A DNA stretch of 64,000 nt from an uncultured Verrucomicrobia subdivision 3 bacterium. GTDB lineage: Bacteria > Verrucomicrobiota > Verrucomicrobiia > Limisphaerales > UBA11358. Positions 1-64,000 of this stretch are shown in pieces. The notes under the pieces were generated by a model that did not search any database, was not told the origin of the DNA, and was given only the letters and a program-made list of their open reading frames with translations. Location of the stretch: assembly GCA_903835255.1 (NCBI GenBank), contig CAILMI010000026.1, forward strand, positions 2,740-66,739. The letters run 5' to 3'. How positions within the stretch are numbered: the first letter of the stretch is position 1; every line of letters begins with the position of its first letter. A program made the translations under genes and the position numbers.

Positions 1-1302
1 CAGACTGATCCCCTGCTGCCAGCCTCCTTGATTCCGCGCTGGCGCCGCTGGCTGGGCGGGCCCTTGCGGGCAGTCGTCACTTCAGTGGCTGTTTCGCTGG
101 CGGCTTGGCTCGGCTCGTGGCCGCTCACCGCGTATTATTTCCACCTGTTAAGCCCGGTAACACTGCTCGCCAACCTGCTGGTCGTGCCGCTGGGCAGCGC
201 CGCCCTCGCCTGCAACCTCGGCAGCCTCCTCTGCGGCGACGTGTTCCCCTGGGCGACGGAGCTGTTCAATCACAGCGCCTGGCTCTGGATGAAGCTGATG
301 CTCGAAATCAGCCAGGCCAGCGTCCGGCTGCCCGGGGCCTTTTTCTACGTCCGCAGCCCGGGGCCGGTGGACTTCGTGATTTATTATGGCGCCCTGCTCG
401 CCCTGCTGTCCGGCGCCGTGTTCCAGAAACGATGGCGCTGGGTAACGCTGGTGGGTCTGGTGTTCATTACCCTGTTTTATGCGGGGCGCTGGCAGAGGGC
501 TCGGTCCAACGCCGCGCTCACCGTTCTGCCCCTGAACGGCGGACACGCGGTATTTATTGAGTCCGGCCGGCACGGCGGCGACCTGCTCCTGGATTGCGGC
601 GATACGAACGCCGTGGAGTTCATCATCAAACCCTTTCTACACGCCCGGGGCCTGAATCATTTGCCGCAACTCGTGCTGACACAGGGTGACAAGCGGGATA
701 TGGGCGGGGCCCCATGGGTCTGCGATCTGTTCTCGGTCGACCGGGTCATCGCCAGTCCGGTGCGATTTCGTTCGCCCGCATATCGCCAGACTCTGGCCGG
801 GCTGGCATCGACGACCAACCGGCTCCGCATCGTCAGCCGCGGCGATACCCTCGGCGATACCCTCGGCGTATGGACCGTGCTGCATCCGGCGGCAACGCCT
901 CCGCTCCCTCCTTATTCACAGGCCGACGACAACGCGCTGGTGGTGCAGGGAACCCTTCACGGCACCCGGGTTTTATTGCTGTCGGATCTGGGCCGCGACG
1001 GCCAGGCCGCGCTGCTGGAATGCGGCCGGGATTTGCGTGCCGACATCGTGATTGCCGGGCTGCCAGCCCACGGCGAACCGATGGAGGAGGCGCTGCTGGA
1101 TGCGGTGCGGCCGGCGGTGATTGTGGTGGCGGATTCAGAGCTGCCCGCCAACCGGCGCGCCTCAGCTGGCCTGAAGGAGCGGCTGGCGAAAAGAAAAGTA
1201 ACGGTGATCTACACCCGGACGGCGGGCGCGGTAACGATGGTCGCCGGCCGTTCCGGCTGGAGAGTAGAGACCATGGATGGTCAGACCTTCCAATCCCCCT
1301 AG
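1..1302 (+). CDS. comEC: ComEC/Rec2 competence protein, C-terminal part (5' end outside window)
   Basis: Frame open from base 1; Competence-domain TM segments (LLANLLVVP) followed by a beta-lactamase-like domain (LLLDCG, DDNALV, VLLLSDL). Confidence 0.85.
   Translation, partial: QTDPLLPASLIPRWRRWLGGPLRAVVTSVAVSLAAWLGSWPLTAYYFHLLSPVTLLANLLVVPLGSAALACNLGSLLCGDVFPWATELFNHSAWLWMKLMLEISQASVRLPGAFFYVRSPGPVDFVIYYGALLALLSGAVFQKRWRWVTLVGLVFITLFYAGRWQRARSNAALTVLPLNGGHAVFIESGRHGGDLLLDCGDTNAVEFIIKPFLHARGLNHLPQLVLTQGDKRDMGGAPWVCDLFSVDRVIASPVRFRSPAYRQTLAGLASTTNRLRIVSRGDTLGDTLGVWTVLHPAATPPLPPYSQADDNALVVQGTLHGTRVLLLSDLGRDGQAALLECGRDLRADIVIAGLPAHGEPMEEALLDAVRPAVIVVADSELPANRRASAGLKERLAKRKVTVIYTRTAGAVTMVAGRSGWRVETMDGQTFQSP
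841..868 (+). repeat. 12-bp in-frame tandem duplication (GGCGATACCCTC x2) in comEC
   Basis: Directly visible; encodes GDTLGDTLG. Confidence 0.9.
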
Positions 1303-1319
1303 CCGCCGGGCGGAAGCGG

Positions 1320-1667
1320 CTACGGTCTCAGGGTGTGACTGACGGAGACATGGCGCGCCTCCGGGATGATAAACTTTTTCACCTCCACAGAGACGGACTG
1401 GGGCTGGAACTCGGCCAGAATAGCCGCGGCGATGTCGGCGGCAAGTTTTTCAATGAGCTTCCACTCGCGGCCCTCGCCGAATTTCAAGAGACGCTGGGTG
1501 ACGGCGTAATAATCAATCGTGTCAGCGATGCCGTCGCTTTTGGCAGCGGCGGTGAAATCGGACTCCAGAACCACGGTCAGCAACAGGCGCTGGGGCCGGG
1601 CGCGTTCCGCGTCCGGCACGCCCACGCGGTAAAACACTTCGAGATCAACGAGCGAGATATTAGACAT
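1320..1667 (-). CDS. folB: Dihydroneopterin aldolase
   Basis: FolB motifs (VGVPDAERARPQRLLL, TIDYY, LIEKLA, VEVKK); 115 aa. Confidence 0.9.
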   Translation of the reverse strand: MSNISLVDLEVFYRVGVPDAERARPQRLLLTVVLESDFTAAAKSDGIADTIDYYAVTQRLLKFGEGREWKLIEKLAADIAAAILAEFQPQSVSVEVKKFIIPEARHVSVSHTLRP

Positions 1668-2787
1668 GGCGTTTCCGGGATGGGGAGGTCTGGTGGCCGC
1701 CGGTATTTTTTTTAAGCACCGCTGCGAGCAGGGTTCGGGTCGGCCGGTTTAACTTCAACTTTTTCGCCGCCGCCAGCGTCACCCAGCGGAACGCCTGCGC
1801 CTCGTGATTGAGCGTCACCTCCGACCGGCCGACAACGCGGCAGGTATAATTCAGGAGGATAAAATGGGCGTCGCGGTAAAACTCTTTCGAACGGACGCAA
1901 TCCTGCGCCAGCACAAATTGAATGTCCGCCACCTTGAGTCCGGTCTCCTCACGGATCTCGCGGCGCAAGGCAGCTGGGGAGGTTTCGCCCCACTGAATCT
2001 TGCCGCCGGGGATGCCCCACTTGTCGGACCATTTATGCGTTTTGACCATCAGCACTTCGCCGGCGCGGTTGAATATCAACCCCCCCACCGTCGGGATGGG
2101 GAGGCCCGGAGCGGCCGTTTTTTGACGGGAACTCCGGCGGTCCACCGCCGCTCCAAAATCCAGATCGCCCTCCTCCAAAGCCCGGCGCAATTCTCCCAAA
2201 TGCTCAACGATCAGGCCGGGCCGGGCGGCGCGAAGCTGCGCCAGCGTGTTGTAACCGGTCAGCACGGCGCAGGAATGCACCCCGCCATGGTGCGCGGTCT
2301 CGATGTCATGCTCCATGTCGCCGATAAACAGCGTCTGCTCGGGCCGGAGATTATTTTCGGCGAGCAGGTCGCGGATTTTTTTGCGCTTATCCCAGACATC
2401 GGTGTAGGGGCGGTCGAGATACGCGCCGAAGCCGGTGACGCGGGACTGCACGGCAAAGTGGTCGGAGTGAATGGTGCTCAGAAGAAACGTGCGCAGTTTT
2501 CGGGTCCGGCAGAACTGGAGAAACTCGCGGGCATGCGGTAGTTCCACCACCGTGTGCTGCGCCTCCTTGAACCGGCTGTGAAACCATGCTTCCAGCTGCG
2601 GCATCGGCACGTCCGGCGTGTGCCGGTCATAAAAGCCGGTGAAGGGCAGACTGAACTCGGCCCGGAATTGATCGAGAGACATCGCCGCCTTGCCCGCCTG
2701 GGCCAAAACATAATTGGAGGCTTCCAAGACCGCAGGCAGGTCGTCCACCAAGGTCCCCGACCAGTCGAAGATGATGTTTCGGATCAC
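1660..2787 (-). CDS. HAD-family phosphatase fused to a NUDIX hydrolase
   Basis: HAD motifs FDWSGTLVDD and FIGDMEHD; Nudix box GGKIQWGETSPAALRREIREETGL; overlaps folB start by 8 bp. Confidence 0.85.
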   Translation of the reverse strand: MIRNIIFDWSGTLVDDLPAVLEASNYVLAQAGKAAMSLDQFRAEFSLPFTGFYDRHTPDVPMPQLEAWFHSRFKEAQHTVVELPHAREFLQFCRTRKLRTFLLSTIHSDHFAVQSRVTGFGAYLDRPYTDVWDKRKKIRDLLAENNLRPEQTLFIGDMEHDIETAHHGGVHSCAVLTGYNTLAQLRAARPGLIVEHLGELRRALEEGDLDFGAAVDRRSSRQKTAAPGLPIPTVGGLIFNRAGEVLMVKTHKWSDKWGIPGGKIQWGETSPAALRREIREETGLKVADIQFVLAQDCVRSKEFYRDAHFILLNYTCRVVGRSEVTLNHEAQAFRWVTLAAAKKLKLNRPTRTLLAAVLKKNTGGHQTSPSRKRHV

Positions 2788-2873
2788 GCAATAATTTTAA
2801 CCATGAAACCTATGAAACACACGAAAAGTTTTACGCACTTGAAACTTGAAACCTGACACTGGAAACTGACCTC

Positions 2874-3527
2874 ATGCTCATCGCCTTCCACAAACCGTTC
2901 GGCGTCCTGTCGCAATTCACCGGGGACGGCTCGCCGAACCGCGCGCTGGCGGAATTCCGCTTTCCCGCCAATGTCTATCCCATTGGGCGGCTGGATGCGG
3001 ACTCCGAGGGATTGCTGCTGCTGAGCGACGAGCCGGCCTGGAACGAGCGGCTGCTGCACCCGCGCCACGCGCATGCCCGCGAGTACTGGGCGCAGGTGGA
3101 GCGGATCCCGACGCGCGAGGCACTGGATGCCCTGCAGCGCGGCTTGGTGATTCAAGGCCGCAAAACCCTGCCCTGTCGCGCCTGGATCTTGGAGCCGCAG
3201 CCACTAGTCGGACCTGCCACTCCCTGCGCGCCATCCTCCGCCCGCCAGAGCGCTGCAATTGATGACGTCGCGCACGGAGTGATGCATCCTACCTTGCCGC
3301 CGCGCAATCCGCCCATCCGCTTCCGCAAGAACGTGCCGGACTGCTGGATCGGCCTGGAACTGATTGAGGGCAAGAACCGGCAGGTGCGGCGGATGACCGC
3401 GGCCATCGGGCACCCGACGCTGCGGCTGATCCGGGCGCGGGTGGGCGGATTGCAACTGGGAGATTTGGCCGCGGGCGAATGGAAGATCCTATCCGAGGCG
3501 GAACGCGCGCGGGCGGCGCAGGATTAA
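2874..3527 (+). CDS. rluE: rRNA pseudouridine synthase (RsuA/RluE family) with an in-frame insertion
   Basis: GRLDADSEGLLLL catalytic motif, EGKNRQVRRMTAAIGHPTLRLIR. Confidence 0.85.
   Translation: MLIAFHKPFGVLSQFTGDGSPNRALAEFRFPANVYPIGRLDADSEGLLLLSDEPAWNERLLHPRHAHAREYWAQVERIPTREALDALQRGLVIQGRKTLPCRAWILEPQPLVGPATPCAPSSARQSAAIDDVAHGVMHPTLPPRNPPIRFRKNVPDCWIGLELIEGKNRQVRRMTAAIGHPTLRLIRARVGGLQLGDLAAGEWKILSEAERARAAQD
3207..3293. repeat. REP-like imperfect palindrome inserted in frame in the pseudouridine synthase gene
   Basis: 24-bp arms at 3207-3230 and 3269-3292 match 17/24 as inverted repeats; 87 nt = 29 codons. Confidence 0.7.
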
Positions 3528-3581
3528 TTATTCACACGCGCGCTTGCATTGCGCGGCTTGGAATTTAAACTCCGCGCGCCC

Positions 3582-5624
3582 ATGGCCAACTTGAGCTCAC
3601 TGAATCCGCAACAACGCCAGGCCGCTGAGACCCTTCACGGCCCGATTTTGATCCTGGCCGGGGCGGGCACCGGCAAGACGCGCGTCATCACCTACCGCAT
3701 CGCGCACCTCATCGACCAGGGCGTCCCGCCGGAGAACATCCTGGCCGTCACCTTCACGAACAAGGCCGCGCGCGAGATGCAGGAGCGCATCCACAAGCTG
3801 CTGCCGCACCTGAAGGCCCGGAAGCGCGACGGGGAACCGCCCAAGCGCCCGACCCTGTGCACGTTCCATTCCCTGTGCGTCCGCATCTTGCGCGCCCACA
3901 TCGAGGCTCTCGGCTACAAGCGCAACTTCGTCATCTACGACGAATCCGAGCAGCTCGCGGCCGTGAAAAAAATTCTGAGCAGCATCTCGGCCAAGGGCGA
4001 AAAGACCGACCCCGGGGCTATTCTCGCCCTGCTGAGCAAGTTCAAGAACGGGGGCGAGGCCTCGGCGGCGTTCGCGGACCCCAGCGTGCGCGCGCTGGCC
4101 CAGCACATCCGCACGCGCTACGAATCCGCCCTGCGCGCCTGCAACGCCGTGGATTTCGACGACCTGATCCTGCTGACGCTGCGGCTGTTCAATGAATTCC
4201 CCGACGTGCTGGAAGTCTGCCGCGCCAAATACCGCTATGTCATGGCGGACGAGTATCAGGACACCAACGGCTCGCAGTTCCAGCTGATCCACGCGCTGAC
4301 GCTGAAGCATCGCAACCTCTGCGTGGTGGGCGACGACGACCAGAGCATTTACGGCTGGCGCGGCGCGGAGATCGCCAACCTGCTGGACCTGGAAAAACAT
4401 TACCCCGAGGTGAAGATCGTCAAGCTCGAGCAGAACTACCGCTCGACCAACACAATCCTGACGGCCGCCAACGCGCTGATCAAAAACAACACGCGCCGCC
4501 GTGCCAAGCAGCTGTGGTCGCAAAAGGGCCAGGGAACGAAGATCCTGCTGCGCGCCTGCAGCAACGAGGAGGAGGAGGCCACCGAGCTGGTGGGGCAGAT
4601 TGAATTCGCCCGGCTGGCGCACCGCATTTCGTGGAAGGAGAATGCGATCCTGTTCCGCACCAACATCCAGTCGCGGCCGATTGAAACGGCGCTGCGCAAG
4701 GCGGGCGTGCGCTATCACCTGATCGGCGGGCAAAGCTTTTTCGACCGGCGCGAGATCCGGGATTTCCTCGCCTATCTCAAGATGTTCATCAACCCGCACG
4801 ACGACATCAGCCTCCTGCGGATCGCCAACACCCCCGCCCGGGGGCTGAGCGACGTGACGATGGAGCGGCTGCTGGCCGCCAGCCAGGAACGTCAGTGCTC
4901 GGTGTTCGCCGCCATGAAAAACCCGCTGGTGCAGTCGAGCTTCCAGAAGCGGACGCAGGAATGCCTTGCGACGTTCGTGGAGTTTGTGGAGCGCACGCGG
5001 GCGACCCTGGCCGACCCGGCCGCCCAGCACGAGCCCAAGGTCTTGCAGGCCTGGGCGGATCATTTTCTCGACGAGTCCGGCTACCTGCATGAACTGCGCC
5101 GCCAGGAAAAGGAAGCCGAAGCCGGCGAAGCCCGCGTCCGCAATCTGCGCGACCTGACCGCCACGCTGGATGGCAGCGATGCCGTCGGCAAGGCGCTGTT
5201 CGAGCGGCTGGAGGCATTCCTCGAGAACATCACGCTCGACTCCGACCGGGAAGAGGAGGAGGAAAAAGGCGACGTCGTCACGCTCATCACCATGCACAGC
5301 TGCAAGGGACTGGAGTTTCCGCGCGTGTACATCGTCGGGCTGGAGGACGGGCTGCTGCCGCACACGCGCTCGACGGTTGAAGGCACGCTGGACGAGGAGC
5401 GGCGGCTGTTCTACGTGGCCGTCACGCGGGCGATGCTGTCGCTCACCATCAGCCATTGTGCGAGCCGGAAGAAATACGGACAACTGCTGCCCTGCCACCC
5501 CTCCCGTTTTCTCAAGGAACTGCCCCTGGAACTCGTGGAGCAAGCCGAGGAAAGGGAGCAGAAGCCGGTGAGCGCGGCGGTTGGAAAAAGCCTGTTTGAT
5601 GCCATGCGGGAAGCCATGGAGTGA
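3582..5624 (+). CDS. ATP-dependent DNA helicase, Rep/UvrD/PcrA family
   Basis: Walker A AGAGTGKT, DEYQD, VVGDDDQSIY, QNYRS, TMHSCKGLEF, EERRLFYVAVTRA; ATG 3582 preferred over TTG 3549. Confidence 0.95.
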   Translation: MANLSSLNPQQRQAAETLHGPILILAGAGTGKTRVITYRIAHLIDQGVPPENILAVTFTNKAAREMQERIHKLLPHLKARKRDGEPPKRPTLCTFHSLCVRILRAHIEALGYKRNFVIYDESEQLAAVKKILSSISAKGEKTDPGAILALLSKFKNGGEASAAFADPSVRALAQHIRTRYESALRACNAVDFDDLILLTLRLFNEFPDVLEVCRAKYRYVMADEYQDTNGSQFQLIHALTLKHRNLCVVGDDDQSIYGWRGAEIANLLDLEKHYPEVKIVKLEQNYRSTNTILTAANALIKNNTRRRAKQLWSQKGQGTKILLRACSNEEEEATELVGQIEFARLAHRISWKENAILFRTNIQSRPIETALRKAGVRYHLIGGQSFFDRREIRDFLAYLKMFINPHDDISLLRIANTPARGLSDVTMERLLAASQERQCSVFAAMKNPLVQSSFQKRTQECLATFVEFVERTRATLADPAAQHEPKVLQAWADHFLDESGYLHELRRQEKEAEAGEARVRNLRDLTATLDGSDAVGKALFERLEAFLENITLDSDREEEEEKGDVVTLITMHSCKGLEFPRVYIVGLEDGLLPHTRSTVEGTLDEERRLFYVAVTRAMLSLTISHCASRKKYGQLLPCHPSRFLKELPLELVEQAEEREQKPVSAAVGKSLFDAMREAME

Positions 5625-5649
5625 CCCGCCTGCACGGGCTGGGGGACGA

Positions 5650-6618
5650 CTAGGGGCGGGCGCACAGAAAGACCCCCTCCTCACCTGAGGGCGTGACCCA
5701 TTCCTGGAGAACGGAAAGCCCGTGGCGGCCGAGCGCCTGACGGACTCGGCTGGGCGTGTAACGGTAGGAGAAAAAGAGGCGGATGACTTCACCGCGACGG
5801 AATTCAAACGACTTGGATTCAATCTGAAAGCGGCGACGGCGATGGAAGCGGAACCGCGCCACGACCCGCTTGAGCCCCGAGCCGCCCGTCTCTACTCCCA
5901 TCTCCAGCGTGCCGTCACTGCGCTCCACCCCCAGGTCGAGCAGGAAAGTCAGCAGCCAGTCGCGCGTGAGCGCATTGTCGTACTGCGGGAGAATTTTCGC
6001 CATCCCGGCGGCGTCATCCCCGCCCGGTGCCAGATTCGCGCTGAACAATAAAAAATCCCGGGGGCGGACCAGCGCTGACAGCTTGGACAAAATGGCTGAC
6101 GGCTCGAAATTGGGAATCATGCCGAAGAAAGTCACCAGAGTGGGCTGACGGGAAAGAAGGGCGGCAGGCAAATCCTCCGCCGTGGCCAGATCGCACACGA
6201 AGGGAAAACAGCTTTTGTCCGGCAGCACGGCGAGCGCGGCCTGGCGGGCGACCAGGACCATGGCGGTGCTGACGTCGCAGGGCGTGTAAGAAACCCCCTT
6301 GCCGGCGGCCTTCAATAATTTCAGAAGGCGCGTGTCCTTTTGTCCCCCGCCGCAGCCCAGGCCGAGCACGTGGACGCGGCGGGCCGTGAGATGACGCGCC
6401 GCCTGCTCAAAGGCGAGGTCATAGGTGGCCGCGCACGACGCGTCGTTGCGGGAGGGGGAATAGGCCTGGTGCAATGCGAGCCATTGCTGCGTTTGCCGAG
6501 GGCTGTCGTAGTGAAACTTGTGATTCACCCGCCGCGTGCGCAGCGAGACAAGCAGATCGCGCCGGACGTTTTCAGGAAACTGGCTGTCGTGGATTGTGAC
6601 GCGCGCGGGGGATTTCAT
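5650..6618 (-). CDS. SAM-dependent methyltransferase, EgtD (histidine N-methyltransferase)-like, divergent
   Basis: HKFHYDS resembles EgtD PKYFYD; SAM motif VLGLGCGGGQKD; C-terminal FFSYRYT. Confidence 0.65.
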   Translation of the reverse strand: MKSPARVTIHDSQFPENVRRDLLVSLRTRRVNHKFHYDSPRQTQQWLALHQAYSPSRNDASCAATYDLAFEQAARHLTARRVHVLGLGCGGGQKDTRLLKLLKAAGKGVSYTPCDVSTAMVLVARQAALAVLPDKSCFPFVCDLATAEDLPAALLSRQPTLVTFFGMIPNFEPSAILSKLSALVRPRDFLLFSANLAPGGDDAAGMAKILPQYDNALTRDWLLTFLLDLGVERSDGTLEMGVETGGSGLKRVVARFRFHRRRRFQIESKSFEFRRGEVIRLFFSYRYTPSRVRQALGRHGLSVLQEWVTPSGEEGVFLCARP

Positions 6619-6625
6619 GCGCGGC

Positions 6626-7054
6626 TCATGGTTGCGGGAAGATCCGGTAGAGCATCAAATAAACTCCAACGCCCGTCACCGACACATACATCCACAGCGG
6701 CCAGGTCCAGCGGGCAATGCGTTTGTGCCCCTCAAAATCCTGGCGCCGGGCGCGGTACAGCGTCATCAGAATCAAGGGGACGATGACGACCGCCAGAACG
6801 GTGTGCGTGAGCAGGATGCCCAGATAAATGGGGCGGAACCAGGCGGGCTCAACAAAATGGGTGACGGTTTTGACCGTGGCATGATAGGTCAGGTAGCACG
6901 CCAGAAACACGATCGACGTGGTGAATGCCGCGATCATGCAGTTGCGATGCGCAATTTTATTTCCGCGTTTGATAAAGATGAATCCCAGCGCCAGAAAGAC
7001 CGCGCTCAGACTATTGAGGGCGGCGTTGACGGCGGGCAGATCGTGCAGGGTCAT
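6626..7054 (-). CDS. DUF420 family membrane protein
   Basis: Four TM helices, AHRNCM, HTVLA, HKRIARWTWPLWMYVSVTGV; typical neighbour of cox genes. Confidence 0.85.
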   Translation of the reverse strand: MTLHDLPAVNAALNSLSAVFLALGFIFIKRGNKIAHRNCMIAAFTTSIVFLACYLTYHATVKTVTHFVEPAWFRPIYLGILLTHTVLAVVIVPLILMTLYRARRQDFEGHKRIARWTWPLWMYVSVTGVGVYLMLYRIFPQP

Positions 7055-7707
7055 GGTTCGCGTTCGAGTTGGTGAATCGTCTCAAGGAGGCGCGGCTGGA
7101 CGGCGGACCATTCCACGCCCTCGCCCCCGGTTTCAAAGACGGCTCTCAGCCGGGCGTGCTTGTCCACCACGACAAAAATTGTGGTGTGGATGAACAGGTC
7201 CGCGGCATTTTTCTGGTCATCCGCCTTCACGGCCTGGGCGCTCAATTTGAGACTGCCGGCGGCGAGCGCAGCGACCTCCTGTTTTGTGCCCGTGAGAAAA
7301 AACCAGCGGCGGGGATCGGCCTGAAAGCGCTCCCCATATTTCTGAAGCACGGCAGGCGTATCGAAATCAGGGTCGGTGGTGAGGGTCACCAGTTTGGCGG
7401 TGCTGGAGGCCGGCAGCAGCTCCTGCAGGGACTGCATCTGACGGGTCAGGCGCGGGCAGGGTCCGGCGCAGCGGGTGAAGATGATGTCGCCCACCCAGAC
7501 CTGGTTGGTCAGGTCGGCAAGGGTCGTGACCCGGCCGCTCTGGTTAGTCAGGGTGAAATCAGCAATGGAGCCGAGGACCGGCAATGCGCCGGGATGCGCG
7601 CGCTGGAGCTGGGCGAGGGAAACGAGGTACGCCAGCGCCATAAGACCCGTGAGCAGGCTGAACCCGAGCCAGAGGGTTCGAGGCAGTTGCCGAGGGTTTT
7701 CAGCCAT
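7051..7707 (-). CDS. sco: SCO family copper chaperone
   Basis: IFTRCAGPCP (CxxxC), conserved His in IHTT, N-terminal TM anchor. Confidence 0.9.
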   Translation of the reverse strand: MAENPRQLPRTLWLGFSLLTGLMALAYLVSLAQLQRAHPGALPVLGSIADFTLTNQSGRVTTLADLTNQVWVGDIIFTRCAGPCPRLTRQMQSLQELLPASSTAKLVTLTTDPDFDTPAVLQKYGERFQADPRRWFFLTGTKQEVAALAAGSLKLSAQAVKADDQKNAADLFIHTTIFVVVDKHARLRAVFETGGEGVEWSAVQPRLLETIHQLEREP

Positions 7708-7737
7708 GGACGTTAGGGGGGCGCCGGCGCGGGCGGC

Positions 7738-8505
7738 TCACTCGAAGCTCGTCTGGGCGCCGGTCTTGGACTTGAGCCACTGGTTGTATTCGGCCGGGGA
7801 TTGCACGACTAGAAAGCCGCCAGCCATGTTGGCGTGCAGCGCGCCGCAGAGCTGGGCGCAATTGATCTGGTAGCGGCCGGTCTGGGTGGGATTGAACCAG
7901 ACGGGAATCCGCAGGCCGGGAATCGCATCCTGACACACCCGCATGGAAATGATTTTCAGCGAATGGATCACGTCCTTGGAGCTCAGATAAACGATGACCG
8001 GCTTTCCGAGCGGCACGTGGATTTCATTGAGCAATTGCACATCGTCCTTGCCGTTGGGGTCGGACGGGTCCACGCCAAAAACGTTGTCGAGCTGAACGAA
8101 CTTCATGTCCTGCCGGCCGAATTCGCCATCGGTCCCGGCATAGCGGGCGTTCCAGGCGTATTGCTGGGCGACGACCTGGATCACGGTGGAATCCTTCGCC
8201 GCAGGAAATTGGTCCACTGCCTTGGCCCAGAGGGGCACGGCAATGAAGATCAGCAGCACCGCCTCGGCGAGGACGACGCCCAGCTCCAGGTAGCTCGAGG
8301 CGTGGTTTTTCACCCCCACATAATCGGCCTTGGGGTTGCGCGACTGGCGGAACCGGTTCACGACGTAGAGGAAATAGACGATCCATCCGACGAACAGCGC
8401 GATCATCAGCCAGTGCACGTAGATGACCAGGTCGTCAACGCCCTGGCCGTTAGTGGAGGCCAGCGGGGGGAGGCCGAGGAGATGTTCGCCAAACCAGTTT
8501 TTCAT
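7738..8505 (-). CDS. ctaC: Cytochrome c oxidase subunit II
   Basis: Two TM helices; CuA ligands DVIHS and CAQLCGALHANM. Confidence 0.92.
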   Translation of the reverse strand: MKNWFGEHLLGLPPLASTNGQGVDDLVIYVHWLMIALFVGWIVYFLYVVNRFRQSRNPKADYVGVKNHASSYLELGVVLAEAVLLIFIAVPLWAKAVDQFPAAKDSTVIQVVAQQYAWNARYAGTDGEFGRQDMKFVQLDNVFGVDPSDPNGKDDVQLLNEIHVPLGKPVIVYLSSKDVIHSLKIISMRVCQDAIPGLRIPVWFNPTQTGRYQINCAQLCGALHANMAGGFLVVQSPAEYNQWLKSKTGAQTSFE

Positions 8506-8762
8506 ACTTCAGTCAGAGTCTTGGACGGGGGAGGGTTAACCGCAGCGGTTTCCCGGCGGATGAGATAAACAAAAAAAGTGGCGACGGTCGCCAGCACGGT
8601 GACGATGACGCCCAGCAGCGTGAAAATACCCCAGTTCATGCCCTGGGCCATGGGCGAATCGGACTGGCCAAAACAGGTGGCGCAGGCGAACAGCGGGGCC
8701 GGCAAGCCGGCGGCCAGCAGCACCGCCAGAATCCGTTTTAAATGGAGGCGCGGAGATATCAC
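8502..8762 (-). CDS. Small membrane protein with CxxC motif (cox-operon accessory)
   Basis: Signal-like N-terminus, ACATCFG, one TM helix; 4-bp overlaps with both neighbours. Confidence 0.7.
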   Translation of the reverse strand: MISPRLHLKRILAVLLAAGLPAPLFACATCFGQSDSPMAQGMNWGIFTLLGVIVTVLATVATFFVYLIRRETAAVNPPPSKTLTEV

Positions 8763-8944
8763 AGATAGCGAATCTTTTTCAACTTCTTCAAAAAGTAAAC
8801 ACCGTAGAAGACGACTCCCAGGCCGGCAATGAGGGACGCCGCGCCGGAAGCCGGATGGCCCGACGCAAAGGCCCAGGACGCGCTCCCGAAGGCCAGCCCG
8901 GTGAGCAGGGTGACAAACACAAGATGAAAGGCTTTTAATGACAT
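8759..8944 (-). CDS. Small two-TM hypothetical protein
   Basis: 61 aa hydrophobic ORF packed inside the operon. Confidence 0.7.
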   Translation of the reverse strand: MSLKAFHLVFVTLLTGLAFGSASWAFASGHPASGAASLIAGLGVVFYGVYFLKKLKKIRYL

Positions 8945-8945
8945 A

Positions 8946-9263
8946 TCAGTGCATCTGGGTGCCGACCGGGAAATCGCCCATGGCCCAGAGGGTCAGACCC
9001 ATCAGGACGGCGAAAAAAAACACCGTGAAGGCCAGCAGGGCGTAGATCATTTTCTTCTCGGACAGCAAATGCATGAGGAAGCCGGCGACGACGAAGGCGT
9101 TGACGCAGGCCACGGCGAGGATGAGGGCGACCTTGGCCGGCCACCCATAATGCGGCAGGAAGGAGATGCCGATCATCAGCGCCGTGGTGCACACCACGGC
9201 GATGAAAACATAGACACAGCGCCGGACGTACGCGGAATACTCCACAGGATGGGATTCGCTCAT
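8946..9263 (-). CDS. ctaF: Cytochrome c oxidase subunit IV family protein
   Basis: Three TM helices, FLMHL motif, position after subunit III. Confidence 0.75.
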   Translation of the reverse strand: MSESHPVEYSAYVRRCVYVFIAVVCTTALMIGISFLPHYGWPAKVALILAVACVNAFVVAGFLMHLLSEKKMIYALLAFTVFFFAVLMGLTLWAMGDFPVGTQMH

Positions 9264-9269
9264 AAATTT

Positions 9270-10139
9270 TTACATTAAATAAAGGACCGGGAACAGGAAG
9301 ATCCAGACCAGGTCCACAAAATGCCAGAACAACCCGGAAATCTCGATCCGGTTGGTGAACCGCTCGGGATCGGTCGCCCACATTTTCCGGCCCGGGCCCC
9401 ACAGGTAGCCGATGACCAGGGTGCCGCCCAGAATGTGCAGGGCGTGCAGGCCGGTGAGGGTGAAATAAATGGCAAGGAAGGTGTTGTGCCAGGGCCCGTA
9501 ATTTTCCATGGACTTGATGTGCGCGCGCTCCACCGTGACGCTTCCGTGCTCGATGTGCTTCTGCGCCCGCAAATCCATGAGATCTTTTTCATCGGTCACA
9601 ATGCGCCCCTCCAGCGTCACCGATTCTAATTCGTAATGATGGGTGACGCCCTCGGACACCTTGGAAAAGGCATTGCCGCGGTAGCGGTGCTCCTCCACTT
9701 CCTGGTGCGTGGCTTGATCCACATACACCGCGCTTTCAAAATGGCCGTCGGCAAACCGCCCATCCGTCATCTTGATTTCATAATGGATCCACTTGTCGTG
9801 GTACTCGTACATTTTCACGCACAGGAACGTCAGCGCCAGCGCGATGGTGCAAGCGTGGAAAAACTTGAATTTACGGAAATTTCCGACCTTGCACGCGACC
9901 CACGCCAGCAGGGTCGTGATGGCTGAGAGCGCGAGGATGACGGTATTGAGCGTGCCGAGCCAGACATTGAGCCAGCCGTGCGGCCATTCGCCGGGGGCGG
10001 CCCCGACGCGGAGCAGCACATAAGCGGAGAAAAGGCCGCCGAAGAGCATCACTTCCGACGCCAAGAAAAGCCAGATGCCGAGCTTGGCGTTGTAAAGGCC
10101 GGTGTCCGGCCGGGGCTTGGAGGTATAGGGAATTTCCAT
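9270..10139 (-). CDS. ctaE: Cytochrome c oxidase subunit III with a soluble insertion
   Basis: WLFLASEVMLFGGLF, YFTLTGLHALH, WHFVDLVWIFLFP. Confidence 0.9.
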   Translation of the reverse strand: MEIPYTSKPRPDTGLYNAKLGIWLFLASEVMLFGGLFSAYVLLRVGAAPGEWPHGWLNVWLGTLNTVILALSAITTLLAWVACKVGNFRKFKFFHACTIALALTFLCVKMYEYHDKWIHYEIKMTDGRFADGHFESAVYVDQATHQEVEEHRYRGNAFSKVSEGVTHHYELESVTLEGRIVTDEKDLMDLRAQKHIEHGSVTVERAHIKSMENYGPWHNTFLAIYFTLTGLHALHILGGTLVIGYLWGPGRKMWATDPERFTNRIEISGLFWHFVDLVWIFLFPVLYLM

Positions 10140-10142
10140 GAA

Positions 10143-12017
10143 TCAATGTGCGGTTGCAGGGAGAGGTTTGTCCGCCGGCCCGGCCGGTTCATTCTGGGGG
10201 ATGAAATCCACCGCGTGCCCGGGCACGCTGTATTCGTACGGACCGTGGTGCACCTGCGGTTCGTGGGTGAAATTGCCGTGCGGCGGCGGCGTGGGGGTCT
10301 GCCACTCGAGCGTGGTGGCGTCCCAGGGATTATCATTCTTCACTTTTTCACCGTGCTTGATGCTCCAAAAGACATTGATGATGAAGGGGATTTGGGCGAT
10401 CCCCAGGCACATGGCGCCCCACAGGATGCCCGTGTGCAGCGATAGGATACTGTCGCTCAGACCGCCCACCGCATCCGCGCCCGCCTTGCTATTGACGGCG
10501 GCAGAATAGTTGGCGCCGCCGTCGGACATGCGCCGGAGCATGCCCGACATGCCCTGGAAGAACATGGGCAGGAAGACGACGTTCATGAACACGAAGGAAC
10601 CCCAGAAATGCACCCGGCCCCAGAACTCATTCATCATCCGCCCAGTCATTTTGGGATACCAATAATAAACGCCGGCAAACAGCGCGAAAATGGTTCCAGG
10701 CGCCACCACGTAATGGAAGTGGGCAATGATATAATAGGTGTCGTGCAGGTGCACGTCGCTGACGTTGAAGCCCAGCGGCAAACCCGTCAACCCCCCGATG
10801 CCGAACATCGGCAGGAACGCCAGGGCGAACAGCATCGGCGTGTTGAAGCGGATCGAGCCCCCCCAGAGCGAGATGAAAAAACACGTCAGGATGATGACCG
10901 AGGGGATGGAGATGATCATCGTCGTCGCTTGGAAGAAGGTGGAGATTTTCGTGCCCATGCCGGTCAGGTACATGTGGTGCGCCCAGACGATGAAGGACAG
11001 GAAGCCGACGGCCAGCACCGCGTACACAAGCGATTTGTAGCCCCAGATCGGCTTGCGAGTGTTGTTGGCAATGACCTCGCAGACAATGCCCATGGCCGGC
11101 AAAATCAGGACATACACCTCCGGATGTCCGAGGAACCAGAACAGATGCTGCCACAGCAGCGGGCTGCCGCCGCCGCTGACATTGGCCAGCTGGCCGCCCA
11201 CGGCCAGGCCGGTCGGCAAAAAGAAGCTCGTGTGGGCCACGTTGTCCATCAGCTGCATGACGGCGGCGGCTTCCAGCGGCGGGAACGCCAGCAGAAGAAT
11301 GAACGCCGTGACGAACTGGGTCCAGACAAACCAGGGCAGGCGCATCCATGTCATGCCCGGCGCCCGCAATTGAATGATGGTGGCGATGAAATTCGCCGCG
11401 CCCAGCAGCGAGGAGGTGATCAAGAAAATCATCCCGATGATCCAGAACAGCTGGCCGTCGGTGGGGATGGTCGTCGCCAGTGGCGAATACGAGGTCCATC
11501 CCGCCTGGGCCGCGCCGCCGGGAATAAAAAAGCTGACCAGCATGATTAGGCCGCCGATGAAATACGCCTGAAAGCTGGCCATGTTCAGCCGCGGAAAGGT
11601 CATGTCCGGCGCCCCGATCATCAGCGGCACCACGTAATTGCCGAACGCCGCAAAGGCCAGCGGCACGATGCCCAGGAACACCATGATTGTCCCGTGCATC
11701 GCCCCGAAGGAATTGTAGAGCTCCGGTGAAATCGCGCCGCCGGCGGCCACCTGGCCCAGCACCCGCTCCAGCAGCGGCCCGATGAAGGGCACCGGGATTC
11801 CCGGATGCGCAATCTGCCAGCGCATCAGGAGCATCAGCCCGAATCCGAACAGCATGAACAGCAGCGCGGTAATGCCGTATTGGATTCCGATGGTTTTATG
11901 GTCGGTGGAAAAAATGTATTTCTCCCAGAAGCCCGGCTCGGGATGAGCATGGTCGCCGTGACCGGAATGGGTGTCTGCCGGGCGGAACGGGGGGAATTGG
12001 TGAACGGTCGTTTCCAT
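10143..12017 (-). CDS. ctaD: Cytochrome c oxidase subunit I (A1-type heme-copper oxidase)
   Basis: HGTIM, GHPEVY, WAHHM, HDTYYIIAHFHY. Confidence 0.97.
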   Translation of the reverse strand: METTVHQFPPFRPADTHSGHGDHAHPEPGFWEKYIFSTDHKTIGIQYGITALLFMLFGFGLMLLMRWQIAHPGIPVPFIGPLLERVLGQVAAGGAISPELYNSFGAMHGTIMVFLGIVPLAFAAFGNYVVPLMIGAPDMTFPRLNMASFQAYFIGGLIMLVSFFIPGGAAQAGWTSYSPLATTIPTDGQLFWIIGMIFLITSSLLGAANFIATIIQLRAPGMTWMRLPWFVWTQFVTAFILLLAFPPLEAAAVMQLMDNVAHTSFFLPTGLAVGGQLANVSGGGSPLLWQHLFWFLGHPEVYVLILPAMGIVCEVIANNTRKPIWGYKSLVYAVLAVGFLSFIVWAHHMYLTGMGTKISTFFQATTMIISIPSVIILTCFFISLWGGSIRFNTPMLFALAFLPMFGIGGLTGLPLGFNVSDVHLHDTYYIIAHFHYVVAPGTIFALFAGVYYWYPKMTGRMMNEFWGRVHFWGSFVFMNVVFLPMFFQGMSGMLRRMSDGGANYSAAVNSKAGADAVGGLSDSILSLHTGILWGAMCLGIAQIPFIINVFWSIKHGEKVKNDNPWDATTLEWQTPTPPPHGNFTHEPQVHHGPYEYSVPGHAVDFIPQNEPAGPADKPLPATAH

Positions 12018-12020
12018 AAT

Positions 12021-12923
12021 TTATTTAAGTTTATCCCAGACCAGCAGCGCCAGCAGCAAGGGCAGGTAGAGGATGGAGGCGAAAAAGAGCTGCCGCGCCC
12101 GCGCCAGGGTCAGCTGCCGCGAAAACTGGATGGCGCTCCACAGAAAAGCCGCGCCCAACAGCAGCGCGCCGGCCAGATAAAACGTCCCCGCCATCCTGAA
12201 CACAAAGGGGAACAGGCTCACCGCTAGCAGCGCCAGCGTATTGCTCACGGCCTGCTGCCCCGTGCGCCGTCCGTCCGGATCCACCCCGGGCAGCATTTTG
12301 AATCCCGCCTTCGCATAGTCCTCCCGATACATCCAGGCAATGGCAAAGAAATGGGGCAGCTGCCAGAAAAATAAAATGGCGAACAAGGCCCACCCCTCAC
12401 TGCTCCACTCGCCGCGCGCCGCCGTCCACCCCATCAACGGCGGCAAGGCCCCGGGTACCGCCCCAATCACCGTGTTCAGCCAGGTCACCCGCTTGAGCGG
12501 CGTGTACAGAAAAAGATAGCTGACCAGCGTGATCGCGCCCAGAACACACGTCAGGAGGTTGACGGCCAGCGCCAGATACACCAGGCCAGCCACGGAACTC
12601 GCCCCACCAAAAATCATCACCGTCGTCGGCTGCATCCGGCCCGACGGCAGCGGACGGCTTTGGGTCCGGCGCATCCGGGCGTCATAATCGCGCTCCAGCA
12701 GCTGGTTCAACGCCGCTGCGCCGGCGGCCACCAGCGCCGTGGCGGCCAGCGTGTTGAACATCAGTGCAAAATTCATCGCCCCGCGCCACCCGAGATAAAA
12801 CCCGACCAACGTCGTCAGCAGCACAAGCGTGGTGAGGCGCGCCTTGACCAGATCGGCCCAGACGGCAGCCCAGCTTTTTTCGCCGGCGGCAGCATTTAAA
12901 ATGTCCGCGGAAACTTCTTTCAT
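12021..12923 (-). CDS. ctaB: Protoheme IX farnesyltransferase (heme O synthase)
   Basis: NQLLERDYDARMRRTQSRPLPSG, YTPLKR, WQLPHF. Confidence 0.95.
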   Translation of the reverse strand: MKEVSADILNAAAGEKSWAAVWADLVKARLTTLVLLTTLVGFYLGWRGAMNFALMFNTLAATALVAAGAAALNQLLERDYDARMRRTQSRPLPSGRMQPTTVMIFGGASSVAGLVYLALAVNLLTCVLGAITLVSYLFLYTPLKRVTWLNTVIGAVPGALPPLMGWTAARGEWSSEGWALFAILFFWQLPHFFAIAWMYREDYAKAGFKMLPGVDPDGRRTGQQAVSNTLALLAVSLFPFVFRMAGTFYLAGALLLGAAFLWSAIQFSRQLTLARARQLFFASILYLPLLLALLVWDKLK

Positions 12924-13975
12924 TTCATTGACGGGACCCCTGAAAAGGCCCCCACCCCGAACCCGCCGGAAGCTTGAACAGCCGAATCCGACGTGAAACG
13001 TCTAAAAGCAATAAGGCACGCCACGGCGCCTGTCACGAGCGAAAGCGCTCCCACCAGGACATGCCCGGTGGCCACGTCTGCCGCCTTGTTCGTCCAAATG
13101 GTCGCCGCCCCCAGCCCGACCTGCACCCCCATCAGCACCAACCAGAACAGGGTGAACCGGCTCAGGACATCCCCGCCCCCCCGCTGACGCCGCGACAGCA
13201 CAGCGCAGGCGGCTGTCAGAAACACAATGACCAGCGCCATGGCGCGATGCACCATCTGCAGCTGGATTTGAAAGGCGGTGACGGGAGCCTCCTCGGTGAC
13301 GGAAACGCGGCGGCTATTGTAAAGGGCGACGGCATCGGGGCTAGTGTCCGGCCATACTTTTCCGTAGGCCAGAGGGAAATCAGGAATGGCCAGCCCGGCG
13401 TGCTGATGCCGCATCGTCGCCGCAATAATTAATTGGGCGAAAATGATCAGCGTCGTGCAGAGCAGAAGGGTTTTTAGGCCGCTCGAAACAGAGGGAAGGG
13501 TTCCCCCTCTGATCCAAAAACGGCTGGTAAACAGTGTGATGGCGCAGAGCAGAACAAAAAACACCTGCGCCACGGTGGCGTGAAAGATTCCCAGCGAATC
13601 CATGTGCAATGTCACGCGCAGTCCGCCAAGGATGCCTTGCGCGATAACGCCGAGGAAAGCGGCCACACCAAGCCAGCGGAGCCAGCGCCGGGAATCCGAC
13701 ATCCAAATCCAAACGGCCAGCACCGTCGTGAGCAGGCCCACGGCCGAGGCCAGCAACCGGTGGGTGTGCTCATAGAAAATGCCGCCGACCCACTGTGAAA
13801 TCGGGAAGGTGAACATGTTGTAACCATACGTATTGGGCCAGTCCGGCACCGACATGCCCACGCCATAACTGGTCACCAAGCCGCCCAAACCCACCAATAA
13901 AAACGTGGTAAAGGCTGTAATCCCTGCAAACCGGAACATCCAGGGACGAATTATTGGGGGACTTGTTTTACTCAT
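12920..13975 (-). CDS. ctaA: Heme A synthase (COX15/CtaA)
   Basis: GMSVPDWP, EHTHR, QGILGG, HATVA, QMVHR. Confidence 0.9.
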   Translation of the reverse strand: MSKTSPPIIRPWMFRFAGITAFTTFLLVGLGGLVTSYGVGMSVPDWPNTYGYNMFTFPISQWVGGIFYEHTHRLLASAVGLLTTVLAVWIWMSDSRRWLRWLGVAAFLGVIAQGILGGLRVTLHMDSLGIFHATVAQVFFVLLCAITLFTSRFWIRGGTLPSVSSGLKTLLLCTTLIIFAQLIIAATMRHQHAGLAIPDFPLAYGKVWPDTSPDAVALYNSRRVSVTEEAPVTAFQIQLQMVHRAMALVIVFLTAACAVLSRRQRGGGDVLSRFTLFWLVLMGVQVGLGAATIWTNKAADVATGHVLVGALSLVTGAVACLIAFRRFTSDSAVQASGGFGVGAFSGVPSMK

Positions 13976-13990
13976 GCGTTTTACTCATGC
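13965..13990. repeat. 13-bp tandem duplication of the ctaA start region
   Basis: GTTTTACTCATGC x2. Confidence 0.9.
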
Positions 13991-14044
13991 CTGAAAACAG
14001 TCAGCACGTTCAACCGAACGGAGAATCAATTCTCCGGCCGGGGG

Positions 14045-14746
14045 TTATTTGGATTCAAAGGTGAATTGGGCGCTCGCTCCGGTCGCCCCGACCTCAATCT
14101 CCTGGGTTTGAACCCCGAGCTTGCGATGTGAGGCCTGCATCGTGTATTTGCCGGGCGGCACATTTTTAATGACAAAGCTTCCGTCCGTGCCGCTGACACA
14201 AAAATACGGACTGTCGAACACCGTCACCCAGGCGAACATCCACGGGTGCACATCGCATTGGAATTTCAAAAACGGCTCCGGATTGGCAAAGGTGTAGGTC
14301 AGGTCCGCGCCGCCCGGCATCTGAACATCGTTGGACTCCGGATTGCCCGCCGCAGTGGGCTTGGAATGAACATTGTGGACGCAGGCATCGGAGTTTTTGA
14401 CGACGATTTTCTGGCCTGTCTGCACCGCGACAATGGTCGGCAGATAGAGACAGCCTTTTTGGTCAATCACCACGGGCGGCGCGCCGGCGCCGGCAGCGGG
14501 TCCCGCCGCCCCCTTCAGGGACACCACCACATCCGCCAGTTCCCCCTTGGCTCCCACCACGTAAAACCGGGTCAGCGGAGCCTTGGTGTAGCCGGGGCTG
14601 CAATTCGGGTCATCCAAAATCGGCGTGATTTCCTTTTCACTGGGCGGCACGCCCTTGAAAACGACAGTTCCGGTGAGGTCGGCGGCGGTGGCAGCCGGCC
14701 CCACAGCCAGCATCGCGCCCAATAGGAAAAAAGAGAATATCTTCAT
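14045..14746 (-). CDS. Exported cupredoxin-like / carboxypeptidase-regulatory-like domain protein
   Basis: Signal peptide from ATG 14746 (MKIFSFFLL); DQKGCLY, HNVH, CDVHPWM motifs. Confidence 0.75.
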   Translation of the reverse strand: MKIFSFFLLGAMLAVGPAATAADLTGTVVFKGVPPSEKEITPILDDPNCSPGYTKAPLTRFYVVGAKGELADVVVSLKGAAGPAAGAGAPPVVIDQKGCLYLPTIVAVQTGQKIVVKNSDACVHNVHSKPTAAGNPESNDVQMPGGADLTYTFANPEPFLKFQCDVHPWMFAWVTVFDSPYFCVSGTDGSFVIKNVPPGKYTMQASHRKLGVQTQEIEVGATGASAQFTFESK

Positions 14747-15098
14747 AATTTCGTCGCCAAATTTAGCACCCTGAAACACCGGGTCAAGTTCTTCGTGAAT
14801 TTTTTCACAAGCGCCCCCGGAAAAACCTCCGCGCGCGCCCCCGCTGGCTGTTCTCAGGGCCCGAATCCACCTCGCAGGAACCTGAAAAAGCGGCCGAAGA
14901 CCGGTTTCGCCCCTGCAGCAGTTTTGAATGACGCCGCCGGCCAACCAGTTCTGGCAGGACGCCCTCCACCACCCTGCCGCCCGCAACACTCGCTACCCTC
15001 GCGGCAAAGCGATGAGGAATTGCATGTCTTGCGCCCTTCGACGATTGAATACCATTTCCGCTTTGGCTCGCGCGGCGTTAGTTGCTAGTTTCAAGCCG

Positions 15099-16727
15099 AT
15101 GCCGGACATCGTCCTCACTACCCTCAACGCCAAGTACAGCCATGCCGCGTTCGGACTGCGCTACCTGTACGCCAACCTCGGCGAGCTGCAGCCCCGCGCC
15201 GTCATCGCCGAATTTGACATCAACCTGCGCCCGCTCGATATCGCCGAGGCCCTGCTCGCACGCGAACCGCGCATCCTCGGCTTCGGCATCTACATCTGGA
15301 ACGTCGCGCAGACCACCGAGGTCATCGCCGCCCTCCGGCGCGTCCGGCCGGAAATCCTCATCATCCTCGGCGGCCCGGAAGTCAGCTACGAGACGGAGGG
15401 GCAGAAAATCGTGGAACTGGCCGACCACGTCATCACCGGCGAGGCGGACCTGAAATTTGCCGAGGTGTGCGAACAGTTGCTTTTGCCGGGGCGCAGATCC
15501 TCTCCAGCTTTGACTGAAAATCCCGGCTCAGTGGAAACCCGACCTGCCGCTGGCTTGCCAAAAATCATCGCCGCCGGTGTGCCAGACGTCTCGCGCCTCG
15601 CCCTGCCCTACGATTTTTACACGGAAGCGGATCTGGCGCATCGCATCGTGTACGTGGAGGCGTCGCGGGGCTGCCCTTTCACCTGTGAATTCTGCCTGTC
15701 GTCGCTCGACATCCCCGTGCGCCAGGTCCCGCTGGAGCCGTTTCTGGACGCGATGCAGCGCCTGCTGGACCGGGGATTAAAGCAGTTCAAGTTCGTGGAC
15801 CGCACCTTCAACCTGAACATCGCCACCAGCAAGGCGCTCCTGAAATTCTTCCTGGCGCGCCATCAGCCTGGGATGTTCTTCCATTTTGAGATGATCCCCG
15901 ACCGCCTGCCCGCCGAGCTGCGCACCGTGATCGCCCAGTTCCCCCCCGGATCGCTGCAGTTCGAGGTGGGAATCCAGACGTTCAATCCGGCGGTCGGCGC
16001 GCTCATCAGCCGCCGCCAGAATTACGAGCGGCTCGCGGACAATTTCCATTTCCTGCGGAACGAAACGCGCGTCCACATCCATGCGGACCTGATCGTGGGA
16101 CTGCCCGGGGAAACGCTGGAAAGCTTTGGCGCCGGGTTCGACCGGCTCCTCGCGCTCGGCCCGCAGGAAATCCAGGTCGGGATCCTGAAACGGCTGAGGG
16201 GCACGCCCATCATCCGGCACGACGCGGAGTGGCAGATGGTTTACGGCGCCCCTCCGCCCTACGAGATTTTGCAGAATAAGCTGCTCGATTTCGCCACACT
16301 GCAGCGGCTGCGCCGCTTCGCAAAATACTGGGACCTGATCGGCAACAGCGGCAACTTCGTGGCCGTCGCCCCGCTGATCTGGGCCGCCGCGGGACCCGGC
16401 GCCCGGCAGGCCCCGGGAGACGAGAAGGCGCCGCCACCGTCGCCGTTTCAGGCCTTCCTCCGGCTCAGCGACTGGCTTCATGCCCGGCTCGGGCGCACCG
16501 ACAGCATCGCGCTGGCGCGGCTGATGGAAGGGCTATTTGAATTCCTCACCCGCGAACGGGGGCACGATTCCGGCCGGGTGATCGAAGCTTTCCGGGAAGA
16601 CGGGCGGCGGACCGGCCGGCGCGAGACCCCCGCCTTCCTGAAGGAATCCGGGACGGCCGATAGGGCCGATGTCCGCGTCCGCGACCGGTCGCTGCCCAAA
16701 CGCCAGGCACGGCATTGGGCGCCATGA
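15099..16727 (+). CDS. B12-binding radical SAM protein (DUF4080-type C-terminus)
   Basis: LNAKYSH, ILGGPEVSYE, SRGCPFTCEFCLS (CxxxCxxC), FVDRTFN; ATG 15099 follows a -10 box. Confidence 0.85.
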   Translation: MPDIVLTTLNAKYSHAAFGLRYLYANLGELQPRAVIAEFDINLRPLDIAEALLAREPRILGFGIYIWNVAQTTEVIAALRRVRPEILIILGGPEVSYETEGQKIVELADHVITGEADLKFAEVCEQLLLPGRRSSPALTENPGSVETRPAAGLPKIIAAGVPDVSRLALPYDFYTEADLAHRIVYVEASRGCPFTCEFCLSSLDIPVRQVPLEPFLDAMQRLLDRGLKQFKFVDRTFNLNIATSKALLKFFLARHQPGMFFHFEMIPDRLPAELRTVIAQFPPGSLQFEVGIQTFNPAVGALISRRQNYERLADNFHFLRNETRVHIHADLIVGLPGETLESFGAGFDRLLALGPQEIQVGILKRLRGTPIIRHDAEWQMVYGAPPPYEILQNKLLDFATLQRLRRFAKYWDLIGNSGNFVAVAPLIWAAAGPGARQAPGDEKAPPPSPFQAFLRLSDWLHARLGRTDSIALARLMEGLFEFLTRERGHDSGRVIEAFREDGRRTGRRETPAFLKESGTADRADVRVRDRSLPKRQARHWAP

Positions 16728-16795
16728 GAGGCGGGAGACGGGAGAATCCCGCTATGCAAGATTGCGCTGCGCTGATTTCCTATTAATCTGCGCCC

Positions 16796-17779
16796 ATGAA
16801 ATATCGCACTCTGGGCCGGACCGGCTGGAAGGTCTCTGAGATCAGTTTCGGCGGCTGGGCCATCGGCGGCGGCTGGGGCGACGTGAGCGACGCCGAATCG
16901 ATGGGCGCGCTCCACGCGGCACTCGACGGCGGCGTGAACTTTTTTGACACGGCAGACTGCTATGGCGACGGCCGCAGCGAACGGCTGCTGGCGAAACTGC
17001 GCAGGGAACGGAAGGAGAATTTTTACATCGCCACCAAAGCCGGTCGCCGGCTCAACCCGCACGTGGCCGACGGCTACAACCGCAAGAACCTCACCGCCTT
17101 CGTTAACCGCAGCCTGAAGAACCTGAACACCGACGCGCTCGACCTTCTGCAATTGCACTGTCCGCCGACGGAAGTTTTTTACCGCCCGGAAGTGTTCGGC
17201 GTCCTAGACGACCTCGTGAAAGCCGGCAAGGTGCAGCATTACGGGGTGAGCGTGGAAAAAGTCGAAGAGGCGCTAAAAGCCATCGAGTACCCAGAGGTGA
17301 AAACGGTGCAGATCATCTTCAATCTATTCCGGCAGCGCCCGTCGGAGCTGTTCTTCGGAGAGGCGCAACGGCGGAAGGTCGGCATCCTCGCGCGCGTGCC
17401 GCTGGCCTCAGGCCTGCTGTCGGGCAAACTGAATCGCGCGAGCCGGTTCGCGGCGGATGACCATCGCCGCTACAACCGGCACGGCGAAGCGTTCGACCGC
17501 GGGGAAACCTTCGCCGGCGTGGACTACGACACGGGCCTGCGCGCGGTCAGGGCGTTGCGCCCGCTGGTACCGCCGGGCGCGACGCTGGCGCAACTGGCCC
17601 TGCGCTGGATCCTAGAATTCCCGGCGGTGACCTGCGCAATCCCCGGCGGCAAGCGCCCGGCGCAGGTGACGGACAACCTCGCCGCATCGGACCTGCCGCA
17701 TCTGTCCGCCGGCACGCTCCGGAAAATCCGCGCGATCTATGAGGCGGAGATTCGCCCGCTGGTCCAGCATTACTGGTGA
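16796..17779 (+). CDS. Aldo/keto reductase
   Basis: LGRTGWKVSEISFG, FDTADCYG, ATKAG, LLQLH, ARVPLASGLL. Confidence 0.92.
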   Translation: MKYRTLGRTGWKVSEISFGGWAIGGGWGDVSDAESMGALHAALDGGVNFFDTADCYGDGRSERLLAKLRRERKENFYIATKAGRRLNPHVADGYNRKNLTAFVNRSLKNLNTDALDLLQLHCPPTEVFYRPEVFGVLDDLVKAGKVQHYGVSVEKVEEALKAIEYPEVKTVQIIFNLFRQRPSELFFGEAQRRKVGILARVPLASGLLSGKLNRASRFAADDHRRYNRHGEAFDRGETFAGVDYDTGLRAVRALRPLVPPGATLAQLALRWILEFPAVTCAIPGGKRPAQVTDNLAASDLPHLSAGTLRKIRAIYEAEIRPLVQHYW

Positions 17780-17860
17780 GATCGCGCCGGGCGGCACAGA
17801 GCCCTGAGCGGACGTCAAAGCCCCTTGCTCCCCTGCCCGGGTTGCGTTAATTTGCGCCCC

Positions 17861-19009
17861 ATGGAATCCTCTTTTTCCACACCCGGCGCCCCGCCGCCGC
17901 TGATCACTCCGCCGCCCGTCATCACCCCGCCGCCCTCGTCCCGGCCGCGCCGGCGCCGGGGCTGGATGATTGCCGCCCTCGTTTTAATCCTGCTGCTGGG
18001 GTTCAGCCTGCTCGGCAACCTCTCGCAGTTCGTTTCCCACACGCTGAGCGGCGGCTTGAGCCGCAGCCTGAAGAACAGTGCGGCGCACGAGTCCGGCCCG
18101 CGGCTAGAGGAGGTCGTGCTGGAGGATAACGGATCGCACTACAAGATCGCGGTCATCTCAGTGGACGGGATTATCACCCGCCGTGGTGCCGATGCGGGAG
18201 GACACGACATGGTGGAGGTGATCAAGGCCCAGCTCGACCGGGCGCGGGAGGACAATCGGGTCAAAGCCGTGATCCTGAAAGTGGATTCGCCCGGGGGCGA
18301 GGTGATGGCCTCGGACGACATCAGCAAAGCCATCGCCTATTTCCAAGCGGACACGAAGAAGCCGGTGATCTGCTCGATGGGCAGCCTTGCGGCGAGCGGC
18401 GGCTATTACATTTCGGCCCCCTGCCGCTGGATTGTGGCCAACGACCTGACCATTACCGGGAGCATCGGAGTGATCATGCACGGCTATAACTTCCGGGGAC
18501 TGATGGATAAGGTCGGGGTGGCCCCGATGACCTATAAGAGCGGCAAGTACAAAGACATGCTGAGCCCTGACCGCAGCACCAACGATATCCCGCCGGAGGA
18601 ACACGCCATGGTGCAGGCGTTGATTGACGAAACCTTTCAGAAGTTCAAGGGCGTGGTGCGCGCGGGACGGGCGGCCGCCCACGAGAAAAATAAGGCGGAA
18701 GGCAGGGCCCTGGCCGCCAACTGGGAGGATTCCGCCGACGGACGCGTGCTGTCCGGCACCCAGGCGCTCACGCTCGGCTTCGTGGACCAGGTGGGCGATT
18801 TCGACGACGCGGTGGATCGCACGGAAAAGATTGCGCGCCTGACTAACGCGAATCTGATCGAATACCGCGAACACTATGACCTGTCAGATTTTCTCTCCCT
18901 GTTCAGCCAGAGCGGCGCGGCCTCCTCGGTGAAAATCGACCTCGGCCTCGACATTCCCAAGCTCCGGGCGGGATGCATGTATTTCCTCTGGCAGACGCCG
19001 GAAAACTGA
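17861..19009 (+). CDS. sppA: Signal peptide peptidase SppA (peptidase S49)
   Basis: VDSPGG, AASGGYY, TGSIGV, SGKYKD; N-terminal TM. Confidence 0.92.
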   Translation: MESSFSTPGAPPPLITPPPVITPPPSSRPRRRRGWMIAALVLILLLGFSLLGNLSQFVSHTLSGGLSRSLKNSAAHESGPRLEEVVLEDNGSHYKIAVISVDGIITRRGADAGGHDMVEVIKAQLDRAREDNRVKAVILKVDSPGGEVMASDDISKAIAYFQADTKKPVICSMGSLAASGGYYISAPCRWIVANDLTITGSIGVIMHGYNFRGLMDKVGVAPMTYKSGKYKDMLSPDRSTNDIPPEEHAMVQALIDETFQKFKGVVRAGRAAAHEKNKAEGRALAANWEDSADGRVLSGTQALTLGFVDQVGDFDDAVDRTEKIARLTNANLIEYREHYDLSDFLSLFSQSGAASSVKIDLGLDIPKLRAGCMYFLWQTPEN

Positions 19010-19012
19010 GCG

Positions 19013-19636
19013 ATGAAAAATGTCACCGTCATCACACATCCGCTCATCCAGCACAGCCTGACCCGGCTGCGCGACCGGCGCACCCGGCCGCAGGAGTTCC
19101 GCCGCCTGCTGGGCGAGATTGCCGCGCTCATGGTTTACGAGGCGACCCGCTCATTTGCCGTCAAGAAGGTCCCGGTGCAAACGCCGCTGATGCGGACGCA
19201 CGGAGCCCAGCTCGAACGCCCGGTCCTGCTCGTCCCCGTGCTGCGCGCCGGCCTGGGCATGCTGGAGGCTATCCTGCAGCTCGTCCCCCACGCCCAGGTC
19301 GGATTCATCGGATTAAAACGCGAGGAAGCCACCCTGCGCGCCCGATTCTATCACCAGAGCCTGCCTAAAAACCTCGGCCGTTTTGAAATCATCCTGATCG
19401 ACCCGATGCTGGCCACCGGCGGCAGCTCGGTGGCCGCCCTGGATTTGCTGGTCGAACAGGGCGCGAAGAACATCCGCCTGGTGAATCTGGTCGCCGCCCC
19501 CGAAGGCATCCGCGCCGTGCAGAAAAAGCATCCGCGCGTCCCCCTCTTCACCGCCGCCCTGGACCGCCAACTCAACTCTCAAGGCTTCATTTTGCCCGGC
19601 TTAGGCGATGCGGGGGATCGACTGTTCGGAATCTGA
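19013..19636 (+). CDS. upp: Uracil phosphoribosyltransferase
   Basis: HPLIQH, VLRAGLGM, DPMLATGGS, PGLGDAGDRLFG. Confidence 0.97.
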   Translation: MKNVTVITHPLIQHSLTRLRDRRTRPQEFRRLLGEIAALMVYEATRSFAVKKVPVQTPLMRTHGAQLERPVLLVPVLRAGLGMLEAILQLVPHAQVGFIGLKREEATLRARFYHQSLPKNLGRFEIILIDPMLATGGSSVAALDLLVEQGAKNIRLVNLVAAPEGIRAVQKKHPRVPLFTAALDRQLNSQGFILPGLGDAGDRLFGI

Positions 19637-19699
19637 CCCAGCCGCCGTCCGCGCGAACCGCTGCACCCTCGCCGCCGGAAATCCCTCTTCCGCGTTTTT

Positions 19700-19715
19700 T
19701 GTCAATCTATTGACA
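19700..19715. promoter_or_regulatory. Palindrome TGTCAAT-CT-ATTGACA, candidate operator upstream of the sigma factor gene
   Basis: Perfect 7-bp inverted arms in the intergenic region. Confidence 0.45.
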
Positions 19716-19860
19716 GGGACATTGGCGGCGCGGGGCCTCTCCCAGAATCCGCTTTGGAGACCGGGCCGGGGCCGCACGGCAGCCCGAATCCGGGCCGGAA
19801 ACAATTTCATATATTTTTCTTGCAGGAGTGGATTTCGTCTCTAGTGTCTTGCCAAGGACT

Positions 19861-20862
19861 ATGGGGGTATCAAAAGGAAAAGCCAAAACAGCCATCGCCA
19901 CAGCGCGTGCGGACGCGGCACCCATTCCTGCCCTTCCCGAGCCCGCCCCGTACGTCATTCCCGAACCTAGCCTGGCCGGAGCCGCGGGGGACGACACGAC
20001 CACATTCACCCGGCGGGAAGAATCCCGCTACGACGGCGACACCGCCATCCGTCTGTACCTGCGGGAAATCGGGCAAGTGAAACTGCTGACGCCGCAGGAA
20101 GAAATCCAACTGGCGGCGCGGATCAAGAAAGGTGACAAAAAGGCGCGCGAACACATGATCAAGGCCAACCTGCGCCTGGTCGTTAAAATCGCCCGCGACT
20201 ACGAGGGCATTGGACTGCCGCTGCTCGACCTGATCAGCGAGGGCAACATCGGCCTGATGAAGGCCGTTGAGAGGTTCGACCCGGCCAAGGGCGGCAAGCT
20301 CTCCACCTACGGCTCGTGGTGGATCAAGCAATCGATCAAGCGCGCCCTCGCCAACCAGTCCAAGACCATCCGCCTCCCGGTGCATCTGGTGGACAAGATC
20401 TCCAAGATGCGGCGGACCGCCACGAAACTGCAGGAGATGCTCGGGCACGAGCCCACCGACGAGGATCTGGCGGATGAAATGGGCATGACCGCCTCGCGCG
20501 TGCGCCTGATGCGGCAGGCCTCCATCCGGCCCGCCTCGCTCGACGCGCCGATCGGCGACGACGACTCGAATAATTTCTCGGATGTGGTGCAGGATGAAAA
20601 CGCCACCTCTCCCTATGACAACCTCGAGGACAAGACCGTCACGGGGATGCTGCAGGACATGGTGAAGCACCTGGACGACCGGGAAGCGACTATTTTACGG
20701 TTCCGGTTCGGCCTCGATGGAGGCACGGAAAAAACCCTGGAAGAAGTTGGCGTGAAGTTTGGCGTCACGCGCGAACGCGTCCGCCAGATCCAAAACCTGG
20801 CGCTGAAAAAGCTCCGCCGGATGATTGAAAAATTGGAAGTGACCAAGAAACAAGATGAATAA
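19861..20862 (+). CDS. RNA polymerase sigma-70 factor (RpoD/RpoS-like, no region 1.1)
   Basis: LYLREIG, ANLRLVVKIA, DLISEGNIGLMKAVERFD, STYGSWWIKQ, TRERVRQIQ; candidate promoter TTGCAG-16-TAGTGT at 19820-19847. Confidence 0.93.
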   Translation: MGVSKGKAKTAIATARADAAPIPALPEPAPYVIPEPSLAGAAGDDTTTFTRREESRYDGDTAIRLYLREIGQVKLLTPQEEIQLAARIKKGDKKAREHMIKANLRLVVKIARDYEGIGLPLLDLISEGNIGLMKAVERFDPAKGGKLSTYGSWWIKQSIKRALANQSKTIRLPVHLVDKISKMRRTATKLQEMLGHEPTDEDLADEMGMTASRVRLMRQASIRPASLDAPIGDDDSNNFSDVVQDENATSPYDNLEDKTVTGMLQDMVKHLDDREATILRFRFGLDGGTEKTLEEVGVKFGVTRERVRQIQNLALKKLRRMIEKLEVTKKQDE

Positions 20863-21391
20863 CTCCCCCGTCACGGCGGCCCAGATCGCGCACGCCATTC
20901 GCAATGTCCCTGATTTTCCCAAGCCGGGTATCCAGTTCAAGGACATCACGCCTGTGCTGGCCGACGCGCGCCTGTTCGCCGGCAGCATCGACCTGTTGAC
21001 CGAGGAATTCGCGCCCGGATCGGTGGACGCCGTCATCGGCATCGACGCGCGCGGCTTTATCTTCGCCGCCGCTGCCGCCACGAAACTCAAGGCCGGCTTC
21101 GTGCCGGTCCGCAAGAAAGGCAAGCTGCCCTACCAGACCCTCGAGCAGGATTACGCGCTGGAATACGGGCACGCCACCGTGGCCATGCATGTGGACGCGC
21201 TCAAGCCGGGGGCGCGGGTGCTGCTGATCGACGACCTGCTGGCCACCGGCGGAACGGCCGCGGCCGCCATTGCGCTCATGAAAAAACTGGAGGCCAACAT
21301 CCTGGGCGTGGTTTTTCTGATCGAACTGAAATTCCTCGGGGGGCGCGGCAAACTGCCGGGCCAGCCGGTGCGCTCCATCGTCCAATACTGA
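20855..21391 (+). CDS. apt: Adenine phosphoribosyltransferase
   Basis: PDFPKPGIQFKDITP, DARGF, LEYG, IDDLLATGGT. Confidence 0.97.
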   Translation: MNNSPVTAAQIAHAIRNVPDFPKPGIQFKDITPVLADARLFAGSIDLLTEEFAPGSVDAVIGIDARGFIFAAAAATKLKAGFVPVRKKGKLPYQTLEQDYALEYGHATVAMHVDALKPGARVLLIDDLLATGGTAAAAIALMKKLEANILGVVFLIELKFLGGRGKLPGQPVRSIVQY

Positions 21392-21443
21392 AGGCCCATA
21401 CTGAAGGGTTTCCAACCGCGCGCAGACCGCTATACTGCAGCCA

Positions 21444-22136
21444 ATGTATTGGCTGCAACTATCCGACACCCGCCTATTCCTGTTCGTCAACCGGTCCCTG
21501 GTCAATCCGTTCTTTGACTGGCTCATGCCGGTGTTGAGCGGCGGCCCGGGATTAAAAAACGCTCTGATTGCCTTATCCATAGCGGCGGGCCTCGCCCTGC
21601 TCGCCTTCGGCAACCGGCGCGCCCGGCTCTGCGTGCTGCTCCTGACTTTGGTGATGGCCACCAACGACGGACTGGTCTGTAAAACCCTGAAACACGCCAT
21701 TGCCCGGCCACGCCCGTTCGTCACCCTGCCGGAGGCGCGCCTCTTCGGCACTATCGGAAAAGGCTATCGCCCCCCCGGATCCGCCGCACCAAACGCGGGC
21801 GCACCGGCACGCCCCGCCAACCACAACAGCATGCCGTCCTCACACGCCGCCAACTGGTTCGCCGCCGCCATGGTGCTGTTCCTGTTCTATCGCAAAAGCG
21901 CGAGGCTCATGCTACCGCTGGCCGCCGCCGTCGCCTTCTCGCGCGTCTACAACGGCGTCCATTATCCGGCCGACGTTCTCGCCGGCGCACTGATCGGCGC
22001 CGGCTATGCCGCCGCCGTCGCCGTCGTCCTGGAAACAGCCTGGCAGTTTTTCGGAGCGAAATGGCTTCCCCGCTGGCACGCCCGGGTGCCCTCGCTGGTG
22101 CCGGATTTGAAATCGCTGGATCCCCGGAACCGCTGA
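21444..22136 (+). CDS. PAP2-family membrane phosphatase
   Basis: K..IARPRP, SMPSSH, SRVYNGVHYPADV. Confidence 0.9.
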   Translation: MYWLQLSDTRLFLFVNRSLVNPFFDWLMPVLSGGPGLKNALIALSIAAGLALLAFGNRRARLCVLLLTLVMATNDGLVCKTLKHAIARPRPFVTLPEARLFGTIGKGYRPPGSAAPNAGAPARPANHNSMPSSHAANWFAAAMVLFLFYRKSARLMLPLAAAVAFSRVYNGVHYPADVLAGALIGAGYAAAVAVVLETAWQFFGAKWLPRWHARVPSLVPDLKSLDPRNR

Positions 22137-22139
22137 ACC

Positions 22140-23000
22140 ATGGCCGCCACGGAAATTCTTCTGCGCGTCCGAAATTATGATCTGGCCGCCACGCTGGACT
22201 CCGGCCAGACCTTCCGCTGGCAGCCGCAGCAGGAATCCTGGACCGGCATCCTGGGAGAGCATTGGGTGCAATTGACGCAAACGCCGGACGGCATCCGCGC
22301 CGCCACAGCCGCTCCGGTGGAAAACTGGGACTGGCTCCGGCAGTTTCTCCAGACGGACATCGATCTGGCGGCTATCCTGAAAACATTCCCCGACGACGGG
22401 CCGATGCGAGCCGCCGTGGCGGCCTGCCCCGGCCTGCGCCTTCTCAGACAGGACCCGTGGGAATGCCTGGCCTCCTTCATCCTGTCCTCCACCAAACAGA
22501 TCGTGCAAATCCGCCAGATCGTCGCCCTGCTCTGCGAACGCTTTGGCGAGCGGCGGGCGCCGCAGGCCGCCCTGGCCGGCGACGGGATTTATTCATTTCC
22601 ATCCGCCGCACGCCTGGCCCGCGCCACGGAGGCCGAGCTGCGCGCCTGCAAGATGGGATTTCGCGCGCCCAATCTGCTGGCCGCCGCCCGGGAAATTGCC
22701 GACGGGCGATTTGACTTGGAACGCCTCCGGAAATTGCCCCACGCCGAGGCGCGCGCAGCGCTGATGCAGCTGCGCGGCGTGGGCGGGAAGATTGCCGACT
22801 GCGTTTTGCTGTTCGCCTATGGGTTTGATTCCGCATTTCCGGTGGACGTCTGGATCGAGCGCGCGCTGCAACAGCTTTATTTCCCGCGCCGCCGGGCCAG
22901 CGAGCAGCGCCTGCGCCGCTTTGCCGCCACCCATTTCGGCCCGCACGCCGGCTACGCCCAGCAGTATCTTTTCCATTACATCCGCACAAAATTGCACTAG
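22140..23000 (+). CDS. 8-oxoguanine DNA glycosylase (Ogg/HhH-GPD family)
   Basis: TLDSGQTFRW, RQDPWECL, HhH motif LRGVGGKIADC, FPVDVW, AGYAQQYLF. Confidence 0.9.
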   Translation: MAATEILLRVRNYDLAATLDSGQTFRWQPQQESWTGILGEHWVQLTQTPDGIRAATAAPVENWDWLRQFLQTDIDLAAILKTFPDDGPMRAAVAACPGLRLLRQDPWECLASFILSSTKQIVQIRQIVALLCERFGERRAPQAALAGDGIYSFPSAARLARATEAELRACKMGFRAPNLLAAAREIADGRFDLERLRKLPHAEARAALMQLRGVGGKIADCVLLFAYGFDSAFPVDVWIERALQQLYFPRRRASEQRLRRFAATHFGPHAGYAQQYLFHYIRTKLH

Positions 23001-23016
23001 CCTCCCCGCCGGCACT

Positions 23017-23781
23017 ATGAAACTCGACGCCCTCATCACCCCGTCGGAATTCGCCGCCCTGTCAGGGCGAGACCTGAGCCGGACCGCCTGCGTGGTGTTC
23101 GATGTGCTGCGGGCCACCAGCACCTTTGTGACCGCGCTGCACCACGGCGCCGAGGCCGTCATCCCCGTCTGCGACATCGCCGAAGCCCTCACCCTCCGCC
23201 AGCAGCGCCCGGAAGTCCTGCTCGGCGGCGAGCGGCACGGCGTCCGCATCTCCGCTGGGGGCGTCGAATTCGACCTGGGCAATTCGCCCCGGGAATACTC
23301 CGGCGTGCGCGGCAGGACCATCGTGTCCACGACCACGAATGGCACGCGCGCCCTGCGCGCCTGCGCAGCCGCCCCCACCGTCCTGGCCGCCTCCTTTTTA
23401 AATCTGACGGCGACGGCGGAATTTCTCCTTCAGAATGATTCCGAAAATATTCTGCTGGTGTGCGCCGGCACGGGCGAAAACGCGGCGCTCGAGGATGTGC
23501 TGGGGGCGGGGGCCTTGTGTGATTTGCTGGCAGGGGCATCGCGCGCCCAAGACCGGGTGGAACCTCGGTCCTTCCACGCCCTTTCCGATGCGGCCCAAAT
23601 TGCGTGGCGCATCTATCGCGAGTCGAAAGCAGACCTGCCCGGCGCTATGAGCTCTTCAGAAAATGCCCGGCGGCTGCTGGCCATCCCCGGGCTGCGCGAC
23701 GACGTCGCCTTCTGCCTGCAACAGGACCTCTATCCTCTCGTCGCCACAATGGACAAGGGCGGCGTCATCCGGACAGTTTAA
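23017..23781 (+). CDS. comB: 2-phosphosulfolactate phosphatase (ComB family)
   Basis: DVLRATS, GGERHG, GNSPRE, TTTNGT, LEDVLGAG; ATG 23017. Confidence 0.88.
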   Translation: MKLDALITPSEFAALSGRDLSRTACVVFDVLRATSTFVTALHHGAEAVIPVCDIAEALTLRQQRPEVLLGGERHGVRISAGGVEFDLGNSPREYSGVRGRTIVSTTTNGTRALRACAAAPTVLAASFLNLTATAEFLLQNDSENILLVCAGTGENAALEDVLGAGALCDLLAGASRAQDRVEPRSFHALSDAAQIAWRIYRESKADLPGAMSSSENARRLLAIPGLRDDVAFCLQQDLYPLVATMDKGGVIRTV

Positions 23782-23868
23782 TCTCTTGCCAACGCCGATG
23801 GATGCCCACGGGGACAGCTCTGGTCACTGTTCTTTTTTAATCCTGAGGAATCGATTTTGGAATTCGGG

Positions 23869-24720
23869 TCAGACCACGAACTCCAGTTCCTGCCGGTGGG
23901 GAAGGAGACCGCGCTCGAAGGCTTGACCGAGGAAACGGCGGATGGATTCCCTGCCCCGCTCCCCGTAATCGAGCGTCCAGTGGTTCACATACATCCCCAC
24001 GAATTTGTCCGCTAGGTCGAGCCCCATATCGCGGGCGTATTGCAGCGCGTGCTGCACCGCCTCCGGGCGATGGTCCAGGCTGTATTGGATGCTCGCCGTG
24101 AGCGTGTCGGAAATCTGCTTGCGCGTGGCGGGGGCGAATCGCTTGTGAATGACATTGCCGCCGAGCGGCAGCGGCAGGCCGTCGTTTTCGCGCCCCCACC
24201 AGACCCCGAGATCCTCGCACAGCACCAGCCCCTCATTGCGGTAAGTCAATTGCCCCTCGTGGATGATCAGCCCGATCTCGGCCGTCCCATTTTTCACGGC
24301 GGCAAAGATCTGGTCGAACGGAACGACCACATAATTAATTTCCTTGGCCGGCTTACCAAGCCAGAGCTGCAGCGCCAGGAACGCGCTGGTCATGGTGCCG
24401 GGCACGGCGATTTTCTTCTTCGCAATTTCTTCGCGGGAAAAATTCCGCTTCGCCACCAGCATCGGGCCGTAGCCGTCGCCCATGCTCGCGCCGCTGGGCA
24501 GCAGCGCGTATTGGTCGGAGACATAAGCGTAGGCGTGGATGCTGACGGCGGAAATATCCAGCTCGCCCCGGGTGGCGCGTTCGTTGAGCGTCTGAATATC
24601 CTGCAAGATGTGCTCGAACTCAAAGCCGTGGGAGGGGATCAGCCCCTTGGCGAGGGCGTAAAACATGAAGGCGTCATCCGGATCAGGCGAATGGCCGAGG
24701 GTCAAGGTCGTTGGCGACAT
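23869..24720 (-). CDS. mqnD: 1,4-dihydroxy-6-naphthoate synthase (futalosine menaquinone pathway)
   Basis: GHSPDPDDAFMFY, IHEGQLTY, PLPLG, MYVN; ATG 24720. Confidence 0.9.
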   Translation of the reverse strand: MSPTTLTLGHSPDPDDAFMFYALAKGLIPSHGFEFEHILQDIQTLNERATRGELDISAVSIHAYAYVSDQYALLPSGASMGDGYGPMLVAKRNFSREEIAKKKIAVPGTMTSAFLALQLWLGKPAKEINYVVVPFDQIFAAVKNGTAEIGLIIHEGQLTYRNEGLVLCEDLGVWWGRENDGLPLPLGGNVIHKRFAPATRKQISDTLTASIQYSLDHRPEAVQHALQYARDMGLDLADKFVGMYVNHWTLDYGERGRESIRRFLGQAFERGLLPHRQELEFVV

Positions 24721-24834
24721 GGCTGGAAAAATAAACCACGGCGGACGCCCTGTCACGACGAGAAGCGGGGACGGACCGATCCGGTTCACCGAAGTTATTT
24801 GAGACCGCGCCGGCCGACGGCTATCTTGTCGCGC

Positions 24835-25161
24835 ATGAAATCCGCCGCACATACCGCCCTGGTCCTGGTCACCGCGCCGGACCTAAAGACCGCCCGGAGC
24901 CTGGCCGGGAAGGCGCTCCAGGCGCGCCTAATCGCCTGCGCCACACTGGTACCGAGGGTCGAATCACATTACCTGTGGCGGGGGAAGCGGACCTCGGCTG
25001 CAGAGGTGCTTCTCCTCCTCAAGACCCGGAAAACGAAACTGGCCGCGCTGGAAAAACTGGTGCTCGCCGCGCATCCCTACGACACCCCGGAGTTCCTGGT
25101 TTTGACCCTGACAGCCGGTACGCCGAAGTATCTCGACTGGCTGGCGGCCAGCTGCCCCTGA
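24835..25161 (+). CDS. cutA: Divalent-cation tolerance protein CutA
   Basis: C-terminal part of the 24040 ORF: LIACAT, SHYLWRG, HPYDTPE; promoter TTGAGA-17-TATCTT directly upstream. Confidence 0.88.
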   Translation: MKSAAHTALVLVTAPDLKTARSLAGKALQARLIACATLVPRVESHYLWRGKRTSAAEVLLLLKTRKTKLAALEKLVLAAHPYDTPEFLVLTLTAGTPKYLDWLAASCP

Positions 25162-25240
25162 ACGCGGACGCCGCATTCCTCCGGGGCGGAATTCAGGGCC
25201 ACCCGACCTGGGGCATGGGCCGGCACAAACCAGACAAGCC

Positions 25241-25330
25241 CCACCCACACTGACTCGTTGAGCGACGAGGCAAAGGATAAAGAGGGGGAGATTTGGATCT
25301 CCGGAAAGTGCTTCCACCTCCAATTTTATT
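25241..25330 (+). repeat. Degenerate direct repeat, copy 1 (left flank of lower-GC cassette)
   Basis: Shares CCAC.CAC..GAC...TTGAGCG.CG.GGCAAAGGATAAAG..GGGGAGATTTGG ... CACCTCC..TTTTATT with 30041-30118. Confidence 0.75.
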
Positions 25331-25446
25331 GCTGCTTAAAAACGGGAATGGACAGAAAAAAAATGCAGAATAATATTAATTTTTTCAGCGGTATTATTCA
25401 TAAACGGAACTGGAAATATGGCTGTTCAACTTAACCTTGGCATATC

Positions 25447-25540
25447 GGTGGGCGGGGCGGGCAACCCCCTGCCCGCCGCTGTTGCCCATCATCGCGGGCT
25501 GACTGACCACGGCGGCGCTCACGGAGCAACGCGACCCACC
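25447..25540. repeat. REP-like element of the same family as the rluE insertion
   Basis: 25513-25540 matches 3266-3293 at 20/28 nt; internal GCGGGCA/TGCCCGC hairpin. Confidence 0.6.
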
Positions 25541-25631
25541 AGCCCACAGTTGCCAAGAACGGCTATAGAGGGGCAGATCTGCCTTAGTTTAGACCCGAAG
25601 AGTTTGAACTGACGCGCAGGAAACAACGGAT

Positions 25632-27056
25632 ATGCTGTTTAATTCCCTCACCTTTTTAGCCTTCTTCGCCTTGGTCTTGGGGCTGCATCGCCTGCCAATC
25701 GCTTGGCGGGCAAAGAAGTTCAACCTCTTGGTGGCCAGCTACATTTTTTACAGCGCCTGGAATCCGGTTTTTCTGCCACTCCTCATGGCGACAACGGTTT
25801 TAGATTGGGCGGCAGGGTCGTTGATTTACAAAGCTAAAACACCCACTTCCAAGCGCGCTTACTTAATCATAAGCCTGGTCGGCAATCTGGGGATGCTGTC
25901 CTTTTTTAAGTATGGCGAGTTTTTTTTGGAAAACTTTACCCGCCTTGTTCAGGGATTCGGAATTCATTATGCCCCCCCGCAATGGAGCCTTCTCCTGCCC
26001 CTCGGAATTTCATTTTACACTTTCCACTCCCTCTCCTACGTGCTCGACCTATACCGGGGCAAAGCCAAGCCCGTAGAATCCTTTCTGGACTACGCGCTCT
26101 TCGTTACATTTTTTCCAACCCTAGTCGCCGGACCGATTCTGCGAGTCCATCAATTTGCACCGCAACTTGTCAAACCGAAGGCGGCCACCGGCGAGCAATT
26201 CAGCCGCGGGCTAGGACTGCTCGTGCTGGGGTTATTTGAGAAGTGCGTATTGGCAGACGGCGTGTTCGCTCCAGTCGTCAATGCCGTTTATGATTCCCAC
26301 CAGGTGCCGGATTTTTTCTCCGCCTGGTCGGCGCCCATTCTTTTTGGCTCTCAGATATTCTGCGATTTTGCCGGCTACTCCACCTGCGCAGTCGGGACGG
26401 GTCTCTGCTTTGGGTTTTTGATTCCAAACAACTTTAGAAACCCATTTGCCGCCGTCGGTTTTTTTGATCTCTGGAGTCGCTGGCATATTTCATTGTCCAC
26501 CTGGATGCGCGATTATGTTTTCCTCTCCATGCGCGGGAGCCTTCGACGCGGCACCCGCGCCTCCTTCAATTTATTTTTCACAATGGCACTCGTCGGATTG
26601 TGGCATGGCGCTTCCTGGACATTTGTCGTCTGGGGATCCCTCCAGGGGGGATTGCTGATTCTCGAACAATATCTGAGACGCTGGTGGGGCAATCTGGCCT
26701 TTCTGAACACTCTTCCCGGCCAACTCGGTCTCGCTTTGCTGACTTCGCTGGTTGCGCGGTTGACCAATGTTTTTTTTCGCGCAGGGAGCCTGTCAGAGGC
26801 CTGCCGGATTTTCAAGGGACTGACAGGCGCCGCCGGTGAAGGCGCTTTGTTTTCTGTGGACCGACTGGACGCCGGAGTGGCGTGGGGGGTCGCGGCGGCA
26901 ATTTTTGCCTGGCAATGGTGGAATCGTGATGAACCCGCTCAGAAGCCGCACCCCAATTTCGGCTGGGGGGCACAGGTTGTCGGGGTAAGCATCATGCTAG
27001 TTTTAATCATCATCGCATCCGGAGAAGACAATGCGTTTATCTATTTTCAATTCTGA
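25632..27056 (+). CDS. MBOAT O-acyltransferase (AlgI/DltB family)
   Basis: LPLGISFYTF, LVAGPI, DFAGYS, WSRWHISLSTW, GLWHGA. Confidence 0.92.
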   Translation: MLFNSLTFLAFFALVLGLHRLPIAWRAKKFNLLVASYIFYSAWNPVFLPLLMATTVLDWAAGSLIYKAKTPTSKRAYLIISLVGNLGMLSFFKYGEFFLENFTRLVQGFGIHYAPPQWSLLLPLGISFYTFHSLSYVLDLYRGKAKPVESFLDYALFVTFFPTLVAGPILRVHQFAPQLVKPKAATGEQFSRGLGLLVLGLFEKCVLADGVFAPVVNAVYDSHQVPDFFSAWSAPILFGSQIFCDFAGYSTCAVGTGLCFGFLIPNNFRNPFAAVGFFDLWSRWHISLSTWMRDYVFLSMRGSLRRGTRASFNLFFTMALVGLWHGASWTFVVWGSLQGGLLILEQYLRRWWGNLAFLNTLPGQLGLALLTSLVARLTNVFFRAGSLSEACRIFKGLTGAAGEGALFSVDRLDAGVAWGVAAAIFAWQWWNRDEPAQKPHPNFGWGAQVVGVSIMLVLIIIASGEDNAFIYFQF

Positions 27057-28113
27057 CACCCCCTACAGTTCACCCTGGTGGAAGATGTGGCTACTGGTGC
27101 TGCTTCTGACAGGCTCACTCCTCGGCGGCGTGGAGCTTTACTGGCGAATCGGCGGACACCTCCCTCGGGTCAAAGACGACAAACCGCTTTGGGCTTACTA
27201 CCGCCAGCGGGCGTCCTCTGCTGATACCCAGACGGTGGCTCTCCTAGGGGCTTCAGAAATCCAGACCGGCTTTTCATTGGAAACGTTTTCCAAGAGCTTC
27301 CCGGATTACCAGGTGAACCAGCTAGGCATCAGCGGGACCGGACCTTTGCCCGCTCTAAGGGACTTGGCGAACGACGAAAATTTTCGGGGCGTCATCATTT
27401 GCGCGATCAACCCGAAAACGCTTGCCGACAAGGATCCCCGCAATTTGCAGAATTCCTTTGTTCACTACTACCATACGCAGACCACCCTTAACTCCCGACT
27501 CAATCGGCGATGGGGCGCCCGGCTTGAAAACAGCCTGGTCCTTTTAAGCGATCGCCTGAGCCTCCAGAGCTGCCTTCATGCCTGGCAGGGTTACCATGCC
27601 TTCCCCGGACCCATCGAAAGATACATGACGGATGAGCGCGAGTTGCGGATTGATTTCTCGAAGATGGCCCCCGCCCGGCTTTCGGATTTACACGCCCGGC
27701 GACTGGATTATTTTGCCAAGAATTACCCCCCCGGCATTTACAAACCCGCCCCATGGCTTGAAACCGCGCTCCGGATCGAACCGGAAATTGAAAAAATTCA
27801 GCGCCGGGGCGGCCAAGTGGTGTGGGTGCGCTTTCCACTGGATGCCCAAGCCGACGCCCTGATTGAGAAAAGCACGCCCCACGCGGAATTCTGGGACCGA
27901 TTTGTCACCCAAACGAAAGCCATCACCATTGATTGCCACACCCTTCCCGAACTTGCGACATTCTCCGCGCCGGACACCACGCACCTCGACTGTCGCGACG
28001 CGCCCCGATTCACCGCCGCCCTCCTGAAACAGCTGGTCAGGAAAGGGGTCCTTCCTCCCAGCAAGACTCTGGTTGCCATGGAGGAAAAACCCTATCCCCC
28101 GCCTTTGGAATGA
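27031..28113 (+). CDS. Membrane-anchored AlgJ/DltD-like (SGNH-like) partner of the MBOAT
   Basis: N-terminal TM, LLGASE (G-S-like), NQLGISG, DTTHL (DxxH); overlaps MBOAT end. Confidence 0.55.
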   Translation: MRLSIFNSDTPYSSPWWKMWLLVLLLTGSLLGGVELYWRIGGHLPRVKDDKPLWAYYRQRASSADTQTVALLGASEIQTGFSLETFSKSFPDYQVNQLGISGTGPLPALRDLANDENFRGVIICAINPKTLADKDPRNLQNSFVHYYHTQTTLNSRLNRRWGARLENSLVLLSDRLSLQSCLHAWQGYHAFPGPIERYMTDERELRIDFSKMAPARLSDLHARRLDYFAKNYPPGIYKPAPWLETALRIEPEIEKIQRRGGQVVWVRFPLDAQADALIEKSTPHAEFWDRFVTQTKAITIDCHTLPELATFSAPDTTHLDCRDAPRFTAALLKQLVRKGVLPPSKTLVAMEEKPYPPPLE

Positions 28114-28474
28114 CAAACGGAAAATAATATCGGGATCCATTAGCCCGCATCGCCAGTACGGCGAACCAAGTCATCCCGGGGTGCGAAGATTTTGATGTTG
28201 ATCGAGCTCGAAAAAAAATCCGCCTTCCATTGCAGGCATAGAAATACAACCCTTTCCCCGCACCTTGGACAACTCCCGCGCCGGCCCAAATAACGCCCAA
28301 GATGCGGACGCGATCGCAGAGCTTGAATCCATGTGTTCCCAAGGCTACACTCTTTTAGCTTTTCCGGCATCTGCGTTTGGATGGCTGGATTTGCATTCCA
28401 AATTTCGGAAGCATCTGGAAACCCAGTCGGGCGGTCTCGATCACGCGCCGGATTATATCGTTTATCAATTGTGA
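28110..28474 (+). pseudogene. Disrupted ~120-codon ORF between the AlgJ-like and KAS genes
   Basis: ATGA overlap with the upstream stop and GTGA overlap with the downstream start; in-frame TAA at 28125 and frameshift(s) near 28180 and the A8 run at 28211-28218; intact 3' part 28265-28474. Confidence 0.6.
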
Positions 28475-29703
28475 GCCAGAGACTCAAATCACTACTTCAA
28501 CAGGAGCCGATCGGCGTTACTGGGCTTGGTGTTTTTTCAGCCGCCGGAGGCACGAAAACGGAGTTTTTTAACACCCTTCTTCAGGGGCGCTCCCCGGCAG
28601 TATTTGCATCCATGGACAATCGCCGCATCCCCTTGTGCTGCGCGCCGGAAGCAGACCTGAACCTTGCCGGGTTACGCAAGTTTTCAAAACATGACCGTGC
28701 GGTTCAAATGGCTCTGATTGCCGCTCAACAATCGTGGGAAGAATCCCAACTCGCATCCAAACCGGTTCCTCCAGATCGCATTGCTGTGCTGGTAGGAACT
28801 TCCCGCAGCGTGATTGGAAAAACAATCGCAGCCGCAACCATTCAAAACAGTTCCCAGATTCTGCCCAGCCTGGCTCCCCATTCGACCATTGCGGCGTTGA
28901 GCGGGGCCTTGGGTCAATATTTCGAGACACGCGGACCTGCTTTGACCATTTCAGCCACTTGCGCTTCCACGGGACACGCCATCGCCCTGGCCGCACAGCA
29001 AATTCTCCTAGGGGTGGTGGATGTGGCACTTGTCGGCGGGAGTGAAGCGCCAATTTTGCCCTCGCTAGTCCTCCAAATGCATGCCGCTGGGGTTTTAGGG
29101 TCGCACGAAAGAGCCGAATTGGCTTGCCGACCCTTTTCCGCCTGCCGCAATGGAACCATTATTGGCGAAGGCGCAGGCTTTCTGGTGTTGGAATCATTAC
29201 GCTCAGCCCGCCGCCGCGGAGTCGAAGTTCTGGCGCAATTGACGGGATGGTCAACCGGATCGGATATAACACAACGCACCTCCATCAGCCAAGATGCCGA
29301 ATCCACCCGCCTTAATCTTATGTCCGCACTGGAACTTGCCGACCTGCGACCCCACCAAATCGGTTACGTTCACACCCATGGCACTGGCACCATTATGAAT
29401 GATTTGGCTGAAGCCCGCGCGCTGCATCAGATCTTTGGCGACAAAGTTGCCTGCTCCTCCACGAAAGCGGTTACCGGACATTGCATGGGGGCCTCAGCAG
29501 CCCTCGCATCGGTCACCGCGATTCTCGCCATGAACTCTAGCTGGTTACCCCCCAGCGCCAACTGCTTGAATCCGGACCCGGATTGCAAATTGGATCTAAT
29601 TCGCAACGCCCCCCGCAAAGTCCGACCCGATGCGGTGGTGACGAATTCTTCCGGATTTTGGGGGACGAGTTCCGTGCTGGTTTTTTCACGAGAGAAGAAA
29701 TAG
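28471..29703 (+). CDS. Beta-ketoacyl-ACP synthase II (FabF)-like protein
   Basis: Cys-His-His triad: TISATCAST, HTHGTGT..ND, STKAVTGHCMGA; C-terminal NSSGFWG instead of NSFGFGG; GTG 28471. Confidence 0.85.
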   Translation: MSQRLKSLLQQEPIGVTGLGVFSAAGGTKTEFFNTLLQGRSPAVFASMDNRRIPLCCAPEADLNLAGLRKFSKHDRAVQMALIAAQQSWEESQLASKPVPPDRIAVLVGTSRSVIGKTIAAATIQNSSQILPSLAPHSTIAALSGALGQYFETRGPALTISATCASTGHAIALAAQQILLGVVDVALVGGSEAPILPSLVLQMHAAGVLGSHERAELACRPFSACRNGTIIGEGAGFLVLESLRSARRRGVEVLAQLTGWSTGSDITQRTSISQDAESTRLNLMSALELADLRPHQIGYVHTHGTGTIMNDLAEARALHQIFGDKVACSSTKAVTGHCMGASAALASVTAILAMNSSWLPPSANCLNPDPDCKLDLIRNAPRKVRPDAVVTNSSGFWGTSSVLVFSREKK

Positions 29704-30040
29704 GCCCAACGCCTGTGCCGGCTATCGCCAGCGTCGCAGAACCCAGCAGATATCCTCGGGGCTGTATTAAGGCAATCTGAGGCAAGCCGATTGGATTGGG
29801 GCAGCGCACCACGGCAGCCAGTCGTCATTTTCACATTTACCAAAGAATCCCTCAATTACCTACTGATGAAAGCAGCCTCTTTATGACTTTTACGCTCTGG
29901 GCATAGCTTTTCATTTTTTCATCAGACCATCGCAAAAACTCCCAATAAGGGGTGGGCTCACGAGTTGCCAGGCTTTTGGATTGGTAAACTCAGGTGACGA
30001 CCTTTCTTGCGTATTTACAACGGCGCGACCCCAGCACCCT

Positions 30041-30118
30041 CCACCACACCGACCTCTTGAGCGTCGGGGCAAAGGATAAAGGGGGAGATTTGGGAGTTCT
30101 TTCACCTCCGGTTTTATT
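30041..30118 (+). repeat. Degenerate direct repeat, copy 2 (right flank of lower-GC cassette)
   Basis: Aligns by eye to 25241-25330. Confidence 0.75.
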
Positions 30119-30170
30119 CTATTGCCGGCGCCTCCGGTTTTGCGCAGAGTGCGACAGGGAAAGGAATCAC

Positions 30171-30761
30171 ATGGCCTATAACATTGAACTGGAACTCCAG
30201 AAATTTTCAAAGGCCGTCCCGCTCCGGGACGGCAAAACCGCCACGCTGCGACCGCTCCACGCGGCTGATGAAAAGGGGCTACACCAGCTCTTCCTCGACA
30301 TCCCGGAGCCGGAACGGATGTTCATCAAGCATCGGGTGACCGATCTCAAAGTCATCCATGACTGGTGCCAGCAGATCGATTACGGGCGCAACCTGCCTCT
30401 GGTAGGACTGCTCGGCGGGAAGATTATTGGCGCGGCCACGCTGCATCAGCAGCTGGGCGGCTGGAAACGCCATATTGGACGCGTGAGCGTGCTGGTCCAC
30501 CCCGAATTCCGCGGACGCGGCCTAGCCCGCGCGCTGATCGCCGAGATTCTGGGATTTGCGCGCAGCGAGGGGTTGGAAAAGGTCGAAGCGGAATTCATTG
30601 GGGAGCAGGCGACGGCGATGCACATGTTTGCCATGCTCGGCTTCAGCCAGCTGCTGCGGCTAGAGGATTACGTGAAGGACATGCAGGCCATTTCGCACGA
30701 TTACATCCTGATGGGGCTAGAGCTGAAGACCAACGAGGAATACGCCGGCGTGGGCGGATAA
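30171..30761 (+). CDS. GNAT family N-acetyltransferase
   Basis: VLVHPEFRGRGLARAL acetyl-CoA motif; ATG 30171 after AAAGGA. Confidence 0.85.
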   Translation: MAYNIELELQKFSKAVPLRDGKTATLRPLHAADEKGLHQLFLDIPEPERMFIKHRVTDLKVIHDWCQQIDYGRNLPLVGLLGGKIIGAATLHQQLGGWKRHIGRVSVLVHPEFRGRGLARALIAEILGFARSEGLEKVEAEFIGEQATAMHMFAMLGFSQLLRLEDYVKDMQAISHDYILMGLELKTNEEYAGVGG

Positions 30762-30880
30762 AGGTCATGAGTAATTATTTCTTAGCCCGAATTCCGAAGC
30801 GAGCCTTTGCGGAAAATGGCGGGGCGGGCGGAACAACCTGTGCCAGGTTTTACGCGCCACCCCACTCGCTTCGTCGCCTG

Positions 30881-30913
30881 GCGCTGCGCTCGGCGACCGG
30901 GACAGCGCAGCGC
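30881..30913. repeat. REP-like stem-loop
   Basis: Perfect 10-bp arms GCGCTGCGCT / AGCGCAGCGC with a 13-nt loop, intergenic. Confidence 0.7.
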
Positions 30914-31017
30914 GCCATCCCTGCCCTATTTCGGAGTTCGGGCTTAAACCCGGGAGCCACCGCATCGGGCGGACGGGTTTTCCAACGCGCCCGATTCCAT
31001 CGGCCCCCCTGTCCACC

Positions 31018-31284
31018 ATGACGCCGGAAACCTGCCCAAATTGCGGGGCCCTCCTATCCCCGACGGCGAAGTCCTGCCCCGAATGCGGGTCCGATGAAAA
31101 AACCGGATGGTCCGAGGCGGCGGGAGCGGACCGACTGGACCTGCCGGACGCGCATTTTGATTACGAAGAATTCGTGAGGGAGGAATTCAACCCCAGCGTG
31201 GCCCGCCCCCGGGGACTTCATTGGTTTTGGTGGCTTACTGCCCTACTTCTCATCGCGCTCTTCCTGCTTTTCTGTCTCCATTGA
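31018..31284 (+). CDS. Small zinc-ribbon membrane protein
   Basis: CPNCG...CPECG, C-terminal TM helix. Confidence 0.75.
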   Translation: MTPETCPNCGALLSPTAKSCPECGSDEKTGWSEAAGADRLDLPDAHFDYEEFVREEFNPSVARPRGLHWFWWLTALLLIALFLLFCLH

Positions 31285-31296
31285 GGTTGAGCCTGG

Positions 31297-31327
31297 AAAA
31301 AAAGCCCGCTCAAAATGAGCGGGCTTT
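31297..31327 (-). terminator. Intrinsic terminator of the ribosomal/alpha operon (probably bidirectional)
   Basis: AAAGCCCGCTCA-AAA-TGAGCGGGCTTT with flanking A tract, between convergent genes. Confidence 0.85.
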
Positions 31328-31366
31328 GAATTGTCAAAAGAATGACGGGGATTACTTCTTGCAGAA

Positions 31367-31789
31367 TTACTTCTTGGTTTCGGGCTTGGCTTCGACCGCC
31401 GGAGCGGGTTCGGCGGCCGCGGGGGCTTCCGCCACAAAATCCACCCATTCCAAAATGGCGCGCTGGGCGGCATCGCCGTTGCGCTGATTCATCTTGATGA
31501 TGCGGGTGTAACCGCCCTTGCGGTCTTTGAAAGCAGGGGCAATGTCCTTGAACAGGATCTTGGCCGCATCTTCCTGATGCAGGCGGGCCACCGCGAGGCG
31601 GCGATCATGAATGGTGCCTTTCTTGCCGAGCGTGACCATTTTTTCAGCGACCGAGCGGGCGGCTTTAGCCTTGGCCAGAGTCGTGGTGATCCGCTTGTGC
31701 AGGATGAGGCTGCAGACCATGTTGGCAAGCATCGCATTGCGGTGCTCGGACGTGCGGCCCAGTTTGGCCGTTCTTTTAAGATGACGCAT
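31367..31789 (-). CDS. rplQ: 50S ribosomal protein L17
   Basis: MRHLKRTAKLGRTSEHR, GGYTRI. Confidence 0.97.
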   Translation of the reverse strand: MRHLKRTAKLGRTSEHRNAMLANMVCSLILHKRITTTLAKAKAARSVAEKMVTLGKKGTIHDRRLAVARLHQEDAAKILFKDIAPAFKDRKGGYTRIIKMNQRNGDAAQRAILEWVDFVAEAPAAAEPAPAVEAKPETKK

Positions 31790-31798
31790 ATGCTTTCC

Positions 31799-32815
31799 TT
31801 ACTCGGCTTTCTGTTCTTCCTTCGGAGTGTTGTCAATCAGCCCAGGCTCGAAGCTCATGCCCAAGGCCAGACCCAGCGCGGTCAGCTTGTCTTTGATTTC
31901 ATTCAAGGACTTCTTGCCGAAATTGCGGTATTTGAGCATCTCCTGCTCACTCTTCATCGCCAGCTGGCCGACGGAGGTGATGTTGGCGTTGTTTAGGCAG
32001 TTGGCGGCGCGCACGCTCAATTCGATCTCGTTGACGCTCATGGCCAGCAGCTTTTTCTTCTTGGAATGTTCCTCGTCCTGCTTGTCAGCAGCCTCTTCAA
32101 ATTCCACCGCGTTTTTGTCGTAGCCGACAAATACCTCGAGGTGTTTTGACAAAATGGCTGAGGACTGGGTGAGCACGTCATCGGGCGTCAGGCGGCCGTC
32201 GGTCCAGACTTCCAAGACCAGGCGGTCGTAGTCGGTGCGATTGCCCACGCGGGCGGCTTCCACAGCATAACGCACGCGGCTGACCGGAGAGAACAGGGAG
32301 TCAATGGCCACCACGCCGATGGCCTGGCCGGACTTCTTGTTTTCGTCGCTCGGACAAAAACCGCGGCCGACCTTGACGGTCAGCTCCATCTCAAACTTTT
32401 TCTTTTTATCCAGCGTACAGATCAGCTGGGTCGGATTAACCACCTCGAGGTTCTGATTAGTCTGGATGTCGGCGGCGGTCACAGCGCCCTCGCGGTTGAC
32501 GGAGAGAAGCAGCGTCTGCTCGTCGCGGGTGTGGGCTTTAAATTTCACCTTCTTCAGGTTCAGCACGATGTCCGTCATGTCTTCCACCACGCCTTCGATG
32601 GTGGCAAACTCATGCATGGCGCCGTCCACCTTCAGGGAGGTGATGGCCGCGCCCTCCAGCGAGGAGAGCAGCACGCGGCGAAGGGAGTTCCCGACGGTGT
32701 GGCCGTACCCGGTTTCAAAGGGATCGGCGACAAATTTAGCGTAGGTGGCAGTGGCCGAGGCTTCGTCCTTCTGCAACCGCTTCGGCATTTCAAAACGTCC
32801 AAGTCTGACTGGCAT
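31799..32815 (-). CDS. rpoA: RNA polymerase alpha subunit
   Basis: GYGHTVGNSLRRVLLSS, RTDYDRL, ELSVRAANCL, NFGKKSL. Confidence 0.98.
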   Translation of the reverse strand: MPVRLGRFEMPKRLQKDEASATATYAKFVADPFETGYGHTVGNSLRRVLLSSLEGAAITSLKVDGAMHEFATIEGVVEDMTDIVLNLKKVKFKAHTRDEQTLLLSVNREGAVTAADIQTNQNLEVVNPTQLICTLDKKKKFEMELTVKVGRGFCPSDENKKSGQAIGVVAIDSLFSPVSRVRYAVEAARVGNRTDYDRLVLEVWTDGRLTPDDVLTQSSAILSKHLEVFVGYDKNAVEFEEAADKQDEEHSKKKKLLAMSVNEIELSVRAANCLNNANITSVGQLAMKSEQEMLKYRNFGKKSLNEIKDKLTALGLALGMSFEPGLIDNTPKEEQKAE

Positions 32816-32922
32816 AATGTTCCTTCAACAATTTTAATCTGATTCCGTCGGCCATTATTCCCGCAGCCAACGGAACCCGTTTAATTGTTTTTTTGTCCCG
32901 CACCCGCGGGACGGGTTTAGGG

Positions 32923-33531
32923 TTAACGGGAATAAAATTCGACGACGGCCTGTTCGTTGGCGATCGGCTGGATTTCGTCGCGGGTCGGGATGCGCATGAC
33001 CACGCCCTTGAACTCTTCCTTGTTCAGGGACAACCAGTCCGGCACGGCGCGGCTGGTGGTGACTTCCATGTTTTTGGTCGCCAGCTGGCGCGACACGTTG
33101 TGATTCTTGACGGCGATCACATCATTCACCTTCAGGGCATAGGAGGGGATGTTGACCTTGCGGCCTTTGACGGTGATGTGGCCATGGCAGACCATCTGGC
33201 GGGCGGCGGCGCGGGTGTTGGCTAATCCGAGGTGGAACACCACGTTGTCCAAGCGGGTCTCCAGGATTTGGAGCATCTGCTCGCCGGTGACGCCGCGGCG
33301 GCGGAGGGCTTTTTCATACACGCCACGGAACTGCTTTTCCATGAGGCCGTAGAAATAACGGAACTTCTGCTTCTCGATCAGGCCCAGGCCATAATCGGTC
33401 GTCTTGCGGCGCGACTTCGGCCCGTGAACACCGGGACCGTAGTTGCGGCGTTCAAGATATTTCGTCGGGCCGAAAATCGGAATTCCGAAACGGCGGCTGA
33501 TGCGGACGCGGGGACCTGTATAACGAGCCAT
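32923..33531 (-). CDS. rpsD: 30S ribosomal protein S4
   Basis: MARYTGP, ETRLDNVV, VNIPSY. Confidence 0.98.
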   Translation of the reverse strand: MARYTGPRVRISRRFGIPIFGPTKYLERRNYGPGVHGPKSRRKTTDYGLGLIEKQKFRYFYGLMEKQFRGVYEKALRRRGVTGEQMLQILETRLDNVVFHLGLANTRAAARQMVCHGHITVKGRKVNIPSYALKVNDVIAVKNHNVSRQLATKNMEVTTSRAVPDWLSLNKEEFKGVVMRIPTRDEIQPIANEQAVVEFYSR

Positions 33532-33533
33532 GT

Positions 33534-33569
33534 TTTAGTTGAGAGTTGAGCGTTGAGAGTTGGGTTGAT
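33534..33569. repeat. Heptamer tandem repeat (GTTGAGA/GTTGAGC) between rpsK and rpsD
   Basis: gttgaga gttgagc gttgaga gttgggt visible. Confidence 0.7.
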
Positions 33570-34111
33570 TACACGCGGCGCTTCTTGCGCGGACGGCAGC
33601 CGTTGTGGGGGATGGGCGTCACGTCTTTGATCGTGCTGATTTCCAAGCCGATAGCCTGGAGGGCGCGGATGGCGGATTCGCGGCCCGAGCCGGGGCCTTT
33701 GACCCGGATTTCAACTTCCTTCATTCCATGGGCCATGGCCTGACGGGCGGCGTCTTGGGCCACCTGCTGCGCTGCATAGGCCGTGCTTTTGCGGGAGCCT
33801 TTGAAACCGACCCGGCCGGCGCTGGACCAGCCGATGAGGTTACCCTGAGCGTCGGTGATGGTGACCTGCGTATTATTGAAGGTGGCCAAGATGTTAGCGA
33901 TGCCCGAGACGACGTTTTTAGCGTGCTTGGCCTTGACAATCTTCTTGGCGTTGACGTCCTCGCCCAAAAGTTCGGCGGCGGTGGGTGCCGCAACCGTGGC
34001 GGGGGTTTCCGCAATTGCAGCGGTTGCCGGAAGCACAGCTTTTTCCGCGGCTTCAGCCGCGGGCTTTGCATCTTTTTTGGGAGCGGATTTCTTTTTAATT
34101 TCTTCGGCCAT
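33569..34111 (-). CDS. rpsK: 30S ribosomal protein S11 with N-terminal extension
   Basis: [35 protein letters not shown]; ATG 34111. Confidence 0.97.
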
Positions 34112-34129
34112 AATCAACAATTCAGAGGG

Positions 34130-34525
34130 TTAGGTGATGCCAGCTTTAGCGTTGGCATTGCGCTGCACGCCGACCGTCTTGCGCGGACCCTTGCGGGTAC
34201 GGGCGTTGGTCTGAGTGCGCTGACCGCGCACCGGCAGGCTGCGCATGTGACGGACGCCGCGGTAGCATTTGATGCCCTGCAAGCGCTTGAGATTCATGCC
34301 CAGTTCGCGGCGCAGGTCGCCCTCGATGACATATTTGCCGTCCTGGATCGCGTGCACAATCTGGGAGAGCTGCTGCTCAGTCAGATCCTTGGCCCGGATG
34401 GCGGGATCGATGTTAGCGCGCTCCAGGACCTCCCGGGCGTTGACTGGGCCGATGCCATAGATGTAGCGCAGCGCGATGTCGATGCGCTTGTTGGGCGGAA
34501 CTTCCACTCCGATGATACGTGCCAT
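34130..34525 (-). CDS. rpsM: 30S ribosomal protein S13
   Basis: [25 protein letters not shown]. Confidence 0.98.
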
Positions 34526-34534
34526 AAAATTAAA

Positions 34535-34648
34535 TCAGCCCTGACGTTGTTTGTGACGTTTATTCGAGCAGATGACGCGGATGACGCCCCGGCGTTTCAC
34601 GATCTTGCAGTGCTCGCACAATTTTTTTACCGACGCTCGAACTTTCAT
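34535..34648 (-). CDS. rpmJ: 50S ribosomal protein L36 (not in ORF track)
   Basis: Hand translation [37 protein letters not shown]. Confidence 0.97.
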
Positions 34649-34651
34649 TTT

Positions 34652-34870
34652 CTAAATCGTTTTGTTTTCCGGCAAAATTCGCCCCACTGACAGGTCGTAA
34701 GGCGTCAATTGCAATGTTACTGTTTCACCCGGTGCCAGCCCGGCAAATCCCGGCTTCGCCCGGCCCGCCACAAAGGCCAGCAGGCGGTGGCCGTTGGCCA
34801 GCTCCACCTCGAACGTGTGGGGCGACCGCGGCCCGATCACGACCCCTTCAACACAGAAGGCGTCTGCCAT
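34652..34870 (-). CDS. infA: Translation initiation factor IF-1-like protein, divergent
   Basis: VEGVV...FEVELANGH...PYDLSVGRI; syntenic position between map and rpmJ. Confidence 0.7.
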   Translation of the reverse strand: MADAFCVEGVVIGPRSPHTFEVELANGHRLLAFVAGRAKPGFAGLAPGETVTLQLTPYDLSVGRILPENKTI

Positions 34871-35619
34871 GTCAAAATCTCCGGTTCACCCCCGGTGACT
34901 AGCACCGTATGCTCAAAATGGGCTGATAGTGAACCATCCCGCGTCACCACTGTCCAGCCGTCTTTCAAAATTTTTACGTCTGCAGCCCCCGCATTGACCA
35001 TCGGCTCAATCGCCAGCGTCATGCCCGGCCGCAGTTTCTGGTCCATCTTGCCGTCCACAAAATTAGGAATCTGCGGCTCTTCATGCAACGAACGACCCAC
35101 GCCGTGACCCACAAATTCCCGGACGACACTGAAGCCGTGACCCTCGACATAGCCCTGAATCGCGCGCGAGATGTCGGACACCCGGTTGCCCGCAACTGCC
35201 GCCGCAATGCCCAGCGCCAGAGATTTTTCAGTCACGTCCATCAACTGCTGGGCCAAAACGCCGCACCCGCCCACTGCCATCGTCCAGGCGGTGTCGCCGA
35301 TAAAACCGCGGTACACCACGCCCACGTCCACGCTGACAATGTCGCCAAACCGGAGTTCGCGGTCATTGGCCAGTCCGTGCACGACTTCTTCATTCACCGA
35401 AATGCATGTCTGGCACGGGTACTTGCGGTACCCCAGAAACGCGCTTTTGGCCCCGTGCGCTGCCATCCGTTCGCCGGCAAACCGGTCCACCTGATTAGTG
35501 GTCACCCCCGGGCGAATAAACCCAAGGATTTCAGCCAATACTTTGCCCGCCACTGCGCCGGCCAAACGCATCGCCTCCAAATCCGCGCCGCTCTTGAGGA
35601 TAATCTTCTCCACAAACAC
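34837..35619 (-). CDS. map: Methionine aminopeptidase type I
   Basis: SVNEEVVHG, GHGVGRSLHEEP, AIEPMV, SAHFEHT. Confidence 0.96.
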   Translation of the reverse strand: MFVEKIILKSGADLEAMRLAGAVAGKVLAEILGFIRPGVTTNQVDRFAGERMAAHGAKSAFLGYRKYPCQTCISVNEEVVHGLANDRELRFGDIVSVDVGVVYRGFIGDTAWTMAVGGCGVLAQQLMDVTEKSLALGIAAAVAGNRVSDISRAIQGYVEGHGFSVVREFVGHGVGRSLHEEPQIPNFVDGKMDQKLRPGMTLAIEPMVNAGAADVKILKDGWTVVTRDGSLSAHFEHTVLVTGGEPEILTWQTPSVLKGS

Positions 35620-35622
35620 CGC

Positions 35623-37017
35623 TTAAAGACGGCCGCGCACCCGACCCTTTTTCAGGAAACCGTCGTAATGGCGCATCAGCAGGTGCGATTCAATCTGGCG
35701 CATCGTGTCCAGCAATACCCCGACGGCGATCAGCACGCTGGTGCCGCCGAAAAACTGGGACACATTCTGCGGAATATTCATTTCCTTCGAGAGGATTATG
35801 GGGATGGTGGCAATCACGGTCAGGAAAATGGCCCCCGCCAGCGTGATCCGGCTCATTGCCTTGTGCAGGTAGTCACTGGTCCCCTGCCCTGGGCGGACGC
35901 CGGGGATGTAGCCGCCGTTCTTCTTCAAATCATCCGCGATCTGCAATTCGTTGAACTGGGTGGCCACCCAGAAATACGAGAAGAACAGGATCATCACCGC
36001 ATAGAAAGCCAGATAGGGGACCGAGCCGGGATTGAGAGCCTGGGCGATGCCGAGGAAGATGTTTTTCAAGAACGGCTGGCTCACGAAATTTCCGAGATGT
36101 AAAAAGATCGGCTGGGGGAACATCAAAATGGATTGAGCGAAAATAATCGGCATCACGCCAGCGTAATTGACCTTGAGCGGCATGAAAGACGTTCCCCCTG
36201 CGTACATCTTGCGTCCGACAGCCCGCTGCGCGTACTGCACGGGGATCTTGCGCTGAGCCTGGGTGACGGCAATCACCCCTGCCACCACGCTGACCAGGAG
36301 CAGAATCATCACCGAACCCGTCCCGATCAGGTGCGGGTGGTTATCGCCGCCGCCGGTGGGGAAAAACATATCCTGGAGCCCAGTGACTGCCAAGGGGAGG
36401 CGGGCGACAATGCCGATGGTGATGATTAGAGAAATGCCGTTGCCAATGCCGCGCTCGGTGATCTGCTCGCCCAGCCACATAAGAAGCATGGTGGCCGTGG
36501 TCATGATCAACACCGTCTGAATGCGATACCACCAGATATGATCCAGATCATAAATGAGGGGACGGCCGATGCCGGGAAACAGTTTTTCAGGGTTTTCCCA
36601 GCCGATGGCAAAAAACAGTCCTTGGGCCAAGCAGAGCAGCACGGTCAGGTAGCGGCCGTATTGGATGATTTTGGCGCGCCCGCCCTCTTCCCGCGCCAGC
36701 TTGCTCAATTTTGGCCAGACCGCCGTGAGCAGCTGGATGATGATGGTCGCGCTGATGTAGGGCATGATGCCCAGCGTTCCCATGGCGCAATGCTCCAGTG
36801 CCCCGCCGGCAAAGGTGTTGTACATCCCGAGCATCCCGCCGCCGTTTTGCGAATGGCTGGCAAAATAAGTTTGAAGCGCATTCCCATCCAAACCCGGCAG
36901 CCGGATCCAGGCGATCAGGCGGGCCACGAAAAGCACTCCCAGCGTGAACAAAATCCGGGACTTAAGTTCCGGAATCTTGACGCAGTTGCCGAACGTGTTG
37001 AGGATGGAGCGGAACAT
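35623..37017 (-). CDS. secY: Preprotein translocase SecY
   Basis: LGIMPYISATII, GIGNGISLII, GVMPIIFA, IPGVRPG, GGTSVLIAVGV. Confidence 0.98.
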   Translation of the reverse strand: MFRSILNTFGNCVKIPELKSRILFTLGVLFVARLIAWIRLPGLDGNALQTYFASHSQNGGGMLGMYNTFAGGALEHCAMGTLGIMPYISATIIIQLLTAVWPKLSKLAREEGGRAKIIQYGRYLTVLLCLAQGLFFAIGWENPEKLFPGIGRPLIYDLDHIWWYRIQTVLIMTTATMLLMWLGEQITERGIGNGISLIITIGIVARLPLAVTGLQDMFFPTGGGDNHPHLIGTGSVMILLLVSVVAGVIAVTQAQRKIPVQYAQRAVGRKMYAGGTSFMPLKVNYAGVMPIIFAQSILMFPQPIFLHLGNFVSQPFLKNIFLGIAQALNPGSVPYLAFYAVMILFFSYFWVATQFNELQIADDLKKNGGYIPGVRPGQGTSDYLHKAMSRITLAGAIFLTVIATIPIILSKEMNIPQNVSQFFGGTSVLIAVGVLLDTMRQIESHLLMRHYDGFLKKGRVRGRL

Positions 37018-37031
37018 GAATGAATGCTGCG

Positions 37032-37505
37032 TCAGGCCTTGGCCGCCGAGACAGATTTACGGGCAGCCACCTCGCAGGTGCCGCCCTTGGCCTCAATCTT
37101 AGCACGGGCCGAAGCGCTGAAGGCACTGGCAATCACGGTCAGTTTTTTGGATAACTCCCCGTTGCCCAGAATCTTGACGCCGTCCGACCGGCCGTTGGAA
37201 AGGCCCACCGCCTGCAATGCCAGCTCGTCCACCCGCGCCCCGTCCTCAAACCGGTTGAGGTCGGAGACGTTGACACCGTTGTATTGTGTGGTGAACCGGG
37301 CGTTGTTGAAACCGCGCTTGGGCATGCGGCGGATCAGCGGCATCTGGCCGCCTTCGAAGCCGATGCGGATGGAGCTGCCGGAACGGGCCGTCTGGCCCTT
37401 GCCGCCGCGGCCGGCGGTTTTTCCGCGCCCGCTGGATTCGCCCTGGCCCAGACGCTTGGTGCGGTGTTTGGAGCCGGGACGGGGTTTAAGATTGTGCAGT
37501 CGCAT
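37032..37505 (-). CDS. rplO: 50S ribosomal protein L15
   Basis: GKTAGRGGKGQ, FEGGQMPL..R.PKRGF. Confidence 0.98.
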   Translation of the reverse strand: MRLHNLKPRPGSKHRTKRLGQGESSGRGKTAGRGGKGQTARSGSSIRIGFEGGQMPLIRRMPKRGFNNARFTTQYNGVNVSDLNRFEDGARVDELALQAVGLSNGRSDGVKILGNGELSKKLTVIASAFSASARAKIEAKGGTCEVAARKSVSAAKA

Positions 37506-37519
37506 AATAAATTAAGAAA

Positions 37520-38134
37520 TCAAGCCGTTGCCGGGATCGTTTCCGGGGCCTTAGGGGCCTCCACTTTTCTCATTTCCAGCCCGCGGCTTTTATAGATGGT
37601 TTCCCGCAGGCGCATGCTCAGCAGACCCTTGAGCGTGGCCTTGACGACGTTGGCAGCGTTTTTGGACCCGAGCGATTTGGTCAGCACATCCTTCACACCG
37701 ACGGATTCCAGGACGGCGCGGACTTTTTTGCCGGCGATAATTCCAGTTCCGGGCGAGGCCGGGCGCAGCAGCACTTTGGCGCCGCCGTAAGAACAATACG
37801 CTTCATGCGGAATGGTCGTGTCCTTGAGGGCCACCAGCACCATCTGGGCCCGGGCGACTTCGCCGCCGCGCCGGATGGCATCCGCGACTTCCGCAGCTTT
37901 GCCCAAACCGACTCCGACACGTCCTTTTTTGTCGCCCACCACTACTAGAGCGCCGAAACTGAAACGGCGTCCGCCCTTCACAACCTTGGCGGAGCGGTTA
38001 ATGAAGACGACCTTCTCGACCAGATCTTCGCCACCAGCGCCAAAGGAATTGGGACGATCGCCCGGAGGTTTGCGGCGGCCGCGATGTTGCTGGCCGCGTT
38101 GCCCGTCACCACCCGATTTATTGATTTCAGCCAC
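37520..38134 (-). CDS. rpsE: 30S ribosomal protein S5
   Basis: [27 protein letters not shown]. Confidence 0.98.
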
Positions 38135-38148
38135 AGTATTTATTCAGG

Positions 38149-38508
38149 TTAAAATTTTAATCCCGCTTCGCGCGCCGCTTCCGCCAGCGCCTTGACCTTG
38201 CCGTGATAACGGGCGCCGCCGCGATCGAACACCACTTCCTTGATGCCCTTGCCCAATGCATTCTTGGCCGCAAGCGCCCCGATGGTTTTAGCGCCCTTCA
38301 CGTTCGCCGCCACGTCTTTGGGAGCCGTCTTGCTCACCGTCGAAGCGGCCGCCAGGGTCACTCGGGCATCGTCGTCAATGAACTGGACGTGGATGTTCTC
38401 ATTGGAGAAGCACACCGCCATGCGAGGACGCACGCTGGTTCCGACCACTTTCTTACGGATGCGCCAGCGGCGAAGCTGGGCCAATTTCTGCTTTTTTTCG
38501 ATTCTCAT
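38149..38508 (-). CDS. rplR: 50S ribosomal protein L18
   Basis: RPRMAV, VFDRGGARYHGKV. Confidence 0.97.
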   Translation of the reverse strand: MRIEKKQKLAQLRRWRIRKKVVGTSVRPRMAVCFSNENIHVQFIDDDARVTLAAASTVSKTAPKDVAANVKGAKTIGALAAKNALGKGIKEVVFDRGGARYHGKVKALAEAAREAGLKF

Positions 38509-38544
38509 TTGAATGCGTCACGGATCTGGCCGTGACTAAAATTA

Positions 38545-39081
38545 TTATTGAACCGTCTTCCCTTCCTTGCGCTCGACGTGCTCGCCGGCGTAACGGACGC
38601 CCTTGCCCTTATACGGCTCCGGCGGATAATAGGCGCGGATCTCAGAAGCGACCTTGCCGACCACCATCTTGTCTGGCCCCTCAATCGTCAGCTTGGTATT
38701 TTCCTCAACCGTCACCTTGATCTGGTCGGGGATGTTGTAATTAACCGGATGCGAATAGCCCAGGGAGAGGTTGACCACCTTGCCGGTGACCGCAGCCTTA
38801 AAGCCGACGCCCTGAATCTCCAGCTTCTTGACGAAGCCCTCGGAAACGCCCTTGACCATGTTATTGACCAGCGCGCGGCTCAAGCCGTGAAGCGCCTTGG
38901 CCTCCGCATCGTCGCCGTCGCGGCTGACGACCAAATTATCACCCTCCACTTTGAGGCTGGTGCGCTTGGGCAGTTCCCAGTGAAGCTTGCCCTTAGGCCC
39001 CTCGACCGAGAATTTCTGACCCTTGACCTCCACCTTAATTTTGGCGGGGACGGCAATCGGCTGTTTTCCAATTCGCGACAT
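38545..39081 (-). CDS. rplF: 50S ribosomal protein L6
   Basis: MSRIGKQP, PEPYKGKGVRY. Confidence 0.98.
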   Translation of the reverse strand: MSRIGKQPIAVPAKIKVEVKGQKFSVEGPKGKLHWELPKRTSLKVEGDNLVVSRDGDDAEAKALHGLSRALVNNMVKGVSEGFVKKLEIQGVGFKAAVTGKVVNLSLGYSHPVNYNIPDQIKVTVEENTKLTIEGPDKMVVGKVASEIRAYYPPEPYKGKGVRYAGEHVERKEGKTVQ

Positions 39082-39093
39082 AACTTGAATAAA

Positions 39094-39480
39094 TTACCAG
39101 ATATAGCAGAGCACTTCCCCGCCGAGATTTTTCTTGCGCGCCTGCACATCAGTCATCACGCCCTCCGAGGTGGAGAGGATGACCACGCCCAGACCGCCCC
39201 GCACACGGGGAATTTTGGTGGCGCCCACATACTTGCGCAGGCCCGGCTTGCTGATCCGCTTCAGCCCTTCGATGACGTTCTTTTTTCCGTCATACTTCAG
39301 GCGAATCTTAAGGGTCTTGAGCGGCTTGCCCTCTACGGCCACGTCGGTGACGTACCCCTGCTGCTTCAAAACGTGGGCCACATTCTCCTTGATGCTGGAA
39401 TGCGGCAGTTCAATCGCCGGCAGCAAGGCCCGTCCGGCATTGCGGATGCGGGTCAACATATCTGAAATCGGATCGCTCAT
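39094..39480 (-). CDS. rpsH: 30S ribosomal protein S8
   Basis: DPISDMLTRIRNA, SKPGLRKY, GGEVLCYIW. Confidence 0.98.
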   Translation of the reverse strand: MSDPISDMLTRIRNAGRALLPAIELPHSSIKENVAHVLKQQGYVTDVAVEGKPLKTLKIRLKYDGKKNVIEGLKRISKPGLRKYVGATKIPRVRGGLGVVILSTSEGVMTDVQARKKNLGGEVLCYIW

Positions 39481-39485
39481 AAAAA

Positions 39486-39755
39486 TTACCAGCTCGCTTT
39501 CACCACTCCCGGAATCAACCCATTCAACGCCGCTTCCCGGAAGGTCAGGCGCGAACAGCCGAATTTACGCAGATACCCGCGGCGCCGTCCGCTCATCGAA
39601 CAACGGTTGACCACCCGGGTGGGGCTGGCGTTCTTGGGCAGCTTCGTCAGGCCCACGTAGTCTTTCTTCGCCTTCAATTCAGCACGGCGGGCGGCGAATT
39701 TCTTCACCGTCTCCTGCTTCTTCTTATTGCGTTCCAACCATGCTTTCTTGGCCAT
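39486..39755 (-). CDS. rpsN: 30S ribosomal protein S14, long (zinc-independent) type
   Basis: 89 aa; [17 protein letters not shown], without the CxxC pairs. Confidence 0.95.
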
Positions 39756-39759
39756 AAAA

Positions 39760-40302
39760 TTATTTCTCTGCGAACGGAAAACCCATCATCTTTAACAAGT
39801 CCAAGGCGTGGGCGTTGTCGCCCGCCGACGTCACAATCGTGATGTCCATGCCCTGGGTGCGCTTGATTTTTTCCAGCTCAATCTCCGGGAAGATCGCCTG
39901 GTCATTCACCCCGAAGGTGTAATTGCCGCGCCCGTCAAACTTGCGCGGGGACAGTCCGCGGAAATCGCGGATCCGGGGCAGCGCGGTCGCCACCAGCCGG
40001 TCAAAAAACTCATACATCTCGTCCTTGCGCAGCGTCACCCGGCAGCCGATGTTCTGGCCTTCGCGCAGCTTGAATTGGGCGATGCTGTGGCGGGACTTGC
40101 TGATGGCCGGCTTGCGGCCAGTGATGGCGGAGAGATCCTTGGCGGCATCTTCCAGCGCGCCTTTTTCCAGCGAGGCACTGACGCCCATGTTCACCACGAT
40201 CTTCACCATCTTGGGGATCTGGTGGACATTCTTGTACTGATGCTTTTCCTTGAGGGCCGGCACCACTTCGTTTTTATATTTTCCGTAAAGTCTTGATTTC
40301 AT
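39760..40302 (-). CDS. rplE: 50S ribosomal protein L5
   Basis: [29 protein letters not shown]. Confidence 0.98.
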
Positions 40303-40337
40303 TTTTAGTCGCCACGGATTTGGCCGTGGCAGTTAGT

Positions 40338-40613
40338 TTAGACGGCCGCCGCCGGTGCCGCGCCGCGCTTGCCCGCGCGCGCGTCGTACTGGGTTGCCGT
40401 CATCACGTTGGACACGTGCACCGACCCCTCGCGCTCCACAATCGCCCCCTGGGGATGCTGCTGGCTCTTGGCCGTGTGCCGCTTGATCATCTGCACGCCC
40501 TCAATGAGCACGCGCTGCTTGTCCGACAGGACGCCGATGATTTTGCCGCGCTTGCCCTTTTCTTTTCCGGCCAGCACAACCACCTCATCGCCTTTTTTCA
40601 CATGAAAATTCAT
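40338..40613 (-). CDS. rplX: 50S ribosomal protein L24
   Basis: VKKGDEVVVLAGKEKG, HVSNVM. Confidence 0.96.
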   Translation of the reverse strand: MNFHVKKGDEVVVLAGKEKGKRGKIIGVLSDKQRVLIEGVQMIKRHTAKSQQHPQGAIVEREGSVHVSNVMTATQYDARAGKRGAAPAAAV

Positions 40614-40620
40614 ATAATCC

Positions 40621-40986
40621 TTAGAGAACTTCCGGCGCGAGCGAGATGATCTTCATGAACTTCTTCTCACGCAGCTCGCGCGCCACCGGGCCGAAAATGC
40701 GCGTGCCCTTGGGATTCAATTCCTTGTCGATAATCACGCAGGCGTTGCGGTCAAAACGCAGGTAGGAGCCGTCGGCCCGGGGAATGATCTGGCGCGTCCG
40801 GACGACCACCGCGTCATGAACTTCGCCCTTCTTCACCGTGCCATCCGGCGCGGCGACCTTGACGTGAACCTTGATGACGTCGCCGATACCGGCGTAGCGC
40901 TGGTTGCGGCCCAGCACCCCGATGTTCCAAACAATCTTGGCACCGGTGTTGTCCGCCACATCCAAACTGGAACGAATTTGCAACAT
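40621..40986 (-). CDS. rplN: 50S ribosomal protein L14
   Basis: [27 protein letters not shown]. Confidence 0.98.
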
Positions 40987-40995
40987 AAAATCTTA

Positions 40996-41298
40996 TTAAG
41001 CCGACGCCGGGGTCGCCTGCACCGCGCGGTCCACGACTTCGACCAGCCGCCAACATTTGGTTTTGGACAGCGGACGGGTCTCCTCGATCCGCACGCGATC
41101 GCCCACCTTGGCCTCGTTTTTCTCGTCGTGGGCGTAGAGCTTCTTGTAGGCGGTCACAATCTTCTTATATTGAGCGTGGGGGAAACGGCGCTCCACTTTG
41201 ACGACGATGGTCTTGGCCATCTTGTTAGAGACGACTTCGCCCACGCGTTCCTTGCGGTTGCCGCGTTTCGCTTCCGGTTGTTTTACAGTTTCAGCCAT
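40996..41298 (-). CDS. rpsQ: 30S ribosomal protein S17
   Basis: [20 protein letters not shown]; ATG 41298. Confidence 0.96.
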
Positions 41299-41305
41299 AC
41301 AAAAA

Positions 41306-41503
41306 TTAAACCGTGGGTTTGCGCAACTGGGACATCCGCGTTTCGATGCGGGCGATGTCCTTGCGGAGAGTCCGCAGACGGGCGGGCTTCTCAAGTTGCG
41401 CGCTGGCCTGCTGCAGGCGCAGGGTGAACATTTCGTGGCGCAGATCACGGCCCTTGGCCGCCAGCTCCACCAGCGTCATATCTTTGGATTCAGCAAATTT
41501 CAT
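41306..41503 (-). CDS. rpmC: 50S ribosomal protein L29
   Basis: [10 protein letters not shown]; position between rplP and rpsQ. Confidence 0.92.
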
Positions 41504-41509
41504 ATCCGT

Positions 41510-41932
41510 TTAGCTCGCGTGATGATGCCGCGACACAAATTTTGTTTTGATTGGCAGCTTGGTGGCCGCCAGGCGCATGGACTCGCGCGCAATCGCCTCC
41601 GTCACGCCGTCCACCTCGAACAGGACGTTCGCCGGACGAATGACCGCCACCCAGCCCTCGACGGGCGCTTTGCCCTTGCCCATTCGGGTCTCGAGAGGCT
41701 TCTTGGTAAAGGATTTCTGGGGGAACACCCGGATCCAGAGCTTGCCGTGCCGCTTCATGTTGCGGGCGATAGCCACGCGGGCGGCCTCAATCTGCTTGGC
41801 ATCCATCCAGCACCGTTCCAGCGCCATCAATCCGTATTCGCCAAACGCCACCGTATGACCGCGCGTCGCCAGACCCGTGCGGCTGCCACGGTGCATCTTG
41901 CGGAACTTCACTCTTGCTGGTTGCATTGCCAT
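41510..41932 (-). CDS. rplP: 50S ribosomal protein L16
   Basis: [20 protein letters not shown]. Confidence 0.98.
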
Positions 41933-41949
41933 AACAAAAAATATCTAAA

Positions 41950-42630
41950 TCAGTTCACCGGGAGGGGTTTTTCAACCGGAGCCTGGGGGGCCGCGGCCTT
42001 CTGGGGCTTGTTTTCACCCTTGCAGATCCAGCACTTCACACCCAGCTTGCCGTACATGGTCAGAGCCTCGGCGAAACCGTAATCAATATTCGCACGCAGG
42101 GTGTGCAGGGGCACCCGGCCCCAGTGGTACATCTCGGTACGGGCAATTTCCGCGCCGCCCAGACGACCTGCGCAGCGGATCTTGATTCCCTCCGCGCCGA
42201 AATCCCGGGCGGTCTGAAGGGCTTTTTTCATTGCCCGGCGGAATGACACCCGGCGCTCCATTTGCAGCGCGATATTTTCGGCGACCAGCTGGGCATCCAG
42301 CTCAGGGGTCTTGACCTCGACGATGTCCACGTAAACTTCCTTGCCGGTCAACTTGCTCAAGTCTTCTTTGAGCTTGTCAATTTCGGAACCTTTGCGGCCG
42401 ATGACCACGCCGGGGCGGGCGGTCATGATAGTGACGCGGCAGCGGCTGGTGGCGCGCTCGATCAAAACCTTGGGCACCGAGGCGCCCTCCAACTTCTTCT
42501 TTAGAAAGTCGCGGATCTTGCGGTCTTCCGTCAGCAGGCCGCCAAAATCTTTTTTGTTGGCATACCACTTCGAGCGCCAGTCCTTGTTGACACCGACGCG
42601 CAAGCCGATTGGATTAACTTTTTGTCCCAT
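41950..42630 (-). CDS. rpsC: 30S ribosomal protein S3
   Basis: [31 protein letters not shown]. Confidence 0.98.
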
Positions 42631-42635
42631 ACCAA

Positions 42636-42968
42636 TTATTCGTCGGAAACCGTGATTTTAATGTGGCAACGGCGCTTAAGGATCGGACCGGCCGAGCCGC
42701 GCGCTTTGGGCGTGAAACGCTTGAGGGTGGTTGCGGTTCCGGCCACCGCCTCCTTCACGCGCAATGTTTCCGGCTTCAAATTCTTGTTGTTCTCGGCATT
42801 GGCAATCGCCGAGCGCAGGACCTTGGACACCAGGCGCGCCCCCTTGCGCGGCACGATCTGCAGCACTGCCATCGCCTCCAGCGCGCCCAGACCCTGCACC
42901 TGACGGACCACCTCGCGCATCTTCTGCGCGGACATGGGCACGTTTTTTAAAATTGCAAAAGCTTCCAT
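42636..42968 (-). CDS. rplV: 50S ribosomal protein L22
   Basis: SAQKMR, SAIANA, ARGSA; ATG 42968. Confidence 0.95.
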
Positions 42969-42981
42969 AAAAACGATTGGA

Positions 42982-43263
42982 CTATTTGGCCTCCGCCTTG
43001 GCCGTGTGCGCGCCGTGTTTCTTGAAGGTGCGCGTGAGCGAAAATTCACCCAGCTTGTGGCCCACCATGTTTTCGGTGACGAACACCGGGTTGAAAATCT
43101 TGCCGTTGTGAACGGTGAAGGTCAGGCCGATGAATTCCGGCGTGATGGTTGAGCGCCGCGACCAGGTCTTGATCGGGGTCTTCTGATTGGTCGCCTTAGC
43201 CTTCTGGATTTTGTCCAGCAGGCTGAAATCCACAAACGGACCCTTTTTAATCGAACGTCCCAT
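42982..43263 (-). CDS. rpsS: 30S ribosomal protein S19
   Basis: [22 protein letters not shown]. Confidence 0.98.
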
Positions 43264-43269
43264 AAAAAA

Positions 43270-44124
43270 TTATTTGTTTTTCATCGGCAAACCGTTTCTC
43301 TGAACCACGATGAAGCGGTTTGAGGATTTATATTTGGCGCGCGTCTTGCCGCCCTTAGCCACAAAGCCCCACGGGGACACCAGCTGCTGCCAGCCGCCGC
43401 CGCCCTTGGATTTGCCCTGACCGCCGCCATTGGGATGGTCCACCGGGTTGCGCGCCACGCCGCGGGTGATGCCGCGATGACCGCGGTGCCGGGTGCGGCC
43501 TGCCTTGCCGAGAATGACATTTTCGTGCTCCGTATTGCCGACCTGTCCGATGGTGGCATAGCACTCCTCATTGATGCGACGGATTTCGCCGGACGGGAGC
43601 CGGATCTGCGCAAAACCCTCGTCGCGCGACATCAGCGTGGCCGAACCGCCCGCCGAGCGCACCATCTGACCTCCGCGGCCCGGGGTGATCTCAATGTTGT
43701 GAATCGCCGTGGTGACCGGAATGGACTTGAGCGGCAGAGCATTGCCCACTTCCGGGGGAGCCGTGGGGCCGCTGGAGATTTTAGATCCCACCACCACCCC
43801 GACCGGGGCGATGATGTAGCGCTTGTCGCCGTCGGTATAATCCAACAGCGCCAGGCGAGCCGAACGCATCGGATCGTACTCAATGGCCGAAACCACCGAC
43901 TGAATCCCGTGCTTATTCCGCTTGAAATCCACGAGGCGGATTTTCTGCTTGTGGCCGCCGCCGATGCCGCGCGCGGTGACGCGTCCGTAATGGTTACGGC
44001 CGCCCGATTTCTTTCGCGTGACAACCAGCGACTTCTCGGGCTTCGTCTTCGTAATATCGCTGAAATCTGCGAACGTGACGTAGCGCAGAGACGGCGTTAA
44101 CGGTCTAAAAGATTTAACTGGCAT
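43270..44124 (-). CDS. rplB: 50S ribosomal protein L2
   Basis: GRNHYGRVT, EYDP.RSA, RGVARNPVDHPNGGG; ATG 44124. Confidence 0.98.
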   Translation of the reverse strand: MPVKSFRPLTPSLRYVTFADFSDITKTKPEKSLVVTRKKSGGRNHYGRVTARGIGGGHKQKIRLVDFKRNKHGIQSVVSAIEYDPMRSARLALLDYTDGDKRYIIAPVGVVVGSKISSGPTAPPEVGNALPLKSIPVTTAIHNIEITPGRGGQMVRSAGGSATLMSRDEGFAQIRLPSGEIRRINEECYATIGQVGNTEHENVILGKAGRTRHRGHRGITRGVARNPVDHPNGGGQGKSKGGGGWQQLVSPWGFVAKGGKTRAKYKSSNRFIVVQRNGLPMKNK

Positions 44125-44247
44125 AAATAATATCCAAGTTAGCAACTCTTGGGAGCCGGCGAGCCATTATTCCTGTCCCCGTGAGGGATCAGTTGTCGGT
44201 TCACCATACTTGCTAACCTCTGCATTTTTAGGCGCAAAGGAAAAATG

Positions 44248-44295
44248 AATCTATCAAATGTAAAACGGGATGCAATCCTTTTTTTTATTTTTTTT
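44248..44295 (-). promoter_or_regulatory. Sigma-70 promoter for rplB: UP-like A tract, -35 TTGCAT, 16 bp, extended -10 TG-A-TAGATT
   Basis: On the minus strand: -35 at 44275-44270, -10 at 44253-44248, A-rich tract at 44279-44295. Confidence 0.6.
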
Positions 44296-44548
44296 AGGGC
44301 GGGTTAAAATACACAGTTTACCCGACGTGGCAGGAGTGCGGTGCGCGGCATGCGGCAGAATTGAATCTCCCTAGTAGGCCGCGGGCGGTCGCCGCTCTCA
44401 ACCGCCGGCCAGCTGCGGCGGGCGGATGTCGTTTCGGTTCAGCCAACCGCGTCCCCCTCTTTTCCCGGAGCACTGCGGCTCGCGGTTCATTCCCTAAAGA
44501 GAAGATTATTTCGACACAAATCCCGGCGACTCTGGTACCCTTCCAGGC

Positions 44549-44929
44549 ATGAACGACATCGATCTCACGGGGTTTTCAACCGCCCAACACGAGGCGCTTT
44601 TTGATTTGCTGATCCTGGCCATGTACGCCGACGGGCACCTTTCCTCGCCGGAAGAAGAACGCCTGCAGGAATTGTTGGCGCGCGGGGGATTCGCCGAGGA
44701 GGCGGACCGGCAGCGGCAATGGGATGCCGCCGTGACGCGAATCCGGCCTGGGATTCAATCGATTCAGAAAGCCAAGGAAATGGCCATGGGATTGGCGGGG
44801 GCGTTCACCGACCGCTCCCAGCAAAAACAGGTGCTCGTCGCAGTGGAGCAGATTATGACTTCCGACAACAACCTCAGCACCTGGGAGACCACCCTGCTAT
44901 CGGAACTGCGCTTGAAATTCAGAAGGTGA
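44549..44929 (+). CDS. TerB-like (tellurite resistance family) protein
   Basis: LAMYADGHLSSPEEE ... ADxxL-like C-terminus (MTSDNNLSTWE); extended -10 TGG-TACCCT 7 nt before ATG. Confidence 0.7.
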   Translation: MNDIDLTGFSTAQHEALFDLLILAMYADGHLSSPEEERLQELLARGGFAEEADRQRQWDAAVTRIRPGIQSIQKAKEMAMGLAGAFTDRSQQKQVLVAVEQIMTSDNNLSTWETTLLSELRLKFRR

Positions 44930-45005
44930 GCACGGCGTCGAAAACACCGCCGAAATCCAGCGGCAACAAAAAGTGGCATTGAGTCGGAACCCTGCATTCC
45001 GAATG

Positions 45006-45034
45006 AACCGCCAAGGCTCCAAGGACGCCAAGAG
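45006..45034 (+). repeat. Dispersed 29-bp repeat, copy A
   Basis: AACCGCCAAGGCTCCAAGGACGCCAAGAG, 27/29 identical to 57689-57717. Confidence 0.85.
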
Positions 45035-45202
45035 GCGCTCCAGAACGGCGCAGATTTTTCCCCCGTGTTTGCAGCGGCGGACGTCCTCGCCTGCCGTAGA
45101 ACCGGCGCGTCTCGCCCAGTGGAAAAACCGCGCGCCAATCCAACGCGCCGGACGTATTCGCGAGCCCTTGAAATCGTGTGAATCCCGGGGCAGGCGGCTT
45201 GA

Positions 45203-46984
45203 TTACAGCGCAAGGTTTTTCCGCAACCGCTCCTCCGCCTGTTCGTTGGTCAGGGCTTCCTTCGCACGCAACACCGCCATGCCCACCACCGGCGGATACG
45301 CCTGATCCGCCTTCATGCGCGGCTCCACGTATTCGATGATCTCAAACAGCAGCGCGTTGGCCGCCACATAATCCAAGCGCGTCAGCTGGGCGATGTAACG
45401 CGTCGCACGGTCAATCAACTTCAGATTGCTCGGCACCACCCAAATCATGTAATTGCCCATCACGCGGCCGAGCCGCACCATCGTGCAGGTGGAAACGGCG
45501 TTCATCACCAGCTTCACCGCCACACGCGTCACGCCATCGAGCAGCAAATTCGCTTCGGGCACGGATACCAGAACTGAAATTCCGGCGGCCGACGAAAGAT
45601 CGCCCGCCCGTTCCGGGCCAAAATAAATCAAGCCGGTCTGCGCCTGGTTCTTTTGCGCCGTAGCGAGTTGGTCTAGTTGAAATTGCCGCGCCGACGGCTT
45701 CTCCCCCGCCGCCATGACGGCAATCGCGCTGTCCTTCAATCCGAGCGACCGATGCCGGAGGCCGTGGCGGTCAATTTTGTAGCGCAGCAACTCGGTCGCC
45801 CTGATTTTACCGACGATTTCCAGCGTGCGATCGACTTTCGCCGCCTCCACCAGCCCGCGGACTTCCGCTTCGGCCCACACGACGCAGCGCGGTTCGCGTT
45901 TAAGAATGTTGCGCCAAGCGTCCGACGTCTGCTCGTCAGGCAAAAATAAAAACGCCCAGGATTCGGCGGCCGTGGCGTCGTCAAATTTGCGGAACGGCGG
46001 CGTGCAATAGGTGGGCGAACGCTCGGTCGTGTCCGTTAAAACATCAATGCCCAGGCGATCGGCAAAATAGCTGTTCTGGTGTCCGCTGCGATAAACCGAT
46101 TCCTCCAGCGCAACGATTTTTGCCAGCGCCTCCAGCAGCTCCGGCGAGCGCAGATTTTTGAACAGCTCTTCCAGCCTGGCAAGAAAGTGCGCCGCGACCT
46201 CCGCCGATTTCTGGCCGGAAAGTTCGCAGGCGACGATTTCCAAAATCGCCAGCAAGACGCACAGCTGGATTGACGTCGCCTGCATCCGCGTCGAGCCGGT
46301 GATGCTCATCGGCCCGGTGGCAAGGTTGATCTTTTCGATGCGCGCGTCTTGGATCACCTCGCGGCTGCGCTGAACGTGCTCGCACAAGATGTCATCGGGA
46401 TTGTTATAGACAAAATAAACTTTCGCGCCCGCGTCCACGCCCGCCCAGGCCGTGCCGATGACGAACGAGGTTTCGCCGCCTTCCGTGATGGCGAACACCA
46501 CATCCTTGGCCGACACACCGAGGTCCGCGACTTGTTTTCGACCAAACGCGGTGAAATCCTCGAAGCCTTCCACTGATTTAATGAGCGCGTAATCGCCGCC
46601 AGCCATAACGCTGAAGGTGCGGTTTTCAAAATCAGCGCGGCCGCGCTGCTGCCAGAAATCGCGCCAGATGGAATCCAGCAGAATGCTCAACCGGCCCGTC
46701 GAACCGCAGCCGGTGAAGAAAACCCGCCCGCCGTTTTTAACGGCGGCCAAAACGGTCGCCGCTATTTTTTCCGCGCGGCCGGATGACGCGAACTCGCGAA
46801 ATTTTTTCAGCACGTCTTCATCAGCTTGAAACAGCAAATCCAACGCGGCGGCAATATCGCCTTTTGCCACCTCGCTCAAATGCGCCGTGACCGGGTGCGA
46901 CGATTCGGTGACCAGCGCGCCGAGTTTGAATTGGCCGCTGATCTGCAAAAATTCTTCCGACCGGACTTGAGAACTCGCGCTCAT
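45203..46984 (-). CDS. Double-SIS-domain MurQ/glucokinase-regulator-like sugar-phosphate protein
   Basis: GCGSTGRL, AGG..A....EGFED, TGSTRMQA, and MurQ-like KLVMNAVST..GRVMGNYM..NLKLIDRA; 593 aa, about twice MurQ length. Confidence 0.75.
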   Translation of the reverse strand: MSASSQVRSEEFLQISGQFKLGALVTESSHPVTAHLSEVAKGDIAAALDLLFQADEDVLKKFREFASSGRAEKIAATVLAAVKNGGRVFFTGCGSTGRLSILLDSIWRDFWQQRGRADFENRTFSVMAGGDYALIKSVEGFEDFTAFGRKQVADLGVSAKDVVFAITEGGETSFVIGTAWAGVDAGAKVYFVYNNPDDILCEHVQRSREVIQDARIEKINLATGPMSITGSTRMQATSIQLCVLLAILEIVACELSGQKSAEVAAHFLARLEELFKNLRSPELLEALAKIVALEESVYRSGHQNSYFADRLGIDVLTDTTERSPTYCTPPFRKFDDATAAESWAFLFLPDEQTSDAWRNILKREPRCVVWAEAEVRGLVEAAKVDRTLEIVGKIRATELLRYKIDRHGLRHRSLGLKDSAIAVMAAGEKPSARQFQLDQLATAQKNQAQTGLIYFGPERAGDLSSAAGISVLVSVPEANLLLDGVTRVAVKLVMNAVSTCTMVRLGRVMGNYMIWVVPSNLKLIDRATRYIAQLTRLDYVAANALLFEIIEYVEPRMKADQAYPPVVGMAVLRAKEALTNEQAEERLRKNLAL

Positions 46985-47811
46985 AGATTTGCTTTTGAAA
47001 AAATTGCCGGCTTGGGAAAATTATTGGCCCGCTTGAATTTTTTTGCCGGCGGCGCGGTTTGACATGCCAGCACAAAGCTGCGGAAAATCGCCCGGTAGCA
47101 GGCCCCTTTCTGGACCAGCCGTTCAGGATGAAACTGCACACCCAGGAGGAACGGCATCTGGGCCGCCAGATCCGGCCGAAGTTCAATTGCCTCGACCAGA
47201 CCGTCACAGCTGCGCGCCGTGGCGACAAACGGATCCGCCGGCTCGGCAATTGCCTGATGATGCGTGCTGTTCACGCCCAGGCGGTGTTTCCGGGTGATTT
47301 TTGCCAGCAGCGAGCCGGGCACCACCTCCGTATCGTGCACCAGATCAAACGCCCGATCCATGCGCCGATGGTTCAAGAATCCCGGCGACTGCTTCGCGAT
47401 GTCCGCGATGAGTTTTCCGCCAAACGCCACGTTCAGCAATTGGTGGCCGCGGCAGATGGCCAGCATGGGCTTGCGCTGCCGAAAAATTTCCGCGATCAAA
47501 ATTAATTCAGCCGCGTCGCGCTGGCCCTTGTCCGGCGTCTGCTTCACGGTTTTGAGGATCGCGCGCGGCAGTTTGGCGTCGTAGAGGTTGGGGTTGATGT
47601 CATCGCCGCCGGTAAATAGCACGCCATCCGCATGGCGCACGCTTTCTGCCAGCAAAGCCCGGTCGGTTGTCGCCGGCGCGATGATCGGCAGTCCGCCCGC
47701 CGCCAGGATCGCATTGACATACCGGAGGGATAGGCTGACGGACAAATCACTAAATTCCACACCGCGCAGTTCAACGCTGGGCGTAATCAAAATTAACGGC
47801 GGCCGTTTCAT
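46981..47811 (-). CDS. Gamma-glutamyl-gamma-aminobutyrate hydrolase family (peptidase C26, class I GATase)
   Basis: TGGDDINP, AICRGHQLLNV (Cys), VNSTHHQ, GVQFHPE (His-Glu). Confidence 0.9.
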   Translation of the reverse strand: MKRPPLILITPSVELRGVEFSDLSVSLSLRYVNAILAAGGLPIIAPATTDRALLAESVRHADGVLFTGGDDINPNLYDAKLPRAILKTVKQTPDKGQRDAAELILIAEIFRQRKPMLAICRGHQLLNVAFGGKLIADIAKQSPGFLNHRRMDRAFDLVHDTEVVPGSLLAKITRKHRLGVNSTHHQAIAEPADPFVATARSCDGLVEAIELRPDLAAQMPFLLGVQFHPERLVQKGACYRAIFRSFVLACQTAPPAKKFKRANNFPKPAIFSKANL

Positions 47812-48224
47812 GCCGCAATTTAGAAAAAAAGGCGCCCCCTGTCAGGGAAAAACTGTTTTTTCGGGACCCCAGTTTTTAGGGGTGCGATCGCGAGGAAGAT
47901 GCGCTAGGCGACGCCATCGGGCGGCACAAAATCATATTTAAACGCGCCGCTGGTCGCCACCAGGCTGATCAAGCCTATTGCCCAGACGCGTTTCTCTGCC
48001 AAATTGCGCTTATTAAAATAGTCTCGCTCGATTCGAAAAAATCATTTTTAGACCACTGCGACCGGCTGATGAGACTTCTGTCAAACATCAAGCTTTACGC
48101 TGGCGCGCTCGCGGCCCGCTGGGAAATACTAATTTTGCAACTGGCGGCCTCATTAATCTCTGCTAATCGATATTTTCCAGTGCGAATATTACCCTTCAGG
48201 ATGCTTAATCCGGTTGCGTAACCC

Positions 48225-49538
48225 GTGCCATTGGTGAAAAATTACGAGGTGAAACAAAACAAAACGGGGCTAGCGGCCTCGCCGCCAGCAAATCGCATCA
48301 TGGTGTTGGGTGTCGGCTCGTTCGCGCACAGCATCGGGCGGGCGCTGGCGGACACCGGCGCGGATGTTTCAACGTATCTCACGCGTAATTATGGTCATTT
48401 TGCACCGTCGCTTGTCGGCAAAACTTTTTCGCACGAGACGTTTCCGAGCCCAGTGCCGCTCTTGAGCAAAAACAAAACGGATGTGGCCATCCCGCAGTCC
48501 ATTGACTGGGCGATGCAGCCGTGGGCGAAAAATATGGTGGAATCGGGTGTTGGCATTTTTAGCCCAACCGGGGAGGCGATGAGGATTGAACGCGAACGCG
48601 ATTTTGCGCGCGAACTTTGCGCGCGCTTCAAGATTCCATTTCCAAAATCCTTCGTTGCGTCTAACCGCATCGAAGCCGAGAAAGTCCTCGAAAAAAATCC
48701 GCAGCCATTCGTCATCAAGAATCCGCTCTGCTCGCCGACCAGCCCGGTTCATACAATTTTGTGTGAAACGGTGTCCGACACGCGCGCCTGGCTTCGGCAG
48801 GTGAATTATGCCGAGGGCGTTTTTTTGCAGGAATATCTCGGTCGTGCCGAGGCCGGGCACATTGCACTCGTCAGCGGCGGCGAAATCCATTCGCTCGTGA
48901 CAAACCAGGAATATAAATACGCCTTCAACGGCAACATGGGCATCGTCGCCGGCGCGCCGCTCGGAGGACTGATCGAACGCGACGAAAACGACAAATACGG
49001 CCTGGCGCGGGAATTGATTCATCCGCTGATGCCTTGGCTGCGCGAAGCCCAGTACCATGGGCCGCTCCAAGTGACCGCCATCAAACGGGGCGGCAAATGG
49101 CACGTCATCGAATACAACATCCGCATCGGCATCACTTCCGGCCCGATGATTTTGCGGATGCTAAAAAAGCCGGCGGAAATTATTTTGCGGACGGCGCGGA
49201 ACGAAAAATTAAAGCTGGAGTTCAAAAATAAATTGAACTTCGGCTGCTCGCTCACGCTGGCCGGTTATGGCTATCCGTTCACGCAGGTGCGCGGGCCGCA
49301 GCTGCCGCTGGAGGTGAACGGCAAATTCGACTGCGACGTGTGGTGGAACGAGGTTGCGCGCGGCGCGGACGGCAAACTCATGACCACCGGCCACCGCATC
49401 GCCGATGTGAGCGCGCTGGCGCCAACTCTCAAAACCGCGATCGCCAAAGCTTACGCCAACATCCGTAAAATCCGGGTCGCGGGCAGTTATTTCCGCACGG
49501 ATGTCGGCCAGAGCTTATGGCCGCCGGGTACAGTTTGA
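48225..49538 (+). CDS. PurD (GAR synthetase)-like ATP-grasp ligase, divergent paralog
   Basis: IEYNIRIG, GYGYP, TTGHRI...AYANI....YFRTDVG resemble the PurD C-terminus; PurD GREHA and KADGLAAGKGV motifs absent; start uncertain. Confidence 0.7.
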   Translation: MPLVKNYEVKQNKTGLAASPPANRIMVLGVGSFAHSIGRALADTGADVSTYLTRNYGHFAPSLVGKTFSHETFPSPVPLLSKNKTDVAIPQSIDWAMQPWAKNMVESGVGIFSPTGEAMRIERERDFARELCARFKIPFPKSFVASNRIEAEKVLEKNPQPFVIKNPLCSPTSPVHTILCETVSDTRAWLRQVNYAEGVFLQEYLGRAEAGHIALVSGGEIHSLVTNQEYKYAFNGNMGIVAGAPLGGLIERDENDKYGLARELIHPLMPWLREAQYHGPLQVTAIKRGGKWHVIEYNIRIGITSGPMILRMLKKPAEIILRTARNEKLKLEFKNKLNFGCSLTLAGYGYPFTQVRGPQLPLEVNGKFDCDVWWNEVARGADGKLMTTGHRIADVSALAPTLKTAIAKAYANIRKIRVAGSYFRTDVGQSLWPPGTV

Positions 49539-49543
49539 TTTTC

Positions 49544-49624
49544 AACCATGGAGGGACACGGATCAATGCGATTCCGTTTCGATGCGCTTTCAAAATCTGT
49601 GTCCCTAGGCGTCCTTCCATGGTT
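49544..49624. repeat. Miniature inverted-repeat element
   Basis: AACCATGGAGGGACACGGAT ... ATCTGTGTCCCT..CCATGGTT terminal inverted repeats. Confidence 0.7.
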
Positions 49625-49639
49625 TAATTTGTTCGTTCG

Positions 49640-50791
49640 ATGAAATTGGATTCTGAAAATTTTCCGCTGCGGCCGGCGTGGACTGAGATTGACCTCGGTA
49701 AGCTGCGCCGCAACCTGCAACTCATCCGCAGCGACCTGCCGCGCGGGGTGAAACTGCTCGCCGTCGTGAAAGACGAGGCCTATGGCCATGGCGCCCTCGA
49801 CGTCGCGCGCGTCGCGGTCGAGGAAGGCGCATGGGGCTTTTGCTTGAGCACGCTCGAGGAGGCGATGCTCCTGCGGGAAGGCGGCATCACCGCGCCGCTG
49901 CTGCTTCTCGGCGAACGGCAGGAGGCCGAACTCGAATGGTGCGTCGCGCACCACCTGACGGTTTGCGTGAACGAATTGCACACCGTCCGCAGGCTGGCGA
50001 AAATAGCAGCGGCGTTTGGCAAACAGGTTCCGGTACACGTTAAAATCCACACCGGCATGAGCCGTTACGGCGTGCGCTGGGAAGAGGCGCTGCCGCTCAT
50101 CGAAACAATTGTCGCCGAAAAATCCTTATTGCTCGAAGGCGTGATGACGCATTTCTCGCAGTCGGACGAAGCGGAGAAGAATTTTGCGAACCTTCAATTC
50201 GCGCGGTTCAGCGAAGTGCTGCGCGCGATGGAGCAAAAAGGGATTTCCGTTAAGCTCCGTCACACCTGCAACAGCGGCGGCTTCCTGGATTTGCCTCAGG
50301 CGCATCTGGACATGGTGCGCGTGGGCATTTTGCTTTACGGTGTTTTCCCCTCGCAGGTCTGTCGGAAAATTGAAGGCATCGAACCGGTGATGTCGGTGAA
50401 GGCGAAAATTGCGGCGATCCAAAAACTGAAACCCGGCGAAGTTGTCGGCTACGGGATGCATTACACTGCGCCGTCCGAGCGGCGCATCGCGATTCTTCCT
50501 ATCGGCTACGGCGACGGTTTTCCCCGCGTGCGCAACGAGGGATGCGCGCTCATCCACGGCAGGCGCGCCCCGATCATCGGCGGCATCGCGATGGACGCGC
50601 TGATGGTGGATATCACGGACATTCCGCAGGCGCAGATGTGGGACGAGTCCGTGCTGATGGGCCCGCAAGGCGCCCACGAAATCACCGTGCGCGACATTGC
50701 CAAGCTGAAAAAATCTGTGACATACGACGTGCTGACCAACTGGCGGCTGCGGCTGCGGCGCAAGGCGGTAAACGGTTCAACCACGAATTGA
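49640..50791 (+). CDS. alr: Alanine racemase family protein
   Basis: PLP Lys in AVVKDEAYGHG, KIHTGMSRYG, catalytic Tyr in VGYG, PIGYGDG. Confidence 0.88.
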   Translation: MKLDSENFPLRPAWTEIDLGKLRRNLQLIRSDLPRGVKLLAVVKDEAYGHGALDVARVAVEEGAWGFCLSTLEEAMLLREGGITAPLLLLGERQEAELEWCVAHHLTVCVNELHTVRRLAKIAAAFGKQVPVHVKIHTGMSRYGVRWEEALPLIETIVAEKSLLLEGVMTHFSQSDEAEKNFANLQFARFSEVLRAMEQKGISVKLRHTCNSGGFLDLPQAHLDMVRVGILLYGVFPSQVCRKIEGIEPVMSVKAKIAAIQKLKPGEVVGYGMHYTAPSERRIAILPIGYGDGFPRVRNEGCALIHGRRAPIIGGIAMDALMVDITDIPQAQMWDESVLMGPQGAHEITVRDIAKLKKSVTYDVLTNWRLRLRRKAVNGSTTN

Positions 50792-50854
50792 CACGAACAG
50801 AAACTGTGCCCGCATGATTTGCGGTGCATTGGCGAACTTTCGCGGCTCATTAAA

Positions 50855-51658
50855 ATGAAACTCCTTTTCTCTGAACAAAACTCCGATTACGAGAACTACC
50901 AGTTCCCGTATGCGATCTGGGCCGTTCCCGAACCGGATGAGACGCCAGCGGATATTTTCAACGCCGGATTCCTGCCGTCTTCCCGCAATCTGGACCGGTT
51001 TTATTTGTGTCGCCATGTGCGAGTGAACCTGGCGAAGTTCAAGCCGTCGTCCGAAAATCGCCGCATCCTGCGCAAGGGCGCGGAGATTGAGGTGAAGCTC
51101 GTGGCGCGCGACAAATTCGATTACACGCCGGAACGCCGCCAGTTTTTCAAGACCTACGCCGACATCAAGTTTGGCAAGGACGTGATGACCTACGAGCGTC
51201 TCGACGGGCTGTTCGGCGCGCCGATTATTTCGCATCTGCTCGTATTTACCGATACGGCGAACGGCAAGGAAGTTGGCGTGGCCATGCTGTATCTGGAAGG
51301 CAAGGCGCTGGCGTTTTATTACTATGCTTTCTACGACCTAAATTATTATTCACGAAACCTCGGCATGTTCATGATGACCTCGGCGGTGGCGCTCTTTGCC
51401 GAGCAGGGCAGGGAATTTTTTTATCTGGGCACCTGCTACTCCGACGCGGCGCTTTACAAGACGCAATTTGCCGGCGCGGAATTTTTTAACGGTTTCCGGT
51501 GGTCTTCCAATCTAAAAGAGCTGAAATACATTTTGTGCCGTGACAAAAAAGATTTGCGGCAGCATCTCCTTGAAACCGAGGATTATCGCAAAGAATTTTA
51601 CGGCGGCGATCTTGTCAAAATGACTACCGGAAGCCTGTTTTCAGTCAAGCTGCAGTAG
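50855..51658 (+). CDS. Aminoacyl-tRNA-protein transferase-like (ATE/Bpt fold)
   Basis: R.NL.KFKPSSENRRILRK (ATE_N-like) and YAFYDL....NLG....YLG......YK (ATE_C-like); ATG 50855. Confidence 0.65.
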   Translation: MKLLFSEQNSDYENYQFPYAIWAVPEPDETPADIFNAGFLPSSRNLDRFYLCRHVRVNLAKFKPSSENRRILRKGAEIEVKLVARDKFDYTPERRQFFKTYADIKFGKDVMTYERLDGLFGAPIISHLLVFTDTANGKEVGVAMLYLEGKALAFYYYAFYDLNYYSRNLGMFMMTSAVALFAEQGREFFYLGTCYSDAALYKTQFAGAEFFNGFRWSSNLKELKYILCRDKKDLRQHLLETEDYRKEFYGGDLVKMTTGSLFSVKLQ

Positions 51659-51664
51659 GCGGTT

Positions 51665-52270
51665 TTATCGCGGTCTCACTTGGACGCCCAGCTTCTTTCC
51701 GTCGGTGGCGAATGAGAGGGCTCCCCGATCCAACGCGCCTTCAAACAGGTCGGAGGCGATCAGCAGATTCCCCTCCAAATGCAGGAAATCCCCAGTTCCG
51801 CCAGATGCGCAGCCGCGCGAATCATCACGCTGACTTCGAGCATGCATCCGATCATCGTCTGCAAGCCCGCGTGGCCGCGCCATCTAGGCTCAGCGCGCAC
51901 TTGGCGCTGACGGGAATATCCGGCACGGCTTCGAGATCCGCCATGCTGCCGGGAACATTGCTAAATTTTCCCAAGGTCTAGCTGCGGCAGAAAACTGAGA
52001 AGGCCGTGAGCCGATTTGCCCTACAGGCTGGCCGGCGCGGTCTCGCCGATGGCTGGCAGGCCTAACGCCCGCAGCGGCGAGCTCCACATTCACCGTGCGG
52101 TGAATACCGGAGCCTTGGGAGCTGGCGGTTTTTTGGGGTGGGGCAAGGTTCTGCTCGGACAGGCTTGCGTTCCATTTTACCGGGGAATTCAATAGATTCC
52201 ATCCCGTTTGAAATGCGATTGGAACAATTACGTCCCACCCTGAATTGGCTCTACGCTGTCGGCGTGGCAC
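51665..52270 (-). pseudogene. Decayed L-Ala-D/L-Glu (dipeptide) epimerase, enolase superfamily
   Basis: HAGLQTMIGCMLEVSVMIRAAAHLAEL (frame A) continues after a frameshift near 51790 into DFLHLEGNLLIASDLFEG (frame B); weaker relics ANSGW (~52240) and EQ (~52150); 5' limit approximate. Confidence 0.7.
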
Positions 52271-52533
52271 TCGGCAACATGTCGCTGCACCGCAGTCGCC
52301 ACGTCGCCGAAAAAATAGGATTCCAATCACGGCCAATCAAAATTTTATCGGTAGCCCATCCCTGATTTAGGCGTCGCCGATGGGAAAACAAAACGGAACC
52401 GAACGCGGTACTTTTTCATTTCTTGGCGCTGGGTTTCATGACGTTTTCTGGCGGACATGGCCAAAAAATTGGAAATAGCCAATAAAAACAATGGGGAATC
52501 AATCCAACAAGGGGAGCCATTTCAGGCAGAAGA

Positions 52534-52608
52534 TGGTGCGCGATGGAGGGTTTGAACCTCCGACCCCTACCGTGTCAAGGTAATGCTCTACCACTGAGCT
52601 AACCGCGC
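52534..52608 (-). tRNA. tRNA-Val (GAC)
   Basis: Full cloverleaf: acceptor GCGCGGT/ATCGCGC, anticodon loop TTGACAC, T loop TTCAAAC, encoded CCA. Confidence 0.97.
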
Positions 52609-52949
52609 AACTACACCGACTTTTTAAAAATCGATAATTGATTTTAAAAAACCGGCCCAAATACTCTCAAAAAAAGTCCCGCAGCGCAATTTCATTTTCG
52701 AGGACGGGGATAGATTCAAAGCCGGTCACCCCAGAAAACACCACCGAACGGCATCGGGGGAGACGGCTGGGGATCCCGCATCACCCGCCCGGACCACGCT
52801 TTTGAAGCGGTTTAACGGCGACGGGAGCGGAACCTGGATCCGCACCTGCCCCCGGCGTCCGGTGCATTTTTTTCAAGGTACTCTGCAAAAGAACATGGCG
52901 ATTTCGGCGCCGTTTTTGATAATGTCTTCAGCGCATAAGCAACAACACC

Positions 52950-54212
52950 ATGAACCACTATCTTTCTCTGGGGAAATTTTCCTTTGGCATGGGCGACCGT
53001 TTTGGCCAGCAAGGCCGTGCGCAGCTGCGGGCCTGCGTGCTCGCCACCGAACTGGGCGCCCATTTCGTGCCAGTCTGGAACAAATCCAACCGCGAGCATT
53101 CCTTCATCGGCACCGAGCCGTCCAGCTTGCGCGCCGAGGCCGATGCGGCCGTGCAGGCGCTTGGCTGGAAAAGCCCCTATCACGTGGACGCCGATCACAT
53201 CCGCCTAGAGACGGTGGATCGCTTCATCGCGCCCTCGGATTTTTTCACGATTGATGTGGCGGATAGCATCGGCAAGCCGGCCGCCGCCGCCGATGTGAAG
53301 GCGTTTGTGGACCGTCACCCCGAACTCATCGGCACCGTGTCCATCCCGCATATCGACCAGCCTTTTGCCATTTCCCGCGCCGAAGTGGAGCGGGTGGCCA
53401 ACAAATTCCTGCTGGCCGTTCAGGATGCGGGGAAGATCTACCAGCACATCGTCCGGGCCAAGGGCGCGGAGCACTTCATCACCGAAGTTTCCATGGACGA
53501 AACGGACAGCCCGCAGACCCCGCCGGAGCTGCTGATCATCCTGGCGGCGATCGCCGACCAGAAAATCCCCCTGCAGACCATTGCCCCCAAATTCACCGGC
53601 CGTTTTAACAAGGGCGTGGACTACGTGGGGGATGTGAAACAATTCGAGAAGGAATTCAACGAGGACCTCGCCGTCATCGCCTATGCCATCCAAAAATACG
53701 GCCTGCCGCCGTCGCTGAAGCTGAGCGTCCACTCCGGCAGCGACAAATTTTCCATATACGAGCCGATGCGCCGCGCCCTGAAGAAGTTTGATGCGGGGGT
53801 GCACATCAAGACGGCGGGCACGACCTGGCTGGAGGAGATCATCGGGCTGGCGGAAGCGGGCGGGGATGGCCTGGAGATCGCAAAGGAAATCTACGCCTAC
53901 GCGCGGGAGCATGTGGATGAATTCTGCGCGCCTTACGCCAGCGTGATTGACATCAATCCGGCGCAGCTGCCGACGGCGGCGGTGGTAAATGCATGGAGTT
54001 CGGAGCAATTTGTTTCCGCGCTCCGGCACGACCGGAAAAACCCAGGATACAACCCGAGCTTCCGTCAGTTGCTGCATGTGAGCTTCAAGGTGGCGGCGAA
54101 AAAAGGCGACCGCTATCTGAAGGCGCTCAAAAATCACGAGGCAGTTGTGGCCCGGAACGTCACTGAAAACCTGTTTGAGCGGCACATGAAACCCCTGCTG
54201 CTCGGCTCCTAA
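52950..54212 (+). CDS. uxaE: Tagaturonate/fructuronate epimerase (UxaE family)
   Basis: SFGMGDRF, YHVDADHI, EVSMDET, KLSVHSGSDKF, HIKTAGTTWLE; next to uxaC. Confidence 0.85.
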   Translation: MNHYLSLGKFSFGMGDRFGQQGRAQLRACVLATELGAHFVPVWNKSNREHSFIGTEPSSLRAEADAAVQALGWKSPYHVDADHIRLETVDRFIAPSDFFTIDVADSIGKPAAAADVKAFVDRHPELIGTVSIPHIDQPFAISRAEVERVANKFLLAVQDAGKIYQHIVRAKGAEHFITEVSMDETDSPQTPPELLIILAAIADQKIPLQTIAPKFTGRFNKGVDYVGDVKQFEKEFNEDLAVIAYAIQKYGLPPSLKLSVHSGSDKFSIYEPMRRALKKFDAGVHIKTAGTTWLEEIIGLAEAGGDGLEIAKEIYAYAREHVDEFCAPYASVIDINPAQLPTAAVVNAWSSEQFVSALRHDRKNPGYNPSFRQLLHVSFKVAAKKGDRYLKALKNHEAVVARNVTENLFERHMKPLLLGS

Positions 54213-54216
54213 TTTT

Positions 54217-55650
54217 ATGCCCTACATTCACGAGGATTTTCTGTTAAGCACTCCGGCCGCGCGCCGGCTCTACCACAAGTACGCCGAAGCCGAGCCGATT
54301 TTTGATTATCACTGTCATATTCCTCCCCAGGACATTGCCAGCAACCGCCGGTTTAAGAACCTGTTTGAGATCTGGCTGGAGGGCGATCATTACAAGTGGC
54401 GGGCGATGCGCAGCGACGGGGTGGCGGAAAAATTCTGCACCGGGTCAGCCACGCCGCACGACAAGTTTCTCGCCTGGGCCAGGACCGTGCCGCAGACCCT
54501 GCGCAACCCGCTGTATCACTGGACCCATCTCGAGCTCAAACGCTATTTTGGCATCACGGACCTTCTGGATGAAACCACGGCCGAAACAATCTGGCAGCGG
54601 GCGAACGAGCAGCTGGCCACCCCCGCACTCACCACCCAGGGCATCCTTAAGAAATTCAAGGTCAAGGTCGTCTGCACGACGGATGATCCGGTGGACACCC
54701 TAGAACATCACCGCGCCTTTGCGGCCCAGGGTCACCCGACCCGCATGCTGCCGGCATTCCGGCCGGACCGGGCGCTCATTGTGAATGCCCCCGCCGCCTT
54801 CAACCGGTGGGTGGAGCAGCTGTCTGCCGCCGCAAATGTGGACATCAACAGCTTTGGCGCCTTCACTCTGGCGCTGGAGAAGCGCCATGCCTTTTTCCAT
54901 TCGCAGGGCTGCCGGTTATCCGACCATGGATTGAACCATTGCCATGCCGATTTCTGTACAGAGAAGGTGGCCGCCGGCATTTTCGACAAGGCCCGCCGCG
55001 GCGGGCAGGTGACGCCGGAGGAACACTCCCAGTTCGCCTCGTTTATGATGGTGCTGTTTGGGCAGCTCGACGCGAAGCGAGGCTGGACCAAGCAGCTGCA
55101 TCTCGGGGCACTGCGCAGCAACAACAGCCGGCTGCTCAAGCAGATCGGCCCGGACACGGGCTTTGATTCGATTGGGGATTTCCCTCAGGCGCAAACGCTC
55201 GCCGCTTATCTCAACCGGCTGGACTCCGAAAACACCCTGCCCAAGACGGTCATTTACAACCTGAATCCGGCGGACAACTACGTCTTCGCCTCGATGATCG
55301 GGAATTTTCAGGATGGCACCTCCGCCGGCAAAATCCAGTATGGGTCCGGCTGGTGGTTTCTCGACCAGAAAGAAGGCATGGAGATGCAGATCAATGCGCT
55401 GTCCAACCTCGGCCTGCTGGCCCGATTCATCGGCATGATCACCGACTCGCGCTCGTTCATGAGCTATCCGCGACATGAATATTTCCGGCGGACGCTGTGC
55501 AATCTGGTCGGCCGCGACATTGCGAACGGCGAGATTCCCGACGATGAAAAGCTGGTCGGCCCGATGATCCGGAACATCTGCTATGCCAACGCAAAGCAGT
55601 ACATGGCTTTTCCCGGCATGGACGACCCCGCGCCCAAAAAGAAAAAATAA
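54217..55650 (+). CDS. uxaC: Uronate (glucuronate) isomerase
   Basis: IFDYHCH, GDHYKWRAMR, GSGWWFLDQ, TDSRSFMSYPRHEYFRR. Confidence 0.97.
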   Translation: MPYIHEDFLLSTPAARRLYHKYAEAEPIFDYHCHIPPQDIASNRRFKNLFEIWLEGDHYKWRAMRSDGVAEKFCTGSATPHDKFLAWARTVPQTLRNPLYHWTHLELKRYFGITDLLDETTAETIWQRANEQLATPALTTQGILKKFKVKVVCTTDDPVDTLEHHRAFAAQGHPTRMLPAFRPDRALIVNAPAAFNRWVEQLSAAANVDINSFGAFTLALEKRHAFFHSQGCRLSDHGLNHCHADFCTEKVAAGIFDKARRGGQVTPEEHSQFASFMMVLFGQLDAKRGWTKQLHLGALRSNNSRLLKQIGPDTGFDSIGDFPQAQTLAAYLNRLDSENTLPKTVIYNLNPADNYVFASMIGNFQDGTSAGKIQYGSGWWFLDQKEGMEMQINALSNLGLLARFIGMITDSRSFMSYPRHEYFRRTLCNLVGRDIANGEIPDDEKLVGPMIRNICYANAKQYMAFPGMDDPAPKKKK

Positions 55651-55716
55651 TCACGAGTCCGGCACTTAAAAAACCGGGGCACCGGCGCGGTTTTGCCGGC
55701 CCGCCCAGAATCCACC

Positions 55717-56232
55717 ATGAGCCGTCGCCTCTTCCTTTTTTTGTCCCTGGCATTGCCGCTGGGTGCGGCGACCTTTAGCGTGCGAGACTTCGGCGCCTCC
55801 GGCGACGGCAAATCCATGGATACGGCGTCGATCCAAAAGGCGCTGGACGCCCGCCAGCCCGCCGGCGGCACGGTGCTCTTCCCGCCCGGCACCTATTTGA
55901 GCCAGCCGCTGACGCTTCGCACCCGGACCACGGTGCTGCTGGATCCCGGCGCCACATTGCTGGCCAGCACGAACCAGGCACATTTCATGAAGGTGCCCGG
56001 CGACTGGCTGGCGGCGAAAAGCGGCAGTGATTTCATCCCATTTCTGGGCGGCAAGGATCTGGAGGAAGTCCGTTTGACCGGCGGCGGCGTGATTGACGGG
56101 AATGGCGCGGCCTGGTGGGGCGAGGCGGAAAAAGCGCGCCAGAAAAAAACCGGCTACACCCTGCCCCGGCCGAACCTGGTCGTCCTCGAGAACTCGCAGG
56201 TGACGGGCCTGGACCCAAAACAATCCCCGTGA
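55717..56232 (+). pseudogene. Truncated GH28 / pectate-lyase-fold glycoside hydrolase (N-terminal part only)
   Basis: Signal peptide, VRDFGASGDG, PPGTYLS, GGGVIDGNG, RP; stops before the catalytic NxD/DD/GHG/RxK motifs. Confidence 0.7.
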
Positions 56233-56328
56233 GCCTCGGCTCACAAATCACCAACAGATTTACAGACAGACTCGCTAAAAATCCGCGGCAATCCTCACAG
56301 CAGACAAACACAGCAGACAATTCATCCC

Positions 56329-57690
56329 ATGAAAAAACAATTCCTCCTCTCGGTGCTCGGACTGATGATCTCCCTCCCCCTTCGCGCGGCGCCGTCGGAA
56401 TGGGATCAGGTGCCGGAGATCCTGGCGCGCATCGTCCCGCCGCAATTTCCTGCGCGCGACTTTGTCATCACGCGGTATGGCGCGGTCGGGGATGGCAAGG
56501 CGGACTGCGGCGGCGCGATCCGGAAGGCGATTGCCGCCTGCGCTGAAGCGGGCGGCGGGAGGGTTGTGGTTCCCGCCGGCGACTTTCTGACCGGCCCGGT
56601 CCATCTGCTGAGCGGGGTGAATCTGCATCTGGAAACGAATGCCGTGCTGCGATTCAGCACCGACCCCCAAGCTTATTTGCCCGCCGTATTCACTCGATTC
56701 GAGGGAATCGAATGCTACAACTACTCGCCCCTGATCTATGCGTTTGAACAAAAAAACGTCGCCGTGACCGGGGCCGGAATGCTGGACGGCCAGGCGGCTG
56801 AATCCAACTGGCTGGCGTGGAAAGGCCAGAAAAACAAGGAGGACGGAACGCAAAAGGCGGCGCGCGCGCGCCTTGTAAAAATGATGGAGGCCAACACGCC
56901 CGTCGCCGAACGCCGTTTCGGGGCAGGCGATTTCCTGCGCCCGAGCTTCGTCGAATTCAACCGCTGCCAGAACGTCCTGATCGAAGGGGTCCGCATTCGC
57001 CGCTCGCCGATGTGGGAGCTGCACCCCCTGCTCTGTACCAACGTTACCGTGCGCGGTGTGGACATCGTCTCGCACGGGGCCAACAACGACGGGTGCGACC
57101 CGGAAAGCTGCACGGACGTGCTGATCGAAGGCTGCCTGTTCGATACCGGCGACGACTGCATCGCCATCAAATCCGGGCGGAATGCCGACGGCCGCCGCGT
57201 GGGCGTGCCGTCCCAGAACATTGTTGTGCGGAATTGCACGATGCGGGACGGCCACGGCGGCGTGACCATTGGCAGCGAAATCTCCGGCAGCTGCAGCAAC
57301 GTCTTTGTGGAGAACTGCGAGATGAGCAGTCCGGACCTGACCTGCGCGCTGCGGCTGAAATCCAACGCCATGCGCGGCGGGGTGCTGCAGAATATCTTCA
57401 TGCGCAACGTGAAGGTCGGACGGGTTTCGGATTCCGTGTTACAGATCGATTTCCTTTATGAGGAAGGTGCCCGGGGCAGCTTCAATCCCGTCGCCCGGAA
57501 CATCGTGATGGAAAATATCCAGGGGGCAGACATTCCGCGCGTGCTGAACGTGAGGGGGTTTCCCGGCGCCAGCATCCGCGGGGTGCGGATTTATAACTCA
57601 ACGTTCCGGCAGATTAAAAAGCCCGATGTGGTCATCGACGCCGACGTGACGCTGGTGGATTGCAAGCTGGAACCCTATCGTCCGAATTAA
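56329..57690 (+). CDS. Glycoside hydrolase family 28 (polygalacturonase-like)
   Basis: NNDG, GDDCIAIKSG, GHGG.TIGSE, LRLKS; signal peptide. Confidence 0.93.
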   Translation: MKKQFLLSVLGLMISLPLRAAPSEWDQVPEILARIVPPQFPARDFVITRYGAVGDGKADCGGAIRKAIAACAEAGGGRVVVPAGDFLTGPVHLLSGVNLHLETNAVLRFSTDPQAYLPAVFTRFEGIECYNYSPLIYAFEQKNVAVTGAGMLDGQAAESNWLAWKGQKNKEDGTQKAARARLVKMMEANTPVAERRFGAGDFLRPSFVEFNRCQNVLIEGVRIRRSPMWELHPLLCTNVTVRGVDIVSHGANNDGCDPESCTDVLIEGCLFDTGDDCIAIKSGRNADGRRVGVPSQNIVVRNCTMRDGHGGVTIGSEISGSCSNVFVENCEMSSPDLTCALRLKSNAMRGGVLQNIFMRNVKVGRVSDSVLQIDFLYEEGARGSFNPVARNIVMENIQGADIPRVLNVRGFPGASIRGVRIYNSTFRQIKKPDVVIDADVTLVDCKLEPYRPN

Positions 57691-57717
57691 CCGCCAAGGC
57701 GCCAGGGACGCCAAGAG
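57689..57717 (+). repeat. Dispersed 29-bp repeat, copy B
   Basis: AACCGCCAAGGCGCCAGGGACGCCAAGAG followed by a CCAAGAG heptamer repeat. Confidence 0.85.
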
Positions 57718-57848
57718 CCAAGAGCTGAGCCGGATTCACACCGCCATTGAAGGAAGCCCGCTCATTAAATAAACCCATCGCTATTTTTACGCCCCCTCCT
57801 ATTGGATCGCCAAACCGTGGGATTTAGTTCTTCAAAGAATTCGCTCCC

Positions 57849-59138
57849 TCACCTTGCCGGGCCGGGGGTTGTCGCAGCCGGCACGTCAGCCGGGGAGCAC
57901 AGGCGCTGAAACACCAGCAGGCCGGCAAATATGGCGATCGCCCCGCAGATCACGTAGGGCAGCATGGCCATTTGGACATATAGCGTCGCGGCGAAAATGG
58001 GGCCAAGGATGCGCGCCAGGGCGCCGATGCTTTGGGCGATGCCGAGGGTGGCTCCCTGCTCGTTCGGCGGGGTGAGATTCGAAAGCAGCCCGAAGAGCGG
58101 CGCCCGAGTGAGGCTGGAGCCGACGGACAGAAGCGCCAGCGCCAGCAGCATGCGAATCCACGGCCCATCGGCGCCGCGCAACACCGCCGACCATTGCAAC
58201 GGGCCTTCGCCCTTCAGGAATGGCAGCAGCACGAGACTGAGGCCGGTCATGAAGAGGCTGGCGGCGATCAGCTTGGGCTCGCCAAACTTCTTCACCAGCC
58301 GCCCAATTGCCCCGCCCTGGATCACGGCCCCAATGAGCCCGCAGAACACAAACAGGGAAATGACGGTGGTTGCGGATTTTGTTTCATCCATGCTGACGCC
58401 GAGGTTGAAATGATCACTCACCAGGAGCGGCAGAGTGCTCTCAAAACAGCTAAAGGCAAAGGTGGCGAGGAAAAAAACCAGGATCAACAGGCCGGTTTTG
58501 GGCTGGGACAGCGTGCGCGTCCATTGTGCGAAACGCGGACGGTGCGGGACGGGGGTGGAATCGGGCTTCCAGCTTTCGGCCAGGATGAAATAGGCCAGGA
58601 AAAAGTTTAACGCGCACAGCGCCGCCGCTGTCCAGCCCGGCGCGGTAGCTCCCCCCAGTTTCAGCGCGACCCCGCTGATGACCGGACCAAAGATAAAGCC
58701 GAGCCCGAAGGCCATGCCGATCAGCCCCATCCGCTTGGACCGGTTTTCCGGCGGCGTGATGTCCGCAATGTAGGCCTGGGCGACGGTGATGTTCCCGCCG
58801 CAGGCGCCCGCGAACATGCGGGAGACGAGCAGCGCCCCCAGCGCCAGCGTGTGGTTTTCCAATCCGGAAGCGAGGGCGAACAGCACATAGGAAAAAGCCG
58901 CGCCAGCGGTGCTGATCAGCAGTATCGGCCGGCGGCCGTGCCGGTCCGAGAGTTTCCCCCAGAGGGGCGAGAAGAGAAACTGCATCGCCGAGAAGGAGGC
59001 GATGATGACGCCGATGACGAAGCCGCTGGCGCCATAATGCCGGCTGAAAAGCGGCACCAGCGGCACCACAATACCAAAGCCGATGAGGTCGATGAAGACC
59101 GTCAGGAAAATAACCAGAATGGAGGGCTTGCGGTTCAT
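57849..59138 (-). CDS. MFS transporter, TetA/DHA1-like
   Basis: FIDLIGFGIVVP, GKLSDRHGRRP (motif A), GMAFGLGFIFGP. Confidence 0.9.
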   Translation of the reverse strand: MNRKPSILVIFLTVFIDLIGFGIVVPLVPLFSRHYGASGFVIGVIIASFSAMQFLFSPLWGKLSDRHGRRPILLISTAGAAFSYVLFALASGLENHTLALGALLVSRMFAGACGGNITVAQAYIADITPPENRSKRMGLIGMAFGLGFIFGPVISGVALKLGGATAPGWTAAALCALNFFLAYFILAESWKPDSTPVPHRPRFAQWTRTLSQPKTGLLILVFFLATFAFSCFESTLPLLVSDHFNLGVSMDETKSATTVISLFVFCGLIGAVIQGGAIGRLVKKFGEPKLIAASLFMTGLSLVLLPFLKGEGPLQWSAVLRGADGPWIRMLLALALLSVGSSLTRAPLFGLLSNLTPPNEQGATLGIAQSIGALARILGPIFAATLYVQMAMLPYVICGAIAIFAGLLVFQRLCSPADVPAATTPGPAR

Positions 59139-59402
59139 AGTGGCAACAGCCGCGCAGTCTACTGACCGGAGGCGGAATTGACAGGATTTTCAACAGAACC
59201 CCGATACGACTCAAATGAAATAGCGCCCGGGATGTCAGACGGGCCGGCGGGCCTCTTGGGATCCGGTCGCGGCGCTTCTTCCCCCTTTCAGGGGCGCATC
59301 GGTCCCCGTGAGGGATGGGGGGCGGGGGGGGGGCGCGGCGAATAACTTCGTGAACAAGAAAAACAACTTTATCTTGCCGCCGATTCGATCAGCGGGTCTC
59401 CT

Positions 59403-60899
59403 ATGGGCATGAATGTTGACCCCGTTTCCGACCCGGCGCGCGCCGATGCCAGCGCGAGTCCGGCAGCTGACCTGAAGCAGTCGCGACGGCAGAAGCCGTC
59501 GAGGGCCGACGCCCGGCCCGGCATCGACCGGCTGCCGCCCCATTCGTCGGAGGCCGAACAGGGAGTGCTGGGCTGCGTGCTGCTCTCGCCCAACGAGTGC
59601 ATGGGCCAGTGCATCGAGAAGCTCAAGGGCGATGGCCATCAGGTTTTTTACGATCTCCGGCATCAGACCCTCTATGAAAACTTGGCGCTGATGTATGACG
59701 CGCGCGAGGCGATTGATGTCATCACCCTCCAGCAGCGGTTGAAGGATCAGCAGCTGCTCGACCAGATCGGCGGCATCGCGTATCTGGGGCAGCTGCAGGA
59801 CGCCGTCCCCAGCGCGGCGAACCTGAGCTTCTATCTGGAGATCCTCCAGGAGAAATTCCTGCTGCGCCGCATGATCGCCACCTGCACCGGGGTGGTGGGG
59901 CGCGTTTATGATTACCAGGGCGACGTGGAGACGCTGCTGGACGAGGTGGAGAAGGAGATTTTGCGGATCAACGAGTCGCGGGCGCAAAGCAGCACCTCCT
60001 CGATCAAGGAGCTGGTGGGCAAGGCGATCCTGACGGTGGAAAACTATTTCGACCGCAAGGGCACGCTGAACGGGCTGGGCACGGGCTTCACGGATCTGGA
60101 CCGGATGACCGATGGGCTGCACGGCGCGGAAATGATTGTGATCGCGGCGCGGCCTTCGATGGGCAAAACATCGCTGGCCATGAACATCGTCGAACACGTC
60201 GTGCTGGAACTCAATCAGCCGGTGGGCGTCTTCAGCCTGGAAATGAGCGCGGAATCGCTGATTCTGCGCATGCTCTGCTCGATCGCGCGGGTGAACCTGC
60301 GGAGCATCCGCGAAGGGTTCATGCATGAGACAGATTTCCCCAAGCTGACCAGCGCGGCGGGTAAGCTGGCCAAGTCCAAGCTGTTGATCGACGATTCGGC
60401 GGGGCTTTCCATCCTGGACCTGCGGGCGCGGGCGCGGCGGATGCACCAGCAGCACGGCGTGAAGCTTTTCGTGATTGACTACCTGCAATTGCTGCATTCT
60501 ACTGCGAGACGATCGCAGGACAACCGCCAGCAGGAAATTGCCGATATTTCCAGCGGCATCAAGGCGCTGGCCAAGGAACTGAATGTGCCGGTGATCGTCC
60601 TGGCGCAGCTGAACCGCGAACTGGAGAAGGACAAGAGCCGCAAGCCCCGGCTGTCGGATTTGCGCGAGTCCGGCGCGATCGAACAGGATGCGGATCTGGT
60701 GGGCCTGCTGTACAAACCGAGCTCGGGCGACGAGGAAGACGGCGCGCCCGCCGACGAAGCCGACGGGCTGCCGGTCAATCTGCTGGTCGCCAAGCAGCGC
60801 AACGGTCCGACGGGCGATGTGAATTTAACGTTCCTGAAATCTTATACGCGATTTGAAAACGCCGCCAAAGTCAGCGACGAAGACATCCCGGGCCGATAA
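59403..60899 (+). CDS. dnaB: Replicative DNA helicase
   Basis: PPHSSEAEQ, ARPSMGKT, IDYLQL, LAQLNR, LRESGAIEQDAD, KQRNGPTG. Confidence 0.97.
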   Translation: MGMNVDPVSDPARADASASPAADLKQSRRQKPSRADARPGIDRLPPHSSEAEQGVLGCVLLSPNECMGQCIEKLKGDGHQVFYDLRHQTLYENLALMYDAREAIDVITLQQRLKDQQLLDQIGGIAYLGQLQDAVPSAANLSFYLEILQEKFLLRRMIATCTGVVGRVYDYQGDVETLLDEVEKEILRINESRAQSSTSSIKELVGKAILTVENYFDRKGTLNGLGTGFTDLDRMTDGLHGAEMIVIAARPSMGKTSLAMNIVEHVVLELNQPVGVFSLEMSAESLILRMLCSIARVNLRSIREGFMHETDFPKLTSAAGKLAKSKLLIDDSAGLSILDLRARARRMHQQHGVKLFVIDYLQLLHSTARRSQDNRQQEIADISSGIKALAKELNVPVIVLAQLNRELEKDKSRKPRLSDLRESGAIEQDADLVGLLYKPSSGDEEDGAPADEADGLPVNLLVAKQRNGPTGDVNLTFLKSYTRFENAAKVSDEDIPGR

Positions 60900-60902
60900 A
60901 CG

Positions 60903-63386
60903 ATGAAATCATTTCACCGCCTCTTGGCTGCCGCGCTTGGGCTCGGGCTTGTCGCCGTTGCCGCCGCGCAGACTGCGGGCACCAAAATCAACCGGGTCAA
61001 CATCAAGTTTGTCGGGCCGGCGACGGTCAGCGAGCAGTTCATCCGCGTCAACATCCGCGCCAAAGCCGAGGACCCTTACCGTCCCAGCTCCACCCAGGAC
61101 GACGTCCGCTCGCTTTACGGCACGGGCCAGTTCTACAACATCCGCGTTTCAGCCGATCCCTCCACCAACGGCGGCGTGGTTCTGACCTACATCGTGCAGG
61201 CGCGCCCGCGGGTGACGGAGGTGAAGCTGGAGGGCAACCAGAAACTCAGCGACCGCAAGCTGAAGAAAAAAATCACAGTCAAGGTGGGCGACCCGCTGGA
61301 CGAGCAAAAGCTGTTTTCCAATGTCCAGGAGATCAAGAAGCTCTACGAGAAATACGGCTACCCGGACACCCAGGCCAAATACGTCCTGAATATCGACGAA
61401 AATGCCGGCACCGGGCGGGTCACCTTCCAGATGGTGGAAAGCCCGAAAATCCGGATCGTCGGCGTGGATTTCATCGGCGCGGCGGCTTTCACCCCCAAGG
61501 AATTGAGCAAGCAGGTCAAGACCCGGAAGCACTGGATGTGGTCGTGGCTGACCGGCAGCGGCACCTTCAAACAGGACGAGTTTGACGATGACAAGGAAAA
61601 GCTCTCTGGATTTTACCGGGAACACGGCTACCTCGACTTCGAGATTAAGGACGTTCAATTCACCAACCCGGCGACCAACCGCCTGGTCATCGCCTTCTAT
61701 CTCTATGAAGGCCGGCAATACAAGGTGGGTTCCGTTAAATTTTCGGGCAACAAACTTTTCAGCAACGCCCAGATCATCGCCGGAATGAAGGCCAACCATG
61801 CCTACCAGCGGGTGAAGGGCCCCACCGGCCCGAACGGGCTGGGGATGGATGTGGGCGATACGTACACACCGGAGGGGTTGAAGAAGGATACCACCGCAGT
61901 GCAGGATTTTTACGGCGGCAAGGGGTACATCGACGTGCAGCCGGGGGCCACCCTGCGGGTCGTCCAGATTCCCAACGTGGACACCGGCACGATGGATTTG
62001 GAATTCCAGATCGACGAGGGTCGGAAAACCTATGTCGAAAAAATCAACATCACCGGCAACCTCAAGACCAAGGACAAGGTCATCCGCCGCGAGCTGGCCA
62101 TCGCGCCGGGCGACGTGTTTGATATGGTGCATGTGAAGATCAGCAAGCAGCGGCTGGAGGGTTTGAATTACTTTGAAAAGGTGGAGACCGACCCCGCCCC
62201 GCTCGATCCGCCGATTCCCGGCCGCAAAAACCTGAATCTGGCGGTGACGGAAAAAAATACGGGAAACCTAACCTTCGGGGCGGGCTTCAGCTCGGTGGAT
62301 TCGCTCGTCGGCTATGTGGAAATGACGCAGGGCAATTTTGATCTGTTCCATCCGCCGAGCTTCACCGGCGGCGGCCAGAAACTGCGTCTGAAAGCCCAGC
62401 TAGGCACCCAGCGGCAGGACTATGAGATATCTTTCATTGAGCCGTGGTTTTTGAACCGCAAACTCTCTCTGGGAGTAGACCTCTACCGGCATCAGCTGAA
62501 CTTTGAAAGCCCCAACAACATGTTTGATGAAACCCGCTCGGGCATGCGGGTCAGCCTCACACGGGCCTTGTGGACGGACTTCTTCATCGGCAGCGTCAGC
62601 TACACCCTCGAGCAGGTGGGGATTTCTTTGAACAGCCCCTACGACCAGTCCACGTTCCTGCCCGGACCGCAGGTGCCTCCCGTGATCGACCCCAATTCCG
62701 GCAAGGCCGAGGTGCCCCAGGCCATCTTGGATCAAACCGGCGCCCAGTTGTTCAACCGCTTTAATGCCAGCCTCGCCTACGACACGCGCAACAGCACCCA
62801 GCTGCCCAACCACGGCCAGCGCACCGAAATCAATCCCGAGCTCAGCGTCGGCAGCGCCACCACCTTTTTGAAGATCCAGCTGCGCACCGCCTGGTATTTC
62901 CCCGGGCTGGCCAAGGGCCATGTCATCGAAGTGGTCGGCCGCACCGGCATCGCCTCCAGCCTGACCGGCCCGGACGTCCCCTTCTACGACCGCTACTATC
63001 TGGGCGGCCTGTACTCCCTCCGCGGTTTCAAATTCCGCAACGTCGCCCCGCGGGAGGCCCCCACGGCGACCTACCCCAATGTCAAAGACGAGCCCATTGG
63101 CGGCGATAGCTTCTACTTCGGCTCGGTGGAATACAGCATTCCGCTGCTGGAAAAAGACAACGGGCTGGGCGTGCGCATCGCCACTTTTTATGACATCGGC
63201 TCCGTCGGCGCGGGCAGCACCACCTTCACGGGGAACTTTGATGACGATGTGGGATTGGGCTTCCGGCTGAACATCCCCCATCTGGGCCCGTTGCGCCTCG
63301 ACTACGGCATTCCCATCACCCACGACAAATACAATGGCAGCAGCGGCCAGTTCCAGTTCGGGGCCGGCTACACCCGCGAATTTTAA
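60903..63386 (+). CDS. bamA: Outer membrane protein assembly factor BamA
   Basis: Signal peptide, POTRA repeats, GNLKTKDKVIRRE, LRGF, C-terminal FQFGAGYTREF. Confidence 0.95.
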   Translation: MKSFHRLLAAALGLGLVAVAAAQTAGTKINRVNIKFVGPATVSEQFIRVNIRAKAEDPYRPSSTQDDVRSLYGTGQFYNIRVSADPSTNGGVVLTYIVQARPRVTEVKLEGNQKLSDRKLKKKITVKVGDPLDEQKLFSNVQEIKKLYEKYGYPDTQAKYVLNIDENAGTGRVTFQMVESPKIRIVGVDFIGAAAFTPKELSKQVKTRKHWMWSWLTGSGTFKQDEFDDDKEKLSGFYREHGYLDFEIKDVQFTNPATNRLVIAFYLYEGRQYKVGSVKFSGNKLFSNAQIIAGMKANHAYQRVKGPTGPNGLGMDVGDTYTPEGLKKDTTAVQDFYGGKGYIDVQPGATLRVVQIPNVDTGTMDLEFQIDEGRKTYVEKINITGNLKTKDKVIRRELAIAPGDVFDMVHVKISKQRLEGLNYFEKVETDPAPLDPPIPGRKNLNLAVTEKNTGNLTFGAGFSSVDSLVGYVEMTQGNFDLFHPPSFTGGGQKLRLKAQLGTQRQDYEISFIEPWFLNRKLSLGVDLYRHQLNFESPNNMFDETRSGMRVSLTRALWTDFFIGSVSYTLEQVGISLNSPYDQSTFLPGPQVPPVIDPNSGKAEVPQAILDQTGAQLFNRFNASLAYDTRNSTQLPNHGQRTEINPELSVGSATTFLKIQLRTAWYFPGLAKGHVIEVVGRTGIASSLTGPDVPFYDRYYLGGLYSLRGFKFRNVAPREAPTATYPNVKDEPIGGDSFYFGSVEYSIPLLEKDNGLGVRIATFYDIGSVGAGSTTFTGNFDDDVGLGFRLNIPHLGPLRLDYGIPITHDKYNGSSGQFQFGAGYTREF

Positions 63387-63406
63387 AAATGAAGCCGTAT
63401 CCCCCC

Positions 63407-64000
63407 ATGAAAAATATCGCCGGACGGCTTGCCAGGCTCACCTTCACCCTGGCCGCGGCGGCCGCCACCGCTCATGCCGCCGGCTCCTTTGGCAACCTCC
63501 CGCTTTATTTTGAGGCCGGCTCTCCGGCAGGCTTCACCGCCCAGGGCCGCGACGCCCAATTTTCAATCGGCGCCACCGGGGCCCAGCTCGTGCTGCACAA
63601 AGACGGACTAACCCGAACAGTCCAACTCCAGTTCGCCGGCGCCAATTCCCAGGCCCAGGTCCGAGGCGACGGCGTCCTGTCCGGCACGATCAATCACCTC
63701 ACCGGCAGCCAGCCCGCACAATGGCGGACTGGTATCCCCACGTTTGCCCGGGTGCAGGTCGCGGAGGTCTATCCCGGCATCTCCCTGCTGTACTACGGCA
63801 ACCAGCAGCGTTTGGAATATGATTTCACGGTGGCGCCGGGCGCCTCTCCCGAAGCGATCACCCTCCACTTCACGGGCGCCGACCGCATCGCCCTCAACGC
63901 CCAAGGTGGCTTGGTACTCCACCTCGGTCAGGATGAAATCCTTCAGCCCGCGCCGTTCATTTATCAAACCGTGGAGGGCGTGCGCCGGGAAATCAGCGGC
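63407..64000 (+). CDS. Exported protein, N-terminus typical of SBBP/beta-propeller surface proteins (3' end outside window; not in ORF track)
   Basis: Hand translation MKNIAGRL...NLPLYFEA...W.TGIPTFARV....YPGISLLYYGNQQRLEYDF.VAPGA.P..I.L.F.G; alternative in-frame ATG at 63389. Confidence 0.75.
   Translation, partial: MKNIAGRLARLTFTLAAAAATAHAAGSFGNLPLYFEAGSPAGFTAQGRDAQFSIGATGAQLVLHKDGLTRTVQLQFAGANSQAQVRGDGVLSGTINHLTGSQPAQWRTGIPTFARVQVAEVYPGISLLYYGNQQRLEYDFTVAPGASPEAITLHFTGADRIALNAQGGLVLHLGQDEILQPAPFIYQTVEGVRREISG

Follow-up and report, generated by a model that had tools for sequence, protein, structure and literature searches.

A FolB-linked HAD–Nudix fusion protein of Verrucomicrobiota as a strong candidate for both phosphate-removal steps of folate synthesis

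The synthesis of folate is a long-established target of antibiotics, and the locus described here raises the question of which enzymes remove the phosphate groups ahead of dihydroneopterin aldolase (FolB). Textbooks assign the last dephosphorylation before FolB to a non-specific phosphatase, and to our knowledge no enzyme has been assigned for approximately 50 years to the reaction that strips dihydroneopterin phosphate of its last phosphate. In riboflavin synthesis, a long-missing dephosphorylation step was filled by HAD phosphatases of the YigB/YbjI/YcsE type, which sets a precedent for HADs carrying out, in a vitamin pathway that starts from GTP, a reaction credited to a 'non-specific phosphatase'. 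The preliminary description of the locus stated that the monophosphatase of folate synthesis is generally unassigned, and this matches the literature: the step has no assigned enzyme in earlier papers (PMC1971073, PMC4161248), and a 2026 review lists 'P-ase = unidentified phosphatase' (PMC13259868). While the step has been described without a dedicated enzyme, we here propose a specific and conserved HAD clade for it. The step lies directly before FolB, and FolB, fused or adjacent, is the tightest partner of this clade. Judged from sequence, we consider the HAD–Nudix fusion protein a strong candidate for both phosphate-removal steps.

The window, which is the whole stretch of 64,000 nucleotides that was analysed, carries on its minus strand a HAD–Nudix fusion gene at 1660–2787 (GTG start, 375 amino acids, product N-terminus MIRNIIFDWSGT) and folB, encoding dihydroneopterin aldolase, at 1320–1667 (ATG start, 115 amino acids). 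Both the fusion and its 8-bp overlap with folB, as reported in the preliminary description, were found again: Pfam HAD_2 and NUDIX lie in one 375-aa open reading frame, and the stop codon of the fusion gene and the start codon of folB fall within the shared ATGTCTAA at 1660–1667 (minus strand). The minus-strand junction reads ...CGC CAT GTC TAA in the frame of the fusion gene and ATG TCT AAT in the frame of folB. This overlap, read directly from the DNA, implies that the two genes are probably translationally coupled, and a terminator scan revealed no minus-strand terminator-like site between them. The fusion gene is separated from a divergent RluE-like gene by an intergenic region of 86 bp (2788–2873), which from the layout of the open reading frames would be the promoter region; a promoter scan found no match to the sigma-70 consensus in it. 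RNA support consists of short metatranscriptome contigs only, from strains that are approximately 95–96% identical. One of these, from a strain of approximately 96% identity, covers 1382–1818 and spans the junction. The contigs are compatible with co-transcription of the fusion gene and folB, without proving it.

The HAD domain (residues 1–212; 2152–2787, minus strand) has a C1-capped HAD-IA fold of the COG0546 or phosphoglycolate-phosphatase-like type, and Pfam HAD_2 matches residues 5–175 with 63 bits. The AF2 model has a Rossmannoid fold with a cap and a pLDDT mostly above 90 for residues 1–200. Its best Foldseek matches are the HAD-IA structures 3d6j, 2ah5 and 3mc1 (target TM 0.84–0.86). 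The Rossmannoid core and helical C1 cap are shared with COG0546-type (Gph-like) HAD-IA proteins more broadly, including 2hsz and the pyrophosphatase BT2127 (3qu2); target TM to this group is 0.74–0.86, and motifs I–IV are present. A PDB sequence search with the domain returned no close solved relative (best E 3e-5), and with the model of the phosphoglycolate phosphatase Gph equivalog (TIGR01449) it scores 50.6 bits versus a cut-off of 180.

The domain departs from the COG0546 type in motif I (D8-W9-S10-G11-T12; 2752–2766, minus strand), which reads FDWSGT instead of DxDGT, as first described, so that the nucleophile D8 is kept and S10 replaces the general acid/base Asp at position +2. It also has family-specific conserved residues, namely D16, H160 and the cap residues N25, F41, F45, P48 and Y53. 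Across 95 relatives, non-redundant at 70% identity, D8, W9, G11 and T12 occur in every sequence (100%), and S10 is kept in 97%, with Ala or Cys in the remainder; K134 is found in 99%, and D157 and D161 in all. In the alignments G156 does not vary either, and S104 and T105 reach a conservation of at least 90%. The domain thus has the nucleophile Asp, the motif II Ser/Thr, the motif III Lys and the motif IV acidic pair of canonical DxD enzymes, but not the Asp at +2, neither in the window protein nor across its family. Since DWSGT is conserved throughout the family together with the remaining catalytic core, the Ser is a family signature and not decay, and a degenerate HAD domain was ruled out.

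In canonical HAD monoesterases the Asp at +2 protonates the alkoxide leaving group and activates water, and dihydroneopterin 3'-phosphate is a primary alkyl phosphate, a type of substrate that normally needs this acid/base. Candidates that may stand in for the missing acid/base are D16, which follows motif I, H160 of motif IV, or substrate assistance. Loss of the acid/base would also suit a HAD domain that is silent or very slow and that binds pterin phosphate or acts as a scaffold, docking the Nudix domain or delivering substrate onto the FolB oligomer. The conserved aromatic residues F41, F45 and Y53 of the cap could just bind the pterin ring, and the interdomain linker (residues 213–227; 2107–2151, minus strand) is flexible, predicted to be disordered with pLDDT below 50. 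In the AF2 model of the 375-aa protein (mean pLDDT 87.8, pTM 0.61) the arrangement of the HAD relative to the Nudix domain is uncertain, which would likewise fit a scaffold. However, conservation of D8, T12, S104/T105, K134, D157 and D161 is complete or at least 90% over sequences with identities down to 32%. These residues bind Mg2+ and phosphate and form the aspartyl-phosphate, and their retention is unexpected for a pseudoenzyme and therefore disfavours a silent domain. Operons of a stand-alone HAD and FolB without any Nudix also exist, and we regard a silent HAD domain as distinctly improbable.

A nucleophile Asp without Asp at +2 is also found in PhnX (motif DWAGT) and in P-type ATPases (motif DKTGT), and the D-W-[SA]-G-T pattern resembles that of PhnX. 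PhnX carries a Schiff-base Lys in its cap, whereas the family of the window HAD has no conserved cap Lys; phosphonatase-like Schiff-base chemistry was ruled out, as no Lys is conserved between residues 17 and 100. With the phosphonatase model TIGR01422 the domain scores 22 bits versus a cut-off of 220. Unlike P-type ATPases, the window protein has no ATPase domains. It also differs from the riboflavin phosphatases of the YigB/YbjI/YcsE type, which have a canonical DxD, are in many cases promiscuous and occur without fusion to enzymes of their pathway.

Known HADs without the Asp at +2 work on activated phosphoryl groups or rely on additional catalytic devices. Together with the universal Ser, Ala or Cys at this position in the family, this favours the possibility that the coupling to FolB is real but that the HAD is not a monoesterase of dihydroneopterin monophosphate, acting instead on a phosphoryl group that has a good leaving group, or on some other species of the pathway. 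From the triphosphate it could take the gamma and beta phosphates one after the other; it could also hydrolyse PPi after the Nudix reaction or, if this clade of FolB cleaves the monophosphate directly, dephosphorylate glycolaldehyde phosphate. Against such a function, the cap without a conserved Lys lends no support to an extra device like the phosphonatase Schiff base, and in the many HAD–Nudix fusions a repeat of pyrophosphate removal would be redundant. Classical work reportedly found phosphorylated dihydroneopterin not to be a substrate of FolB, which also speaks against it.

The Nudix domain (residues 228–362; 1702–2106, minus strand) matches Pfam NUDIX over residues 232–354 of the fusion with 86.6 bits. 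Its Nudix box GKIQWGETSPAALRREIREETGL (G262–L284; 1936–2004, minus strand), read from the sequence, fits Gx5Ex7REUxEExGU exactly, and G262, E268, R276, E280 and E281 are invariant in the alignment. With this box and an alpha/beta/alpha fold, the domain is a Nudix hydrolase with an intact catalytic core. In fold and intact box it resembles NudB of Escherichia coli, FolQ (YlgG) of Lactococcus lactis and AtNUDT1, and we propose that it may carry out the same reaction, the conversion of the triphosphate to the monophosphate and PPi. It is nevertheless not an ortholog of NudB: the NudB structure 2o1c is matched at E 9e-6 only, and the NudB/FolQ model NF006961 gives 29.7 bits versus a cut-off of 103. 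The nearest solved structure is NudI, both by sequence (E 3e-9) and by fold (target TM approximately 0.8). Unlike NudB and FolQ, the domain is fused to a HAD, and in relatives also to FolB. Genomic association with folate genes is a trait that it shares with these enzymes, and FolQ is encoded within the folKEPQC cluster (PMC1971073).

FolB of the window matches Pfam FolB (PF02152) over residues 4–110 with 86.5 bits, and exceeds the cut-off of TIGR00525 (74 versus 72.15). Its catalytic E21, Y53, E73 and K98 are conserved relative to FolB of Mycobacterium tuberculosis (1nbu) and are common to 40 HAD-linked and 20 canonical FolBs, which identifies it as a FolB by family score and by catalytic Glu, Tyr, Glu and Lys. 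It is the only PF02152 match, and hence the sole FolB, in its genome, which has a complete pterin branch with FolE2 (287.6 bits versus a cut-off of 215), FolK and FolP; no FolE-IA was found there. Among the six Nudix genes of the genome there is no NudB equivalog (best 35 bits versus a cut-off of 103), and another NudB-type enzyme was ruled out, as the five Nudix genes besides the fusion all stay below the NudB cut-off. The fusion or adjacency to FolB and the lack of a NudB equivalog elsewhere in the genome suggest that dihydroneopterin triphosphate may be hydrolysed by the Nudix domain.

FolBs linked to the HAD form a sequence type of their own, with K-[FY]-[IV]-[LIV]-P in place of K-P-x-A following the catalytic Lys. 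Their Pfam E values are 1e-15 to 1e-27, whereas those of FolBs from genomes of the same class that lack the HAD are mostly 1e-27 to 1e-40. This distinctness is in line with a HAD that is not the monoesterase of dihydroneopterin monophosphate, although HAD-linked FolBs have gained no conserved basic residues with which to bind a phosphate. A phosphate-binding adaptation of these FolBs was accordingly rejected; only the clade signature after the catalytic Lys was found. We consider it improbable either that this FolB cleaves the monophosphate itself while the HAD clears glycolaldehyde phosphate, or that the HAD acts on the pterin monophosphate with a new acid/base device. The former would involve the FolB type with K-[FY]-[IV]-[LIV]-P, would depart from the textbook sequence of reactions and would yield glycolaldehyde phosphate as a reactive by-product, to be cleared by a HAD whose DWSGT motif resembles that of phosphonatase; the latter, relying on H160, D16 or substrate assistance, would make the protein a mechanistically new HAD monoesterase on the FolB oligomer.

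A further question is whether the genes lie together by coincidence, with a house-cleaning NTP pyrophosphatase of the NudI/MutT type and a phosphoglycolate-phosphatase-like HAD placed beside folB by shared ancestry. The best family matches are indeed generic (NudI, MutT and phosphoglycolate phosphatase models) and all far below cut-offs. A sequence search with the fusion gave thousands of matches at E≤0.001, the best 120 of which are all full-length HAD+Nudix proteins with 68–98% identity and source names in the Verrucomicrobiota. At 77 of 80 related HAD–Nudix loci, all of them from one order, folB lies directly downstream on the same strand; RluE (49/80) and ComEC (40/80) are also neighbours there, though less constantly than folB, and this partial synteny within a single order would fit shared ancestry. 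In distant lineages, however, the flanking genes are wholly different. A HAD–Nudix protein with 32% identity to the window protein, in an unrelated gene context, has a folB that overlaps its end by 4 nt, and a HAD–Nudix–FolB triple fusion with unrelated flanks occurs in a Planctomycetes MAG.

Four architectures were observed: HAD–Nudix with adjacent folB, HAD–Nudix–FolB (7 cluster representatives), HAD–FolB (9 of 10 tested, 16 representatives in one set and more than 100 in another listing), and stand-alone HAD with folB, the HAD lying directly upstream in both cases with readable context (2/2). The HAD tree interleaves these architectures: given its well-supported branches, the triple fusion requires at least five changes and HAD–FolB at least three, although some 'stand-alone' labels may represent truncated metagenomic gene calls; this interleaving means that fusion or fission occurred several times. 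Among 401 sampled Verrucomicrobiota genomes, the DWSGT HAD is present in 46, all of which have FolB (46/46), fused or directly downstream in 40. In one genus, the two genomes without FolB also lack the HAD, and in one family (five genomes) and one further genome the HAD is kept without adjoining folB.

Conservation of the folB linkage had been set beforehand as a check, and it held in the 77/80 loci, the 40/46 genomes, the relative at 32% identity and the single-polypeptide fusions. The loci and covalent fusions confirm a pairing of HAD and FolB far beyond chance. Mere synteny was ruled out, as the flanks change while the link to FolB persists and fusions recur. With fusions in several architectures and of more than one origin, and with HAD presence tracking that of FolB, a coincidental neighbourhood is very improbable and strongly disfavoured.

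Two further observations bear on the function of the HAD. Fifteen genomes of HAD–FolB lineages contain no ortholog of the window Nudix (best E 3e-11); an orthologous Nudix elsewhere in these genomes was dropped as a candidate for the pyrophosphatase partner. This leaves room for the HAD to perform more than one step, in favour of a HAD that is not the monoesterase of dihydroneopterin monophosphate. In another locus, a canonical HAD phosphatase of the Cof type (motif DVDKT) comes before a Nudix–FolB fusion and overlaps it by 7 nt. This locus is analogous to the HAD–Nudix and FolB module but uses a different HAD, whose canonical DxD points to an ordinary monoesterase step. Taken with the evidence on motif I, cap and FolB given above, we regard a HAD with a substrate other than the monophosphate as rather unlikely.

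The reading that we prefer, and that is probably correct, is that the Nudix domain converts the triphosphate to the monophosphate and the HAD removes the last phosphate before FolB acts, the fusion gene and folB forming one operon for three successive reactions of the pterin branch. The 7,8-dihydroneopterin triphosphate would come from FolE2, whose gene lies elsewhere in the genome, and the Nudix domain would remove pyrophosphate from it, the task of NudB or FolQ in other bacteria. The HAD domain would then take off the last phosphate by way of an aspartyl-phosphate formed on D8, and the translationally coupled FolB would convert dihydroneopterin to 6-hydroxymethyl-dihydropterin for FolK and FolP. 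Here we infer the substrates, the order of the steps and a compensation for the missing acid/base. Counting against this reading are the HAD motif without Asp at +2, a Nudix domain that is no NudB ortholog and most resembles NudI and MutT-type NTPases, the 15 HAD–FolB genomes without an orthologous Nudix, and the family and single genome in which the HAD lies away from folB.

No description of a HAD–FolB or HAD–Nudix–FolB enzyme was found in open-access full text, a search that may have missed reports in subscription journals. Current annotations of HAD–Nudix and HAD–FolB proteins read 'phosphoglycolate phosphatase', 'MutT' or just 'dihydroneopterin aldolase', and mislead metabolic models. Besides the Verrucomicrobiota, at least one Planctomycetes MAG carries the FolB-linked HAD clade, whose range presumably includes Akkermansia-type gut bacteria. 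Joined to FolB, this clade is a concrete and clonable candidate for the orphan phosphatase step. As the Asp at +2 has been thought essential for HAD monoesterases, the mechanism of the DWSGT clade would extend the knowledge of HAD catalysis.

The HAD-Nudix gene (1660..2787, minus strand) begins with GTG and encodes 375 aa, with Pfam HAD_2 and NUDIX domains at residues 5-175 and 232-354. The folB gene (1320..1667, minus strand) begins with ATG and encodes 115 aa, with a Pfam FolB domain at residues 4-110 and a score above the NCBIfam folB equivalog cut-off (74 vs 72.15). The preliminary description had placed a HAD-Nudix fusion next to folB, with an 8-bp overlap at the folB start and DWSGT in place of DxDGT, all of which was borne out. 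The genes share 8 nt, ATGTCTAA, at 1660-1667 on the minus strand, read in two frames (...CGC CAT GTC TAA in the fusion, ATG TCT AAT in folB), and HAD motif I is FDWSGT. The stretch G262-L284 fits the Nudix box consensus Gx5Ex7REUxEExGU perfectly. A metatranscriptome contig from a strain approximately 96% identical spans 1382-1818, including the junction, and is compatible with a single transcript of both genes; a terminator scan of the minus strand found no terminator-like site between them. The folB gene, ending at 1320, converges with a ComEC-like gene (plus strand, ending at 1302), with 17 nt between the stop codons and no terminator-like hairpin detected in this gap (1302-1320). Upstream, an RluE-like pseudouridine synthase gene (2874-3527, plus strand) matched its NCBIfam model in two stretches, a split consistent with an insertion midway through the protein.

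The confident AlphaFold model of the 375-aa protein (mean pLDDT 87.8) contains two well-folded domains and a disordered interdomain linker (213-227), and the pTM of 0.61 makes the relative arrangement of the domains uncertain. By structure, the HAD domain aligns with HAD-IA enzymes of the COG0546 type that carry a helical C1 cap (target TM 0.84-0.86), and the Nudix domain with NudI; a PDB sequence search found no close solved relative of either. The HAD domain belongs to the HAD superfamily and falls in the HAD-IA C1-cap fold class. It is neither Gph nor PhnX, and its lack of Asp+2 excludes it from the canonical DxD monoesterases. Among 95 non-redundant HAD domains, D8, W9, G11, T12, G156, D157, D161 and G178 were invariant, S10 (97%, otherwise Ala or Cys), D16 (98%), K134 (99%) and H160 (97%) near-invariant, and N25, F41, F45, P48, Y53 and P58 of the cap kept in at least 90%; the clade thereby has extra residues of its own. 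The Mg2+-binding, phosphate-binding and aspartyl-phosphate machinery is intact, and the Asp+2 acid/base is absent by design. The invariant catalytic core makes it unlikely that the HAD domain is a non-catalytic binding domain, and the absence of a conserved cap Lys from the 95 domains argues against phosphonatase-like Schiff-base chemistry. The FolB of the window keeps the catalytic Glu, Tyr, Glu and Lys. The catalytic Lys is followed by K-[FY]-[IV]-[LIV]-P in FolBs linked to this HAD (window 1320-1667, loci L095-L139) and by K-P in 20/20 canonical Verrucomicrobiota FolBs (loci L142-L161), and the HAD-linked proteins match Pfam FolB about 10 orders of magnitude more weakly than the canonical ones. 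This signature is either that of a clade or a functional adaptation.

The window belongs to contig C26 of its host genome (3.17 Mb, 97% complete). The sequencing runs in which its sequence occurs are lake-water metagenomes, and the close relatives of this genome carry the source names Limisphaerales, Pedosphaera and 'Verrucomicrobia subdivision 3' MAGs. The host genome encodes a FolE2 equivalog (287.6 bits vs a cut-off of 215), FolK, FolP and exactly one FolB, the product of 1320..1667, which is thereby identified as the folate-pathway aldolase; a genome search found no FolE type IA. The product of FolE2 is dihydroneopterin triphosphate, and this should be the substrate pool upstream of FolB. 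None of the six Nudix genes, the fusion's own included, is a NudB equivalog (best 35 bits vs a cut-off of 103); the fusion's Nudix domain is likened to NudB/FolQ by hypothesis in activity, but is not a member of that family. One MutT-type Nudix gene outside the window (G000:C55:97735-98067, minus strand) has an in-frame TGA (GGL*EFPGG) exactly where the G-x-WEFPGG motif of MutT proteins has its conserved Trp, and scores 107.9 bits against TIGR00586 with W put in. Sequencing error, pseudogene formation and recoding are all possible explanations of this TGA.

Linkage to folB, the conservation of which the preliminary description had left to be checked, held at both levels of sampling. Of 80 loci from species-representative genomes of one order (62-76% identical), 77 had folB as the next downstream gene in the same orientation, and one of the three others has less than 1 kb of downstream sequence. 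The other neighbours were less well kept: ComEC in 40/80, RluE in 49/80 and UvrD in 5/80. In an evenly drawn sample of 401 Verrucomicrobiota genomes, 46 encoded the HAD at E<=1e-43, always with DWSGT, and the next-best matches were at 1e-19, a gap that cleanly delimits the clade. FolB was present in 367 of the 401, among them all 46 with the HAD, and two FolB-less genomes of the main HAD-FolB genus also lacked the HAD. When the 45 foreign loci were scanned with an HMM built from linked FolBs, FolB was fused or directly downstream in 40/46 (window counted). The six exceptions are one HAD-Nudix genome and five genomes of family f10 (approximately 2.2-2.5 Mb) with a stand-alone HAD that is not next to folB. 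In these five, among them locus L108 (G132:C1:1983067-1989672), the neighbours of the HAD are a LOG-like gene (Lysine_decarbox) and a fusion of homocysteine S-methyltransferase with MTHFR (MetH/MTHFR type).

When 50%-identity cluster representatives were searched exhaustively, far stronger evidence of linkage emerged than from the 80 loci. Seven were single HAD-Nudix-FolB polypeptides, and nine of ten tested proteins of approximately 320-360 aa that matched the HAD part only were HAD-FolB fusions without Nudix. The domain census counted 16 HAD-FolB fusions, and a search seeded with one of them returned more than 100 others, with source names Chthoniobacterales, Akkermansiaceae and Verrucomicrobiales. 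In the two cases with readable neighbours, a stand-alone HAD of the clade directly preceded folB. Among entirely different neighbours, folB overlaps by 4 nt the end of a HAD-Nudix gene whose product is only 32% identical to that of the window, and a triple fusion from the same branch is labelled Planctomycetes. The genes around the fusions in the HAD-FolB and triple-fusion lineages had nothing in common with the window, and the covalent fusions to FolB effectively exclude a coincidence of neighbourhood. Two further representatives show other domain partners: P0122 (483 aa) is a Smr-HAD-Nudix fusion, and P0200 (378 aa) joins a tetrapyrrole methylase (TP_methylase) to a Nudix domain 56% identical to that of the window.

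The four architectures were interleaved when 74 HAD domains (<62% identical to one another) were placed in a maximum-likelihood tree. Well-supported branches forced at least five separate changes for the triple fusion, at least three for HAD-FolB and at least seven for HAD-Nudix, rough counts because truncated metagenomic calls may account for some of the 'stand-alone' labels. Even so, one ancestral fusion cannot explain this pattern. Domains in the fusions always follow the order HAD, Nudix, FolB; the reactions run in another order, and the two need not agree. An independent analogue, a single metagenomic example (L141:3168-4768, Logan SRR17161169), has a Nudix-FolB fusion (P0398, 255 aa) whose start is overlapped by 7 nt by the gene of a Cof-type HAD-IIB phosphatase carrying a canonical DVDKT motif, indicating that phosphatase, Nudix pyrophosphatase and FolB have come together with another HAD family as well.

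HAD-Nudix is genetically and physically coupled to FolB, and the active sites are intact. Comparative genomics supports a two-step dihydroneopterin-phosphate role for the candidate enzyme, of which we infer the substrates, the step order and the substitute for Asp+2. FolE2 would make dihydroneopterin triphosphate, the Nudix domain would take off PPi, the HAD domain would take off the last phosphate via D8, and FolB, made in step through translational coupling, would cleave dihydroneopterin. The HAD could instead act in the same pathway on a phosphoanhydride, on PPi or, if this type of FolB cleaves the monophosphate, on glycolaldehyde phosphate. The missing Asp+2 acid/base, the recognisable sequence type of the HAD-linked FolBs and HAD-FolB genomes without an orthologous Nudix (15 genomes searched) favour such a substrate, but such a HAD would be redundant with the Nudix domain in the many HAD-Nudix fusions, the HAD-linked FolBs have gained no new basic residues, and the analogous module at L141 is built on a canonical phosphatase. 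The preliminary description had called the monophosphatase step generally unassigned, in agreement with reviews from 2007 to 2026, in which the dihydroneopterin-monophosphate phosphatase is 'non-specific' or unidentified (PMC1971073, PMC4161248, PMC13259868). We found no description of a HAD-Nudix or HAD-FolB enzyme of this kind in the open-access full-text literature. The HAD-Nudix/FolB module supplies a specific candidate for a textbook-pathway step that has long had no assigned enzyme, and poses a mechanistic puzzle.

Follow-up and report, generated by a model that had tools for sequence, protein, structure and literature searches.

Probable leaderless mRNAs from promoters located at start codons in an uncultured subdivision 3 verrucomicrobium

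Introduction

In the phylum Verrucomicrobia, transcription start sites (TSS) were mapped by Cappable-seq in Akkermansia muciniphila, where about 10 per cent of them fall on annotated start codons (Ettwiller et al. 2016, PMC4782308). The TSS of this organism display −35/−10 promoter logos and a pyrimidine–purine pair at −1/+1 (PMC4782308). In the standard model of the bacterial leaderless promoter, the hexamer TANNNT is separated from the start codon by 6 nt on average (bioRxiv 10.1101/2022.07.25.500264). In group C of the GeneMarkS-2 classification, composed mostly of Actinobacteria and Deinococcus-Thermus, 25–50 per cent of operons are predicted to be leaderless (Lomsadze et al. 2018, PMC6028130), and in Deinococcus deserti 47–60 per cent of mRNAs were measured to be leaderless (PMC4007540). 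The main text of the GeneMarkS-2 paper contains no mention of Verrucomicrobia or the PVC group (PMC6028130). Shine-Dalgarno (SD) sequences are reported to be lacking globally in Verrucomicrobiales, in seven of seven species, and the anti-SD is sequestered in the ribosomes of Flavobacterium (McNutt et al. 2024, PMC10798248; PMC10783764).

The window analysed here is a stretch of 64,000 nucleotides from an uncultured subdivision 3 bacterium. Its genome has 3.17 Mb and its nearest relatives are Limisphaerales-type (subdivision 3) Verrucomicrobia MAGs. An earlier note on this DNA had reported a TANNNT hexamer 6–7 nt before the starts of at least eight genes, none with an SD, and had proposed widespread leaderless mRNAs, not known to have been described for this lineage. 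For the phylum, this novelty does not hold, given the 10 per cent of leaderless TSS in Akkermansia (PMC4782308); for subdivision 3 (Limisphaerales-type bacteria), no description of the feature was found in the literature.

Results

Promoter-like sites in the window

The presence of all eight hexamers, 6–7 nt before their starts, was confirmed in the sequence, as were the two −35 partners reported at 17 nt, TTGCTC (17861) and TTGAGA (24835). We call gap the distance from the end of the hexamer to the start codon. The gap is 7 in six of the eight sites (15099, 17861, 21444, 24720, 24835 and 44549) and 6 in the two others (2787 and 16796). A search for GGAGG-like SD motifs in the eight spacers found none. 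The sites, followed by an additional candidate that was not in the earlier list, are the following (PWM, percentile of the site context).

2785–2822, minus strand: promoter and start of the HAD-NUDIX gene (1660–2787); −10 TAAAAT 2794–2799, 6-nt spacer, GTG 2787; PWM 99.4th percentile
15063–15101, plus strand: promoter and start of the B12-binding radical SAM gene (15099–16727); −35 TTGGCT 15063–15068, TGC extended −10, −10 TAGTTT 15086–15091, 7-nt spacer, ATG 15099; PWM 99.8th percentile
16762–16798, plus strand: promoter and start of the aldo/keto reductase gene (16796–17779); −35 TTGCGC, −10 TAATCT 16784–16789, 6-nt spacer, ATG; PWM 96.8th percentile
17825–17863, plus strand: promoter and start of the SppA (peptidase S49) gene (17861–19009); −35 TTGCTC 17825–17830, 17-nt spacer, −10 TAATTT 17848–17853, 7-nt spacer, ATG 17861; PWM 99.6th percentile
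21409–21446, plus strand: promoter and start of the PAP2 phosphatase gene (21444–22136); −10 TATACT 21431–21436, 7-nt spacer, ATG; PWM 98.0th percentile
24718–24756, minus strand: promoter and start of the MqnA-type menaquinone biosynthesis gene (23869–24720); −35 GTGACA 24751–24756, 17-nt spacer, −10 TATTTT 24728–24733, 7-nt spacer, ATG; PWM 82.5th percentile
24799–24837, plus strand: promoter and start of cutA (24835–25161), back-to-back with the preceding minus-strand promoter; −35 TTGAGA 24799–24804, 17-nt spacer, −10 TATCTT 24822–24827, 7-nt spacer, ATG; PWM 94.7th percentile
44513–44551, plus strand: cited site before the TerB-like gene (44549–44929); TGG-TACCCT 44536–44541, 7-nt spacer, ATG; PWM 56.6th percentile
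47809–47845, minus strand: additional candidate of the Peptidase_C26/GATase gene (46981–47811); −35 CTGACA 47840–47845, 17-nt spacer, −10 TAAATT 47817–47822, 5-nt spacer to ATG; PWM 99.8th percentile

The cited start coincides with the longest-ORF start at 2787, 16796, 21444 and 44549, and is an internal candidate at 15099, 17861, 24720 and 24835. Pfam domains begin at residues 2–15 for every cited start (HAD at residue 2–5 for 2787, B12-binding at residue 8 for 15099, VitK2_biosynth at residue 6 for 24720, CutA1 at residue 9 for 24835), and Peptidase_C26 begins at residue 6 for the additional candidate. Orthologues align from residue 1 for 15099, 16796 (9/10), 21444 and 24720; among those of SppA, the alignment starts at residue 1 in one case and at residue 5 in two. 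Together with the retention of start codons in orthologues, these data indicate that the codon at +1 is probably the true translation start.

The longest-ORF starts appear wrong for at least four genes of the window, the corrections being 14928 to 15099, 17825 to 17861, 24852 to 24720 and 24040 to 24835. From 14928, the first of these genes would run into the divergent gene, and the TTG at 17825, taken as the longest-ORF start of SppA, is a spurious start lying within its −35 hexamer.

Four further matches in the window were judged to be due to chance: 9263 (minus strand; gap 8, context at the 96–97th percentile), dropped for its operon-internal position; 13816 (minus strand; gap 6, an internal candidate start, PWM 3.6th percentile); 40983, a TTG start within a ribosomal-protein operon; and 41932 (gap 5, 66th percentile).

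Conservation of the individual sites

In orthologues from other genomes and families of the order, the hexamer and its gap are maintained in spite of divergence of the flanking sequence. For 2787, among 13 orthologues belonging to other families of the order, TANNNT stands at gap 6 in 10 and the GTG start is kept in 11; −35 elements of the TTGCC type are frequent. The single orthologue of 15099 with an upstream region (L005) has the identical motif and spacing. Among the 10 orthologues of 16796, eight combine a gap-6 TANNNT with a TTGCGT-type −35, and one has gap 7; the remainder of the spacer has diverged. The gene at 21444 has orthologues (50–75% identity) with TACACT or TACATT at gap 7 in five cases, and another with TAGACT at gap 6. 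For 24720, GTGACA and a gap-6 TAATTT are retained in two orthologues.

Two of the eight sites fit the class less well. At cutA (24835), only 2 of 14 orthologues of the order carry a gap-6 hexamer, so that the arrangement is not conserved and its assignment as a promoter at the start has moderate support. The weakest of the eight is 44549: the TG of an extended −10 is its sole additional promoter feature, a search for a −35 element found none, and none of four orthologues carries the motif. It may be a chance occurrence.

The relatives of SppA keep TTGCYC-N17-TAGYTT in about 27 related MAG loci, at 9 nt before the ATG. This implies a leader of 2–3 nt there, and these mRNAs would not be strictly leaderless. 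Counts from loci L002–L039 are not independent, all being centred on the SppA neighbourhood, which is the sole source of a peak at gap 9; matches in these loci were therefore collapsed to gene families.

Genome-wide position of the hexamer

The search for genome-wide enrichment that the earlier note had proposed was conducted with a home-made set of 2,259 ORFs obtained with a codon model, with starts taken from the longest ORF or from candidate lists, so that percentages are approximate. It revealed a sharp peak: among the 2,243 longest-ORF starts, 138 have TANNNT at gap 6, where about 26 would be expected (P=1.7e-53), and only 21–30 have it at each of the other in-frame offsets. The two-element pattern (−35 and −10) also peaks at gap 6, with 71 matches against a background of about 8.

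Such a peak could be produced by chance or as an artefact, either of base composition or of the definition of the longest ORF, since a hexamer that opens with TAA or TAG in frame, at −12, supplies the stop codon by which the start of that ORF is set. Indeed, 103 of the 138 hexamers at gap 6 begin with such a stop, and an artefact of this kind was considered for the first positional profile; it was rejected by splitting the hexamers into TAY and TAR and by counts made without gene calls. The non-stop variant TAYNNT is found 35 times at gap 6 against 7.4 expected (P=2e-13, about fivefold) and has the same −35 signal. When TA is present at −12/−11, T occupies position 6 of the hexamer in 67 per cent of cases at this offset only, compared with about 30 per cent at other offsets. 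The peak survives without gene calls and without ORF filter (72 versus about 10 at gap 6). The window by itself is less telling: it has four gap matches at longest-ORF starts against about one expected, a modest excess (P=0.02), and an estimated two to four matches would arise by chance if any in-frame candidate start were counted; site 44549 does resemble the background. With the conservation in orthologues and a negative control in Escherichia coli (see below), chance or artefact is largely refuted as the explanation of the whole class, and we consider it extremely improbable.

The dominant spacing is 6 nt. Beside the main peak, a shoulder extends over gaps 7–10. Gap 7 is weakly enriched, with an excess of about 25–30 among candidate starts and 20 two-element matches against a background of about 8; being about one-third to one-fifth the size of the gap-6 peak, it was rejected as a main class. 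The characteristic spacing is 6 nt, in place of the 6–7 nt proposed in the earlier note.

This shoulder, the gap of 7 in six of the eight cited sites and the gap of 9 in SppA orthologues would also fit real promoters whose transcripts are not strictly leaderless, having leaders of 1–3 nt or a true start further downstream, with the ATG at +1 being incidental. The dominant peak lies where +1 canonically follows the −10 hexamer, and both the protein domains and the alignments with orthologues start from the cited codons. Moreover, leaders of 0–3 nt are functionally counted as leaderless in the literature; one study sets the limit at <8 nt (PMC10783764). We regard this alternative as improbable, and leaderless mRNAs as the better reading.

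Promoter anatomy and operon position

The gap-6 set is characterized by TTG at −35 to −33 (T at −34 in 71%), a 17-nt spacer, G at −14 in 44 per cent and C at −1 in 62 per cent. A purine (A or G) is found at +1 in 132 of the 138 genes, the start codons being ATG (96), GTG (36) and TTG (6), with a significant depletion of TTG (P=1e-7). In sequence terms, the gap-6 sites have the composition of a complete sigma70-type promoter. The motif precedes 126 of 1,500 operon-first genes (8.4%) and 10 of 696 operon-internal genes (1.4%; odds ratio 6.3, P=3e-12). Because it is concentrated at operon-first genes and scarce at operon-internal ones, it is likely to be a promoter and not a ribosome-binding signal.

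Use of Shine-Dalgarno sequences

Core SD motifs precede 9.9 per cent of starts genome-wide, compared with 11.1 per cent of internal control codons, and G is depleted at −13 to −1 of starts. The anti-SD is intact, as the 16S rRNA retains CACCUCCUUUCU. An SD frequency at or below chance combined with a preserved 16S anti-SD is the pattern of SD-less bacteria. Since the rest of the genome likewise lacks SD, translation appears to be SD-independent throughout the genome.

In such a genome, the hexamer might itself be a translation signal, an A/U-rich non-SD element on leadered mRNAs similar to the A-rich upstream regions of Bacteroidia; the mild enrichment of A at −14 to −3 of all starts is compatible with this. 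However, operon-internal genes, whose translation requires ribosome binding as well, have the motif sixfold less often. The TTG exactly 17 nt upstream, the G at −14 and the C/purine pair at −1/+1 belong to promoters and play no part in translation, and the depletion of TTG starts fits a constraint on the start of transcription, not of translation. A translation signal is, in our opinion, a very improbable explanation of the motif, and a promoter at the start codon is preferred.

Distribution in the lineage

The pattern TTG-N3-N16-18-TANNNT-N6-ATG was counted together with its reversed control. This genome has 75 matches, and 15 for the control; in E. coli K-12, where the result is negative, the corresponding counts are 50 and 84. 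In 40 families of the window's order, the median ratio of pattern to control is 4.1, with a ratio of at least 3 in 28 of the 40; in other orders of the same class the median is 1.75. By this survey, the promoter-at-start signature is present in most genomes of the order and patchy across the phylum.

Discussion

Leaderless mRNAs synthesized from promoters located at the start codon are the best reading of these data (probability about 0.85), because of the positional peak, the promoter anatomy, the restriction to operon-first genes and the conservation in orthologues. The genome would use ordinary housekeeping promoters of the sigma70/sigmaA type, TTGnnn-N17-TAnnnT. Transcription from such promoters usually begins 7 nt beyond the −10 hexamer, and at these sites that position would be the first base (A or G) of the start codon. 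The transcripts would then lack a 5′ leader altogether, or carry one of 1–3 nt where the gap is 7–9; their translation would have to rely on direct recognition of the AUG or GUG at the 5′ end, as is known from Actinobacteria, Deinococcus and Akkermansia. The proposal that the spacing places the transcription start on the start codon agrees with every sequence-based test applied here: the peak, the −35 partner with a pyrimidine/purine pair at −1/+1, the operon-first restriction, the SD-free interval between promoter and start, and the conservation. We infer from these that the start codon is where transcription begins, and that the leaderless transcripts are translated.

The word 'widespread' has to be taken in a restricted sense. 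The class exists genome-wide and is a minority, estimated at about 150–165 of 2,243 genes (about 7%), or about 10 per cent of operon-first genes. The eight sites from which it was proposed include the doubtful 44549, devoid of supporting context and conservation, and the moderately supported 24835.

The arrangement is already known, and the result is unsurprising though solid; no new mechanism is involved. It extends to a different order, mostly uncultured, what a single experimental study had observed in Akkermansia. In these MAGs, gene prediction without a leaderless model will yield N-termini that are too long. With their leaderless signature and absence of SD, Verrucomicrobia are a useful comparison group for Bacteroidia in studies of SD-independent initiation.

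More tentatively, the window's order may combine two genome-wide non-canonical regimes, the absence of SD use and a conserved, strictly leaderless class with an unusually rigid 6-nt spacing, stronger and more uniform (28/40 families) than elsewhere in the phylum. We consider this joint reading possible but rather doubtful. If true, this would make a Gram-negative, non-extremophile lineage available as a model for the co-evolution of SD-independent and leaderless initiation. One conceivable route would be a sequestered anti-SD tail by which 70S-type initiation on the 5′-terminal AUG is favoured as well.

Comparison with known systems

The SD-less regime of Bacteroidia and Verrucomicrobiales shares with this genome an SD frequency at or below chance before starts and an intact 16S anti-SD; it was reported for Verrucomicrobiales, whereas the genome studied here has Limisphaerales-type (subdivision 3) relatives. 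With group C this genome shares TANNNT 6–8 nt before operon-first starts, AUG or GUG as start codon, and internal genes without the motif (PMC6028130; Zheng et al. 2011, PMC3160421). The proportions differ: group C combines 25–50 per cent of leaderless operons with SD elsewhere, whereas here about 10 per cent of operon-first genes have the motif and no SD signal is present at the others, which would place this genome outside group C.

Another close system is that of Akkermansia, which belongs to the same phylum and has the same promoter anatomy, with about 10 per cent of TSS on start codons there and about 10 per cent of operon-first genes here. Akkermansia belongs to another order and lives in the gut, and its start sites were determined experimentally, whereas those described here are predicted from sequence; the Akkermansia study (PMC4782308) was presented without gene-level or comparative analysis.

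Hexamers at the eight start codons

The earlier note had listed eight genes in which a TANNNT hexamer lies 6–7 nt before the start codon, and had proposed leaderless mRNAs on that basis. This observation is confirmed: hexamers and spacings are present as claimed at all eight positions, as are TTGCTC and TTGAGA 17 nt upstream of the hexamers of 17861 and 24835, respectively, and the TGn extended −10 elements at 15099 and 44549. A Shine–Dalgarno (SD)-like sequence is lacking in all eight 6–7 nt spacers. The upstream contexts of the sites were ranked against 6,160 random TANNNT sites with a promoter position weight matrix (PWM), whose training sites all lie outside this contig.

Table. Cited start codons with Pfam domain and PWM context percentile; the last line is an additional candidate.
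2787 (minus strand), HAD + NUDIX, 99.4
15099, B12-binding radical SAM, 99.8
16796, aldo/keto reductase, 96.8
17861, peptidase S49 (SppA), 99.6
21444, PAP2, 98.0
24720 (minus strand), MqnA-type VitK2_biosynth, 82.5
24835 (plus strand), CutA1, 94.7
44549, TerB, 56.6
47811 (minus strand; 47809–47845), CTGACA-N17-TAAATT-N5-ATG before a Peptidase_C26/glutamine amidotransferase gene, 99.8

Together with the orthologue comparison below, the percentiles point to six well-supported candidates (2787, 15099, 16796, 17861, 21444 and 24720) and give moderate support to 24835 as a putative leaderless-type promoter; 44549 is probably a chance match or a weak extended −10 promoter. The candidate leaderless-type promoter at 47811, which the earlier note did not mention, has an unusual spacer of 5 nt.

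Half of the cited starts coincide with the longest-ORF start, and the remaining four are internal candidates. The cited starts are favoured by the onset of the Pfam domain, at residues 2–15 from each of the eight, by orthologue alignments, which start at residue 1 for 15099, 16796, 21444 and 24720 (of those for 17861, one starts there and two start at residue 5), and by the overlap with divergent neighbouring genes that longer ORFs would cause. The longest-ORF start is wrong in at least four window genes (17825, 14928, 24852 and 24040): the supposed TTG start at 17825 belongs to the −35 hexamer of the SppA gene, use of 14928 or 24852 would bring divergent genes into overlap, and 24040 opens a frame of 373 aa, antisense to the MqnA-type gene, in place of the 108-aa CutA. 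The MqnA-type gene and cutA are divergent, with 114 nt between them (window 24718–24837). In this interval lie two complete promoters placed back to back, GTGACA-N17-TATTTT and TTGAGA-N17-TATCTT, and each ends 7 nt before its own start codon.

Genome-wide enrichment and extent

The genome-wide analysis used 2,259 ORFs from a home-made, self-trained codon model, on which the percentages rest. With longest-ORF starts, the positional check revealed a sharp peak where 6 nt separate the hexamer end from the start codon (gap 6): TANNNT occurs there in 138 of 2,243 genes, against 21–30 at other in-frame offsets (P = 1.7e-53). In-frame TAA or TAG at −12 would terminate translation, which by itself might produce the peak, so the non-stop variant TAYNNT was tested; it occurs 35 times at gap 6, where about 7 are expected (P = 2e-13), and this excess counters such an artefact. 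Given TA at −12/−11, hexamer position 6 is T in 67% at the gap-6 offset and in about 30% elsewhere. The peak is independent of gene calls: a count restricted to ATG or GTG codons opening an ORF of at least 100 codons yielded 72 for gap 6 and about 10 for other gaps, and removing the ORF filter gave 75 against 7–44 at other gaps.

Matches to TTG-N3-N16-18-TANNNT number 71 at gap 6, 20 at gap 7 and 12–23 at gaps 8–10, where the background is about 8. Six of the eight cited sites have gap 7, for which the genome-wide excess is only small; of the proposed 6–7 nt, 6 nt is the characteristic spacing, and 7 nt is weakly enriched. Summed over gaps 5–8, the excess amounts to roughly 150–165 genes, about 7% of those analysed, and to about 10% of the ~1,500 operon-first genes. 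The class is real genome-wide, but more modest than the word 'widespread' had implied: it is a substantial minority, not the rule.

Promoter anatomy, operon position and SD usage

The 138 gap-6 sites have in common a complete sigma70-type promoter. A TTG occupies −35 to −33, and 71% of the sites have T at −34; the spacer is 17 nt long; 44% have G at −14, as in an extended −10, and 62% have C at −1; the base at +1 is A or G. The non-stop subset is built in the same way. Start codons are ATG (96), GTG (36) and TTG (6). At its third base, the hexamer has A or G in 73% and T in only 16%, so that, at 6-nt spacing, three quarters of the putative leaderless promoters carry a stop codon in frame at −12; counts at candidate starts suggest that this TAA/TAG preference is real, about 2:1, and not ascertainment bias alone.

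Table. Gap-6 TANNNT by position of the upstream gene.
Divergent: 58/666 (8.7%)
Same strand, >100 nt upstream: 31/479 (6.5%)
Same strand, 31–100 nt upstream: 37/355 (10.4%)
Same strand, ≤30 nt (operon-internal): 10/696 (1.4%)

The motif is commoner in operon-first than in operon-internal genes (odds ratio 6.3, P = 3e-12) and marks transcription-unit starts. These properties fit a promoter, not a ribosome-binding element.

No SD usage was detected genome-wide: a core SD motif stands before 9.9% of starts, compared with 11.1% of internal control codons, and G is under-represented at −13 to −1. Genes outside the leaderless-type class likewise lack an SD. The 16S rRNA (C9:72774–74326, locus L001) nevertheless retains the canonical anti-SD CACCUCCUUUCU at its 3′ end.

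Conservation and distribution

The genome assembly (3.17 Mb, 59.6% GC, 70 contigs; window at C26:2740–66739) was compared with related MAGs. The aldo/keto reductase gene (16796) has TANNNT at gap 6 with a TTGCGT-type −35 in 8 of 10 orthologues, with differing spacer sequence. Among 13 orthologues of the HAD-NUDIX gene (2787), from 13 families of the same order, the hexamer lies at gap 6 in 10, at gap 5 in one and at gap 7 in one, and is absent from one; the GTG start is retained in 11. Five PAP2 orthologues (21444) carry TACACT or TACATT at gap 7, two MqnA-type orthologues (24720) carry TAATTT at gap 6 with a conserved GTGACA ahead, and one radical SAM orthologue (15099) has identical motif and spacing. 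A gap-6 hexamer was found in only 2 of 14 cutA orthologues (24835) and in none of four orthologues of the TerB-like gene (44549).

The SppA-like protein (17861–19009) has its closest relatives (50–83% identity) in MAGs with the labels Verrucomicrobiia, Verrucomicrobia subdivision 3, Limisphaerales or Pedosphaera, which places this genome in subdivision 3 of the Verrucomicrobiota. Its TTGCYC-N17-TAGYTT is kept in about 27 MAG loci, 9 nt before the ATG (7 nt in the window), implying a 2–3 nt leader in these relatives. The whole promoter, TTGCYC-N17-TAGYTT-GCGCGCGYT-ATG, is near-invariant in these verrucomicrobial MAGs (L002–L039, locus position about 10000), and the 9-nt GC-rich spacer is itself conserved, beyond what a discriminator would seem to need. 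Two contigs carry other labels, 'uncultured Bifidobacteriaceae bacterium' (L006, CAZIFP010000003.1; SppA 76% identical, neighbouring genes also common) and 'Candidatus Acidoferrum sp.' (L029, DATHEW010000044.1; 61%); both are probably mis-binned or mislabelled.

Table. Whole-genome matches to TTG-N3-N16-18-TANNNT-N6-ATG relative to the reversed pattern.
This genome: 75 against 15 (ratio 5.0)
E. coli K-12: 50 against 84 (ratio 0.6)
Same order, 40 genomes/40 families: median ratio 4.1; 28 at ≥3, 4 below 1.5
Other orders of the class, 26 genomes: median 1.75; 6 at ≥3
Other classes of the phylum, 54 genomes: median 2.25; 23 at ≥3

With gap 12 of the same genomes as control, the gap-6 ratio is 3.0 here, with medians of 1.6 in other orders and 1.5 in other classes. 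Judged by both controls, the sequence signature is order-wide and patchy elsewhere in the phylum. One genus of another order of the class (g6, family f6; genomes G015, G030, G042, G051, G063 and G078) consistently exceeds the reversed control at gap 6, by 2.4- to 6.9-fold; most other families in its class have little excess.

Comparison with known systems

A leaderless interpretation is well supported by the sequence evidence (probability about 0.85); we infer that transcription would start at the start codon and that the leaderless form would be translated. The use of the finding lies in the annotation of verrucomicrobial MAGs and in the context it gives to SD-independent translation; it is not surprising. 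TANNNT 6–8 nt before operon-first starts is the textbook signature of bacterial leaderless genes (PMC3160421, PMC6028130), and MetaGeneMark-2 gives a mean spacer of 6 nt (bioRxiv 10.1101/2022.07.25.500264). The suggestion that the lineage was undescribed holds in part: our literature search found neither leaderless genes nor SD scarcity described for subdivision 3 (Limisphaerales-type bacteria), but the phylum has a precedent in Akkermansia muciniphila, in which Cappable-seq of mouse caecum showed 10% of 886 transcription start sites to coincide with an annotated start codon; the figure for E. coli was 0.4% (PMC4782308). SD scarcity is reported for Akkermansia and Verrucomicrobiales generally (PMC10783764, PMC10798248). 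The genome does not fit GeneMarkS-2 group C, defined by 25–50% leaderless operons with SD at the remaining genes. Lack of SD usage with a retained anti-SD matches Verrucomicrobiales (PMC10798248); here, the nearest relatives of the genome are Limisphaerales-type (subdivision 3) MAGs.

Follow-up and report, generated by a model that had tools for sequence, protein, structure and literature searches.

A degenerate REPIN-like palindromic element in frame within an rluE-type pseudouridine synthase gene of a Limisphaerales bacterium

Introduction

The closest described systems are the GTAG REPs and the REPINs. A GTAG REP is an imperfect palindrome of about 26 nt with a GTAG head, and a REPIN is a pair of such units in inverted orientation around a variable spacer (Nunvar 2010; Bertels & Rainey 2011, PMC3116915; PMC3733652). 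REPINs occur in hundreds of mostly extragenic copies, with several families per genome, and REP/RAYT systems include a RAYT gene flanked by REPs. In some REP families the GTAG head is mutated to GTGG (PMC3733652). GTAG REPs have also been described inside genes, mostly as dimers that encode 20-30 residues (Di Nocera, De Gregorio, Rocco 2013, BMC Genomics, PMC3733652). Intragenic GTAG REPs reached their highest count in Opitutus terrae, a verrucomicrobium; in other bacteria they were also met in RNA helicase genes and in the pseudouridine synthase genes truB/truA (PMC3733652). The literature thus already contains translated GTAG REP dimers inside genes, some of them from Verrucomicrobia (PMC3733652).

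The present analysis concerns an 87-nt segment that lies in frame within an rluE-type gene of a Limisphaerales bacterium. The segment is very probably an old, decaying pair of GTAG-headed REPs that integrated in a surface turn of the encoded enzyme, at the junction EPQPE/IPPR (slashes mark the ends of inserts throughout). The repeat family to which it belongs, here called family 1, shares with GTAG REPs the head and the imperfect palindrome of about 26 nt, and with REPINs the inverted pair of units, the variable spacer, the hundreds of mostly extragenic copies and the presence of several families in one genome. As in REP/RAYT systems, the genome holds a RAYT gene flanked by REPs. Unlike REPINs, family 1 has no RAYT that was found between its own copies, and its unit pair is usually embedded in a longer sequence of 150-165 nt or tandemly arrayed. 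The copy in rluE also departs from typical GTAG REPs in that its head now reads GTCG.

The intragenic dimers of Di Nocera and co-workers offer the nearest precedent (PMC3733652). The inserts described here likewise encode 20-30 residues in genes of known function in the same phylum, and two host gene classes are shared, the pseudouridine synthases and the RNA helicases. What goes beyond those cases is the host gene rluE, by which translated GTAG REP dimers are extended to another housekeeping RNA-modification enzyme, the order Limisphaerales, and the use of one junction by at least six families. In PMC3733652 no single codon junction is reported with so many and such diverse occupants.

A further parallel is found in the Rickettsia palindromic elements (RPEs; Ogata 2000, as summarized in PMC3733652), in-frame palindromes in housekeeping genes with insert-free orthologs. 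By that summary, an RPE is tolerated as an extra surface peptide segment, as the insert in RluE probably is. RPEs differ from the present element in being of unrelated sequence and from another host clade. At about 100-150 nt, RPE-1 is also longer, and certain RPEs are placed there in the CGTC class, unlike the GTAG-headed family 1. Rickettsia hosts are obligate intracellular, whereas the host here is a free-living soil or peat bacterium. A first, sequence-only reading of this DNA had likened the segment to RPEs. With a host in the Limisphaerales and a GTAG-headed consensus, the likeness would stand as an analogy of mechanism only, and not as membership of the same family.

According to work cited in PMC3733652, REPs serve as insertion targets for IS elements. 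The rluE junction is similar to such BIME/REP clusters in that a resident REP would attract further elements and give rise to mosaic or chimeric arrays. It differs in that the nest is located inside an ORF, where only in-frame, stop-free mosaics survive.

The host gene and its insert

The window, i.e., the whole stretch of 64,000 nucleotides that was analysed (C26:2740-66739), belongs to a 3.17-Mb genome in 70 contigs with 59.6% GC. The features discussed below are collected in Table 1.

Table 1. Positions of the host gene, the parts of its insert and an intergenic member of the same repeat family (window coordinates).
Feature	Position	Strand	Remarks
rluE-type 23S rRNA pseudouridine synthase gene, host of the insert	2874..3527	+	217 aa
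Degenerate REPIN-like palindromic element, 87 nt	3207..3293	+	in frame; residues 112-140 of RluE
Left arm, inverted REP unit with degenerate head, GTCGGACCTGCCACTCCCTGCGCGCC	3207..3232	+	1 mismatch to the family core
Inter-arm spacer	3233..3266	+	varies in length and sequence among same-family orthologs
Right arm plus trailing C, GTCGCGCACGGAGTGATGCATCCTAC-C	3267..3293	+	26/30 identical to the consensus GACGGCGCGCACGGAGTGACGCGCCCTACC
Full-length intergenic family member	25412..25576	+	nhmmer E=1.2e-29, HMM positions 7-166

The product of the host gene is an RsuA-family pseudouridine synthase, with PF00849 (1.4e-16) as its sole Pfam match. It matches the NCBIfam RluE model at 2.7e-44 and exceeds the cut-off of TIGR00093, and its top PDB match by sequence is RluE of Escherichia coli (2oml/2olw, about 1e-42). 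The assignment to RluE, the 23S rRNA Psi2457 synthase, is based on the RsuA-family catalytic domain, the Asp of the GRLD motif, the lack of an S4 domain and the best match to RluE. The score against the NCBIfam RluE equivalog is 151 bits, below the cut-off of 284, so that the exact substrate is presumed. The catalytic GRLD motif is intact at residues 38-41, and G38, R39, L40 and D41 are invariant in 61 orthologs. The gene order folB - HAD/NUDIX - rluE - uvrD is conserved among the compared relatives, and the compared rluE loci are therefore regarded as true orthologs. The dN/dS of rluE is 0.07 against the nearest relative with an empty site (L037) and 0.11-0.12 against more distant orthologs, values (0.07-0.12) which indicate that purifying selection acts on the host gene.

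The sequence-only reading had placed an 87-nt palindromic segment in frame inside a pseudouridine synthase, and both its coordinates and its frame were confirmed. The segment encodes the 29 residues VGPATPCAPSSARQSAAIDDVAHGVMHPT. Its removal leaves EPQP-LL-PPRNPPIR, the exact length of insert-free orthologs (EPQP-EI-PPR), so the compact junction proposed in that reading is indeed restored. The imperfect inverted arms with a GTAG-like end were also recovered. By repeat search the arms are 3218-3238 and 3261-3281 (21 nt, 81% complementary), and the 26-nt terminal arms, 3207-3232 and 3267-3292, are complementary at 18/26 positions. GTAG has degenerated to GTCG at the left end, and at the right end it appears as its reverse complement, CTAC.

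The reverse complement of the left arm matches the family core with one mismatch (C26 5957, minus strand). This arm encodes VGPATPCAP, and its counterpart in orthologs, VGRVTPCAP, corresponds to frame -1 of the family consensus. The right arm encodes AHGVMHPT, the consensus peptide being GAHGVTRPT. Since the peptides of both arms match the same REP unit, the left one in the reverse-strand frame, the insert is a symmetric pair of that unit. In same-family orthologs the ends encoded by the arms are conserved, with about 5 to 20 residues between them.

As DNA, the segment folds with -18.8 kcal/mol (z=-2.64). Equally good folds were obtained in 3 of 200 shuffles, and the palindrome taken alone is therefore only modestly beyond chance. 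In comparison with copies in orthologs, the hairpin of the window element (z=-2.1) was the weakest of the set. The decisive test of the element's identity is its membership of a repeat family.

The repeat family in the genome

The family is a GTAG-headed, REP/REPIN-like repeat, the main hairpin-forming repeat of this genome. The 13-mer core of the right arm, CGCGCACGGAGTG, has 82 exact copies in the genome vs 0.29 expected. A family profile gave about 158 nhmmer matches (E<0.01), spread over many contigs. The same profile matches the window at 3206-3301 with E=2.5e-6 over HMM positions 46-143, which cover the whole central module; the score of the insert is weak (27 bits), and the right arm supplies most of it.

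In aligned copies, the central module has the form GGTAGGGCGGGCAGTCCTCTGCCCGCC - spacer - GGCGCGCACGGAGTGACGCGCCCTACC and consists of a pair of related hairpin units, each with a GTAG head, that are inverted relative to each other. The consensus units, GTAGGGCGGGCAGTCCYCTGCCCGCC and GTAGGGCGCGTCACTCCGTGCGCGCC, are short imperfect palindromes with a GTAG head, as expected of REPs. Copies are numerous, dispersed and mostly extragenic, and only three Pfam-verified genes contain one in frame. As in REPIN doublets, the two inverted units form one hairpin, with arms paired at 18/26 positions in the window and at 24/26 in the orthologous locus L038. Most copies in this genome are either embedded in a unit of 150-165 nt that has inverted ends of its own or arrayed in tandem, with periods of about 210 and 238 nt, and what moves may therefore be something other than a bare pair of REPs. 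A related copy at 25447-25540, pointed out in the sequence-only reading, proved to be part of the full-length member in Table 1. This member comprises the central module and the outer inverted ends TATGGCTGTTCAAC...GCCAAGAACGGCTATAG, and is situated upstream of a gene with its start at 25633.

Two of the six frames of the central module are open. Genome-wide, 14 ORFs span family copies with at least 50 codons on each side, and three of these are real genes: rluE and two further hosts of in-frame copies, a GH78 alpha-L-rhamnosidase, where the copy reads ..TPAGEAGSPLPAAGAHGVTRPTLQS.., and a DeaD helicase, where it sits in a linker, ..AGRAGSSLPAAVEKSLSGAHEVTRPAS.. Eight other ORFs spanning family copies had no Pfam match and were rejected as spurious.

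Filled and empty sites in relatives

A gap of about 29 residues had been expected in orthologs, and this is what was found. In a HMMER alignment with E. coli RluE, query residues 2-107 and 141-206 pair with chain residues 13-117 and 122-187; query residues 108-140 are skipped, leaving about 29 residues without an E. coli counterpart. Among 40 related genomes, one per species, 36 have rluE. The site is empty (EPQP-xx-PPR) in 21 of them and carries an insert at the EPQPE/IPPR junction in 15, namely in 13 of the 23 species of the genus and in 2 of the 13 outside it. A wider sample of 79-80 loci covered other Verrucomicrobiota, with Opitutaceae, Akkermansia, Prosthecobacter and Chthoniobacterales among them, as well as Planctomycetota, Omnitrophota, cyanobacteria and Bacteriovoracaceae. 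About 73 of 79 RluE loci were empty, the exceptions being the six nearest relatives. An equivalent segment shared by orthologs would speak against an insertion, and the extra residues in 15 of 36 species resemble one superficially. They do not refute the insertion, because they are unrelated palindromic repeats and not a conserved protein segment.

One ortholog, L038, holds a near-perfect version of the same element, GAA/GTAGGGCGTGTCACTCCGTGCGCGCC...GGCGCGCACGGAATGACGCGCCCTAC/C ATT, with arms complementary at 24/26 positions and z=-7.4. Judged from the two sequences, the window element is the decayed counterpart of this copy. In L037 the flanks are 93-95% identical at the nucleotide level, and the locus is 78 nt shorter; it keeps GGGCGCG...TTGCC, a residue that looks like a deletion scar. 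Where flanks look near-identical in protein sequence, their DNA identity is 81-91%, and this places the orthologs in different species.

No target-site duplication was seen at the flanks, which read CTA/.../TTG in the window, GAA/.../ATT in orthologs and GAA ATT in the empty site. A MITE-type element with target-site duplication was rejected, there being no duplicated bases at the flanks.

From these data a course of events may be proposed. The REP pair would have integrated as single-stranded hairpin DNA by RAYT-type transposition, with no target duplication, between two codons of the surface turn EPQPE/IPPR, which would be a permissive site. The occurrence of filled, empty and scarred alleles at this site is indirect evidence of movement by RAYT-mediated single-strand cleavage and joining. 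Because the element is 87 nt long and stop-free in the frame used, rluE would have stayed open and the element would have been translated. It would later have decayed, and it is probably immobile now, given that its GTAG head became GTCG and that its arms match at only 18/26 positions. Recurrent occupancy of the site could be due to the resident REP hairpin, which would attract further REP insertions. Palindrome-driven deletions would trim the inserts, and selection would keep only the in-frame, stop-free products.

Re-use of the junction by several repeat families

The inserts at the rluE junction are mutually unrelated in sequence, and at the DNA level all are GTAG/GTGG-headed palindromes. 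At least six GTAG/GTGG-bounded palindrome families were distinguished there (Table 2), in addition to chimeras and one deletion scar. At least two more insert types are known from peptides only, AADVSRL...LTSAAT and GRLGEPSLP. Fold z-scores of the inserts range from -2 to -12. Each family that was tested also occurs as dispersed copies in the genome that carries it in rluE: family 1 is dispersed in genomes G000 and G004, and family 3 is abundant in G011 and G009 and absent from G000. The peptide motifs of families 1, 2 and 3 can serve as marks of translated REPs in Limisphaerales proteins.

Table 2. Palindrome families occupying the rluE junction.
Family	DNA	Peptide motif	Loci
1	GTAGGGCG..	VGRAVPCAP...GAHGVTRPT	L001, L002
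2	GGTGGGGCGAG...CTCGCCCCACC	WGEA...DARPT	L010, L011
3	GTAGCGGCGTCTCGGCAGAGCGCCGC (26/26 inverted repeat, L040)	SRQSAA...AALCRDAAT	L004, L012, L040
4	GGTAGGG + two hairpins + CCCTACC	GSSRCDDRTAQRAVPT	L007, L008, L013
5	GGTAGGAGACGACGT...ACGTCGTCTCCTACC		L009
6	GTAGTGGCGACG...CGTCGCCGCCAC		L039

Several inserts are composite. In L003 and P0109, the left unit of family 1 is joined to a complete family-2 element. P0043 and P0056 contain family 1 with a nested piece of 10 residues, and the insert of P0081 has units in both orientations. Such structures bear on the question of how one junction came to be used so often. The favoured reading of the re-use, with about an even chance, is nesting and replacement at a resident REP, joined by deletions that the palindromes drive, with selection sparing only open frames.

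It has to be weighed against a second explanation, that the junction is a sequence- or structure-directed hot spot which each REPIN family hit independently. All inserts known at the DNA level lie between the same two codons, directly after that for E and before that for I (GAA/.../ATT), and the interiors of the at least six families are unrelated. In several species the empty site, CGGAA-A-TTCCG, is itself a small palindrome. On a maximum-likelihood tree of 143 orthologs (187 columns, insert columns excluded), the insert class requires 56 changes, vs a minimum of 8 and a mean of 73.5 after shuffling, and the well-supported branches alone force at least six changes for family 1 and at least five for family 3. 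A control site, the loop of GH78, is occupied in no more than 2 of 14 orthologs, in both cases by family 1. These observations would suit independent hits. However, chimeric and nested inserts land in or beside resident ones, which could alone explain the re-use, and the mini-palindrome is missing from some empty sites. Resolution of the tree is poor (76 of its 140 branches are open), and old alleles could have been shuffled by recombination between lineages. Since the insert formed part of the query, filled alleles are moreover over-represented among the metagenomic homologues. Independent hits at a directed site are thus rather doubtful.

The shuffling of old alleles by recombination, taken as an explanation in its own right, is the least likely of the three readings and is regarded as unlikely. 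As a broader picture, it may be suggested, tentatively and at somewhat less than even strength, that EPQPE/IPPR in rluE is a hot spot or nest of Limisphaerales REPINs which at least six to eight families entered, where they were swapped and deleted while the frame stayed open. With its many independent junctions, the rluE locus offers substrates for testing the site choice of REPINs and RAYT-driven movement. If the hot-spot reading were true, the empty, filled, chimeric and scarred alleles of rluE could reveal the putative insertion-excision chemistry of RAYT and REPIN and their target rule.

Probable translation of the insert and its possible roles

In each of the 15 filled species loci one frame is open throughout, with no stop codon, and the same holds for about 110 further filled homologues from metagenomes. 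The length added in filled alleles is always a multiple of 3 nt. Such a constraint on frame and stops would be absent if the segment were spliced or bypassed, and residues 112-140 are thus probably translated as part of RluE.

An AlphaFold model of the window RluE, built with a diverse alignment, has a mean pLDDT of 88.7 and a pTM of 0.84. Only residues 118-136 have a pLDDT <50; the two ends of the insert are drawn together by short strands near 111-112 and 140-141. The best fold match in the PDB is E. coli RluE (2OML), with a TM of 0.91 and an rmsd of 2.1 A. The insert is accordingly modelled as the sole disordered loop, protruding from an otherwise normal RluE fold. It is best read as a tolerated selfish passenger, forming a neutral loop rather than a functional module. 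For annotation, the 29 extra residues of RluE can be taken as repeat-derived filler and not as a new domain.

Other roles have been considered for the insert. The hairpin could be retained for a function at the RNA or DNA level in the rluE-uvrD transcript, such as mRNA stability, a translation pause or a gyrase site. A predicted RNA hairpin of -33 kcal/mol in the window, and of down to -64 kcal/mol in orthologs, would be compatible with this, as would the effects of REPs on mRNA decay and termination (PMC3733652). Empty alleles are nevertheless common, and the window copy, the weakest of its set (z=-2.1), appears to be decaying and not maintained. A retained hairpin function is therefore improbable.

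Still less probable is an adaptive role of the loop at the protein level, e.g., a new contact with the ribosome or with a partner. The site is filled in more than half of the species of the genus (the 13 of 23 given above), and RluE acts on 23S rRNA, so that a surface loop could touch RNA. Against this, the sequence of the loop is not conserved, and unrelated families of 14 to more than 40 residues occupy the site. Close relatives are empty or scarred, the loop is predicted to be disordered, and its conserved parts correspond to DNA arms common to hundreds of non-coding copies.

In yeast mitochondria, ribosomes bypass GC-rich palindromic mobile inserts. That the segment in rluE similarly goes untranslated, whether excised as an intein or intron would be or skipped in a translational hop, is hardly credible, as the filled alleles are all stop-free multiples of 3 nt (15 species loci, about 110 homologues), no intein or intron signature was found, and Pfam gives PF00849 only.

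An equally negligible chance is given to a fortuitous palindrome, an ordinary lineage-specific indel or a metagenome assembly artefact, for which the modest fold of the element itself (z of -2.6) could be quoted, and which is opposed by the family profile match (E=2.5e-6), by near-consensus copies of the element at the same place in orthologs, and by the recovery of the same insert in an independent cluster. This cluster, P0001, comprises 34 sequences on 3 contigs from independent sources (NCBI, Logan, ENA), and its insert is 93% identical as protein, 2 of the 29 residues being changed. An assembly artefact is excluded, because independent assemblies carry the same insert. The integration and decay of a REP pair remains the preferred origin of the segment.

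The RAYT transposase

The sequence-only reading had suggested looking for a RAYT gene in the genome. Such a gene exists, and a REP/RAYT system is present, but the REPs that flank the gene belong to a different GTAG family. A cognate RAYT flanked by family-1 REPs was not found in the genome assembly, which is 97.5% complete, and no family-1 REPs were located near six Y1 transposase loci of relatives. In G003, a RAYT gene lies 270 bp from a family-1 REPIN, its immediate flanks being different hairpins.

Y1_Tnp genes were detected by Pfam search in 35 of 41 relatives. In the genome studied here, a search with Pfam PF01797 (Y1_Tnp) gave no matches at E<=1e-5, missing the RAYT gene, and tblastn with the Y1 transposases of relatives gave no match. 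A weak tblastn match with the RAYT of G003 pointed to C12:147546-148157, and the gene at this position passes NCBIfam NF047646 with 85.3 bits (cut-off 80). Neither Pfam nor tblastn turned up a second Y1 transposase in the assembly. Aligned to RayT of E. coli, it displays the HxH motif (HLH) and the Tyr in ESYSEKWLY. The gene is bracketed by REPs of the GTAGCGGCGGTCTGTGACCGCC family; a doublet of this family directly adjoins the start codon ATG, and a single unit lies behind the stop. The RAYT gene itself carries an in-frame doublet of the same family, ..RRSQSAAAEGAAAAAVCDRRS.., and the Pfam model probably missed the gene because this doublet splits it. As a point of method, a RAYT split by a REPIN was found with NCBIfam NF047646 where Pfam Y1_Tnp failed.

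Insertion sites in rluE

The nearest relative whose rluE gene lacks the repeat-derived insert at the junction between EPQPE and IPPR is represented by a JGI metagenome contig (locus L037). Where the 87-nt element would stand, this contig carries ACGGCCGGGCGCGTTGCC, which corresponds to the peptide TAGRVA and in which both edges of the element survive, as GGGCGCG and TTGCC. The sequence looks like the scar of an imprecise deletion of the palindrome. In several species (e.g., loci L024, L017, and L019), the sequence at the empty junction is CGGAA-A-TTCCG or closely similar to it, a small palindrome with the insertion point at its centre. This mini-palindrome is absent from some of the empty rluE sites.

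Repeat-like inserts were also observed at two other loops of RluE in some species (see table), with DLPRQSASTAGG and NVGGRAAAAARGGAAAPPPPVSTGY as examples. Insertions are thus tolerated at three or more sites of the protein.

Organization of the repeat family

The GTAG-headed palindromes to which the rluE element belongs (family 1) also occur in head-to-tail arrays in the source genome, with periods of about 238 and 210 nt, in which the REP pair alternates with either of two conserved linker sequences. The 30-mer GACGGCGCGCACGGAGTGACGCGCCCTACC is 100% identical across the relatives G003, G004, G018, G027, G035, and others, genomes that span several different families of the order. Such conservation is strikingly strong for a non-coding repeat unit. 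Downstream of the full-length copy in the window, at a distance of 57 nt, a gene for a membrane-protein-like product (MLFNSLTFLAFF...) starts at 25633.

Two additional genes of the source genome contain copies in frame. In the alpha-L-rhamnosidase, the copy is located between the concanavalin-like and six-hairpin domains, and this site is filled in only two of 14 orthologs; in the helicase, it occupies the C-terminal linker.

Features of the repeat family, the transposase gene and the other RluE loops with repeat-like inserts (C, contigs of the source genome; P and L, RluE homologues and rluE loci)
Feature	Location	Details
Full-length copy with outer inverted ends	window 25412-25576	AT-rich intergenic region
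Array examples	C24:35290-35854; C49:10012-10576	outside window
In-frame copy	C65:10740-10815	outside window; GH78 alpha-L-rhamnosidase
In-frame copy	C12:165880-165959	outside window; DeaD-type DEAD-box helicase
REP-associated tyrosine transposase (RAYT) gene with REPs	C12:147473-148187	outside window; NF047646, 85.3 bits
RluE loop insert	between QFTxD and GSPNR	P0065, P0073, P0094, P0111, L012, L075
RluE loop insert	between GISI and QGRK	P0114, P0119

The transposase gene

REPs of the GTAGCGGCGGTCTGTGACCGCC family accompany the RAYT gene of the source genome: a doublet adjoins its start codon, a single unit lies 3' of the stop, and a further doublet is contained in frame within the gene. As Pfam Y1_Tnp matches this gene with an E-value of only 0.0098, a screen based on Pfam alone scored the genome as RAYT-free.

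Follow-up and report, generated by a model that had tools for sequence, protein, structure and literature searches.

Here, we report that the window, i.e., the whole stretch of 64,000 nucleotides of DNA that was analysed, encodes a member of a nested two-domain cupredoxin family (hereafter Cup), which holds a conserved position in oxidase and heme A operons and which is widespread and uncharacterised. In all likelihood, Cup transfers electrons by means of a type-1 copper site and, on balance, we lean toward the view that it serves the downstream-encoded aa3 oxidase as a blue-copper carrier or donor of electrons, by an accessory or alternative route.

The Cup ORF (P0001) occupies positions 14045-14746 of the minus strand, starts with an ATG at 14746, ends with a stop codon at 14045-14047, and encodes 233 aa. 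The gene is single copy in its own genome, and the family contains at least 3477 full-length homologs of about 233 aa. A longer, GTG-initiated frame (314 aa) is unsupported, the full-length homologs being about 233 aa long and aligned from residue 1. Cup stands at the head of an operon with the order Cup-ctaA-ctaB-coxI-III-IV-(two small ORFs)-coxII-SCO-DUF420, in which the following features were identified.

14760 to 14787, minus strand: sigma-70-like promoter match, TTGACC-16-TAAATT with extended TG, from a consensus scan only
14045 to 14746, minus strand: Cup gene, encoding a predicted exported nested cupredoxin of 233 aa, from the ORF and its translation
12920 to 13975, minus strand: ctaA (heme A synthase), directly downstream of Cup, PF02628 at 104.8 bits
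12021 to 12923, minus strand: ctaB (heme O synthase), PF01040 at 204.7 bits
10143 to 12017, minus strand: coxI, heme-copper oxidase subunit I, PF00115 at 440 bits
9270 to 10139, minus strand: coxIII, PF00510
8946 to 9263, minus strand: coxIV-like subunit, TIGR02229 (caa3_sub_IV) and PF03626, both below cut-off
8502 to 8944, minus strand: two small membrane ORFs, the stop codon of the first overlapping the start codon of the second, one of 61 aa (8759-8944) and one of 86 aa (8502-8762) with CATCFGQ
7738 to 8505, minus strand: coxII, PF00116 and TIGR02866, with the CuA motif CAQLCGALHANM and 0 CxxCH
7051 to 7707, minus strand: SCO1/SenC copper chaperone, PF02630 at 79.6 bits
6626 to 7054, minus strand: DUF420 (CtaM-like) membrane protein, PF04238 at 150 bits

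The gap between Cup and ctaA is 69 bp and both genes are on the same strand with Cup upstream, in agreement with the original prediction, which had placed Cup directly ahead of ctaA at the operon head. That prediction had also described a subunit II without c-type heme in a cluster without any CxxCH gene, and this description holds: a cytochrome c concealed in the cluster was looked for and rejected, as all six frames between 5001 and 15200 are free of CxxCH. The two small membrane ORFs (61 and 86 aa) gave no match in the family search; a gap of about 500 bp is kept at their position in related loci, and the CxxC ORF is present in L107 and L111. Just 5' of the Cup start codon, the consensus scan found one sigma-70-like match where 0.6 were expected. 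Upstream of Cup lies a divergent B12/radical-SAM gene, which had no matches in 80 related loci, so this linkage is not conserved. An intrinsic terminator after Cup, by which its expression would be uncoupled from that of the following genes, was considered and rejected, because the hairpin lacks a U-run and its z value of -1.2 is not significant.

The architecture of the protein was derived from an AlphaFold2 model with an alignment of 68 diverse homologs as input, which reached a mean pLDDT of 93.4 and a pTM of 0.87. The parts of Cup, from the N-terminus to the C-terminus, are as follows.

14681 to 14746, minus strand: predicted signal peptide, residues 1-22, MKIFSFFLLGAMLAVGPAATAA, from a reading of the sequence and the low N-terminal pLDDT
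14483 to 14680, minus strand: residues 23-88, first strand(s) of the carboxypeptidase-regulatory-like sandwich and the loop carrying C49
14216 to 14482, minus strand: cupredoxin domain, residues 89-177, from VIA-align, Foldseek, and PF00127
14366 to 14377, minus strand: HNVH, residues 124-127, with the first His ligand H124 and Asn125, aligning to PHNV of amicyanin
14237 to 14257, minus strand: CDVHPWM, residues 164-170, with ligands C164, H167, and M170 on the loop that joins the last two strands of the cupredoxin
14045 to 14215, minus strand: residues 178-233 and the stop codon, C-terminal strands of the carboxypeptidase-regulatory-like (transthyretin-like) sandwich, PF13620

A Sec signal peptide is suggested by the N-terminus (MKIFSFFLLGAMLAVGPAATAA/DL), which has recognizable n-, h-, and c-regions and no lipobox Cys, and the pLDDT is 53-64 at residues 1-20 versus >90 elsewhere; export, as originally proposed, is therefore predicted. 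Many Cup homologs carry a lipobox or a TM anchor in place of a plain signal peptide.

VIA-align superposed residues ~89-177 on plastocyanin 7pcy with a Z score of 12.3 and an rmsd of 1.6 Å over 86 residues, and the corresponding comparison with the amicyanin fold gave a Z score of ~11. Foldseek returned amicyanin, plastocyanin, and pseudoazurin, and CuA domains match too. The profile matches are close to their thresholds, i.e., PF00127 (Copper-bind) scored 20.8 bits against a cut-off of 21.2 in hmmscan and 22.0 bits in the six-frame genome scan, and PF13620 scored 29 bits on residues 174-224 against a cut-off of 32.3, with scores above the cut-off in homologs. The N-terminal strands (22-31 and 74-78) and the C-terminal 55 residues jointly match the regulatory domain of carboxypeptidase D/N: domain II of carboxypeptidase D (1qmu) was matched with a Z score of 11.2 and an rmsd of 1.9 Å over 79 residues, and a second such domain (2nsm) with a Z score of 11.1. 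As the match to 1qmu extends across model residues 22 to 233, the sandwich is split, and the cupredoxin is inserted in the transthyretin-like domain. C49 and C99 are invariant among Cup homologs, from which we infer a disulfide that links the cupredoxin insert to the N-terminal loop. Such a nested architecture is unusual among cupredoxins.

The copper site had been proposed from the two motifs HNVH and CDVHPWM, and the type-1 ligand set formed by them is upheld by alignment, model, and conservation alike. All four ligands of Cup were aligned by phmmer to those of amicyanin 3c75 and of the Nitrosopumilus cupredoxin domain 9cck, the ligand loop reading CTPHPFM in amicyanin, CTLHPWM in 9cck, and CDVHPWM in Cup. 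The spacing needs a correction, however: it is C-x2-H-x2-M, which is amicyanin-like, and not Cys-x-His-x-Met as first written. In the model, H124 sits at a strand start, and strands 157-163 and 171-177 are connected by the loop that holds C164, H167, and M170, as is canonical for type-1 sites. Among loci chosen on the Cys-loop pattern only, 80/80 retain H124 and 79/80 retain N125; an Asn following the first His is a hallmark of type-1 copper. The pattern CxxHxxM itself is present, nearly always as CD[VI]HPWM, in 134 of 150 cluster representatives at 50% identity, and since these representatives (the best of 11,045 clusters) were found by HMMER with no pattern used, the motif is not a matter of chance. 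We infer from this site that Cup binds copper. Its translation has no His/Met-rich tails.

Linkage of Cup to cta and cox genes was surveyed with one genome per species in 80 loci, 68 of which have at least 1.5 kb of downstream sequence. The next same-strand gene is a cta or cox gene in 54 of these 68 (ctaA in 40, coxI in 6, coxII in 5, and ctaB in 3), and the Cup gene always comes first, regardless of which gene follows. The survey covered about ten phyla, with Verrucomicrobiota, Acidobacteriota, Planctomycetota, Omnitrophota, Gemmatimonadota, Ignavibacteriota/Bacteroidota, Fidelibacterota, and Bdellovibrionota among them, and the conservation of linkage that had been suggested as a check on the original prediction is evident over this range. 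At least 7 kb of downstream sequence is available for 52 loci, which comprise 23 with Cup-ctaAB-cox, 10 with Cup-ctaAB and no coxI or coxII in the locus, 8 with Cup directly before coxI or coxII (3 of them without ctaAB in the locus), and 11 with neither arrangement. The linked CoxII proteins have CuA and 0 CxxCH in 36/36 cases. ACIII genes beside Cup were seen in 1 of the 80 loci (L077), where they are merely NrfD/ActD/ActF-like, without ActA/B/E. In the family tree, the cox-linked copies form the backbone, inside which membrane-anchored paralogs and non-cox copies emerge several times.

Within the same order, 151 genomes were scored for Cup and heme A synthase (PF02628): 124 have both, 15 have neither, 6 have Cup only, and 6 have CtaA only; related genomes are not independent, and these counts do not amount to a statistical test. 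The six CtaA-positive genomes without Cup (no homolog at E≤1e-5) have the same operon from ctaA on, with a heme-c-less CoxII and no substitute gene, indicating that Cup is dispensable for this type of aa3 oxidase and that a donor role, if Cup has it, is not obligatory. Because these relatives share the heme-c-less CoxII, this state is a property of the lineage and independent of Cup, and we do not count it as an argument for a donor role.

The Cup module is also used outside the oxidase operon. It forms a C-terminal fusion on ~1950-aa cytochromes c with eight CxxCH (P0280, P0281), and three proteins devoid of CxxCH (P0283, P0286, P0287) carry it after a Urate_ox_N membrane domain, with CDVHPWM kept in both arrangements. 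In canonical PuuD, electron transfer is served by a cytochrome c domain at the C-terminus (PMC4562309), and the Cup module occupies the position of this domain in the PuuD-like urate oxidases. Other non-cox contexts are CCP_MauG di-heme peroxidases, multiheme cytochromes, NnrS, and hemerythrin. Loci of Bryobacteraceae and other Acidobacteriota (L054, L059) encode a di-heme cytochrome c peroxidase and a YncE-like propeller near Cup, and of these two only the propeller-like gene is present at a Solibacter locus (L063); cupredoxins are established electron donors to di-heme cytochrome c peroxidases. The use of the module in these fusions and redox contexts supports an electron-transfer role. In a minority of the paralogs, a single TM helix with a Pro/Ala-rich linker provides an anchor, and the contexts of the ~350-aa membrane-anchored paralogs, which we considered as a functional clue, are variable and uninformative. 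A few paralogs have zf-HC2 anti-sigma N-termini or are called as ECF-sigma fusions with the copper ligands retained, i.e., the module can serve in signalling too. Fusions of Cup to COX2 or COX15 were absent among the 8000 candidates scored, which is weak evidence.

Judging from homolog names and neighbours in the tree, the host belongs to Verrucomicrobiota and is subdivision-3/Pedosphaera-like. Its genome (3.17 Mb, 97.5% complete) encodes three heme-copper oxidases, i.e., the A-type enzyme of the Cup operon, a cbb3 on contig 53, and a cbb3-like oxidase on contig 68; the ACIII genes adjoin the latter and not the Cup operon. Cytochrome b/bc1 was not found in this genome. Cup is the only PF00127 match in the genome scan, and the other candidate donors are monoheme cytochromes c on contigs 30 and 48, and ActE. 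Electrostatic complementarity between Cup and CoxII was considered and found uninformative, both being mildly acidic (pI 5.8 for Cup and 5.9 for the periplasmic domain of CoxII). Auracyanin is known to take electrons from ACIII (PMC8552683). In Flavobacterium johnsoniae, source of the one oxidase of an ACIII-linked type that has been studied, aa3 receives its electrons straight from ACIII within a supercomplex, with no diffusible carrier in between (PMC8552683), so a carrier between the two complexes is not logically required.

Taken together, we envisage that Cup would be exported by the Sec pathway and would then take up one copper ion in the periplasm. Cycling between Cu(I) and Cu(II), it may pass electrons to CuA of the heme-c-less aa3 oxidase, both the partner and the direction of flow being part of the proposal. 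The source of these electrons would be ACIII, the sole quinol:acceptor oxidoreductase of the genome, either directly or via a cytochrome c, and the carboxypeptidase-regulatory-like domain is possibly a docking or spacer module. In such a scheme, Cup would correspond to the c domain of caa3 oxidases without being covalently attached, and its type-1 site could be blue or green. The copper site, the fold, the conservation of the ligands, the operon linkage, the fusions, the genome inventory, and the precedents of auracyanin and AcoP together make the donor role the most likely one. This part of the original prediction is thus the best-supported reading by virtue of the cupredoxin site, the fusions, and the redox neighbours, as far as donation as such is concerned; an obligatory role is contradicted by the six Cup-less operons. 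Weighing against donation are also the 10 loci in which Cup accompanies ctaA-ctaB with the oxidase genes elsewhere, versus 3 in which it precedes coxI or coxII with no ctaAB, the direct transfer from ACIII to aa3 in F. johnsoniae, the other candidate donors of the genome, the lack of charge complementarity between Cup and CoxII, the signalling paralogs, and, weakly, the absence of a COX2 fusion.

Among known cupredoxins, the best PDB match overall by sequence is the C-terminal cupredoxin domain of the Nitrosopumilus multicopper protein 9cck (E 0.00076), and the best stand-alone cupredoxin is amicyanin 3c75 (E 0.005). Cup resembles the Paracoccus amicyanins (1aac, 3c75) in its short loop, C-x2-H-P-aromatic-M, and in the upstream H-N-V (PHNVH in amicyanin and VHNVH in Cup). 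It differs from them in that the amicyanin equivalog TIGR02657 gives Cup 16.6 bits against a cut-off of 110.2, in that the methylamine dehydrogenase (mau) context is replaced by cta/cox neighbours, and in that Cup has double the length, its cupredoxin lying within a second domain. With plastocyanin and pseudoazurin (PF00127), Cup shares the His/Cys/His/Met set and, potentially, the role of a soluble carrier between membrane complexes, and 7pcy is its best structural match (86/98 residues); however, the ligand loop of Cup is shorter, and the extra nested domain and the C49-C99 pair set it apart. Auracyanin of Chloroflexus and Roseiflexus, a weaker Foldseek match (6kol), offers a functional parallel as a blue-copper stand-in for cytochrome c between ACIII and the terminal acceptor. 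Archaeal sulfocyanin and halocyanin are likewise blue-copper replacements of cytochrome c between a quinol-oxidising complex and the terminal acceptor. All three belong to other subfamilies and are single-domain proteins, none of them nested in a transthyretin-like domain. The proposed functional analogue of Cup is the cytochrome c domain of caa3 CoxII and PuuD, i.e., an electron-entry module for a membrane oxidase, although cofactor and fold are unrelated and Cup is a separate polypeptide.

The frequency with which ctaA follows Cup, being by far the commonest immediate neighbour (40/68 loci), brings CtaA itself into consideration as the partner: Cup would then act at the periplasm-facing heme b of CtaA during the conversion of heme O to heme A, an oxidation for which we know of no identified bacterial redox partner. 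Such a function, which we regard as unlikely, is consistent with the electron-transfer nature of the module, with Cup tracking PF02628 (present or absent together) in 139/151 genomes of the order, and with the 10/52 long loci that have Cup-ctaA-ctaB without coxI or coxII; if true, it would explain why Cup stays with ctaA-ctaB even apart from the oxidase genes. Several observations argue against it, i.e., the 8 loci with Cup directly before coxI or coxII, 3 of which are without ctaAB, the 6 genomes that have ctaA without Cup, and the absence of a Cup-COX15 fusion among the 8000 candidates scored. The potential of type-1 copper (~+250-350 mV) makes it a poor reductant for a b-type heme. Nor is Cup tied to one CtaA type, lineages among the Cup-bearing phyla having been reported with different types (PMC8239418). 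The original prediction had named a copper carrier as its second option, and in its specific form, Cup would be a periplasmic copper chaperone or buffer that acts with SCO1 and metallates CuA (or CuB) in place of PCuAC. PCuAC has a cupredoxin-like periplasmic fold, too, with an H(M)x10Mx21HxM His/Met site, and is a partner of Sco on CuA (PMC9145763). PCuAC (PF04314) had no match in the 97.5%-complete genome, nor on Cup, the operon contains SCO1, Cup stands among the biogenesis genes ctaA, ctaB, SCO, and DUF420, and dispensability would suit a chaperone that is needed only at low copper. The PCuAC motif is without Cys, however, and Cup has a complete canonical type-1 site with a Cys, an H-N dyad, and a rigid short amicyanin-type loop, and no His/Met-rich tails; the multiheme fusions and the replacement of a cytochrome c domain also point to electron transfer. 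With such a buried Cys/His/His/Met site in place of the PCuAC type, the carrier option is less likely than first proposed, and we consider copper handling improbable, yet the genome being without PCuAC speaks for it.

A comparison with AcoP, the product of the cup gene in Acidithiobacillus ferrooxidans, raises another possibility. The acop/cup cupredoxin gene lies just ahead of oxidase genes (coxB), and AcoP is thought to work with the aa3 oxidase, so the operon position of Cup has a parallel there, and Cup may by analogy be a stably bound periplasmic accessory subunit with a stabilising or tuning effect on the oxidase, electron transfer being secondary or absent. The extra beta-sandwich could act as a docking module for such a subunit, and the lipoprotein or TM-anchored homologs with long linkers stay at the membrane. 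AcoP comes from an acidophile and is a green copper protein with one domain, a membrane anchor, and a longer ligand loop. It is absent from the PDB sequence matches of Cup at E≤10 and from the fold matches listed, Cup itself has a predicted cleavable signal peptide and no anchor, and its paralogs occur in many unrelated contexts, and we thus give this possibility little credence. That the anti-sigma (zf-HC2) and ECF-sigma paralogs keep the copper ligands would allow Cup to be seen as a domain for sensing copper or redox state that has been set free in the periplasm, which we hold to be very improbable: Cup lacks any transmembrane or cytoplasmic portion, the cox-linked copies have no conserved regulator gene beside them, and, in the tree, the anchored paralogs arise repeatedly within the cox-linked group.

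The family is large. HMMER searches against 1.84 billion cluster representatives (50% identity) found 11,045 clusters at E≤1e-3 and 653 clusters at E≤1e-30. The names in use for its members are "plastocyanin" (JGI) and the automatic "Blue (Type 1) copper domain protein," and the only NCBI name for Cup homologs is "carboxypeptidase regulatory-like domain-containing protein." NCBIfam has no model that covers Cup, the sole match being a sub-threshold amicyanin, a PDB sequence search returned no solved structure of the family, and no publication on the family came up in our literature search.

Verrucomicrobiota, Acidobacteriota, Planctomycetota, and Gemmatimonadota count among the bacteria that are most abundant in soil and freshwater, and Cup is a concrete candidate for the point of electron entry into their heme-c-less aa3 oxidases or, otherwise, for a step in oxidase biogenesis. 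If the donor role that we favour is true, aerobic respiration in these phyla would be partly copper-dependent at the level of the carrier, and such a copper dependence would bear on how metagenomes are interpreted, where Cup is carried only under the NCBI name given above.

The genome to which the window belongs carries a gene set for alternative complex III (ACIII), the quinol:acceptor oxidoreductase, outside the window on another contig (C68, approximately 78900-89850), comprising ActA, with five CxxCH motifs, and ActB, C, D, E, and F. Next come genes for a heme-copper oxidase subunit I of 476 aa and for two cytochrome c subunits, together a cbb3-like oxidase, and this order indicates that ACIII is paired genetically with a C-family-like oxidase and not with the aa3 operon headed by the nested cupredoxin (Cup). 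No bc1 complex was found in this genome. At a related locus from a Vicinamibacterales MAG (L077:2010-6023), NrfD/ActC-like, ActD-like, and ActF-like membrane genes lie directly upstream of Cup, and the order continues as Cup-coxI-coxIII-coxIV-coxII; ActA, ActB, and ActE are absent from the locus, and the genes preceding the Act-like set are unrelated. The Act-like genes of this single locus may represent a reduced module that interacts with quinol and works together with the cupredoxin and the oxidase.

Within the window's operon, coxIV and coxII are separated by two small ORFs, the stop codon of one overlapping the start codon of the other:

8502-8944, minus strand, two small ORFs between coxIV and coxII

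The first encodes a 61-aa membrane protein with two helices, and the second a protein of 86 aa whose N-terminus is signal-like and which has one transmembrane helix and a conserved CATCFGQ(S/T)DSP motif. Neither has a family match in Pfam or NCBIfam. Related loci keep the slot of approximately 500 bp, and two of them (L107 and L111) again contain the CxxC ORF of the 86-aa type; the two products may belong to the oxidase as subunits or act as copper/thiol biogenesis factors. A gene for an EgtD-like histidine-specific SAM methyltransferase (PF10017; 5650-6618, minus strand) adjoins DUF420 on its downstream side, at the end of the row of oxidase genes. For several of the related MAG records (L005, L022, L036, and L055), the title reads "uncultured Bifidobacteriaceae" or "Klebsiella sp."; their operon versions are clearly verrucomicrobial or acidobacterial, and the records are probably mislabelled bins.

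Cupredoxin copies forming a single clade in the tree occur next to a peroxidase gene, a propeller gene, or both in Acidobacteriota:

L054:8833-10645, peroxidase-type cupredoxin locus
L059:8864-11675, peroxidase-type cupredoxin locus
L063:3179-4996, cupredoxin locus with the propeller-like gene only (Solibacter MAG)

A di-heme cytochrome c peroxidase (CCP_MauG) precedes the cupredoxin in L054 and L059, from MAGs of Bryobacteraceae and other Acidobacteriota, and a YncE-like beta-propeller lipoprotein follows it in L059 and L063 (the propeller being Pfam-checked in L059 only). The arrangement resembles a peroxidase gene paired with the gene for a dedicated electron donor.

The nested cupredoxin module is also fused to other proteins. 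Three metagenomic proteins of 530-548 aa with PuuD-type membrane urate oxidase domains (PF06181; P0283, P0286, and P0287) carry it in place of the usual C-terminal cytochrome c domain, and would represent a form of the PuuD architecture that depends on copper. Further paralogs are joined to sigma-regulation proteins (P0124, P0238, P0241, P0274, P0278, P0285, and P0288), the module serving zf-HC2 anti-sigma factors as their periplasmic domain or being called as an ECF sigma factor fusion; the copper ligands are kept, and this suggests copper- or redox-sensing ECF systems.
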